Below, in pieces: positions 1-50,133 of a DNA stretch of 50,133 nucleotides. The stretch covers positions 34,681-84,813 of the forward strand of contig PS015012.1 of NCBI GenBank assembly GCA_048213135.1, in the 5' to 3' direction. Source of the DNA: Reclinomonas americana ATCC 50394. Its lineage: Eukaryota. The notes beneath the pieces were generated by a model. That model did not search any database. It saw only the letters and a program-made list of their open reading frames with translations, and had not been told where the DNA came from. The stretch's first letter is position 1; every line of letters starts with the position of its first letter. Position numbers and translations under genes: made by a program.

Positions 1-1885
1 CTGCTGCTGCTGCTGGTGCAGCGGAGACGAGGCGCTCTTCTTCTGCGCCGCGGCAACGTCGACAGTGTACACGCTCTCCGTCGGCGCATCGTCTTGCGTG
101 ACCGACGGCCGTCGCGTCGAATGGACGGGCGACGAGGCCTTCTTGGCGGGCATGGTGGTCGCTGCGCCAATCTTGTCTCCGTTCGACGACAGCTTGACGT
201 AGTAGGCGTCCATCTGCGGGTGGCCAGCGGGGTTCATCGGCTGCTTCGCCACCTCTTGCTGACGCAGCGCCTCCACAATCGACAGGTTGCTGTCGGTCTT
301 GGTCGCTTGCTGAGAAGCGCGAGTGCGAATCTCCTCCAAAGCGGCAGCAGCCTGAAACATACAAAACAAAGGGTCAACACGACTGGCATCACACAATGCA
401 CACCATCAATGTGTTGCTGCTCACGCACCTTGGCAGCTCGCATGGACACCTGCTTCGGCGACTGGCTGGTCGGCGACGACGGGTTCGCGACAATGATCTC
501 CAGCGCACCACCGCTGGCCTTGCGCCCCTTCCCGTTCTCGCCATGCGCCTTCGCGTCCGCCACGGCATCCCGCATGAGCAACGACGCGAGGTGGGAGCCT
601 GCCGCACTAGTCCGGCTCGAGGCCGAGGACATGGCGTCCAACGCCGGCGAATGCACCTGGCGCGTGGCCGAAGCCATTGACATGGAGACCGCCTTTTCCG
701 TGTGCACGTGCGCGGCTCGCACCGAAGCAGAAGAGCGCATCGACATGGAGGACGATTGCTTTGTCTGCCGCTGCAATGCACGAGTGAGTGAGCGACTGGG
801 CGAGCGAGCGAGAGCAAGACACGATAAACAAAGTGAAAATGAACCTTGTGATGCAGCTGCTCATCGTCCTCGTCGGTGGCATCGCCAGCTGTCTCCTCGC
901 CACCAGGAGGCGGCGACAGCACCGAGGCCACACCATGAGGATCATCACTGACATCGTGGTCCAGCGACAGCGCATCGCCCTCCTCCGACTCGGCCTGCTC
1001 AGACAGCTGCTGACCACCGACGCACATGCTAATGGCCTTGAACCACGAGCGGACCGAAGGGTTGACAAAGGTGGGACCAAGGCCCGCGCCCTTGGCGGCC
1101 ATGGTGCTCGTCAGCGAACTCGGAGTGGGCTCACAGAGAATCAGAGCGCGCTTCTTGACGCGAAACATGAGACCGCGAACGCCGCTGCTGTTGTCGGTCC
1201 ACTCGCTGCACTGAATGTGCTGCATGTCGAGCGTCTGCGATGGAGTGCTCTGTGTGCAAGAGTGAGCGTAATGAGGGTGGAAGAGTGGGAGAGACAGTGC
1301 GTGTGACAAACCGTTGGGCGTGTGGCCAGAATCAAATTGCTGCCGCGCAGAGAGCACCAGGCGAGCTTGGCGTCGGGATCAGGCGAGGTGGCGAGCCAGC
1401 CTTGGAACGCAGAGCTGTCCATGCGTGCTGTTGACATCGAAAAGTGAGTGACAGCCCAATCAACAAACAAAGAGAGCAGCAGCAGCAGCAGTACCAGACT
1501 CGGAGAGCATCTGCGAGATGAGTGCCATCCATGAGGGAGACGAGTCCGCGTTTCCATGGTGCTGCACCTCCCACTGATCGCGCTCGGCGCTCACAATGCT
1601 GACAATGTGCGGCCGTCCGGCAACTCGCGACACATTGTCTCGACGAAGCGGCAGCGATGCGACAAGGAGCTGTGTGCGGTGAGTGAGAGAGAGGTCTTGT
1701 GCGGCAAAGAGAGAGAAAGTGTGCCAAACCTGGTCATCGTGATCGTGCAGCAAAAGCTGGTGGCCCGAGGCCGGATGCAAATGCAGAGTGGCCGACAACT
1801 GCTGCCACGACTTGTGACCATTGCGACGAGCCAGGACCGCGCTGGAAGCAGCCGGCAAGCCGCTTGGACCTCCAGGGGTAGACAT
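1..1885 (-). CDS. Tandem PH-like domain protein with a low-complexity tail; runs off the window at its 3' end
   Basis: ATG at 1885 (MSTPGGPSG). Five GT-AG introns join two PH-like units: ARRNGHKSWQQLSATL...SPSWMALISQML and FQGWLATS...AWCSLRGSNLIL...VRSWFKAISMC. The last visible intron is 428..352 (AAG/GTGCGT...CAG/GCT) and the frame stays open to position 1. The PH assignment is by pattern only. Confidence 0.65.
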
Positions 1886-3011
1886 TTATACTTTTTCAAA
1901 GAGAAACGAACGAGGAGCTCTCACGAAACCCCACAGAGAAATTGTTTGAACTAACCACACAATCGCAAAACCGAAAACTGACATTGGCAATTTCTGGCGG
2001 ATTCGAACACACAAAAAAAGCGAGTCAAACGGAGAGTTTCCGGGGCGAGTGCAGAGAGCGACTGGTTCGCTGCAGTGGCATGGTGGTGCATCTGAATGTC
2101 GCGTGTTGAATAACAACACTGGTTTTGCGGGAAACCAATCGAGGCAAAATTGCTCGAAATTGGTTATTCCGTTGACGTTGGCGAAAACAGGGCCTAGGGG
2201 AGAACTCCACAAAGGGTGGAGTTAATTGCCATACGACGAGCCGGCGTGGTGATTCTACCGTGCCTGCTGTCGAGCAGTCGCAAGAGTTTCAACTGAGTTT
2301 TCCATTTTCAGCTGCACGCTTCTGCTTTGAATGCGAGTCAACAACGAGGTGGCACAAAGCAGTGCTGCTTGGGCCTGTGGAACTTATTGTCTTGCCCCGA
2401 TTGCCTGCTGCAGGTGCGCACGCAGGCCAGGCCGGATGTGAACGGGCAGGATTTCAACGCGTAATCGTTCCGCAGCTGGTTCCGCCATTTTGCAGACCTC
2501 GTCCACGACTAGCAGTGCCTTCTTCACATGCACATACGCTCCCTGAACTGGCCGTGACCACACGGAGACGCAGCGTGCATGCGTTCGAATTTTATCGACG
2601 TCGACGTCGACGCGATAATAATAATAATAGAAACTTCACNNNNNNNNNNNNNNNNNNNNNNNNNNNNNNNNNNNNNNNNNNNNNNNNNNNNNNNNNNNNN
2701 NNNNNNNNNNNNNNNNNNNNNNNNNNNNNNNNNNNNNNNNNNNNNNNNNNNNNNNNNNNNNNNNNNNNNNNNNNNNNNNNNNNNNNNNNNNNNNNNNNNN
2801 NNNNCATCTACCAGTGATCGCCAACAAGTCTTGCGTCGACGCAAGAAATTCGGCCGGCGCTGCGATGAAGGGTCACAGAAAAGACAGAAGATGGAGGAGA
2901 GAAGAAGGAGGGAGCACTCCACCACTTCCGCTGTCGATGCCCGCCTTCCTTCGTGGGAGAGCACTTGTTGCCACGTGTCACGAGGGACATTTTCGCAATC
3001 AATCAATCACA

Positions 3012-6000
3012 ATGTCGCGCGTGGTGGCCGCCGTGCTCTTCCTCGTGCTCATTGTGGCCGTGCTGCACGTGTCGGAGGCCGTCGATCGCCACCGTCACAA
3101 GAACTGCACACAGACAGCACACTGCAGTCGCGCACGCAATCGCTCCGGTCCCTCGGCCTTTGGTCTGCGCACGGCTGGAGCCGCTGTGGATGCCGACTCG
3201 GGTCAGTTCCCTCACCTCCTCCCCTTCTCTCTCTCTCTCTCTGCACAATGTCTCTTGTGTGCACTGAGTGTGCATCTCTCGCTCTCTCTGCTTTCCACAC
3301 ACGTGAACCAATTTGCGTTGCGTGCGTGGAGTTGTTGGCAAGCCATGCACATGGCCAGCTCTTGCACACGCACACGCGCACGCACTGCTGTGCACTCCTG
3401 TCACCGGAGGCTGCACGTACACCTCTCACTCTCTCTCTTTCCCTCTTCCCTCTCTCTCTGCCATCTCGTGCTCATCACATGATGACGTAGGCGCATTCCG
3501 CGGTGTTGTCTTCAACAAACAGACGGGCGAGCAGGTGGAGGTAGAGGTGCAGGCGTTTGGCGATCAGGCTGTACGGCTGCGCCTGTTCGAGGGCGACTTT
3601 GCTGGCGACGAGAGCAGTCCGTCGGCGCTGGCGCACGACGAGAGTGCAGAGTCTGACGAGGCAGAGGAGGCCGACGAATCGGCATCAGCAGCGGCGGCAG
3701 CGGCAGTGCCGGAGAAGCAGCAGAGGCGCAAGTTTGGACGTCCGCAGATCGAGGGCGGTCGCTTCGACGTGAGTCGCGATGTGGTCGTCATGTCGCCGTC
3801 GCGCGATGGGCGTGTGGCGTTGATCGACGAGGCCGATTCGTCAGTGGTGACGATCAAGGCCGGTGCGGCGGTGCTGCGCATCGACCCGCAGACGTTCACG
3901 GTGGACGTGCAAGACGCGGAGCGCTCGTCGGTGTTTGTCGTCAATCGTCTTGGGCGCCTGATGTACGAGACCAAGCAGCGACCAAAGGACAACACGTACC
4001 CCGAGTCGTCGGGTCGCCGTGGTGACGCCAGTTGCGTGCGTGTGTGCCACAACCATGGCTCGTGTAGTGGTGGCTCACATCGATGCGTGCGTAGGCGAGA
4101 CGGCTGTCGGCGTGGACATTGTGCACGTCGGTGCTACGCACCTGTACGGCCTGCCGGAGCGCACCGTATCGTTCGACCTCCCGGAGACCAAGGATCGCAG
4201 CGAACCGTTCCATCTCTTCAACAGCGATGTGTTCGAGTACGAGATCAACGACACCATGGGCACCTACGGCTCCGTTCCGTTCATTCTGTCGCACTCCGAG
4301 AAGCGCTCAGCCGGTGTGCTCTACTCGAATCCCACCGACACGTGGGTCGACGTGGAGTCCATTGGCGAGGTGCGGCGGGCCGAGTCCGTGGATGCGCTTG
4401 TAGTATACTCATTCGACTTGATTTTGTTTCGCGCAGGGCAAGGTCAGCACGTGGACCAGCCAGTCGGGTCACGTTGACCTGTTCTTCTTCCTCGGACCCG
4501 ACCCCAAGTCCGTGATCAGCCAGCTGACTGCACTCACCGGTTCGTGTGGTCGACATTCACGAGTAGGGCAGTCAGTGTTTACTGACGTGCGCACTCTGTG
4601 CAGGTCGCGCGCCATTGCCGCAGCAGTTTGCCATTGCGTACCACCAGTGCCGCTGGAACTACAAGTTGCGCATCCTCTCTTCCTTCACAATCGTGCGCTT
4701 GGTGGTGACCAATTGTTTTCAATCACCAACAGGGATCAGGAGGATGTGGCCTCGGTGGATGCCAAGTTTGACGAGTACGACATTCCGTACGACGTGATTT
4801 GGCTCGACATTGAACACACAGACGACAAGCAGTACTTTACCTGGGTGTGTTGGAAGACAAATAATCGTCATCTTCTTCCTTTTTGTCGCTGTGGTCTGAC
4901 ATGCGTGTGTAGGACCCGGCCACATTCACCAACCCGACCCAGATGATCAACGGCATTGCTGCAAAGGGTCGCAAGGTGCGTCTGGACGAGCAGCTGTCGT
5001 CGCTCGCGCGAAGTGAGGCTAATCGCGTTGGTTGTGGCGAATGCACAGATGGTGACCATCGTGGACCCACACGTGAAGCGGCGTCGCGGCTACTCTGTGT
5101 ACGACGAGGCTGACGAGCACGGCTACTTTGTGCGCACCAGCGACGGTGGCGACTACGAGGGACACTGCTGGCCAGGTGTGCTACGCGCGATTACACTGCT
5201 GCAGCGCTGCATGCCTTCAGTCTCACCAGTGACTGGGTGCAGGTGCTTCGAGCTGGGTCGACTTCCTCAGCCCGGCAGTGCGCGACTGGTATGCGTCTCT
5301 GTTCTCGTTCGACAAGTACGAGGGCTCGACCAAGGATCTGTACATTTGGATCGACATGAACGAGGTGCGCGCTATCGCTGCCATCCTGTGTGCTTGTGTA
5401 CACCCCTTCTCACACCTTGCACCAGCCGTCCGTGTTCAACGGGCCAAACACCGTGATGGACTTGGATGCCGTGCATCACGGTGGAGTGCGTCATCGCGAA
5501 GTGCACAATGCGTACTCATTGTACCACGTTGCGTCGTCGTCTTGTGGTGTGCTGCTTGTTTCACGCCTACGGCATGTGAGACTGACGTCTGTTCCGCAGG
5601 CCATGTCCGTGTACGATGGCCTGGTGCGACGACGCAACGGCGAAGATCGTCCATTCATTCTGTCGCGCTCGTTCTTTGCCGGCTCTCAGCGGTTCGTGCG
5701 CGTCTCGCTTCCCCCCCACTGTGTGTGTGTGTGTTTCAAGGCTCACGCACCACTGCAGTTATGCTGCGCTGTGGACTGGCGACAACATGGCGACGTGGGA
5801 GCACCTCAAGTCGACGCAGCCCATGTTGCTGTCGCTGGGTGTCGCCGGCCAGAACTTTGTGGGAGGTTTGTGCATCTCGCTCTCTACCTGGCCACTTGCA
5901 CATGGTGATGCTTCATGCTCACACGTTGTCGTCTTCATGCAGCCGATGTCGGTGGCTTCTTCAAGGACACCGAGGCCGACCTGCTCGTCCGCTGGTACCA

Positions 6001-7788
6001 GGCTGGCGCCTTCCAGCCGTTCTTCCGTGCCCACGCTCACCTCCGTGCGCCGCTCACGCCCTTCTCTCTCTTGCGTTCCAAATTGCTGACTTGATTCTGC
6101 TTGTCGGTGGCAGACTCGGCTCGCCGCGAACCGTGGCTCTTTGGCGAGGAAAACACCAAGTTGATCCGCCAGGCCATTTGGACTCGCTACATTCTGCTGC
6201 CGTACGTGTACACACAGTTCTACCAGAACTCGCAGACCGGCGTCCCCGTAATGAGGTGTGTCTACTGCACGCAGCGCGTCCTCACTTCTTGTTGTTCTTC
6301 AGTTTACTGATCTCCATGCGCGCACAGGCCGCTATTCTTCGAGTTCCCGTCGGATGCTGGCACCTACAGCGAGGAGCAGGCGTACATGTTTGGCGACGCG
6401 CTGTTGGTGCGACCGGTGACCGAGAAGGATTCGACCAGCATCTCGCTCGCACTGCCGGGCGATGAGGTTTGAACGCGCGCGCGCGTAATGGACACGAGTG
6501 CTGCATTTCCTCATCTTCTCCTCTCTTGTCTTGCAGCCATGGTACGACTACTTTACCGGAGGCAAGCCGGCATCCAACTGGTTCGGCACAGCGGCGTCGA
6601 TTGACGTTGTGCCCGATCGCATTCCAGTCTTCCAACGCGGAGGTGTGTGTGCACTCGCACATGTGTGTGTGTGTGTGTGTTTCGTTCATGGTTCGCTCAC
6701 ACACGCTGCGTTTCTCTCAGGCACGATTGTGCCGCAAAAGCTGCGCATTCGTCGCTCCAGCAAGGCCATGCACAACGATCCGATCACGCTGCAGATTGCG
6801 NNNNNNNNNNNNNNNNNNNNNNNNNNNNNNNNNNNNNNNNNNNNNNNNNNNNNNNNNNNNNNNNNNNNNNNNNNNNNNNNNNNNNNNNNNNNNNNNNNNN
6901 NNNNNNNNNNNNNNNNNNNNNNNNNNNNNNNNNNNNNNNNNNNNNNNNNNNNNNNNNNNNNNNNNNNNNNNNNNNNNNNNNNNNNNNNNNNNNNNNNNNN
7001 NNNNNNNNNNNNNNNNNNNNNNNNNNNNNNNNNNNNNNNNNNNNNNNNNNNNNNNNNNNNNNNNNNNNNNNNNNNNNNNNNNNNNNNNNNNNNNNNNNNN
7101 NNNNNNNNNNNNNNNNNNNNNNNNNNNNNNNNNNNNNNNNNNNNNNNNNNNNNNNNNNNNNNNNNNNNNNNNNNNNNNNNNNNNNNNNNNNNNNNNNNNN
7201 NNNNNNNNNNNNNNNNNNNNNNNNNNNNNNNNNNNNNNNNNNNNNNNCCGAGCAAGGACGGCGCGGCGCACGGCCTGCTGTACCTCGACGACGGCCAGTC
7301 GTTCGAGTACAAGAACGGCATCAGCACCGTCCGCGTGTTTGACCTGAAGACCGAGCAGTCCACGATGCGACTGACGGCCTCCGATGCCCCCAATCACGTT
7401 GCGTCTTGTCATCAACGTGGCGACCCGCATGGCATTGCGGTCTGACAGTGGTGTTTGTTGCGGTGCAGCCACCAGGCTACGTGGCTGTCAACAAGCTGGA
7501 GCGCGTTGTGATTCTTGACGTCCCATCGAAGCCCTCGAAGGTGACTCTGATGACCAGCGATCCGGACGCAAGCGAACCGCAGCTTACCGGCAACACCTCC
7601 GACGAGGTGAGTGTGTGTGCATCAGTGGGCGTGTAGACTACTCTTGTACTGACCATGCGCCTGTGCTGTAGATGATGATAACGGCGGTGAAGCTTGACTT
7701 CCAGTACTCGGCAACCACCAAGGTGCTGACAATCAAGCGACCGGGCGTGCAGATTCTGCAAAACTTTGTGATGGAGGTGCACTTGTGA
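3012..7788 (+). CDS. GANAB: Glucosidase II alpha subunit (GH31 neutral alpha-glucosidase AB), at least 18 introns, interrupted by gap 6801-7247
   Basis: Signal peptide [23 protein letters not shown]. Spliced motifs include [61 protein letters not shown] (nucleophile), WTGDN (acid/base), [32 protein letters not shown] and C-terminal [12 protein letters not shown] at 7786-7788. Confidence 0.95.
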
Positions 7789-9828
7789 TAATGGTTGGCG
7801 ACGAGTGTAGTAGACACAGTGATGGTTTGGCATTACACACACAAAAACACGGTTCATTTGGGGGTGGTGAAGCGGCGGAGCTGTGAGACGCCCAGTCGCG
7901 CTGCATGACGTCCATGTCGAACGAGTCGGTGGCTGCCAACTTCTTGCCGCTGAGCTTGGCAATCCGTGTGCCAAACTGAATGGCTCGCTTCCGACGGTCG
8001 GCACAGGCGTCGCCCAGATCGAGTCGCAGTCGCACGAGTTCGCGCAGCAGCATCTTGTCCTCCAGCCACTCCATTTGTGCATTCTCTCGAATGTAGCGCA
8101 TGACGTCCTCGTCGAGGAACGGATGCCGCNNNNNNNNNNNNNNNNNNNNAATTCGCACCCGTGCACCGCAATGCAGCGATCGTCGCGCCTGTCACACGGT
8201 CAGCACGCGAAACACGATGGTGTGAGATACCAGGAGAGAGAGAGAGAGAGAGAGCTAGCGACGCACCCCAGGTTACGCAGCCACAGCCGCTCAATGTCCA
8301 TGCTGATCTCGTCGCGCAGAGCTCCCCGTCGTCCGGCACGCTGGTGCCGGCGGTAGCCGCCAAGTTGTTCGTCGGAGCCGAGACCCGTAAGGAGGACGCG
8401 CGCGCCACTGTCGGTGCGCGCACGTTGTGCACAGAACCACAGCGAGGCGCCAATGTTGAAGTCCATTACTCCTCGCCGTGGCCACACACAACTCGCAATG
8501 TTGCTGGCGCACGAGGCCAGCTCCTGCAGCGACACATTGATTTCGATCAGGCGCCACCGCGTCTCGCCACATGCGGTGCACAGTTCACGGTACCCCTCCC
8601 GCGCAGTGGCACGGTCGGGAGCCACCTCACCGTCTTCGGTTACAGGAGCAGCCATCGCCACAAAAGCCACATTCAACAACTCAATGGTCACGTCCGACGG
8701 CAGATGCCGATGTGCGAGTGCAGCCACAGCCATGCAGTCGATGCCACCCGAAAAGAGCAGACCAATGGTGCGATCGCGACCGTCGTAGTGCGCCACGCAC
8801 TGCACACGCAGTCGAACGGCCTCGGACAGTGCATGCAAAAGTCCATCCACACACTCGGCAAACGAGCATCCCTCTCCATCGACCCCCTCTGCTGCAACAC
8901 TGCGGGCCGGCCACGGCGGAGGCACCGGCACCAAGTGCGGCACAAGCACAGTCTCCACGTTCTCCCCACCCTGCCACCGCATGCCATACACACCACGAGG
9001 CGGCACCTCAAACACTCCACCACCACTCTGCATCAATGCATCGTACGCGTCACGCGTCTCCGCGAGAGCAGCCGAACACAGCACCATGGTGCGCACGTCT
9101 AGCAGTGCACAGAGCAGCGACCGCCGGCCCACGGCATCTCTGGCAAACAGCACGCTGCCGTCGTCGCACACCACCACCACGGAATAGGAACCGTGCAGCG
9201 GGGCGAGCGCGGCCGCCACACTCGCACAGCGCTCATTCAAGTCCATGCGTGACGCCTCTGCCAGGGCCACCTGGACACGCGACGCCAGCAGCTGCGTGTC
9301 GGAGTCCACCAGTGCATCCCAAGCACCCTCATCGCCCGACACGCGATAGATCTCGCCCACCCACGCCATCCACACACCGCCACCGCCACTGCCACTATCT
9401 ACTGTCGTCACACGCACTGGCTGTGCATTGGTGACGGCCACACTCGCCGGATCGCCGCGCAACTGCAACACCGAGGCCGACAACTCAAACGACACCGGCG
9501 CACCATCACCACAGTCAACTGCAATCTCACGTGTGCTGTCGGGTCCACGCATGCGCTGTGCGGCGTGGCAGGCTGCTACAAAGGCCTGCTTTGCCTCGTC
9601 AACATCCACGCAAGGCGGCGATGACGACGACGATGGCTGGGAGATGGGAGGTGGCAGGCATGAATGAATGACAATCATGTGTGTGTGTGTGTGTGTGCAT
9701 CACACCTCAGCTGCTGCTCCGCATTCGTCGGGGCGATCGTCGACAGCCTCGCGATGGGCCCACTCTTCGACAATGCGCGTCGTCGGCAAGTCGCAGCCAC
9801 TTTGTATTAGCAGAGTGATGCCACACAT
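7733..9828 (-). CDS. ASNSD1: Asparagine synthetase domain-containing protein 1
   Basis: N-terminal MCGI (Ntn Cys), RGPD, VLQLRG, ARDAVGRRSL, LFSGGIDC, GLGSDEQLGGY, NLG/RDDR across an intron, HPFLDE and KRAIQFGTR. There is a 20-N gap at 8130-8149. The 3' end is uncertain; the first in-frame stop is at 7733. Confidence 0.9.
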
Positions 9829-9918
9829 GCTGTCTCCGACTCTGTGTCTCTCTCGGCACAACGATGAAAGGACGATGGAAAAATACAATCTATGGCGATC
9901 GGGAGTGTCGCTCGCGGG

Positions 9919-11020
9919 TCACTCTGGCACTCGCGGCCCACTGCCGACAAAGGGGTTGCGCTGGCACTTGAGCACGATCTCCAACGGACACGCGGTGGCC
10001 GAGGGGAAGGAGCACACGAAAGCCACGGTGGTGGCAATGTCGGCGGGTTGAATCATGTTTTCGCGAACGAGACCCGGGCGGCCGCTGGTCATCTCCGTGT
10101 CGATGAGCGACGGTTGCAGCACACTGACCCGGATGCCGCGCGACTGGCCCACATCCTCAAACACGCCTCGTGCAAAGGCCACCAGTGCGGCCTTGGTCTG
10201 CATGCACAACAAAGGCGGTGAATCACCGTGCTGCGACGATGCGTACACCACCACAGAAACGCAACAGCCGAGTAAGTGGCGGCTGCGGGGATGACTAGCG
10301 TGGCCAGGTCCGACGCCAGGTACACGAGTGTGGAACCCGCGTCGCAGAACGGCACCAGCAGTCGCGTGAGTCGCACTGCGCCCTCCACATTGAGCGAGAT
10401 GAGAGCCTCCTGTGTTCGTGGTAGAGTGCGATAAGTCTTCACGGCACCAACAAAAAACCCCCTCGCAGCAAGCAGCAGCTGACCAGCTTGTCAAGGTCGG
10501 CCTGGTCAATCGGCGACTTGTCCGACAGACCAGCGGCATGCACAAAGATGGACACTGCGGCGCCGCGCGGTCGCACCACCTCCTCCACGAGTCGCTCACA
10601 GTCTCCGCGCACAGCAAAATCGCCCACAAACAAGACCAGATCGAGCGGAGTGGCCACTGATGCTGTCCATCAGTCAGTCAATCAGTCAATCAATGCAGCA
10701 GTCAACGCAACAGTCTGCATACCTTCGGCCGCGCGTCGCCTGCACTCCTCTGCAGTGGCCTCCAAATGCGCCTGCTTGCGTCCGCACAGAACGAGAGGTC
10801 GTTCACTGCGAAATCGGAGTGTGAGAGAGAGAGAGATTGAGAAGAAGTGTGTGTGTGAGAGAGAGTGAGTGAGAGCGACGAACCTCGCAGAGAGTGCAAG
10901 CTCACTTGCAATCGCACGTCCGCATCCTGCATAACAAAGAGTGAGGAGAAATGCATTTCCGTCTCTCTCCTTTCTCTCTCTCTCTCACACACCACCACTG
11001 GCACCCGTCACAATGATCAT
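9919..11020 (-). CDS. Classical short-chain dehydrogenase/reductase (SDR), 5 introns
   Basis: The spliced product has MIIVTGASGGCGRAIA (TGxxxGxG), LVLCGRK, VHAAG, YLASDL, YSA/TKAAL (YxxxK across intron 10265..10198), LQPSLIDTEM and IQPADIA. TGA at 9919-9921. Confidence 0.9.
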
Positions 11021-11320
11021 CCGTCCGTGCCCTTTTCTCTCGCTGTGCAACGTTCAGCAGGCTTGGCGGCTTTTTTTGGCGGGTCCCAATATTTTAGGAC
11101 GGTTGTTCCAAAATCGGTTTTTGTGGGCGGTTTCTCTGCAGCTGGTGCCGGAATTTCGTTGTTCACCCATTGTGCGAGAGAGAGCAGAAGGCACGCGCGC
11201 ACTCTTTCCCACCCTCTGTTCACTCACCCCCTTCCTGTTCTGTTCTTTACACACAACACACACACAACACACACACACGCGCGCACACTCTCTTTCTGTG
11301 TCCTCTTTCGTTGAGATAGT

Positions 11321-14300
11321 ATGGAGTTTTCGGCCAGTGTGCCGCAAAAGAGCGGCTTCTTGTCGCTGAGATCGGAGCGCAACACGAGTCTGTGGACGCG
11401 CAAATGGGTCGTGTTGGAACGCGACCTGCTCTCGGTGTATGCGCGCATCGAGGACTACCCTGGCTTTCCCGAGGAGACGATTACGTTGCGCGGAACACCG
11501 GTTCTCCGCACCGCCATCCGACCCAACTGTTTCCGAGTACGAACACCCCTCAAGAGGTACGTGTCTTGATNNNNNNNNNNNNNNNNNNNNCTCATCACCG
11601 GCTCGGCAACACGACCGCCAGCGCGCGATTCCTCCTCCTCCAGCAGCAGCATACGCTGAGTGCGATCGCTCTCGTCCTCAAACATAATCTGCTGCTTCTC
11701 AATCAGGCGCAGCCACTCGTTGGTGCTCGCCGCGCTGCGATGTGCGTCGTCTTGGAAGAACAAGCTGGAGGACACGACGACGTGAGGGAGGTGAGTGAAT
11801 TGCAGGATTCCCGAAAGCGGTGCCATGATGAATAACGACAAACAATGACAGCCAATTACGAGCGCACACATAAGAGCACACACAGAGGGAGGAGAGTACA
11901 CACATGTGGGAGCCAGGGTGACGCACAACGACAAGTGACCAGCGCGGAAAAACCGCAAACACACGATATCCATCGCCGACGAGACAACTCGCCGGTACAC
12001 GCTCTCTGTGATCCACACGCTCTCTCCCTATCTCTCTCTTGTTGGGTNNNNNNNNNNNNNNNNNNNNACCGGACACACGCAACGTTAGCTGCAGGCTCCG
12101 AGCGCAGGCGGCCCATCTGCATGCTGGCGGGTGCCGAGCTCGACTGCGGCGTGTTGGCAGGGCTGTTGCAGCGACTGCCATTCTGCTGATGAGACTGCTG
12201 CTGATTCTGCTTGGACCGGGAGGCGCCCCACTGCTCGAGAATGGCGTAGTGACGCTTGGTCTGGATCGGCCGGTCGTACAGCACCGAATCGATGGCGCTG
12301 ACCCACAGCTCGAGGTTTTCGGGCGGCGAGTTGGACGGATCAATAAACAGCATCTGCGACTGATCGCCGAGTTCCAGCGAGAACCCCGAGCGACACGCAT
12401 CCTGCCACCTCTCCAATCGCGTGCGTCCATCCAGCACAATAGTCTGCATGCGCACACCCCACGAGTCCTCGTACTGGAACAGTGTGCGATCGCACAAAAT
12501 CCACCACGACTCCTTGTGTGTGCCTTCTCGGAGAAACACAATCTCAATCAGCACGACAAAGGAGGGGGAGGAGACCACAAACAAGAGCTCGTGGCTACGC
12601 ACCATGCAGTACGAGGGGACCGNNNNNNNNNNNNNNNNNNNNGCTCACCGACGCTTTGTAGTGGCGATCCTGACCCTGCTGTGCGTGCAGATTTACATGA
12701 ATCCGTTCACCCTGGGTGGTGAGGCGGCCGACGCCCCGACATCCACCGATTCCAGCAGTGCTGGCCAGCGGCCGGCCACTATGGGCGCTATGCCACAGCC
12801 GCCTGCAGGCCTCTCTGACCTGGCACACAAGTATCAGCCGCTGCTCGGTCTGCGCGAGCTGCGCGGTCTCGGCCCCGCCACTCCGCGCGGCATGAACAGT
12901 CCGCGTGGTCTCGGTGACCCCAGCATGCTGCTGCCACTGTTGCGCTCGCGCAGCGGCCTGGGCCTCAACTCACCGCGTAGCACCGGACTCAATTCACCCC
13001 GCGGCTCCGGTCTCAATTCACCGCGCTCCCTGCTCAACTCGCCACGCGGTCTGCCCGACGGCCCGGCACCCCAGCCACCGGAGTTCAACCCCACCTTTTC
13101 CAGCGGTCTGGTGCCGACTGCCATGGCAGCGCAGGACCCTGAGCTGGCGGCCCTGCTGTCGAGGATGGCGGAACGCTTCCCTGGATTGGCCAAGGACAAC
13201 CAGAATGTGGACGAGGTCATTGAGCAGCTGACCAACCTGTTGGAGGACAAGCACGAGAAGGATGCACTGATGGCCGTGCTCAAGCGTCGTCGCAAGAACA
13301 AGGGCGGCATTGGTCTGCAGCCGTCCGGCGGTGCCGACGGTAGCACCGGAAGCAGCTCTGGCGGCGGTGCATCGGCAGCGGCAGATGGCAGCGACGATGC
13401 GCCAACAGCAGACATGGGCGTCGGTCACGACTCTGACGACTCCGACGAAGACAACCTGGTGGACGAGGAGATGGCCAAGGACTCCAAGAAGAAGCAGACG
13501 AAGCGACGCCGCACTCAGTCGCTCTCGCTGATCATGCAAGGACTGGCCCCGGAACCCGAGGGTCGCAACTCGACAGCCGACGACTTGACGGCCGACCCCG
13601 CGAGCGACCACGCTACCAGTTCGATGAACATTGCCAAGTTGGAGCGCCGCTTGTCGACGACCATCAATCCCGGTCTGCTCAGCGATCGTCTGATGTCGCC
13701 GACCAACAGCAGCCGCCCAGTGATTACGCGTGCCGAACGCCGCAAGTCCATTCAGGACCTTCAGCGGTGAGTCCCACACACCGCATCACAGTGCGCATTG
13801 TGTCAGCTTCAGCAGCATCTCACCCCCTTTTTTTGTTGTTCTCGCAGATCGGCAGCACCGTCAGCCATGGAGGTGACGCAGGGTCTCGATGCGAGCCACC
13901 CACTGCTCGCGCACACCAAGGACCTCGCCGGTTCACTGGCCAGCCTCGAGAGCATGCAGACAAAGGAGCGAGTGCCGATGACACTGCTGGTGGCGCGCGA
14001 ACTGCCAGCCGATCACCCCATCTTCTCCAGCTCGTCGCTGCTGGCCGACAACCTCAGCTCGCGTCGCTCTCGCCGCGGCAGTGTGGTCTCCATGAGCTCC
14101 ATCATGTCACCGACAAACTCAAGGCAGTCCGTGTCGCCGAGCAGACGGGATCACCAACAACAGCCGCACATGTTCCCGGGTCTGCTTGACACCCCGGCTT
14201 CCGCGCCGGCGAGCCTTCTCCACGCTCANNNNNNNNNNNNNNNNNNNNNNNNNNNNNNNNNNNNNNNNNNNNNNNNNNNNNNNNNNNNNNNNNNNNNNNN

Positions 14301-15755
14301 NNNNNNNNNNNNNNNNNNNNNNNNNNNNNNNNNNNNNNNNNNNNNNNNNNNNNNNNNNNNNNNNNNNNNNNNNNNNNNNNNNNNNNNNNNNNNNNNNNNN
14401 NNNNNNNNNNNNNNNNNNNNNNNNNNNNNNNNNGCACTCGATGCCGGCCTTTTCGCCTCCGGAGAAGTTCGGTAGCGGTCCGCCGAGCCCGTACACACCT
14501 CCGGCCAGCATCATGGGCACTCCAGCGGAGCCGCCGGGTGCGCCGATCAAGGACAAGTCCAACCCGGCCACGGTCGGCAACCCGATGCCGCTGGTGATGC
14601 AGCCGTCCAAGTCGACTGGCACTCGCGCAGAGCCAGCCGCACCAGGCCACACATCACCGAGACGCCGCACTATTCTGAACGGCTCCGAGCTGCCGCCAGC
14701 GGCCAGCGTGGTTGCAGACTCGGAACGGCCGTCGCCGAGCCCCGGTCGCACGGCGATGAGTCCGTTTGGAGTTCGCTCGGCATCGCCACGCGCACCGCCA
14801 GCATCGCCCGCCGCCGCATTCGGAAGCACTCCGCTGCCAGCGCCACCCACTGGTGGGCCGCGTACTGTCAGCGATTTGGTCGGCGGCAGGAAAACAAACG
14901 CCAGGTTTGTCGCAACTGAGCAGCTGCTGCTCTTGTTCTTGCCTTTTCGTGTTGCTAACTTCTCCATCTCCCACACAACACAGCCCACGAGCGTCGCCCC
15001 GCGAGTTCCTGGCCTCCCTCAATCAGCAACCAGCATCACCAATGGCGGCACTGCCGGCGCCGCTCATGCGCGCCCAGTCGACGCCGATAGTGGCTCCGTC
15101 GTCGCCGTCACCTGCGCCCTCGATGAGCAGCGGTGCGGCCGACGACCTGGCCGTGACGAAGAAGGCCACTGGAGGCAGGAAGAAGCTGCTGAAGAAGAAG
15201 TCTGCGTCGTCGGTGACCTCGAAGAAGTCGGCGGCTTCATCGGCAGCGGCGGCGGCGAGCCCTCCCGAGGCGGGCGACGCTGCCATTGTGGCCGACAGCA
15301 AGGATGACGACCACGATGGTGCGGAGGACGAGAAGAGCACTGCGACGACGACACCGCGTGCCGGTGGCAAGCGAGTGGTCAAGAAGAAGATCATTAAGAA
15401 GAAGGCCGTCAAGACGCCGCGCGGAGTCGCTCCAGCGAGCGACGACCAGCCGCCGGCTGTGGCGGATTCGGCTTCAGCCGACAATGATCCGGCGGCGGAG
15501 GAGGAGGCCGGGGCTATGCTATCGCCCACGGCCACCGACGCCGTACCGTTGTCTGCGCGCAGTCGCAAGGTGGTGAAGAAGAAGCTGATTCGCAAGGTGT
15601 CCAGCTCGACGGTGCAGAAGACGATGGCGTCGTCGTCGTCGTCGACTGTGCAGGAGGGCGGTAGCATGATGATCAACACCTCCATGTCCAGTGTGGCTGT
15701 CACACAAAAAACAACAGCACGCATCCCCACTACGCCACCAGCGCGCAGGCTATAG
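11321..15755 (+). CDS. Tandem PH-domain protein with a long Ser/Pro-rich and basic low-complexity tail; two internal contigs (11591-12047, 12068-12622) are reversed in the assembly
   Basis: PH1 starts on + (KSGFLSLRSERNTSLWTRKWVVLERDLLSVY...FRVRTPLK). It is completed by SLFFQDD...TNEWLRLIE and a second PH (MSGPLVLH...ESWWILCDRTLFQY...LELWVSAIDS), both read from the - strand of the two gap-bounded contigs. The gene resumes on + at about 12691 (IYMNPF) and ends at TAG 15753-15755. Confidence 0.75.
12880..13050 (+). repeat. Coding degenerate tandem repeat encoding (G/S)xLNSPR-like units
   Basis: Translation reads ATPRGMNSPR...LGLNSPRSTGLNSPRGSGLNSPRSLLNSPRG, with mostly 21-24 nt spacing among the last four units. 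Confidence 0.8.
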
Positions 15756-15943
15756 GGAGGGGGAAGGTGCTGGCGACGGGGGGAAAAAGGAACCCACTAG
15801 TAACATAGTTTTTGACTTTCTTGATGTGTTTTATAGTGAAACTGAGAATTAATTTTTGGCCACTGAACATCACCACCACCACTGTCAGTCACATGCACAC
15901 TCAACTGGTCGCGCTCCTCCTCCCCACACACGCACACACGGAC

Positions 15944-17737
15944 CTACTCGCGAGCGCGCGCATGCAACTGCGCACGCAACCGGGCCTCCCGCTCCTCAGT
16001 CGATCCTTGTCTGTGCTCCGCCCATCGTGAGATGCAAAGAAAAAAGTGACGTGCTGACGAGATGATGACATGACGCACGTTGGTGACACGGCCTCCTCAG
16101 CTGCACCACCGCTGCCGCGTGTCATGGCTGCGTTGTCCATTTCCAGCACCGGTGACAACCGTCGTCGTCTTCGCTCCGGCGAGGCCGACGGTCCACGGCG
16201 AGGTGGCGGCGGGGACCGTGAGCGCGAGAGCGACGGTGAGCGTTCACGCGATCGCTTGCGATCCCGACGACGGTCACCGGTTTCGCGCTGCTTGTGTCGT
16301 CGAGCGCGGCGTTCCTCTCGGGAGATTCGTTCCCGCGACCTGCGGGCATGCGTGAGACAACAACAACAACAACAACACCAACAAAAAGGCACACATGCTT
16401 TCTGTGACGCACCCGCTGCGCGAACGCGATCGGCGGCGTGGTGGCGGTGGCGAGCGAGAGCGTGATCTCGGCGACCGGGATCGGCGAGCAGGTGGTGAAC
16501 GAGAACGACGACGGCGGCGGGGTGGCGATGGCGAACGACGGCGCTTCGGGCGATCACTGTCGCTACTCGGTGATCGCTCACGACGGCGACGATCACGCAC
16601 ATCGTCATCCGGAGCGCCACCAGCCGCATTAGCATCATCGCCGACACGCGCTGAGAAGCCCGTACGCCGTCCCGACGGCAGCACACGTGTGATGGTGGGT
16701 GCCACGCCCTGCGAGACGAGAACAGCATAGTGTGAGACACACACGAATGACGAGCGGGGAAAGTCTGCGGAGCGAAACTGGCAATAGCGGTGCTTGTTGC
16801 TGCGCGCGACAATTGTGGTGAGGAACTCAAAAAAAGAGCGAGAGTGACAGTGAGCAGAGGCAGACGTAACTGGGAGATCGCCAAAACGACTGTTGACTAC
16901 GGGCACCGCATTCGATGAGCTGCCCATCGGCACATCTGCGCACACTCGATTGAGTCTCCTTCCCAGCGCTTTCCACGCCCTCTCTCTGCACACCGAGAAA
17001 ACGAACCGGCAGCAGAGAGTTTCGGAATGGGGCGTCGCGCCTCCTCCCCGTGACCACCGCCACCGCCACCGCCACCACCCGAGCGAGAACCAACGGCATT
17101 GGAGGCGTCCAGCTGGGCACGATGAATCGCCTGCGAGACAGCCGCCTCACGACGCGCCTGCTCAGTGAGAATGTCACGCTTGCGTTCCAGGAACTCGCGC
17201 GGCACACCGCCCACGGTTTGCTGTGCAGAGAGCAGAAGCTTCCACAGCTCGTCCATGAATTGATATGCATGCTGCTGCAGGAAACCCGTCAACTGAATCT
17301 GCCACTCACGTGGATCCGCAATCTGCGACCCCGCTCACACGTGAGCACACACACACACGAACACAAGAGGCAGACTAAGCGAGCGAGCGAGAGAGAGAGA
17401 GAGAGGCACACCTCCGTCTCGAGCATCTCCACCGCATAGTTGACGACCACGTCGTCTTCCAAGCCCAGCAGCTCCGTGATGCGATTGGTCATCCACCACT
17501 TGATCACGCTCTTCTCCACCTTGGCAAAGTCGACCTTGTTGGCAAAGACCTTCGGGAACTTCATGTTCTTCTTGAACTTCTTCATCTTGTCGAGGAAGCG
17601 CGGATCTTGGTCCGCTCCCGTGCCTGCATTTTCTCAACACAATCAGAAATGCATGCATGCATGACGGAGACAGAGAGTGAGTGAGAGTGTGGGAGAGTGA
17701 GTGACGCACCTTTGAACGCAATACTCGCATCGCCCAT
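15944..17737 (-). CDS. SRRM1: PWI-domain, RS-rich splicing coactivator (SRm160/SRRM1-like)
   Basis: MGDASIAFKG/TGADQDPRFLDK...MKFP...KVDFAKV...RITELLGLEDDVVVNY...WQIQLTGFL...FMDELWKLLLSAQQTVGGVPREFLE is a typical SRRM1 PWI domain. RS/RSRSP tracts follow, and the last exon ends EEREARLRAQLHARARE* (TAG 15944-15946). Confidence 0.9.
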
Positions 17738-18098
17738 GAGGTCTCTGTGTGTGCGTGTGGCACAATGCAATGAGCACATGAGAGTGAGCAGTGGCCACTC
17801 GAACTTGGCCCCCCTTCAACACGCACGCACACGCACACACTCTCTCACACACACAAGTGCAGATGTACAGCGACGAGAGGACACACAAAGAGAGGAGAGA
17901 CACCAACGCAGCACAGCACGATGCGTGTGTGTGCGTAATGAGTGCAACAAGTGCGGCATGTCACAAACGCACACACACGCACACACTCTTGCACAGGAAA
18001 CAGCGTGCACACACTCACCGTTTGGTTAGCACAATACACACACTGAAGAGAGATAGAGAGTGAGAGTGGAATCGCGATCAACCAAGCTTTGTTTTGCA

Positions 18099-21000
18099 AT
18101 GTGGGTCGCGCGCGATTGCCGCGTTTCCTTTGTCATCCACTCGACTGCGGCAAGTGAGCAGCAGGCAACACTGTGCGTCTCGTTCTCACAGGGCCAGAAT
18201 GCGCGTCAGGTGAGACCGCATGCTGGTGACATTGGAGTTTTCTTGTGCTCACTCACTGCGCGCAGGTGCTGGAGAGTGTCATTCGACAGGAGGGACTGCC
18301 ACTGCCGCTGCTCGACTCGCTAATGGAGCAGTACAGTGTGGCCACGCAGCGTGCGATTCACGACGATGCGCTGCGTCACATTCAAGGTGATCAAAGTGCT
18401 CTCATCGCACTTGTCTCTCTCTCTGTCGCTCGCTGACACGCACTGTGCGCTAGCCATGGCATCGATGTCAGTGCCGGTGCCGTCGGCGCAGTCGCCTTCA
18501 CCCGGTGCACCGTACGCGATGCCGAGTGCGGTTCCGTCGCCACCTGTTCCGTCGTCCAGCTCGGCCTTGGCGACTGCTGCTGCGGCGGCCTTGGCGGCGG
18601 CCGGCTCCAATGAGCAGCTGCTTGGCCAGCTGCGGCTGCTGTTCTTGTACTCGCGCGATGTGCAAAAGGCGCTGATTGAGTCGTTCCGGCATGCGGCGGT
18701 CGAGTACGCGCAGGTGTTGCGCACATTCTCGACGGTGCTCGGCGACTTGCGCGATAGGTGAGTGAGTGTTCGTCGTCGCCACGCCCTCGGCGATTGGTGA
18801 CGCCTGCGCGGCACAGACACGTGCGAGCGGTGGCGAGTGTGGCGAGCAGTGACGATGGTGCGGCGATGCAGGCGCTGGTGGAGCGACACATTGTGGAGAT
18901 TGGCGAGGTGGAGGAGCGGCAGAAGCGCCAACTGCAGCACCTGGCCGAATCGCAGGCGCACAGTCTGTGGTGTAGTGTGCGTTCGCTGTACGACGGCGAG
19001 GTGCGCAGTCGGGTGCACAATGGTGGACCTGTGCCGCTCTCGCCGGCCGCCAGTGGCGCTGTGAACGAGTCGCCGGCATTTCGGCCTCCCATCAAGCGAC
19101 TACCTCTGCAACCGTCGCCACCAAAGGGCAGCGGCTCGTCGCCACTGACCACTGCGTCAGGGAGTGGCACCACGAGCGCCACCACCCCGTCGTCGGCGCG
19201 CTCCAGTTCGGGTGGTGGCTTTTTCAGTCGTCTCAATCCGTTTGGTGGTGGTGGTGGTGCTGCTGCTGCTGTGGCCGACGATGTCAGTCTGGCACTGGCA
19301 CCGTCTGCTTCCTCGTTCGAGCTGCTGGTGGAGGAGCACTGGCCGTACTCGGAGTTGGTGGTCTCTGGTGACGTCTCCAACAGTGTCAGTCACGTATTGC
19401 GACTGGAAGTGTGTTCGTTGTCGGCGTCATTGTGTGAAGTCGCCGATCGCTTCCGCCCCGTGCAAGAGGTGATGTGGCCGTACCGAGATGTGGCATTCAT
19501 GCAGCAGAGCTTTTTGGACTCGCCACTGCATTCGTGTGCGCCGCATCAGGACTTGAGTGACTTGCTACCGGAGACGCTCACCGAGGCAACGACTCTGGAG
19601 CGCAGCTCTCGCATGTGGTGCGAAAGCTTTGCTCTCTCACAGCTGCGCGCACTGCTGGTGGGCGTCAGCGAACCTACGTTGGCGCACCCGGAGGTGGAGC
19701 GTTTGGTGACGGCCAGTAGCGAACTCGTGTACAGAGATTACTCGCGACAATTGGCCGACATTCGTCGTGCACATCCGCGCATGCAAGTCGGCGACGTGTA
19801 CATTACGCGGCACTCCAACCTGCGCGATTTCCACGTGGTCATTCACATTTATCATCCGAGACGCCGAGATGGTTGCGTTCACTGGTTCCACTATGTGTAT
19901 TTTGAGTGAGTGTGTTGTTGATCGATGTGGTCCAACAGCGGAGCCGGACGAGTGGCGGTGGACGTGCTTTGAACGTGGCCTACATCACGTCTTCGACCTG
20001 TGCCTGCTGCTCTCCATTCATCACCTCTCCGTGGCTTTACCGCTGTTCCCAGTGGGCGGTGCTAGTGCATCGGCACTGGTGAGCAAGTGACTGAACATTC
20101 TCCCTGACTGCTCAAGTGTCGCTCACACACTTTCCGGCGCACAGACGGTGGGCTACAAGGAGCAGGCACTGGCGACGTTGCATGCGTGGAAAAACGTGTA
20201 CAGGCGGCACCTCGACGCCACGCTTGTGCGCACCATGCCACCACCGTCATCGTTGCCCCTCTCGCCCACGGACAGTCGACACGGATCAGCGGCAGCAGCA
20301 CCGGATGTGGTGTCTGGTGCTGTGGCCGGGGCTGCTGACGATGGTATTCTGTCGCCGTCGGCCTCGGGCGACGACTTGTTTTCTGCAGACGACGACGGTG
20401 ATGCGATGCTCGTTGCTGCTGCTGCTGCTGCTGCTGCGGCAGTGGCGGCGGTGTCGTCGTCAGGCGAAAAGTTGCGCATGCAGTGCGCGCTCTTGCTCCT
20501 GCGTCTCTCGCTCATCACGCAGTCGTGCAGGAACAAGTCGCCGCATCTTGTCCTCGACGGGCCGTCAGCCTATCACGCACCGCTTCACTCGCGGACGAAG
20601 GTCGTACCTGGCGGCGCACGACCGGCCATTGTTCACGACGATGATCACGACAGCATGGCGAATCAGCGATTGCACAGCGAGGCGCAGAGCATGAGCATTC
20701 TGTGGGAGGGCAGCTCCAATGTGCATCCGCACTCGCGATGGTCGCGTTACTGTGGTCGAACACAACTGCTGCACCGCTATCCGCAAGATTCTGCCAGTGG
20801 CAGTGGCGACTCGGTGTCGTCATCGGTAGCGGCATCGTGGACCGCTCCGCAGCCACCGACCTCGCCGCCGCTGGTGGCCTTGATCGCCGACGCAGGTGTG
20901 TGGTGACGCGCACGAGTGTGACGCGTTGTTCTGTGCATTGAAGCAGTCTCCCTTGCCAGGTGAGCTGCCACCCAAGTTCCTGCCGGTGCCGGACTTGAGT

Positions 21001-21159
21001 GCAGTCGGCGTCAACGCATGTGGTCACGATGTGTTGACCTCGCACAACCCACCCCTGTTGCGCGATCTACGCTTGCTCTTTCCGTGGTCGAGCAAGACTA
21101 GCTCCGCCACACATCACGCCTTTGTGGATCTGCTGACGGGGAGAGCGCATTCGTTGTAA
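18099..21159 (+). CDS. C12orf4 / FERRY3-like protein (DUF2362)
   Basis: It contains the C12orf4-family motif GDVYITRHSNLRDFHVVIHI and a coiled segment LVERHIVEIGEVEERQKRQLQHLAESQ. About 6 GT-AG introns keep the frame to TAA 21157-21159. The C-terminal third is not recognised. Confidence 0.7.
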
Positions 21160-21220
21160 TAGTGATAATGTAGGTGGCCTAATGATTGTTTGTTGGTGTA
21201 CACTAAGTAAGCGCGACTTG

Positions 21221-24200
21221 CTACTGACCGGAACTGGTTGGTCGTGTGCCTCTTGCGCTGAGCACATGTGAGCTCTGTGGAGAGGCAGTGAGCGAGTGCG
21301 TTACAGATGAACAGCGGCGTGCGACGCAACAAAGTGAATGCGTGCCCACGTCGGCAGCGGCAAGTCAGGTCGCAAGTAGACGGCAGGGAGTGAGGTCTTG
21401 ATTTCGGGAATGTACAGCGCCATGTCTTCATCATCCTCGACTGCGCTCACACGCACACATGCACATGCGTGAGCCACGGTTCGCAACTCAGAGATCGGGA
21501 TTCACCACACACCTGGATTGTAGTGGGCACCCTCCGTGTCGGCGCTGCCCAGGTCGTACTTGGAGCTGCACAGGTTCAGGCGGAATCCAGGGAAGAACAT
21601 CGCCATGACCACGACTGCCGAAATGATCAGGTTGATAAAGCTGATCAGCACATAGCGGCTGGAGAACTGCGCGACCATTGCATGTCAGTACACACAATGT
21701 GATACACACACAAGGACTTGTGCACTTACCGGCAGCTGCGAGTAGAGGTATCCGTTGAACAACGCAAAGAGATGGTGCGCCACCAAGCCGAATGACATGG
21801 ATGTGGTGACGGCCTTGGCCAGATCGTCGTCGTACTTGGGAGGCTGGCGGTACGTACGCAACACTACACAAACACACACACACACACACACACACTCTGA
21901 ATCAGCACTGTGCGGTCACCTGGAAACGCCCGAAGAAACGAGCTGAGCGAGTGCGATTCGCAACAATTGAACTTGTCAACCAGCGAAGACACAAGCAGCA
22001 CCAGGCCAGTGGGGATCCAGATGGCTGCGCGCGCACGCGCACATACAGATGTAAGACATGCGTTTCTTCCACACCAACATATCTCTCTCGTCTCCTCCCC
22101 AACACTCACCAGGGAATGCCGACGAGAACCACATGGTGACGAAAATGGTCTTGAGGAGCCACGCATTGCGGGCGGTGAGGTTGAATTCGGGTCCAATGTA
22201 CGCATTCAGCAGCTCCTGCTGCAGTCGCACAAAGCACGACACCTTGATCCAGCGCGACAAACGCCAGATGGGATACTCGAGAATCTGGAGGGCGAGCGCA
22301 ATGCCGAGTCCGGTGAACACAATCGAGTAGATGGAGCCGGCGTTGAAGACGTAAAAATCCTCGGTGCTGCTGGTGCGGCGTACCCACTCCGACACCAGCA
22401 AGATAATGACGGCTGAGTTGATAAACTGCGCCCACGCCAGCTTCAAGCATGTGGCACGGCACGTGTCGGTGTGCGTGTAGTGGCGCTCCAGCACGCCAAA
22501 CACAAACATCACACGCTGGAGCACAAAGTTGATCAAGGCAATGACAATGGCGATGATGAAAGCCAGCACGCTGCCGCCGACATTCTTGTCGCTCTTGGCG
22601 CGATTGTTCTTCTCCGTGTCCAGCACGTAGATAATGTAGGCCGACAGTCCGATAAGGCATACGGCGAGCGAGTTGAAAATAAGGAAGCGAATGAAGCGGT
22701 TGAATGTGCCGAATCGCAAGTGGCTCCAGTACACGTCACTGGGCTCCGGAGCGGCGTTCACAGACGGCTTGCTCGGGAAATGCCTGTCGACAACAAACGA
22801 GTGGGTGGTGGTGTGAGTCACCACACTTGTGCGACGAGGGTGAACAAGTAAACTCAACTGTCTCCACGAGTCCTTCAGCGTGGCGACTTCGTCGTTGGCG
22901 AAATCATCACGGAACACAGGCTGCTTGAGCACATGCAGCATCTTGTTCGCCGACTCCTCCAAGTCGAATACCACAAGCGCGAGGCCCGTCGACGGATATG
23001 CCTTGCCGGCGAGCTGCACGAGCGAGAGGTACAGAGAAAACAACGTTCAGCGTCACACGCCCCAGTAAACGTAGACACACACAAGCGCGGTCGGCGAACC
23101 TCGCGCAGACGCTTGCGTGTCTCCTCAAACTCAATCTTGTAGTACTCGGAGGTGCGACCGAATCCCAACTTCATGCCAAACGTGAGCCGTGTGATGGGCG
23201 GCGGCTGGATGCCTTTCAGGATCTCGAGACCGCGCGTCTTCTTGTACTTTTGATGCAGTTGCACGAGCTTGACAATCGTGTTCTCCAGCTCTGGGCAGTT
23301 GTAGACCACGACGATCTGGTCGACGAGGCCGAACTGCTCGCAAAACTCCTTCACCTGCTCCGGACTCGTGAGAGACTTGGGCAGGCCGTAGAGTACGACC
23401 GAGAAGTCACTGTGTAGGCGTGTGTGAGTGGAGGAGGAAGTGCGAAGGGAGAAAGGCCAAGGCACACCATGTCGTGGTGGTCTCCATATCGATTGTCGTG
23501 GCATCCTTTTGCTGTCGCGTCTTGACAAAGATAAAGAAGAGCACAGAGAGCACCGTGACGAACGACTGCAGCACCGAGACCCACACCGGCGGCTCAGCTG
23601 TGCAGTCCGACGGTGCGCCCGACAGGGAGCACCAGAACGTGCCTGCTCATTTGCGTCAGTGAAAAGAGAAGGGAGAGAAAGACAAGGCGAGAGAGAGCAA
23701 GAAGGGAGAGTAAAGGAGAGAGCAACGAGTCTATAATCACTCCACTATGCTTTGCATGTGAGGGAAACAGACGCAACGACCAAAGGCGCCGTACGAGGTG
23801 CGATACCAGAATGTCACCGGTCGTGCCACACCATCGGCCAATGCACCAGTCGGAGGAGTGCTTCCCGACAGGAGAACAAAGTAGATTACACACGCCGCGG
23901 TCTATCCCACGCACGTGTAAGAAGCCACGCTAATGGCAAGCAGAGCAGCGAAGGAGCTCACCAGCAGGCCAAGCGCCAAGAAAAAGAGAGCGACCAATAT
24001 CTGGAAGCGCAGATACAGAAGCACGCCAATGCCCAGCTCGCGCAGCTTATCCAGTGGTGTGAAGAACGAGTACGGCGAGTAACTCAGCTGCTCCTCCTGA
24101 TTGAAGGCGCGCTGCATGCGATACACCTCCGCCGCATCGTAATCCAAGTCACCGTACTCCTCCGTCACTTGCGCATCTGTCACCCGCACACACGCAGATA

Positions 24201-24602
24201 AGCAAGAAGTGAGAGTGTCTCTCTGTCTATTTTGGAGTCGCTCACCAGTGGGCAGTGACATCTCCATGACTTGCGTGGACGGCGTGACAGTATTCGACGC
24301 CTCCGCATCGGTCAAGCCATGAAAGCGCTTCTTCTTCAGCTTGAGCTTATCGCCGCCCGGTCGCATCCGGTTCATCAGATTCGCCATGCCTCCTGTGCTC
24401 GTGGGCGCACCACCATCCGCAGCAAAGAGCGGACCCACTTATATGATGTGAAGAGAGAGAGAGTGAGAGTGAGTGATAAGTGGCGGCTCACATCATTTTT
24501 CCTTCTTTTTTCAAGAGTGTGTGTAGAAAGAGAAGAGAGAAGAGGGAGAGAGCGCTCACCGGCGTTACTAACGCCACCCGCGGTCTCCTCGTCGCCTTGC
24601 AT
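21221..24602 (-). CDS. OSCA/TMEM63/CSC1-like multi-pass channel (protist type)
   Basis: Many TM helices plus the motifs LGIGVLLYLRF, DFSVVLYGLP, AAPEPSDVYWSHL (compare OSCA APEPxDxxWxNL), ERHYTHT, QQELLNAYIGPEFNL and DKFNLLRTYRQPPKYD. About 12 introns. The start MQGDEETAGG at 24602 and the stop at 21221 are inferred. Confidence 0.8.
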
Positions 24603-24855
24603 GTTGCAATAACGTCTTTCGTTGTCCCGTTTCTCTGAGTCATCACACAAACTGTCCACTTTGATCGAACACAAAGACGGCAGCGCATGTCAGCTTGTTC
24701 CTTGCTCTTGACATGCATGTGCGTGCATGCATCTCCACTTTGTTGCTTGCGTTGCGCGCCACACTGTTGAATTCTCATTGGCGTCCGGTTTGTCGGAATG
24801 AGTCATGCTCTTCCCGCCACGACAACTGTCCCCCCTTTGCTTCAAGTGAGCAACA

Positions 24856-26624
24856 ATGGGTGAGTGCCCGTGAAGGCGTCACTCTCTCCTTCCTCGCTGT
24901 TGCTCACCTCCGCTCTGTGGCAGACGCGATGCGATTGTTGGACCTGCTGATGCGCGGTCGCGCAATGCCCGACGCAGAAGAAGGAGAGGATGACGAGGAT
25001 GAGGAAGAGGAGGAAGAGGAGGAGGAAGACCCGTACAGCTGCTGTGCAGCAGACGCCATTCACATTCGTTTCAGTTTCGAGCGCGCTTGCCTCTCTTTCT
25101 CTCTGTGTGTGTGAGAGTGACAACTCAATGCGTTATCAGTCCGCAGCGCTGCGGATCTGGAGGATGAGTGCGAGGACGAGGGCGTGTTCCATCCCGAGTT
25201 CACGCACCAGGTGTTTGGCGAGTCGGAGCGCATTGTGGGATACCAGGGCTTGCGCGTCAATCTGTACTACTTGTCGCACACGTTGCTGGCGTACGTGAAT
25301 GTGCAGTACGAGTCGAAGCGCGAGGGTGGCGAGAGCAGCACCAACGATGTCATTGCCACGTTGACAGAGGTACAGTGTGAGCGCGTCGTGCTTTGTCGTT
25401 GTTGTCATGTGTGTGACACTCTGTCGTGGTCTAGCGACCGATTGGATTCACGGTCGGCCGCGATGAGGCGCCGATCTTCACGCCGTTCACGCTGAGTCGC
25501 GATGAGCTGGCGGCACACGTGGAGGATGCGTTCACTCCGCCGGGGGAGAAGGTGGCGGAGTGGCGCGATCGCGAGGATCGGACGCTGGAGATGTGGGTGG
25601 CGCAGGGCACCGATCAGAGAATGCGCTCGTACACGGATGCGCTGCAGACGTTTGGCTTGTGGTTCATCGATGGCGCCTCGTTCATCGACACTGAGGATCC
25701 GAGCTGGATGGCCTTTTATGCGTTGCGTGCGCCAGTGAGTGTGAGTGTGAGAGTAGAGGAGAGTAATTGGCTCACCGACGCGGCGCGCAGGTTTGAGAGA
25801 GAATCACGAGGCGATGAGCAGCGGTACCATATTGTCGGCTACGCGACGGTGTACAAGTTCTACGGATATCCCGACAAACGGCGGTATCGCATCTCTCAGT
25901 TCCTTGTGTTTCCGCCGTACCAGCGACGTGGTTATGGAGGTGTGATGCGCCTGCTGCTTGATCAGTGCGCGAGCGTGGATACTGACACTGTGTGTGGTCA
26001 CAGAGCGACTGCTGCGAGAGATCTACGCTGCCGCCCGTGCCGACACCGACTGCATCGATGTCAGTGTGGAGGACCCGGGTGTTGACTTTGAGCACATGCG
26101 CACCGTCACCGAGCTGCGCATGTGTGTCGAGGAGGACATTTTCGCCAGTTGCGTCTTGACGCAATTTTCAAAGGGAGAGAGAAAGGTCACTCACTTCGTG
26201 GTGCACACAGAGGCGGTCGGCGCACTGGGCATTCCGGCAAGTCACGGCTCTGTGCCCTTCCCGCCCTACTCCAAGGCTCTCGGCGAGTACCTCACACAAC
26301 AACTCAAACTCAACAAACGACACGGCCGCATCTGTCACGAAGTACTCGCACTGCGCAGCATCAACCAAGACGACCCCGAGCAGGTGAGACGCACAGAAGG
26401 GGTGCATGTGCGTGCGAGCGTGCGTTGCCAACCCTCCCTTTCTGTGTGCGCAGCTCGCCACCTACAGACTAGACATCAAGCGCCGCCTGTACTCACAGTT
26501 CCGCACGAAGCCCGACGAGAACGGAGAGATGATCCGCACACCCGCCGACGAGTGCAAGGCCGAACTCGACAAAGCCTTCAAGTACATTCACGAGGAGTAC
26601 CAGCAGTACGTCAGCAAGCTGTGA
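24856..26624 (+). CDS. HAT1: Histone acetyltransferase type B catalytic subunit
   Basis: FHPEFTHQVFGESERIVGYQGL, WFIDGASFIDTEDPSW, GYATVYKFYGYPD, RISQFLVFPPYQRRGYG (acetyl-CoA motif A), VEDP and YRLDIKRRL. The first coding exon is 4 nt (ATGG/GTGAGT at 24856-24859). TGA at 26622-26624. Confidence 0.95.
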
Positions 26625-26661
26625 CGGCAAGCAAACACAGAAAACAACCGCCAGTAAACAG

Positions 26662-26881
26662 TTACTCGTCGCTGTACCGCGCCGTCAACACCAGCGGCTT
26701 CTCCAGCATCTTCATGCCACCGTTGCTGCGAGTCGGCAACTCGGAGATCTTGTCGGCCACCTCCAGTCCGTCAATCACCTCGCCCCACACTGTGAGAGCA
26801 CGCACCGTGAGGGGAGAGGAGGGAAGACGAAGGAGGAGGGGGAGATGGAGGAGGAGGAGGAGGAGGAGGAGAAGAAGAAGA

Positions 26882-26956
<75 letters not shown>

Positions 26957-26965
26957 GAGAGACGA

Positions 26966-27050
<85 letters not shown>

Positions 27051-27875
27051 TACGACGACGANNNNNNNNNNNNNNNNNNNNNNNNNNNNNNNNNNNNNNN
27101 NNNNNNNNNNNNNNNNNNNNNAGAAGAAGAAGAAGAAGAAGAAGAAGAAGAAGAAGAAGAAGAAGAAGAAGGAGGAGGAGGAGGAGGAGAAGAACATGAA
27201 GGAGAGGAAGGAGGAGAATATGGAGGAGGAGAAGAAGAACAATAACATCAAGAAGAAGAAGAAAGAGAAGGAGGAAAGCAGCATGCAAAAGAGGCCGAAC
27301 CGGTGAATCCCAGCGCCCAGCCGCTGTCGCCATACCGGTCCAGATTGGTGTTATCGCCGAGATTGACAAAGAACTCGGAACTTTGCACAAGAGTGAGCAT
27401 TGATGCATGTTGCGCGAGACAGACAACTCTTGACATAAAATTTGCAAGAAGACGCACGTGGCGGAATTCGGATCGTCCCAGCGCGCCATGGTCACCGTCC
27501 CGCGACGATTCGGCAACGAGTACTCCAGCGGCAGCTTTCCACATGGCGACTCTATGCGTGTGTGCATCAGACAGTGTCTTGAGAGACAGTGTGACACACA
27601 CACACACATTGTGCGCACCTCGCGTCTCTCCGGAAGCCGTGCGCAGGCCGCCTTGAATGACAAAGCCCGGCTCTGCACGGTAGATGCAGCACCCGTCGTA
27701 GAGGCCTGAGCGCGCATGTGAGAGACACACACAGAGAGAGAGACAACTTTCTCTCTCTTTTTCTCTGACCTGCGCTGGCAATCTGCTTGACGGCCTCACA
27801 GTGTCGCGGCGCCACATCCGTGCGCATGCGAATGGTGATGACACCAGCGTCGCCACACGTGAGCTTCAGAGTCAT
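26662..27875 (-). CDS. Single-domain cyclophilin-type peptidyl-prolyl isomerase, bacterial PpiA/PpiB-like, 4 introns
   Basis: Spliced: MTLKLTCGDAGVITIRMRTDVAPRHCEAVKQIASAGLYDGCCIYRAEPGFVIQGG...NRRGTVTMARWDDPNSATSEFFVNLGDNTNLD...GFTVWGEVIDGLEVADKISELPT...YSDE*. Confidence 0.92.
26810..27280. repeat. Compound microsatellite (GAG)n-(AAG)n-(AG)n-(GAC)n-gap-(AAG)n-(GAG)n inside the last cyclophilin intron
   Basis: The simple repeats are directly visible on both sides of a 60-N gap. Confidence 0.95.
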
Positions 27876-27930
27876 GAGCGCAATTGAAGCCGCGGCAATG
27901 GATACGCAGTGAACGAATTGTGCGACAAAA

Positions 27931-30900
27931 ATGGAAGGCGAGGGAGCAAGCGTTGTCTCTGGCTCCTCCTCTTCCTCCTCAGCAGAGGCCGCCGTGCGTG
28001 TGTTTGTGCGACTGAGGCCGTTCACCACAGAAGAACGAGTTGCGCGTTCTCTGTTCTCTTATCATCAAAGTGCCTCTCTCTCACACTTTGGTCGCATGCG
28101 CAGACACATCGTGATCCGAGTGAGTACTCATGGGAGGCCATGGAGAGTCGCCACGTGGTGCCCTCGCGATATGCGCGGGAGCATGTCAAGTGCCCAGCGT
28201 TCTCCTTTGGTCAGTCAAACGCACACAGAGACACACATTGAAGTGATGCATGCACGTTGTTGTTATACACAGACGCACACACGCACACACATATACACTG
28301 ACACCCTTTCCCTCTCTTACACTTCCTCTCTCTCTCTGTCACACACAACTCATTCTCTCTCTTTCTCTCTCTCTCTCTCTCAATCTCCACTCAGACTGCG
28401 TGTTTCCGCCCTCGGCCACCAACTGGGATGTGTATGAGGCGTGTGGGCGATCCATTGTCAAGTCGGCAGTGGAGGGCATCAATGGTGTGCAGAGAATGCG
28501 CGAGTGTGTCATGCATTCAAGGTCTCACAGACGCCTCTTTCTCTATGCAGGGACCATCTTTGCGTATGGGCAAACAGCTGCGGGCAAGACGCACACAATG
28601 ATGGGTCTGGAGAGCGACTTGGGAGTGATTCCGGTGGCCATTAATGATGTGTTTCGCCTGGCGGAAGAGGTGCTTACTCCGACGCTGTCGACTGCGTGTG
28701 CGTGTGTGGTGTGTGCTCACTGGCGTCTACAGTGTCACGATCGCGAGTTCCTCATCCGCTGTGGCTACTTGGAGATCTACAACGAGACGGTGATTGACCT
28801 GCTCAATCCCGACGCCACCGTCAACATTCTCGACGGGCGTGAGAAAGTTACGCGTCGATCCCCTTTTCCCCCCACAATTCGTTTTCCTCCTGATGACGGG
28901 GGCGTGCAGGGGTCGGTGATTGTGCAGGGCATGACGGAGGTGCCGGTGTCGTGCACCAACGATGTTCTCCGCGTGTTGAAAAAGGGCTCCGGTTCGTCGT
29001 GTGCATGCTGATAAGCTCGCCTTCTTTGCTTATGTCTCCGCTGCTGCTGTAGATCGACGACACGTGTCGACAACGTTGATGAATGAGCACAGCAGTCGTT
29101 CGCATGCCATCTTTCGCATCATCATTGAGAGTCGGGAGCTGCCGCGTGCCAGCGAACCGTCGGCGCAGTCGGGAAAACGAGTTCTTCCCAAGCCATCCAG
29201 CGGTACTTTTTTCTGATTCTCTGCATGTCGTCGTTCCCGCCAACGGACACTGACCGCACTCGCGTGCAGCCTTTTATGCGGGTCAGGCCGTGCGTGTGTC
29301 GCAACTGGTGAGTTTCATGTTTCGGTAATCTTCTTTTTTGGCGCCAGCTGAGTCTGCGCACACCAACAGTATCTGGTCGACTTGGCCGGCAGCGAGCGCA
29401 CCGGCCAAGTGGCCGAGGAGCAAATGGTGCGCTACGAGGGAACCAACATCAACAAGAGTCTCCTCACCCTCGGCCGTGTCATCAAACAAGTCGCCAAGAA
29501 GACAACGTTGCGAATGCGCGCTCGTTTGAGCGCACACGAGCAAGGCACTGACCCGCGTGCGCAGTGCCAGGGGCGGCTCTCATGTACCATACCGAGAAAG
29601 CAAGTTGACGCGACTGATGCAACCGGCACTCGGAGGCAATTCACGATTATCGATTGTGTGCTGCTTGCATCCGCTAGTGGAGCACGCGGAGAACTCGATC
29701 AGGTAGGAGAGTGGAGTGTTGATAATTCCGCGCCCAGCTGGCTCACTGGTGTCTCGCGCAGCACCCTTCGCTTTGCCAACAACGCCAAGAATCTCCAAAA
29801 CAGCGTCCGGGTCAACGAAGTCATGGACGACACGGCACTGCTGCGCAAGTACAAGCGCGAGATTGAGGATTTGCGTCGCAAGCTCGGTGCGATTATGGAC
29901 GGGCAGTCGGCAGCGGTGTGCACAATTTCTCTCTTGTTCCACATTGGCCGTTATCTCACCATGTGCATACACAGGATCCTGGGGCAATGGTGGAGCACTC
30001 GCAGTCACTGCCGGCGTTGGATGAATTCGAACGCGAACGCAAAGTACGTGTGTGTTGACCAGTGTCGGCCCCAACGTGCTTGTCTCATTTGTCGATTCCA
30101 TGCAGCACGAGGAAGATCGGCAGGCCATGCAAGAAAAGCTGGCACTTGAAGCCGGTCGACGAGAACAACTCGAGAAGAAACTGGTGCGCGCGCACGTGTG
30201 TTTTTTGTGCGCGCTCCAAAACTCACTCTTTGCTTCCTCGGCGCAGGAACGCTTGACACGCCTCTTCCTCAACTCGGCCGTACAAGAGTCCGAGGATACC
30301 ACCTCGACACTACCACGTCACATATCGGCGTCGGTGCTTCTGGCCTCCGACGGTCCTCTCTCTGTGCATCACTTGCGACGAGCCAACGGTGGCGGCTCAC
30401 CGCTGCATCGGCGGCGATCGACCACTGTCGGCGATGTGAGTGCCGTGCCGGTCACCGTGCGTTGTATTGTGGTGGGACGACTCACGTGCTCGTCGTGTCA
30501 TGCCACGCAGACATCGATGATGGATCACTTTTTGCGGCTGGATCCGGGCTCTGGCAGCGACTCGTCGGGCGACGAGTCGAATTCGGGCGAGCCAACCGAC
30601 TCGTCGCGTGCCTCCGGCAGCCCAGCACAGTGGCTCGACCACATGGCCGAGTTGCGCAGTGGTGTGTCGGCGTCGTCGTCGCACTCACAACGGCGCGGCA
30701 GTCGGCGCGACTCCAAACGCGTCGATCACCTCCTGCAGCACATTCAGTTGCTGAAGCTGCGCGTGGCTGATCTGGAGAACGAAAACGAGAGTCTGGCCAT
30801 GCGACTCGCCGACCGCGAGCGCACCTCGTCTCTCATCTCGCTCCACTTGCCGGTGGTGGTGGCCGGCGTGGGTGAGCGCACCGATCCGTACGTGACGGTG

Positions 30901-31416
30901 CCGACCAAGGAGGCCGTGTCACCACAAAAGCAGGCGCGGCGAGTGACGTTTGAGGATGCCGCCGCTTCGGCTACCGCCGGAGGTACGACGAACTACAACA
31001 ACAGCAGTCGTGATTGACGTGCGCTGTCCGTTTGCTGAATTAGGTGTGATCGTGCAGGGCGTTTGGTGGGCACCGAGGCCGAGGTCGAGCAACTGGCGCG
31101 CGCCCTCTCCGAGCTGCAGGCGAGCCTGGAGGAGACCACAATCAAGTCGCTCAACACGGCCTCCACCGCCACCAGCGACATTTTCGACCTGATCATTCAG
31201 AGCAACGAGCGCATCGACGCCTGCGCGGAGCGCGTCGAGGAACTCATGCAAGAATACGGGCACCTGCACATTGGCGCCGTCGCGCTGCGCATCATGCGCG
31301 AACAGTGCAATTTGCGCTACATCAACAACGAGTGCGCCGTCGCTATCATCCACCCAGTACTGGAGAAGCTGCAAGCCGAATTGGCGCAAGGTGGCGGAGG
31401 TGGGGGAAAAGTGTAG
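27931..31416 (+). CDS. N-terminal motor kinesin, most like kinesin-7 (CENP-E family), with a short coiled-coil tail
   Basis: [36 protein letters not shown] (P-loop), [24 protein letters not shown] (switch I), LVDLAGSER (switch II), [30 protein letters not shown] and neck [25 protein letters not shown] at 31414-31416. Confidence 0.92.
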
Positions 31417-31484
31417 CGGCGACGTTGCTGTCCTGTGCGCATGTCCCGGCCGTTAACGCACTGTGATTGAGAGAGAGCGAGGAG

Positions 31485-32684
31485 ATGGCGACAGGCGTAC
31501 CTCAAAAGGCGGCGAGTGGATCAAAGCGCGCAGAAGTCAATGTCGTGCAAGACCAGATCTTCCGCGACAGTGTGAAGAAGGAGGTACAGGAAACTGCTGA
31601 CTGAAAATATCTCACACTCACTCTCACTCACTCACTCACTCACACACAGTTGGCCTCCACCAAAGCATGGGAGAGCGACTGGGGATTCCTGCGCAAGGGT
31701 GACAAGGTGGAAGTCACACTGGAGTTCTCGCAGAATCCAAGTACACAGGCACGTGCAGTCATTCTTCCGTACGCACGTGTGTGTGAGTGAGTGTGTGCTC
31801 ACTTTCTCCCTCTGTGCTGCAGCAGTCCGTGTACTCAGAGACAGAGAAACGCGGAGTCCGTGTGCTCAAGAAGCTGCAAGACATTGCGGAACCTCCACAA
31901 CGAGTCGGACAGGTCGGTTGATCTCTTCCTCCCTCTCTCTCCCTCCTCTCTCTCCCTCTCTTCTCTCTCTCTCTCCCTCTCCCTCCTCTCTCTCCCTCTC
32001 TTTCTCTCTCTCTCTCTCTCCCTCTCCCCTCTCCCTCCCTCTCTGAGAGCTCACCTTCCCTCATTCTCGCGTGCAGGAGCGATTCGGGTTCTCACAGACA
32101 AGCGAGGAAGCACGGAGCAATATGGCGCACAAGTCGAAGCTGCACCGTGAACCACAACCAGTGCCACACTTGGTCAGTTTGTATCCTTTTCCCTTTGCTG
32201 CACTTGGTCAGTCTCACTCATGCACATGCACATGCACGCATGACAGAACCCGAGCCGCAACTACCGCCAAGTCGATTTCTTGGAGACACAACTAGCGGCC
32301 ACACGAGGACCGGAGGGTACCGATACCATGCGCACGACGGTGCAAGTCAAATCACGAGCACTTGGTGAGTGTCTTCGTGCTCTTTCTCCGTTCTTCGTCG
32401 TGACGGCCCATGCTCATGTCTTGCAGACGAGGTACCGACACCTTCCGAGGTCATGGACGCGTTTGCATTCTCCCGCAAGACGCCGGTGGAAAAGTACTCG
32501 GCACCACTCACGTCGTTGCGTAGCGCCACCGGTGACAGTGTGGAATGATCGTGTCGCTCACGATTGCCGCAGATCGCAAGAGGTCGGATTCCGCACGGCG
32601 CAGACCAAGACGCTCGAGTCGTTTGGTGTGGCCAAGTACGGACGAAAGAGTTTTGCAGAGCTCAAGTACGGTGGCGCCAAGTAA
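31485..32684 (+). CDS. C20orf85/CIMIP1 (LLC1)-like putative ciliary microtubule inner protein, 7 exons; missed as a unit by the ORF track
   Basis: N-terminal NVVQDQIFRDSVKKE/LASTKAWESDWGFL resembles the C20orf85 signature (QDxIW...KxE...W...WGFL). C-terminal PVEKYSAPLTSSQEVGF resembles the PxTxxxxxGW motif of ciliary MIPs. TAA at 32682-32684. Confidence 0.6.
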
Positions 32685-32780
32685 GCGTGGCCAGGATCCA
32701 CGCGCGCGCGCAGCAATGCTCATGTGTACAGGAGGGAATGCAAGATCAAATTCAACTGAAACACACACACCCGCTCTCTT

Positions 32781-34199
32781 CTATTCACTGCCTGTTCTCA
32801 GCAGCAAATCATTGACAGCCGCCACGTACTTGTCACTGTGCTCCCGCAGCAGGTGGTATCGTGGACAGTCGTCAAAGGAGACGCACTCGACCTTGTTGCC
32901 ATTCTGTTCGCACCACTCGGGAAGGAGCTGCTTCTCCACGTACGCCGGTGACATGATTGGATCCTTGGTGGAGTGGAGCAGGAGAAGCGGGAATGGTTTC
33001 TGCAGAGTGCGGGAAACGTACACATGACTCTTGGTTCAGCAGAAGCGCCAGTAGGGAGTGTGTGATACCACACCTTTGCCATGAGCGCCTTGGCCAGCTC
33101 GACACCCGGATTCTGTGCAAACAGACGGAAGGCCAGCTTGGCAGCCGGTCGAGCCCACAAGAACGTCCTACGATGATGGAGGGTGAGCACCGGCGGCACA
33201 CGTGCAACGAAACGAGTTCAACTTCTGCTCACCAGAACCAGTGAAAGTATCGCTCACGACCTGTGCGATGAGCATCAGCCATGCTGTGAGAGACCCACCA
33301 CATACACGCCGTGCGTACCGAGAAACTGCGACAGCATGGAGCGCTCGAGATTCTCCACAGACAACTCGGACGGTCCACTGTCAAACACCGCACCACGAAT
33401 CATCAGCATTCCATCGTCGCCGTACGCTCCCTGCACGCGCGCTCCACTGCTCAGGCCTCAACACAGCGCGGCAATCATCATCGCACTCACGCACACCTTT
33501 TCGGATTCCAACAGGCGGAGCACGGCCGAGGCCAACGCTGCACCGTTCTCACCAAATGCATGAATCGCACCACACGCCTGTCGCGTGGGAATGTGCTGCG
33601 TTTCCCCTCCAGCGAATGAGAAGCCAGCCATTCCTTCTTCTCATGGGAGCTAGACACTCACCAGCGCCTCTGATCGCGCATCAGCATAGGCCAGAAGCAA
33701 CGAGGCCAGCGCAATGGCGTGATACTTGAGCATGTGCTCATCCAACCAGTTCGGAACGCACACAGCACACTCGCGTCCTCGCGACGTGTGCAGCTCCACC
33801 ACCGACTGCAGCTGTTGCAGTGTCGCTCCCTGCCAGCCCATCACCAGCACCAGGAACTTTTCACGCACTGTGTCCACAACAGTGAGTGTGAGAGAGAGAG
33901 AGAGTGATTGCTGCACACACACCAACATCAGTGTGCGATGTGACACTGCTGCGAACAAGCCACACTCCATGCGCAGCCTCTTGTGTCTCTGTGAATGATG
34001 GCATGCATGAATCAGCTCTCTCTCAAAGGCACATTCCTTGCTCGTTTTGCGCATGCACACCTGCTCCGAGGGCTTGTCTTGCATCGGAGAGCATCACTGC
34101 TGACGCCAGCGATGCACGGGACCGGAAGCGGAAGGCCACATACACCAAAAGTCCAAAGTAAAGCACACCTAGTGCCAGACTCCACACGAGCAGCACCAT
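32781..34199 (-). CDS. TMEM53/DUF829-like alpha/beta-hydrolase-fold protein with an N-terminal TM anchor
   Basis: LVLVMGWQGA, IHAFGENG, IRGAVFDSGP, PLLLLHSTKDPIM and VSFDDCPRYHLLREHSDKYVAAV occur in the DUF829 motif order. The N-terminus MVLLVWSLALGVLYFGLLVYVAF is hydrophobic. Confidence 0.75.
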
Positions 34200-34258
34200 C
34201 CAACCAATCTGCTGGGACAACTCTCAGCTTCGTTCTACGTACTTCACTTGTCTTTCAT

Positions 34259-37200
34259 TCACCGCTTGGCTTGTCGCTTACGGGCTGTTGCTGGCGCAGG
34301 CGCGCTCGAACTACTTCCACCGCCACTGCTGCTTCCATTGACGCCAACGTCGATCGACAGCAGTGATGGCGGCGCCTCGACGGCCAGAACTGGCACTCCG
34401 TAGCACACGGCTGCCGCTCCGTTCAGCATGCGCAGTCGGCAGGCTTTGCGTGAGAGAGCCACGGCTTCGGCCAGCGTCACCGACGACAACGTCTCGTCGC
34501 AGTCGGGGGCGCCGGGCGCAAGCCAAGTTTGCAGCAAGCGCATACTGAGGGCGTCAATGTCGCGGTCGGTCACATCCCACAGGTTGCCGACTGCGGCAGC
34601 CGCGCCGCCCAGCAGATACGACAGTGCGGCTCCGGTTGGTTCCACGTCGCCCTTTGTCGGCTGCCGAGAGAAAAAACAAAGAGAGAGAGACAGCAGGTGA
34701 GAGATGCAGTAGAAAGTCACGTCACTCCAGCAACCACACCTTCAAGCGTCCACTGGAGCATCCGATCAGCAACGCTGTAGGAGCGCACTGCCATTCGCTC
34801 TCAGGTGCAGCGGAGTCACTGCCTGGCTTCTTGCCTTGTTTCCCACGGCTTGCCTTCTTCTTGGTGGTGGACTTGGCGGCGGCACCGAGATCACTGTCGA
34901 CTGCACGCGGACGCAGCATTCGTGCCACGCGATCACGCGGCAGGTACCGTTCGCCGGCTCCGTGCCCAAAGTACACCAACAGATCGCGGCCCGGCAGCTG
35001 GGTTTCCACCGTGCTGTCCGCCGGTGGTGAACCCGCCACGCCTTGCCACTCCGCCGCCCTGCCAAGAAAAAATAAGTGAGGCTGGTTTCGCGAATATCCA
35101 GGAAACGACGACGACACACACACACACACACACACACACGCACCCCTCAAACAACTCGCGGAACTGCTCCTCGGTTGATTCCAGATCGCCGTGCGGATTG
35201 AGAATGTAGAACGCCTTGCGGGCATCCACCGTGACACACCCGTGTTTTCCCAGTGCACCACAGCGCGGCTGCCGCCACCGCAGGAACCACGACACGTACA
35301 TCAGTGACGGAATGCGCGTGACAGGGCATGCGTCCAGGAACGGCATCGATTCTAGCGGAAGTGGCTGCAGTCGACGATCGACCACAATCATCATGTCGTG
35401 CCTGTGCGCACACGTGTGTTGGTGATGATGTTTGTTGAGCTGTGTGTGATATGTACACGGCCCTCACCTTCGCTGCCTCCTGAGGCATTCCATGGCGGCT
35501 TCGTACGACAACTGGTGCTTGCACACAGCCGCTGCCAAGCCACACACGGCCTCCGCAATTGCTGATTGCAGCTGGTCGAGCATTGCATCGTCGTTGGCGG
35601 CGGCTGGGACGCAGTCGACGAGGAATTGTCGTTGCTCCGTGTCCGAGAGTCGAGGAACTGCGTGGAAAAACAGACGCCAGAGGCCACGCTCTGCACCTCC
35701 ACTGCTCGATTGCGCAATGTCGTACAACCGACTGGCAGCCGCATCAGCCGCCGATGACAAGCGCGGATCCATCCACGAACCGAGGAGGAACATCTGCGTC
35801 GTGACCGCGTCAGTGACACTGCGTGGTAAGCAGCTGGCTCTCGCGACTCGAAATCCTCACCTTTCGCCAGCCAAACAACTCATCTTGCAGACGAACTAGT
35901 AGGCGATCCATGCGCTGATCGAGCACTTCACGAGCACTCCACCACGCCTTCTTCTGCATGCTGGTGGTGTCGAGCAGCAGCCGCCGACTCTCACCGACGA
36001 TGCATTCGTGCTCGGCAAATGCCTCGGCCGTCAGTTCCCGCACGCCGCTCACTCGCTGCACCAGCGGCACTGTTGTTGCCGCGGCGGTGTGGGCCAGCAG
36101 CAGAGAGTTTCGACCTGCATGACACAAAAGAGAACGCTCACAAGTGAGCACAATCACGGGGGGGAAACACTCGAGCAAACACAGCAGTCGCGTACCAGCC
36201 GAGAAGGCGAGTGTGCACACCGACCACGAAGCCGGCATGGCGGCAGTGAATTCACTCAACCACCGCCCGCCCTGTTCCACACCAGCGTGCGGGGACGGTG
36301 CAAATTCCAAGTTTGCGCAGCTGTCGTCGCCCGACTCGCGGAGCAGGCGAGCAAGATGAACGGCAAAGCCAGCACCGTAGGACGTGTGGATAAAGTACGC
36401 CGCAAGTGGTGACTCGTTGCGTCCAGTGAGAAGCGCGCGCTGCAGTTGAAGACGCTGCAGTAACCTCGGCGGCAGTGGCGCCACGTGCTCCAGACATCGC
36501 ATTGCCATGTCAATGTGTTGCCGTGCCGTCACCGCCGCCGCACCGACTGACGGAGCTGATGACTGCACGCGACGCGAGCGACCGGCACTCACCACTGGTG
36601 TCTTGTCGACGCTGCCAGTGGATGCTGACCACAGCGCTTCGATTGCCTTTTGCACGTCACCGTCACACATGAGGGACGATGCCAGTTCGCCATGGCACAG
36701 TGCTCGTTCCAGGGGCGGCAGCAACAGCGCCCCGGCAGAGTCTCCTTGCAGCAGTGCGTAGAGTCGACTCCGTGCCTCCTCATGATCTCCACTGCGACGG
36801 AGCGAACGGCATTGGCGCACCACTACTTGCGCTCGCAGTGCCGCCACTGACGTTGTCCGCGGCTGTTCTCCTTGCGCCAGTGCAGCACATGGCTCCCCTG
36901 CTGCAGCATCCACCAGTGACGCCGACTCCTCCGCAAGTAGATTGCGGCAGGTGGCACGCAGCTTGCCTTGAGAGTTGACGGCTGGACTGCAGAACCAGCT
37001 GTGGAGCGTCGACGAAGAGGACAAAGTGAGTGACGCTATCAGCAGTTTTGGTTGAGAGGATAGACGTACCCCAGCTGGATTTCTTCGACACTGTCGTCAC
37101 CACCACGAGCACCGCCTCCAATATGCAGAGAGGCGAGGAGTTGCAGGGCCTCCTCGTAGTGTGTCATGCAGTCGACTCGTTGCTTGTACTTGACGTCACC

Positions 37201-40200
37201 GAGTCGCACCTGCATCGCCGACAACAAGCAGTGAGGTTCACCTTCGGGGTAGCGCAGCGGCAGCGCCACACGTGTCTCTCTCACCTCAAGCAGTGCCTTT
37301 TCCAAGACCAGTGCACCTGGTGGCGTGTGCTGGTCGACGCCTGCGACCATCTGTGTCTCCCAGCAGTCGCGCAGCGTCAAGCAGACTTGGATGCACGTTT
37401 CGGCCTCGGTCCACTCGCGACGACGCGCTGCATCCTCGGCGAGCGCCAGTGCAAACAGCAGCGAGAACGACAACGACTCGAGGCGTGAAGCGAGTTCCAG
37501 ACCCCGCTTGTAGAACAGTCGCGGTTCCGTCACGTAGGCTGCGAAGATGATGCTCTTAGTGGGGGAGATTGTGCACGCCAGTTTTGCGAGACGACGCACC
37601 ACACAGCTCATGAAGACAGCCACACTCGTACAGTGCAGCCAGCACATTGTGCGATGCTACAAGGTCGACTGAGTGAGAAACAACAAACAATGCCGATAGA
37701 CAAGTGTGAAGTTGTGTGGAACACACCCCCTGTCTGCTGACTGGCATGCATGAATCGCAAGGCAGAGAGCGCATGCTGCGTCGCTTCTGCAAAGCGGCCG
37801 AGGCAGCGCAGTGCTCGCGCAGCAGTCAGATGTGCGGCACCAAGTGTTCCGCTGTCGAAGAAAGAGAGAGTGAGAGAGTGCGAACGTCAGCAAAATAGTA
37901 CACACGGGGCCATTGAAACACATCACGCACACACCTTGACGCGATGCGGAGCTCGGTGGCACGAGACAGTGAACTCAAGCCGAGTTCCAGATGCTCCTCT
38001 GCCGCCTCCCGGTTGCCCAACTCCACGGATACTCCGGCGCTGGCCAGTGATGCCACCATCTGATGGTACACGCAAATATAAGCGACCACGATCATGTCTC
38101 CAATGAATCCTTCGCATACCTGAGCGAGCAGCGCTGCATGAACGGTTTTTTTTGCACTTGATCGAGCATTCGCATTGAGCTGGCGGGCAATGCTGCGTGT
38201 CTTGGCTGCACTTTGTTCTGCCACTGTCAAATCGCCAACTGCGCACATGGCTGCGTCAGAGAAGAAGCACCACGCGCGCGGGGAGAGCAAGCGTGTCGCA
38301 ACTAGAGACGGCGACAGCGCACATGCGGGCAAGATCGGCGCACTCCTCCAGCTGCTGACTTACTGACGTGGACCGTGCCGCTCTGGCAAGGCGGCGATGC
38401 GACACCACAAGACGCAGTGTTGCCAACTCGGCGGTGAGATCGCCATGCAGCGCAAAGAGGTCGGCGGCAGATTGCAGCACACGTCCACTCCGCTGCACAT
38501 CAATGGCGCACAAGGCCAGCGACACGCTGTCGTGTTCACGACGCGCTGGTGAAAGCAACTCGGTTAGCAGTGGGTGCAGCGTGCATTTGTGTCTCACATT
38601 AGCGCACCTGCAACATGTCCCAGCATGCATGCCCAGATCTCCACGGCCTTCTGCAGACACTGCACTGCCGTGCGGCGCGTGTGCTTGTCAGCAGGAGAAG
38701 TTGGTACGATCCACCATCGGCTCGAGCCGCCAGGGGTCCGGCTTGCGGCAGTCCGTCGCGCGCCCTTCTTGCCACTCGTGCTCTTGCCACCGCGACCTCG
38801 TGTCACCTCTACAGCGGCCGCCGCTGTCGCCATCAAACCAGATGCGGCACCTGTGGACTGCTGCTGCTGCTGACCGACTTCTTCACCACCGAGCGAAAGT
38901 GCCGCGAAATCAGGGATTAGGCTGCGACCGAGAAGTGCAAAGTCACTGCAAACACATTACAAGTGAGCGACTATGCAGTGACACGCACTCTCCTTCATGA
39001 TCCACGCACCTCTCATCGTCATCATCATCGTGACCAGTGGCATCGACCGTGAGCTCGTCACTCGGTTGTCGGTGACTCATCGTTTGCAGGGCACTCGTCA
39101 TGCCGCACACGAGCTTGTCGTGCCCCAACAATTCGTTCCCGAGCATGACGTACGCCGTTGCCAGTTGGTCGAGCAGCTGCGGCAAGATGAAAACACGTGG
39201 TAAGCTGGAGGGGTCAACCAAGAAGAAGCGATTGGTGACAAAGTCGCAACTCTGTACAGTCGGCACGCATCCTCGGTGAACTCGACATCAGCCAACCCGG
39301 CACTCGGTGCAGTTGTGTCGCACAACTCGTCCGGGCACACGACAGCCAGGCTTTCCGCTGCTGTTTGCGCCACCGTAATGGCCTGTCGTACAACACTGCA
39401 GCGGTCTTCGCTGCCGTCGTCCATCAGCAGCGCTTGCGTCAACTGTGTGTGCACAAACAACAATGAGAGTGCTGCGCCATCCAGGCCAATGTCCATACGA
39501 CGAACCATGAACACCACATGCTCGGTGGGATACTCGACACCGTCGCCAAACACCGGAACACTGCTAAGGAAGGCCATCGTCCGATTGCAGTCGTCACGCA
39601 GGGTGTCTCGCGTCGCCGGAGCTGACTCCATAACATTGAAGTAGGCCAGCACTTCTCGGAGACAGGCGAGACCACCTCCACGCGACACGTCCACATCGTC
39701 TATGCTCTCCGCCAGCCGCAGAATCTCAAAGAGACAGCCCGGATTGCTGTCCTCTGAATCCATTTCCTCGTCCTCCTCCTCCTCCTCCTCCACATCTTCG
39801 TCCTCAAGCGGCTGAGCAACGCCCAGGCTCTTGACTTTGAGCGAGACGAATGCCTCCACAGATGAACTGGAAATCTCGCCCGTGGTGTGCACGGCCTGCT
39901 GCATGGCGGCACAGAGGCACTCCAGTCCGCTCTGCGAATCGTTGGCCAGCTCAAAACACCGAGCGATGAGCTGCTGGCACTTTTGCGTTCGCGCCGCATT
40001 CTCTGTCTCGTCGCCGTACAGTTCGCCAGCTCTGAGCAACGACGTGAGAAGACCATGAGATAAACTGCAGAAAGAAAGCTCAACTCAACTGCTTGAGAAA
40101 CTCAATGGCCTCCGCCACCAGTCCATCGTTGAACAGACATGCTCCAAAGTTGTAAAAATGAATTCCGAGCATGGTGCGGCACGACTGCTGCTCCAGTAAT

Positions 40201-42696
40201 CGGTGCAAGTGCTCGTCGTTGATGACACACCACAGCCACGCACGCACTTGGTCGACGTGATTCCTGTTCGTGGTTCATAAAATGGTGAGTGATTTCCCCA
40301 CAAGGGAACGCTTGCTATAATCCACACGCACTTGAGGCGCTGCTGACCGGCAGCCGCCGCATCAGTGTCCACAGGCGCTGGACTGTCCTCTCCAGAGTGC
40401 TGCCCAGAGTCATCATCGTCGTCGTCGTCAAACATCTCTGTGTCCTCTTGCGATGCCAGCGCATAATTCAGCGCTCCTTCCCCTCCGCCACTCTGACTGC
40501 CAGCGTCCTCTCCGACACTCCCCTCCGCACACGTCACATCCACCAGAGCTCCAACGGCATCGAACAAAAATGCCGAAAGCTGCTCGAGCTGTTTTTGCCA
40601 GCATGTTAGCTTGTGCATGACTCGAGAAGCGCACGAGACGACCACGAGGTCACTGAACCTGCTCACGCATTGCCTTGTCGGCGGTGCCTGAGGAGGCCAA
40701 TGCCGCACGATAGGCCTGAACGGCACATTCCAACAGCATGCTTAACCGGCGGCGATGTGTGGCCGATTGCATGCGGATGCACTGCTGGGTGGCCTTTCGC
40801 ACCGAGCCGCCCATGTAACGCACGACACCGCGGAAAACCTTGCACAGCAGCTGCGGAACCTCATCCCGACTTGCACCGCTGTCGATTTCGCTGCACAGCT
40901 CACTGAAGGCGGTGATCAGCGGTTCGAGACGCTCAACTGCACACGCCATGGATGAGTGGAAATGAGAAGAAAGTTTGTGGCCAGCAAAGCAGCGGGTGAC
41001 AAGATTTTGCGCACTTGTGGCCTCACACTCATCCACGCTGTCGTCCAACGATGACGCGGTCAGCTCCTCCAACGTGACCGCCAGTGACCATATCAGTACG
41101 CGCGACTACACATCACACACATGTAAGCAAAACATGTCGTTGCTCCAGTGTTGCTCCCGCCCGCACCACGCAACATCAGTGCCGAGCCCCTCCACCCAAT
41201 TCTGCCAATGGGAACTGCTCGAGGCGCTTCTCCACACGGTACTGGCGTGCTCGAGGCAGCGAAGCATGGGCATGACAGTGGTGGGAACCGCAGACAACAG
41301 CGGCTGGCCGAGTTTGAAAAGCTGATCGTAAAACGCAGCACACACGCTCCACACTGCGCATTGGATCTTGTCAGTCACACGAAGCCAAGCACAGTGACAC
41401 ACCGACACACAGACACGCACCGGCGGATGTGGCCGGCGCCTTTTGTGTCAGAAAGAGGGCGTACTTGAGACCCTGTTCGAAAAACACAGGGTCGGTGCCC
41501 TCTGAGTTGCCCGCCAGCACATGGTCGACGTGAAACTGCAAGCCGAGCAAGCGAAGGCGAGCGGGTAAAGGGAGCACTGGAACTGCGTCGCCTTTCCGCC
41601 GCTTTCCACCACCGCTCTTGCTACTGCTTGCAGTCGACGACGCGGGCATGACAGGAAGATCTGCACACGCGTCGGAGGCTGAGGCACACTTGAAAGCAAT
41701 CCTAAACATGGCGTCCAACTCGCGCATGCTGTCGGGAGAGCCGGCGGTTCTTGAACGCAGTTGCAGCCACTCGGCGACCTGCATGAGAGCAGTCTCTGCA
41801 GCCGTAAGGTCGTCAGGAGTTGCTGCACCGGCTGCGGCCTTGGCCCACTGCAGAAGTGCAGTCACGACCAGAGCGCTGTACGAGTTGGTGTCCGTGACCG
41901 CTGCGTCGTCATCGAAAGAGAGTGAGTCAAGCAGGCTCACTCTTCCCTTACGCCTTCCCCCCTTACCATTCGCTCCTGCTCTCTGCAAGTCGCCACCACG
42001 CACACTAGCGAGTAGGGCGCATGCGTGTTGACTGCAGTCCACGCGCTCATCGCCGGCGTCAGTGCATCGCGCCGACAAGTTGATCCACAGCTTCGCCACA
42101 TCCAGCGCATCCAGCTTGGTGTGCTCTCGCCACTCCGTCAGCAACGCCAGCGAGCGGCGTGTGATGTACAAGAGTGCTGCCATTCTACTCTTGCCGGCTG
42201 CGAGAAACGCATGTCAGTGACTTTGTCAGCGCACGACGCGGAAACAACACGCCCCACCTGCCGAAGCCGCCACTGCCGTCTTTCCCCATTCAGCCACTCC
42301 GCGCAGGCACCCCTGTACAACCTTCAGCAACACCGACGCAACCTCGCTGACCAGCGTCCTACACAGCGTCATGTGAGTGGTCAACTTCTCACGTACACAC
42401 TGACGGTCGATGCTCAACTTGCGCGCCCGCGCATCGTCTTGAGAGGCGGCCGAGTGCTGCTCGGCGGCATCGAGAAGCGAGTCGAAGGGCCCACAGAGCG
42501 ATTCGACATCACCGGGCTCCTTGACGAGTCGGAGCACACTGTCGAGTGCGCGACCCCGATTCTCCGCATCACCGAGCGAAAGAGTTTTCCGCGACAGTGA
42601 TGACGACGAAGACGAGGAAGATGATGACGACAATGGTGCTGCTGCTGGTAGGGCGTCTACGTCACAGCTCTTGCCTTTGCCACGGCGTTGCGCCAT
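34259..42696 (-). CDS. ESP1: Separase (peptidase C50), about 20 introns
   Basis: A large helical N-terminal region is followed by KKAWWSAREVLDQRM, VDRRLQPLPLESMPFL, VTRIPSL, YILNPHGDL, LVYFGHGAGERY (catalytic His), LIGCSSGRL (catalytic Cys), VGNLWDVTDRDID and LNGAAAVCYGVP. Confidence 0.95.
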
Positions 42697-42783
42697 CGTT
42701 TCCCTCTTTTTCTCACACAATGTGACAATTGGCGCGAGTAACGGTCGACAGGACGGATCTCGAAGTGCAACACAAATTGTTTT

Positions 42784-44601
42784 TTATTGAGGAACATAAC
42801 CGAGGAACCTATTTAGTGAAGGTCGACGGTCTTGTCCGTCTCGGCCGTGCTGATTCACGGCCACACTTAATGCGGAGCTGGCCGACGAAGCCGACGAATC
42901 GGGTCGTGGCACATCGAGGTGGTGATCAACGCCACCGCCCCCTGCTGCGGCTGCTGCACCTGCAACGTCATGGATTGCGCTGCCATAGAGAGGCTGCAAA
43001 AGAAAGAGTTCAGGCACCTGGCACAGGGATTCGGGCCCCCCAAGAAAACAAAGACAGCGGTCACGAAACATTGACATTGTCATCGTTGGCATCGTCCCAT
43101 GCTACCACGCGCTCCGCTTGCGCCACATCTTCGACAGCCGCTCGGCCGCCACTGGATGCTGATGCACGATCATCCAGCTCAACTCCTTGCTGCTGATCCT
43201 GATCTTCGGGGTCGGCGACCGAGTGTGGGTGCGAGGCATCACTGAGTTCGTTATCGCTCTCGTCGAGTTCATCTTGCAGCACTTGCTGGAGTCGGTATCG
43301 TGCGCGCTGGTTCGCGTCCACCAGCGACCCAGAACGGGCGTGCGGCGCAGATGCGAGTCGCGCCAGAGCCGGCGACGATGGAGAAGACGGCAGGGGCACA
43401 ACAGCCGCCGACGCGGCCATTCCAGCGACGGCAGGCGATGCGGACGACAGCGGTGATGGGTCTTGGACCACCGACGGCAACGCGTACGAGGGTGACGACA
43501 GTGCATCGTGCAGCGCAGGCGACGACCCGCTAGACACAAGTGAGGCGGCAATGGCCGCGCGAACCTCGGCATTGTTGAAGTCGGCGTCGTCGTCCAACTC
43601 GAGGTCGGTGAACGCACGTGGATGCGCAGCCGCTGATTGTGCGCCGAGGAATGCACCACCGATGGGCGGTGCAACGTACACCGGCAGCCGCGGTACTGCC
43701 ATGTCGCCGACTGTGGCCTGAATCTCGGCCAACTCGGCAGGGCTCGCGTTGTCGCGATCGGCAAAACCGCGTCGCACACGACGCAGATAGCCCGGCACCT
43801 CGTCGCCAACCTGCGCAGGCGGTGGCAACGGTGCCGCTGGCTGACGAGCAGCGCCCAGATAGTATACGCCGGTGTTGTGCGCTCGCTCAGCGGCCGACTT
43901 TTGGCTGCGGCGTCGGTGTCGTCGCACGCACACGACAATCACCACAATCAGGACGATGAGAGCAACACCGCCACCGCCCGCGGCACCTGCAATGAGAGGA
44001 ATGCTGATTCCACTGCTGCGGCTGGTGGTCGTGGAGGTGGAGCTGTTGTTCGAGGAGGCTGCACGGCATGCGCGTGTATCAGAGACAGAAAGAAACATGA
44101 TGAAGCGAAATAGACAAGGATGCGCACAATCGTTGCTCGGCGGGCTCGAGCCAGCAGAGGGATCGGAGGGAGTCGGGCTGGTGGGTGTGGTCGGTGTGGT
44201 CGGTGAGGTGGGTGTTGACGGCGTCGACGGCGTGGAAGGTGTGGAGGGCGTGGATGGCGTGGAAGGTGTGGAGGGCGTCGATGGAGTTGACGGAGCCGGG
44301 ACGACGGCCAGGGTGGAAGCGGACTGCGACGGACCGAAAGGACCCGTACCACTCGAATTGACGGCTTGGCCGCGGAACTGTGAAAAGATCGACACGCTTC
44401 CTTGTTGGCGCCGCATGGGAGAGGTAGTAGTAGCAGACATGGGGAAGGCGTCTACTCACGTAGTACGTGGTTCCAGATGTGAGGTTTGGCACCGTTGCTG
44501 TGACCGACGCCGAAGCACGCGCAGTGATATCACCGCGGCTGCTCCGGGTGCCCGTGGTCTGTGTGGGAGTGACATTGACTAGTCCGAGGCTGTGCGTGCG
44601 C

Positions 44602-44636
<35 letters not shown>

Positions 44637-47600
44637 TATGATCAGAGGATTGGGTGGGATANNNNNNNNNNNNNNNNNNNNCAGCGTGTGGTTCGGCAGT
44701 CGGCAACAGTACCCCGAGTCAAATGTGGCCGAGGTGGAATACTGAATGTTCCAGCTCAAGATCGTAGCACCACCGTCCCACGGTACCGTGACGGTCACGG
44801 AGACTGACGTCGACGACGGCGACGAGACGGAGGGTGTGCTCGGGAACGGCGGTATTGTAGAACCTGTTATGAGGTGGTGAGAAGCGCAACATGNNNNNNN
44901 NNNNNNNNNNNNNTGTGTTTCCTGTCTCACGCCCCAAGCTACCAACCGTTGACTGCGTAAGTGATTGCGTCCGTGGGCTGACTGAACACGGCAGACTTTG
45001 CGCGCACTCGCAGGTACATGGTGCTGGAGGCCGCAATCCCGCTGATATTGACAGACACGGACGTCGTCGAGGAGGTCACTTTGGTGCTGCCGGAGAAGTC
45101 GGCGGCCACAGCATACTCCAACTCGTACGTCTCCGTTAATGACTGCGTGCAGCGAGGTGGTGAGCGAGTGCGTCACAGACGAAATACACGACTGACATGT
45201 GAGTGTACCAGCGATGCCGTGCGATACGAGGCTTGCCAGCCGGCCGTGAGAGTGGAGCCAGACAGGTTGCGTACGCACAGAGACAGTGGCCGATGCGGCG
45301 CAGATGAGCTTGTTGCAGCTGTGTTGATATTTTGGAGAAGGTCAGAGACGAGGAAATAGTAAGACTACAGGTGCAGCAACATGCACACACCGGTGGTGAC
45401 TGCCGTGGCCACCAGAGACGGTGGTGACTCGCCAAACGAATTGATCGCAATCAAACGGAAGTAGTACACGGTCGAGGGTTGCAGATCAAAGGCCGTCACT
45501 GTCATTGATCCCGACGAGCGTGTCACCGTCTGGTGTGGTGTCGGCAGCAGATGAGCGACAATGCGACGATTTGGAGAAGGAGGTGAGGACAAGCGCCAAA
45601 CACACCAGCGAGTTCGTGATCGGCGCGAGACCCGTGGCAGGCGGGAACAAAGCCGACGTGGACCATTCCAGTCGATATTTGGTAGGCATGGGCGACAGCG
45701 TATCGGCACTCGTCCACGTGACATCGGTGGTGGTCGCCGCCGGCTGACGCGCAAAAAAGAAAGAAAAATAACAAACACAAGGTGAGTAACTACACGTTAG
45801 GTTGGTGCACAGCAGTGGTGCGTGCGGCCTCACCGTGGGCGTCGTAGTCAGCACGGGTGCCGATGGGACCTGACCGGCCACTGGCACCGCCGGACCGACA
45901 AAGGCACTGCGCGAACTGAGGGTGCCGGCATTCGTGTACTCGACCTTGAAGTAGTACGTGGAGCCGGTGGTGAGTCCGGTTACATCAAACGCCATGACAC
46001 CACTCGCCGTCCAGCCAGAGTTGTTGGCGACTTGCGACGTGATCAAACTGTTGTCGTTGGCACTCGAGTAAATGTACACGCGACGTGAGGAGAGCGCAGT
46101 GTACAGTCCGCCGGAGAACGACGGCACGGAGGCGACCAGCGTGACTGAGGTGGCGGCGATACTGGCCACTTGCGGGAGCGTAATCGCCGCCGGTGCGACG
46201 GCAATGTTGGCACCGGACACGACCAAACCGAACGACTGCGGTGCCTGCAGCACCTTGGTGGCCACCACACGCACCGTGTAGACGCCCACAGCAGGCGACG
46301 TGAGAATCACTTTCTCGGCCGTGTTCTGATTATCTGTTGAGCTCTGCGGGATTGAGAAAGAGAGGGNNNNNNNNNNNNNNNNNNNNGAGGGAGAGGGAGA
46401 GGGAGAGGGAGAGGGACAGGAGAGAGGGAGAGGGAGAGGGAGAGGGAGAGGGAGAGGGAGAGGGAGAGAGGGAGAGAGGGAGAGAGGAGAGAGGGAGAGA
46501 GGGAGAGAGGGAGATTAGCAACCGTCGTCGTGTGGTGAAGGGTGAGTGGAGTGCACGAAACAGCATAACCAAAGAGCTGGTTGCCCGTCTGCAGCAACGC
46601 GGCCGAACTGACAGTGGTGCCACTGTACACGGCCAGATCGAGGTCGGCCTGCAGTGCGGCTCCCGGAAAGTCGGTCCAGCACAGCGCAATGCTGACACTC
46701 GCACTGGTGCCGGTGACTGCAAACTGCGCCGTAAACGTTTGTCCTTGCGACAGCAGCGTCTCCTCGTTGGAGAGCACCAGTGTTCTGCACAATGGTCAGT
46801 CAGTCGACCGGTAACAAGCCTATCACGTGGGGAGCGACGCACGAAGACACGGTGCTTGGATCGACATTGGAGCCCGTGGCAGCGACGGCCGACATGACAT
46901 TGTCGAGAAGGACGCGACCAAAGCCTTGCACCGACGAGTTGACCTTGTCGGTGAGCGTCGAAATTGAAATCGGCGAGTCTGTGCGACCGCAGGTGAGCGC
47001 ACAGTTTACAAAGAAAGAGGTGTGCTGCTGTCGGAACGCACTCTGATTGCAGCACGTGCCGGAGATGCGCACAGCCGAGTTGATGAGCATGGCCTTGATG
47101 AGTGCGGCAGAGGGTGTGGCAATGGCCAACGACGACGCGCCGGTGCTGTCGGCCGAGAACGGGTACTTGGTACGCAGCCACTGCCGCACAAGTGCTGATG
47201 CGGACACAAACGGGTGAGAATTTGCACACACACACAGGGAACAAAAGGACGACAACAGTAGGCAACGCACAAGCGGCACCAGCAACACCCGGTGTGGCCA
47301 TACTCGTGCCTGCGGAGAGAGGGAAAGGATGAGAAAAAGTGAGGTGCTCGAATGTCTCACATCGGCAGTACGTACCCTGCAGCCCGGTCGTGTGATTCGC
47401 CACATTCGTCACTGCGATGTGAGGTGCACGCAGTGAGCAAGAGAGTAGATAGACAACGCCCTTACAAACATCAGCACTGCGTACCATCGGCACGAACACC
47501 AGTGCCACATATGTCGGAACCCGGAGAAGTGGACTGTGAGAGAGCGGAAAACAAAACGCCCCTGCGCGGCAGACGTGTGTCAGTCACAGCTGACAATGCA

Positions 47601-50103
47601 CAAGGGTCGACTCGGTACGTGACACGCAACGGACTGACGACGTGGACGCCGAATCGGCCTTCCGGAGTGGGACCTGCGAGGCGAGTCAGATCTCGCTCTT
47701 TTCGGTGTCGCGTGCGACCGAGTGCGTGCACACACCTCGTGATGAAAAGTACATCATGTTGCTGGCGAGGGTTTTCCAGTTCGTTGCACCCACACTCAAT
47801 ACGTTCTTGGCCGACGCTTGCGAACTGCACGGGGAAAAGAGTCACTCAATGTCAATGTATCTCGCGCGGACACAGTGGTGACAGTCACGCAACGAGACGG
47901 AGGAGGTCTTTGGGCCCGAGTTACCGGCCGCGAAAATCACCAGCGTATCCTGCAATTCAAATGGGGGTGGTGTGGGCACAACGTTGGATGCACAGAAAGG
48001 GAGGCTGGCGGCACCACGCACTCGATTGTCCCAGGCGAATTCATCCAAGTCGGTGGACATGGAGTCGTACGAGCCGGCGCCGCCGCCCCACGAGTTCGAG
48101 ATGATGGTGGCGCCACTGGCTCGCATCACCGACAAGTACGCAGCATTCACATCCACCGGCAAGTACAGCGACGACTGCGGTATGCAAAAAGACGGTGAGC
48201 AGGCAATACCAGCTCTACACCTGGAGGCGGGGCGGCGGTCTCACCGACGATGACGGGCACACAGAGTTTGCCATGAACAAACAGTCGCACTGAATGGCCG
48301 AGGGGCACTGGCAGCCGCCAGGTTGCATGCACCCCACGTCGTAGAACATGATGCGTGCTCCCGACGCGACGCCGTTGTAGGACGCAAGTGCGGGGGCCGA
48401 CGACACGGCAGCACCGAGTGCGGTGCCAGACTGCACAGAGACAGCAATGGATGAGCCTGCAGGTGACTCGAGCATCCACGACAGTGTACGCAACAACATG
48501 AGTGCCGTGACCGCCTGTGATGCCGTCGACCGAGTCCATGAAATTAAAGTAGCCCTTGACTTTGCGATGTGTCGACGAGAACACGGTGGACACGGAGTTG
48601 GAGTACGAGATCGATGTCGACGAATCGTAAAAGTAGCAGGATCTGGAGCGAAAAAGGAAAGGGTCACAGTGAGGCGCGCGGGAGAAGAGGAAGAGACTGC
48701 AACGAGACGAACCCAGTGTCGAGGCCGGAATCACCAACACCTGTCGGAGACATGGCGCGCGTGTTATGGTCACGCAATGGTTTTCTTTCGAGGTGCATCA
48801 GCAGCGTACTCACCTATGACCTCGCTAGAACCGGTGAGCACGCTCGAGTACGGCGTAGAGCCGGAGACATTGGTTTGAATCACCCAGCGCAAGTCTGTGT
48901 TGAAGTTGGAGACGATTCGCCGTTCCTACAATACACCACACACACACATTGATTGAGCAGCCAGCACCGACAATCATGTTGAAGGCAGCTGCATACGCAC
49001 ATGCACGACAATCACGCGCGGGTGTGCCTCAAAGGGCGCCACCACCGCCGTCAAGTCCACGTCGGGTGCGAATCCGAAAATCACCCACGATCCACCGGCC
49101 ACAGCCCAGCGACGAACTGCACTCGTGGTAGGTGAGACAGGCGGCGCACCCCGATCGGCACCACGACAGGCGCACACACCTTCGATATCGCTGGCACGGA
49201 GTGCCTCGACAATCTCTGCTGCGAATTGCTCGTACAGCGGATCGAGTGTATCGGCCGCCACATGCGCCTGCACCAGCAGCGCCGGCACTTCCTCTGTTTC
49301 CGACTCCGCACTCGTGGCAATGGCTGTGCGAGGGAGTGGTGAGCGGCGAAGCACAAGATGAGCAAGAAGAAAAAGGTGTGGCGTGACGAAACATTGCCGT
49401 CGTCGCACACGATCGGCCAGGTGCGTCGACACGCGACTGGGCACGACTTTGCTGTACTCGACCACCCACACCGCCGAGGCCAACCGATCGCGAATACGGA
49501 TCATGGCCTGCCAGGGCCCGTACACCAAAAACGCATTGTCCGGCACATGAATCACCGTGAAGCGGCGATCGGGAGCCACATGACCCAGTGGATCCATCTG
49601 CGCGCAGTGTTAGTAAGCCACCGGCAGACAAAGACAAGGAAAAAGCAACACCACTTGAGAAATCGAACCTCGCGCAGCACATTTACAATAGAGCGTCGTG
49701 TCTCCAGCGACACTTGCGCGCCCACCAGCGACACCAAGTACAGTCGCCGCTCAGTCAGTGACTGTCGCGTGGTCTCCACTGCAGTGACCAGTGCCGATGG
49801 CACCGCCGACGTGTCCACCACATGACCAGTGGCCGGCAGTCGAATGAACCGCTGTGATCATCATATCACAAAACATGATGAGAATTGTTACTGACAATGG
49901 TTCTCTCATGCACTCACCTGCCCATCATCACTGCTGCGCGCAACGTCAGCAGTGTCGCTGTCATGATCGTCATAATCTCCTCTCGCAAATGGGTGTGAGG
50001 AGGATGAGACTGCTCTCGCAGACACCATGCTCACTGTTGCGATGATCATCAACGTGACGACGAGCAGTGTCAGTCGCGACCATCGTGGTGGCTTGGGACG
50101 CAT
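42784..50103 (-). CDS. Type I membrane subtilase (S8, Kp43/TagC-like): signal peptide, prodomain, catalytic domain, beta-barrel, about 4 FN3-like repeats, PST stalk, TM helix, cytosolic tail
   Basis: Catalytic residues are intact after splicing: GVGDSGLD, HGTHV/SGT, FAAGNSG and G/TSMATP. Other motifs are SNSWG, AKNVLSVGA, FSSRGPT, PSAALIKAMLINSA, QGFGRV and LCWTDFPG...DLDL. FN3-like segments include LTTGSTYYFKV, LQPSTVYYFRLIAINSFGES and LTSGTTYYFRGQAVNSSG. The TM is IAGAAGGGGVALIVLIVVIVVCV. The final exon follows intron 43069..42994 and ends at TAA 42784-42786. Confidence 0.9.
44165..44295 (-). repeat. Coding 9-nt-period repeat giving a (PST)n mucin-like stalk
   Basis: Translation PSTPSTPSTPSTPSTPSTPSTPSTPTSPTTPTTPTSPTPS. 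Confidence 0.9.
46387..46512. repeat. Intronic (GAGAGG)n purine simple repeat
   Basis: Directly visible next to a 20-N gap within subtilase intron 46561..46344. Confidence 0.9.
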
Positions 50104-50133
50104 GTCTGACTCTGATGGGCGAGGCAAGGAAGA

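Follow-up and report, generated by a model that had tools for sequence, protein, structure and literature searches.

In the window analysed here, a stretch of 50,133 nucleotides from Reclinomonas americana ATCC 50394, a second class of 5' splice sites with a conserved G at intron position +6 serves to start introns, is enriched and follows the sequence rules set out below. The reality of this class, claimed in an earlier note on the same DNA, is confirmed by protein homology, which pins individual junctions, and by enrichment among introns predicted without reference to the donor. All statistics on this class (class 2, as against ordinary class-1 donors) come from this one 50-kb window. We propose that the introns concerned are of the ordinary U2-type GT-AG kind and that their 5' splice site, N/GUUGCGU (the slash marks the cut), is a second, frequent form at which U1 probably binds in a shifted register, a reading to which we assign a probability of about 0.55.

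Class-2 junctions pinned by protein homology

A check of the sequence found each of the 28 motifs proposed in the earlier note at its coordinate and strand. With alignments that allowed only GT/GC..AG introns and used no donor model, nine of the 28 were pinned as intron starts (in all lists the donor is the first coordinate on the + strand and the last on the - strand):

4665..4732 (+), class-2 intron GTTGCGCA..ACAG, 68 nt; GH31 glucosidase II alpha, junction WNYK/D
5528..5599 (+), class-2 intron GTTGCGTC, 72 nt, 3n, stop-free; GH31
10198..10265 (-), class-2 intron GTTGCGTT, 68 nt; short-chain dehydrogenase (SDR) gene, junction YSA/TK
21864..21964 (-), class-2 intron GTTGCGAA, 101 nt; OSCA/TMEM63-like gene, junction DKFN/LLRTY
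23643..23777 (-), class-2 intron GTTGCGTC, 135 nt; OSCA-like gene, junction YGAFG/R
25722..25790 (+), class-2 intron GTTGCGTG, 69 nt, 3n, stop-free; HAT1 gene
28847..28909 (+), class-2 intron GTTACGCG, 63 nt, 3n, stop-free; kinesin motor domain
29507..29564 (+), class-2 intron GTTGCGAA, 58 nt; kinesin motor domain
48431..48494 (-), class-2 intron GTTGCGTA, 64 nt; subtilase gene, junction HGTHV/SGT

These include all four introns for which conserved junction motifs had been cited (GH31 WNYK/D, SDR YSA/TK, subtilase HGTHV/SGT and OSCA, there written DKFNL/LRTY). The first GH31 intron was picked with all 15 full-length GH31 homologs in spliced alignments free of any donor model, and forbidding its donor lowered the score in every one of them; the second was picked with 11 of the 15 and has a negative read-through coding score. 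The exons flanking 10265 are contiguous in two Pfam profiles (adh_short 102-151 and 152-188; adh_short_C2 100-145 and 146-218). Fifteen of 30 homologs return exactly the intron at 21964, and 16 of 30 its donor, with P0024 aligning across the junction free of gaps; the intron at 23777 is likewise gapless against P0024, the closest homolog, and meets a stop when read through. Reading through 25722 aligns residues 138-186 and 188-236 of human HAT1 with 24 extra residues between them, and the alignment becomes gapless once 23 intron codons are taken out. In the kinesin motor domain, the flanks of 28847 match positions 122-149 and 161-186 of the Kinesin profile, leaving nine residues for 11 profile positions, and the single alternative frame-compatible donor lies 27 nt upstream; those of 29507 match positions 229-272 and 275-314, and downstream of the aligned residues there is no other GT donor, just GC at +3 and +9. 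The subtilase intron at 48494 is gapless against P0023 (GHGTHV/AGS) under all three intron penalties.

A further 16 sites are unpinned but intron-like:

7398..7468 (+), candidate, 71 nt; GH31 C-terminal region, frame shift, CTGAC branch-like motif
16800..16870 (-), candidate GTTACGTC, 71 nt; PWI-domain-like gene, recovered donor-blind, CTCAC branch-like motif
19872..19938 (+), class-2 intron GTTGCGTT, 67 nt; FERRY-subunit-3-like gene
22784..22858 (-), candidate GTTGAGTT, 75 nt, 3n, stop-free; found with 3 of 30 homologs, ambiguous
25074..25139 (+), candidate GTTTCGAG, 66 nt; HAT1 gene, read-through stop
26148..26210 (+), candidate GTTGCGTC, 63 nt, 3n, stop-free; HAT1 gene, CTCAC branch-like motif
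28039..28103 (+), candidate GTTGCGCG, 65 nt; kinesin gene near the 5' end, used by the mixture run
32515..32572 (+), candidate GTTGCGTA, 58 nt; small unknown gene, frame shift, read-through stop, CTCAC branch-like motif
38239..38302 (-), candidate GTTGCGAC, 64 or 52 nt; separase-like gene, CTGAC branch-like motif 18 nt from the 64-nt acceptor
39177..39250 (-), candidate GTTGCGAC, 74 nt; separase-like gene, recovered donor-blind, frame shift
40032..40089 (-), candidate GTTGAGTT, 58 nt; separase-like gene, recovered donor-blind, stop 9 nt inside the intron
40589..40658 (-), candidate GTTCAGTG, 70 nt; separase-like gene, CTAAC branch-like motif 18 nt from the CAG
42994..43069 (-), candidate GTTTCGTG, 76 nt; subtilase gene 3' end, in all three gene-finder runs, stop 8 nt inside
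46344..46561 (-), candidate GTTTCGTG, 218 nt including a 20-N gap; in all three gene-finder runs
47562..47630 (-), candidate GTTGCGTG, 69 nt; subtilase gene after a 43-nt exon, CTGAC branch-like motif
47825..47893 (-), candidate GTTGCGTG, 69 nt, 3n with a stop; subtilase gene, in all three gene-finder runs

All three runs (donor-blind, single-PWM and mixture) retained the intron at 19872, and its read-through brings a frame shift and a stop. At 32515 the flanks are clearly coding (+9.6 and +9.8) and the gene-finder runs did not pick the intron. The 26148 intron scores -13.0 between flanks of +9.8 and +10.4, and a search of the PDB for a match that would pin its junction found none. The exon downstream of 25074 matches positions 19-89 of the Hat1_N profile, the upstream exon being too short for pinning. 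Support is thinner at 7398 (2 of 15 GH31 homologs, in a poorly conserved region), at 28039 (upstream coding signal just +1.0) and at 16870 (downstream exon just 21 nt). For 22858, P0024 favours removing 22858-22917, yet the coding scores are +8.3 (coding) for that segment and -1.9 (non-coding) for the claimed intron. At 40658 the gene finder favours a GTGAGC 8 nt upstream, giving a 46-nt intron with a GAG end; a rival path via 47641 scores the same as 47630 with the single homolog P0023, whose alignment does not discriminate at 47893 either, where read-through meets a stop. Of the donors that the earlier note had called less certain, as stop-free 3n introns, 5528, 25722 and 28847 are pinned, 22858 is ambiguous, and 16870 and 26148 are unpinned.

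Three sites are doubtful:

12077..12083 (-), GTTGCGT motif only; donor not assessable, an N run (12048-12067) starting 16 nt into the putative intron
21275..21330 (-), doubtful donor; OSCA-like gene, past the last homolog-aligned residue
41106..41174 (-), doubtful donor; both flanks non-coding (-10.0 and -22.5)

At 21330 the P0024 alignment stops at 21331, the read-through stop follows nine codons later and the downstream coding score is negative. All 27 assessable class-2 introns end in YAG and score negative for coding when read through; in 23 of the 27 a yTnAy motif lies 8-40 nt before the 3' end, as against 76 of 396 exon controls.

Frequency and enrichment

Class-2 donors occur in 11 of the approximately 14-15 genes of the window. 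A two-class model (29 of 140 introns) and the two genes checked by homology (4 of 24) both agree with the earlier estimate of about one fifth of introns. The hexamer GTTGCG by itself shows no enrichment (50 copies on both strands versus 44-54 expected under Markov orders 1-3), and therefore the signal lies in position and strand: GTTGCG splits 38 sense to 12 antisense (p=3e-4) and GTTGCGT, with 23 copies versus 9-13 expected under the same models, 20 to 3 (p=5e-4). Among seven control hexamers, six (GTTGCC, GTTGCA, GTTGCT, GTAGCG, GTCGCG and GTTGTG) show no strand preference; the remaining one, GTGGCG, is skewed 61:36 towards sense, as is the broad class GT[ACG]N[AC]G (475:345), and we therefore recognize a mild general sense bias.

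We then used a Viterbi gene finder in which all GT sites receive the same score; it predicted 109 introns and recovered 12 of the 28 claimed donors. It used 15 of 124 sense sites with T at +3, G at +6 and no G at +5, as opposed to 13 of 764 with A, C or G at +3 and G at +6, 25 of 1630 other sites lacking G at +5, and 56 of 1120 with G at +5. The first group thus stands at 15/124 versus 38/2394 for the remaining sites lacking G at +5 (OR 8.5, p=1.3e-8). In this donor-blind set from the window the three features of the first group occur jointly 15 times versus 4.9 expected from independent base frequencies (p=1e-4). Gene finding with one ordinary donor matrix retained 6 of the 28 and mis-built conserved exons of the GH31, HAT1 and kinesin genes.

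Sequence rules of the two classes

The main-class donor consensus in the window is GTGCGT, in short introns with a CTGAC-type branch motif. G at exon -1 is present in 60 of 76 class-1 donors versus 2 of 28 in class 2 (p=2e-11); the figures are 14 of 15 versus none of the nine pinned sites among homology-verified donors, and 34 of 56 versus 1 of 15 in the donor-blind set. Scored by the class-1 matrix, class-2 exon ends have a log-likelihood of -148.3 in register, -118.0 when shifted and -119.3 as background. Class 2 tolerates only T at +3; the other three bases there give no more than the background rate of use stated above. Because the exon -1 G is lost and only T stands at +3, /GTTGCGT equates to an ordinary G/GTGCGT with one base changed. 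At +5, 25 of 28 class-2 donors have C, the matching class-1 position being C in 36%, T in 36% and A in 26%; GTTNTG is never used as a donor.

How U1 might read the class-2 sites

Rare human 5' splice sites with shifted U1 base-pairing were reportedly described by Roca and Krainer in 2009, and bulged-nucleotide U1 registers are said to have been added by Roca et al. in 2012. The earlier note had suggested that shifted or bulged recognition is routine in this lineage; the frequent G+6 donors do mirror such human registers, and between the two the data favour the shift, given the T-only +3 and the missing exon -1 G. The class-2 heptamer can be viewed as the class-1 segment from exon -1 to intron +6 (G/GUGCGU) with U for G at its second position. 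The U1 snRNP would dock in the same way on both heptamers and would therefore lie one nucleotide out of register with the class-2 cut, the slot of exon G-1 being taken by intron G+1; later steps involving U6, U5 and Prp8 would then place the cut at the sole GU, one base upstream. This model requires T at +3, since it is this T that provides the U of the GU. Against it, a hand count suggests that the standard U1 5' end pairs weakly in this register, forming about five pairs interrupted by two internal mismatches; the class-2 consensus is also stricter than a shifted class 1 would be, and neither register explains the C bias at +5 or the absence of GTTNTG. Furthermore, T at +3 would be favoured too by a bulge free to occupy either one of two identical U's.

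This last point bears on the bulged alternative, which we regard as unlikely, wherein U1 keeps its normal register by bulging one U (+2 or +3), with G+4, G+6 and U+7 replacing +3, +5 and +6. All class-2 variants change, on loss of one T, into donors seen in class 1 (GTTGCGT into GTGCGT, GTTACGT into GTACGT, GTTGAGT into GTGAGT, GTTTCGT into GTTCGT and GTTCAGT into GTCAGT), just as removing one nucleotide restores the ordinary consensus at human bulged or asymmetric-loop sites, and class 2 also lacks the G at +5 that excludes such registers in human, as described in Tan et al. 2016 (PMC4856993). That study lists human +2/+3 bulge sites (68 predicted, 54 after curation, of 201,541), and a bulge in a two-U run can migrate. 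However, a bulged register would leave the pairing of the exon -1 G intact, and its preference ought then to persist or even increase, whereas it falls from 79% to 7%; the class-2 exon ends also fit the class-1 matrix 30 log units worse in register than shifted. A, C or G at +3 stays at background (13/764), whereas the human list contains 51 +3-only bulge sites (PMC4856993). Thus, unlike the human sites, class 2 is a poor fit to a simple bulge.

Another, distinctly improbable, explanation is a dedicated snRNA, i.e. a second U1 or an altered U6/U5 context matching GUUGCGU, such that two particles read the two classes. The sharpness of the class-2 consensus across seven positions would suit it, as would the +5 C bias, which standard U1 pairing leaves unexplained, and the poor pairing that both consensus motifs would have with the standard U1 5' end. 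A search of the window for snRNA genes, at gathering scores and at E up to 1, found none, and a second snRNA is not needed to explain the exon -1 G loss and the one-base identity of the heptamers. Finally, it is very improbable that the GTT sites are mis-called, with true donors at a GC 3 nt downstream (GTT/GCG...) or at nearby GTs and the 3n stop-free cases being coding insertions: although GTTGCG is frequent by chance, most sites have frame-compatible GT or GC alternatives within 30 nt, 16 of 28 are unpinned and six are 3n and stop-free, nine junctions are pinned residue for residue, the donor-blind enrichment (p=1e-8) and the exons mis-built by the single-matrix finder speak against it, the GC that is the sole fallback once GTTN[AC]G donors are forbidden costs 9-31 score units in 15 of 15 GH31 homologs and 24 for P0024, and no such GC exists at the eight GTTTCG, GTTACG, GTTGAG and GTTCAG sites.

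Comparison with other splice-site systems

The shifted register that we favour has its closest parallel in the atypical human 5' splice sites read via shifted U1 base-pairing described in Tan et al. 2016 (PMC4856993): in both, GU is followed by U, the consensus is displaced by one, G+1 occupies the slot of exon G-1 and the cut falls at the GU. The register proposed here is deduced from sequence statistics rather than from suppressor U1 experiments. Furthermore, the human sites are rare and GUAAGU-based, validated noncanonical U1 registers of all kinds there numbering 3119 (1.5% of 201,541; PMC4856993), whereas those reported here are GUGCGU-based and make up about a fifth of introns. As in the appendicularian tunicates, going by the account in NAR 2026 (PMC13326754), we see, here in one window, a lineage that deviates from the usual 5' splice-site code and raises questions of U1 register; unlike in those tunicates, where GT/AG itself is abandoned in 95% of introns, GT and AG are kept and the displacement is confined to the donor's downstream part. 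The kind of site is thus known from the shifted and bulged 5' splice sites of human, and it is its frequency in this window of Reclinomonas americana that is unprecedented.

Two classes of donors in an intron-rich window

The earlier note had listed, from the sequence alone, 28 donors of the form GTTN(C/A)G that carry the conserved G at +6 (class 2 here), beside ordinary donors of the GTGCGT type with G at +5 (class 1), and its placing of the motif was correct at all 28 sites. Taken alone, the word GTTGCG shows no enrichment in the window (50 copies on both strands versus 44-54 expected), and since hunting for frame-compatible GTs could then mislead, we tested the class without using the donor sequence. 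The longer word GTTGCGT is enriched (23 copies versus 9-13 expected). Both words lie predominantly in the sense orientation, with 38 sense and 12 antisense copies of GTTGCG and 20 and 3 of GTTGCGT, six of seven control hexamers being strand-balanced; a mild general sense bias is also present (61:36 for GTGGCG and 475:345 for the broad class GT[ACG]N[AC]G).

The window spans 50,133 bases at 58% G+C, is interrupted by 11 N runs at assembly gaps, and represents nuclear DNA from a eukaryote rich in introns. It carries about 14-15 genes, among which are the following:

GH31 glucosidase II alpha
short-chain dehydrogenase
FERRY-subunit-3-like protein
OSCA/TMEM63-like channel
HAT1
kinesin, its motor closest to CENP-E
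subtilase, with repeats and a membrane span as judged from reading the translation alone
asparagine-synthetase-domain protein, PWI-like protein and separase-like protein (labels from reading translations alone)

Two low-complexity stretches lie between genes:

12604-15755 (+): long, nearly intron-free Ser/Pro/Ala-rich open frame with strong coding-type periodicity, between minus-strand genes
26796-27302: long purine-rich tract in which (GA)n, (GAA)n and (GGA)n runs surround a 60-N gap, separating the HAT1 gene from the kinesin gene; rendered by the gene finder as poly-D, poly-K and poly-E, it is probably intergenic

In the protein collections searched no identical or close protein was found, the closest matches being 53% identical for GH31 (one exon only) and 44% for an OSCA exon, and the sole named organism among five homologs looked up, the jakobid Andalucia godoyi, has a homolog 33% identical. 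The OSCA exon yielded 0 matches in a word-indexed protein search and 601 in an exhaustive one. A metagenome scan with this exon returned 44 loci, the first-listed 36% identical, with no close relative among them: long matches reach only 36%, and the only three at 40-62% identity are all short (26-53 residues). The lineage seems poorly sampled, and its genome is apparently unannotated. A search of the window for snRNA genes found none at gathering scores and, at E up to 1, only a chance bacterial sRNA match.

Homology fixes junctions of the second class

Homology, which invokes no donor model, pins nine of the 28 class-2 junctions that the earlier note proposed and leaves 19 unpinned, three of them doubtful. 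We used a protein-to-DNA spliced aligner requiring only a GT or GC start and an AG end, with a single flat intron penalty. The GH31 core (4540-6720) contains 13 introns, each backed by 11-15 of 15 full-length homologs; donor 4665 was chosen by all 15 and donor 5528 by 11, and donor 7398, in the poorly conserved tail, by only 2. In the OSCA-like gene 15 of 30 homologs chose the exact intron at 21964 and 16 its donor. The alignment of the closest homolog of this gene (P0024) runs without a gap across that junction (DKFN/LLR) as well as across 23777 (GAFG/R), and is ambiguous at 22858.

The dehydrogenase junction at 10265 is pinned by flanking exons that match positions 102-151 and 152-188 of the adh_short profile. 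In the kinesin gene the exons flanking 29507 correspond to Kinesin profile positions 229-272 and 275-314, and those flanking 28847 to 122-149 and 161-186. At the HAT1 site 25722 the read-through translation aligns with human HAT1 in two blocks, residues 138-186 and 188-236, separated by 24 additional residues, of which the intron covers 23. A further HAT1 site, 26148, is unpinned, a PDB search of 26006-26383 having given no match. The motif HGTHV/SGT on which the subtilase donor 48494 had been placed does fix it against P0023, the sole and weak homolog of that gene, which pins neither 47893 nor 47630 and against which a rival path through 47641 scores equally. Pfam searches of the FERRY3-like, separase-like and small-gene exons gave no match spanning a junction. 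The doubtful sites are 12083, where an assembly gap starts 16 nt into the putative intron; 21330, which nothing pins and where read-through ends at a stop 9 codons on; and 41174, with non-coding scores on both flanks.

A donor-blind gene finder recovers the class

We also used a Viterbi gene finder that combines an acceptor matrix and a term for length with a three-periodic coding model, and in which all GTs score alike. Strands were assigned from coding scores; without this strand map the runs were noisy and genes merged. Acceptors chosen in short windows were often distant and were left out of the counts. The finder predicted 109 introns, and its most-used hexamer was GTTGCG (8 of 38 sense copies).

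Use of sense-strand GT sites as donors in the donor-blind run
Site type; used; sense sites
T at +3, G at +6, no G at +5; 15; 124
A, C or G at +3, G at +6; 13; 764
All other sites without G at +5; 25; 1630
G at +5; 56; 1120

The class-2 pattern is thus used at 15/124 sites, against 38/2394 of the remaining sites lacking G at +5 (odds ratio 8.5, p=1.3e-8). The earlier note had offered independence of the donor positions as the test that might undo the class, and in the donor-blind set 15 donors were seen versus 4.9 expected from independent choices at +3, +5 and +6 (p=1e-4). Of the 28 claimed donors, 12 turned up in this run. Once a 1.6% background is removed, the donor-blind counts leave about 13 class-2 and about 38 class-1 introns, which puts class 2 at about a quarter.

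A shifted register fits better than a bulge

Two pairing schemes could accommodate G at +6: a shifted register, in which U1 sits one nucleotide out of step with the cut, and a bulged one, in which a single U (+2 or +3) is looped out. The composition of class 2 at +3 to +7 (T 100, G 79, C 89, G 100, T 71%) reproduces from +3 the ordinary consensus that class 1 shows from +2 to +6 (T 100, G 76, C 36, G 100, T 62%), as a shift implies. The exon -1 G preference, which a shift should likewise abolish, is lost in class 2: this G is present at 60 of 76 class-1 donors versus 2 of 28 class-2 donors (p=2e-11), at 14/15 versus 0/9 when class 1 is homology-checked and class 2 pinned, and at 34/56 versus 1/15 in the donor-blind set, where the position was never scored.

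G/GTGCGT and /GTTGCGT (the slash marking the cut) are one heptamer differing at the second base only. Under a shift the intron's own G+1 would occupy the slot of the exon G-1, and T at +3 would be compulsory, being the U of the GU, which would account for the lack of use of sites with A, C or G at +3. A simple +3 bulge, for its part, predicts that the -1 G is kept and that any base may stand at +3. It fits worse on both counts: GT[ACG]NNG sites without G at +5 are used at background level (13/764, against 15/124 with T), and class-2 exon ends scored under the class-1 matrix give a log-likelihood of -148.3 in register versus -118.0 when shifted by one, with -119.3 for background. Judged by these donor sequences, class 2 would suit a shifted register better than the simple +3 bulge. 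Class 2 is, furthermore, tighter than class 1 plus a shift, with C at +5 in 25 of 28 donors and GTTNTG never used. With a standard U1 neither register accounts for this C preference or for the absence of GTTNTG, and the tightness may hint at contacts made by U6 or Prp8, or at a U1 that departs from the standard.

Class-2 introns are otherwise of the U2 type

Apart from the donor, the class-2 introns have the features of U2-type GT-AG introns. All 28 begin with GT, and all 27 assessable ones end in YAG (25 CAG, 2 TAG); 23 of the 27 have a branch-site-like yTnAy at 8-40 nt from the 3' end, a motif present in 76 of 396 control segments taken from exons; and at 9 of the 28 removal leaves a homolog-colinear protein. 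The coding score of the read-through is negative in 27/27 assessable introns, and the adjoining 60 nt are coding-positive upstream in 24/27 and downstream in 20/27, the latter measure being noisy, as two of its seven negatives are homology-pinned. The median length is 68.5 nt for class 2 (n=24) and 72 nt for class 1 (n=89).

Introns of the GC-AG kind, beginning 3 nt downstream, would account for the same junctions without a new donor class, and with GTTN[AC]G forbidden such a GC is the only fallback; scores then drop by 9 to 31 in 15/15 GH31 homologs and by 24 in the P0024 alignment, and the GC is absent at the eight sites with GTTTCG, GTTACG, GTTGAG or GTTCAG. Introner-like mobile introns were rejected, repeats being confined to microsatellite-like families and one 30-nt pair, with no common repeated element. 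U12-type introns carry a long conserved RTATCCTT-type donor, which occurs in none of the 28 donor contexts.

21282-21311 and 45154-45183 (-): 30-nt match at 87% identity, in the 3' parts of two introns, the doubtful one at 21330 and 45143-45388; CGCTCAC in both

Frequency of the class and further donors

Under a two-class donor model the numbers settle at 29 class-2 and 111 class-1 introns (up to 300 nt) of 144 in total, with 22 of the 28 recovered, a count that is partly circular; in the homology-checked genes the class-2 share is 2/13 (GH31) and 2/11 (OSCA-like). The earlier estimate of about a fifth of introns is therefore fair for this window. The mixture or the donor-blind gene finder also yielded six class-2-type donors absent from the earlier list:

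4031-4094 (+): GTTGCGTG
20471-20530 (+): GTTGCGCA
16709-16778 (-): GTTTCGCT
33168-33213 (-): GTTTCGTT
44839-44987 (-): GTTCAGTC
49324-49392 (-): GTTTCGTC

For the donor at 4031 there is also support from 7 of 15 GH31 homologs, though the intron that they imply, of 37 nt, is implausibly short. Three other donors have neither G at +5 nor the class-2 pattern:

28670 (+): GTGCTTAC
25370 (+): GTACAGTG
29703 (+): GTAGGAGA

The first of these is flanked by kinesin segments aligning to solved CENP-E motor domains, and a small third donor group may exist. By eye, the subtilase catalytic region is apparently divided into very small exons:

47487-47824 (-): subtilase catalytic region, with one exon of 43 nt at 47631-47673

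Several of these tiny exons were missed by the gene finder, and hence the true intron count there exceeds the prediction.

Implications

In human, Tan et al. 2016 (PMC4856993) describe the shifted register at rare sites, put the validated noncanonical registers at 1.5% of 201,541 sites and count 68 sites with the +2/+3 bulge; class 2 would putatively employ that same shifted register. A literature search on registers and the motif found no lineage with an abundant shifted class, only the human work and one tunicate paper. We tentatively propose, at roughly one chance in four, that a two-register 5' splice-site code operates across the whole genome of this protist lineage, in which about a fifth of introns would be read one base off the cut, with no exon -1 G needed and with a tightly fixed GUUGCGU read by an adapted component, whether a second U1 5' end or altered contacts of U6, U5, Prp8 or U1C.

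Of the 28 donors, just 6 survived in a gene finder trained on a single donor matrix, which then mis-built conserved GH31, HAT1 and kinesin exons; the practical consequence is that standard annotation of this genome would err on about one intron in five. If the two-register code is true, it would be a natural system that uncouples U1 docking from cleavage-site choice at scale. Used genome-wide, a register deemed a rare human exception could act as a routine second signal, and this would bear on the old question of what sets the position of the cut where U1 binding is at odds with the GU.
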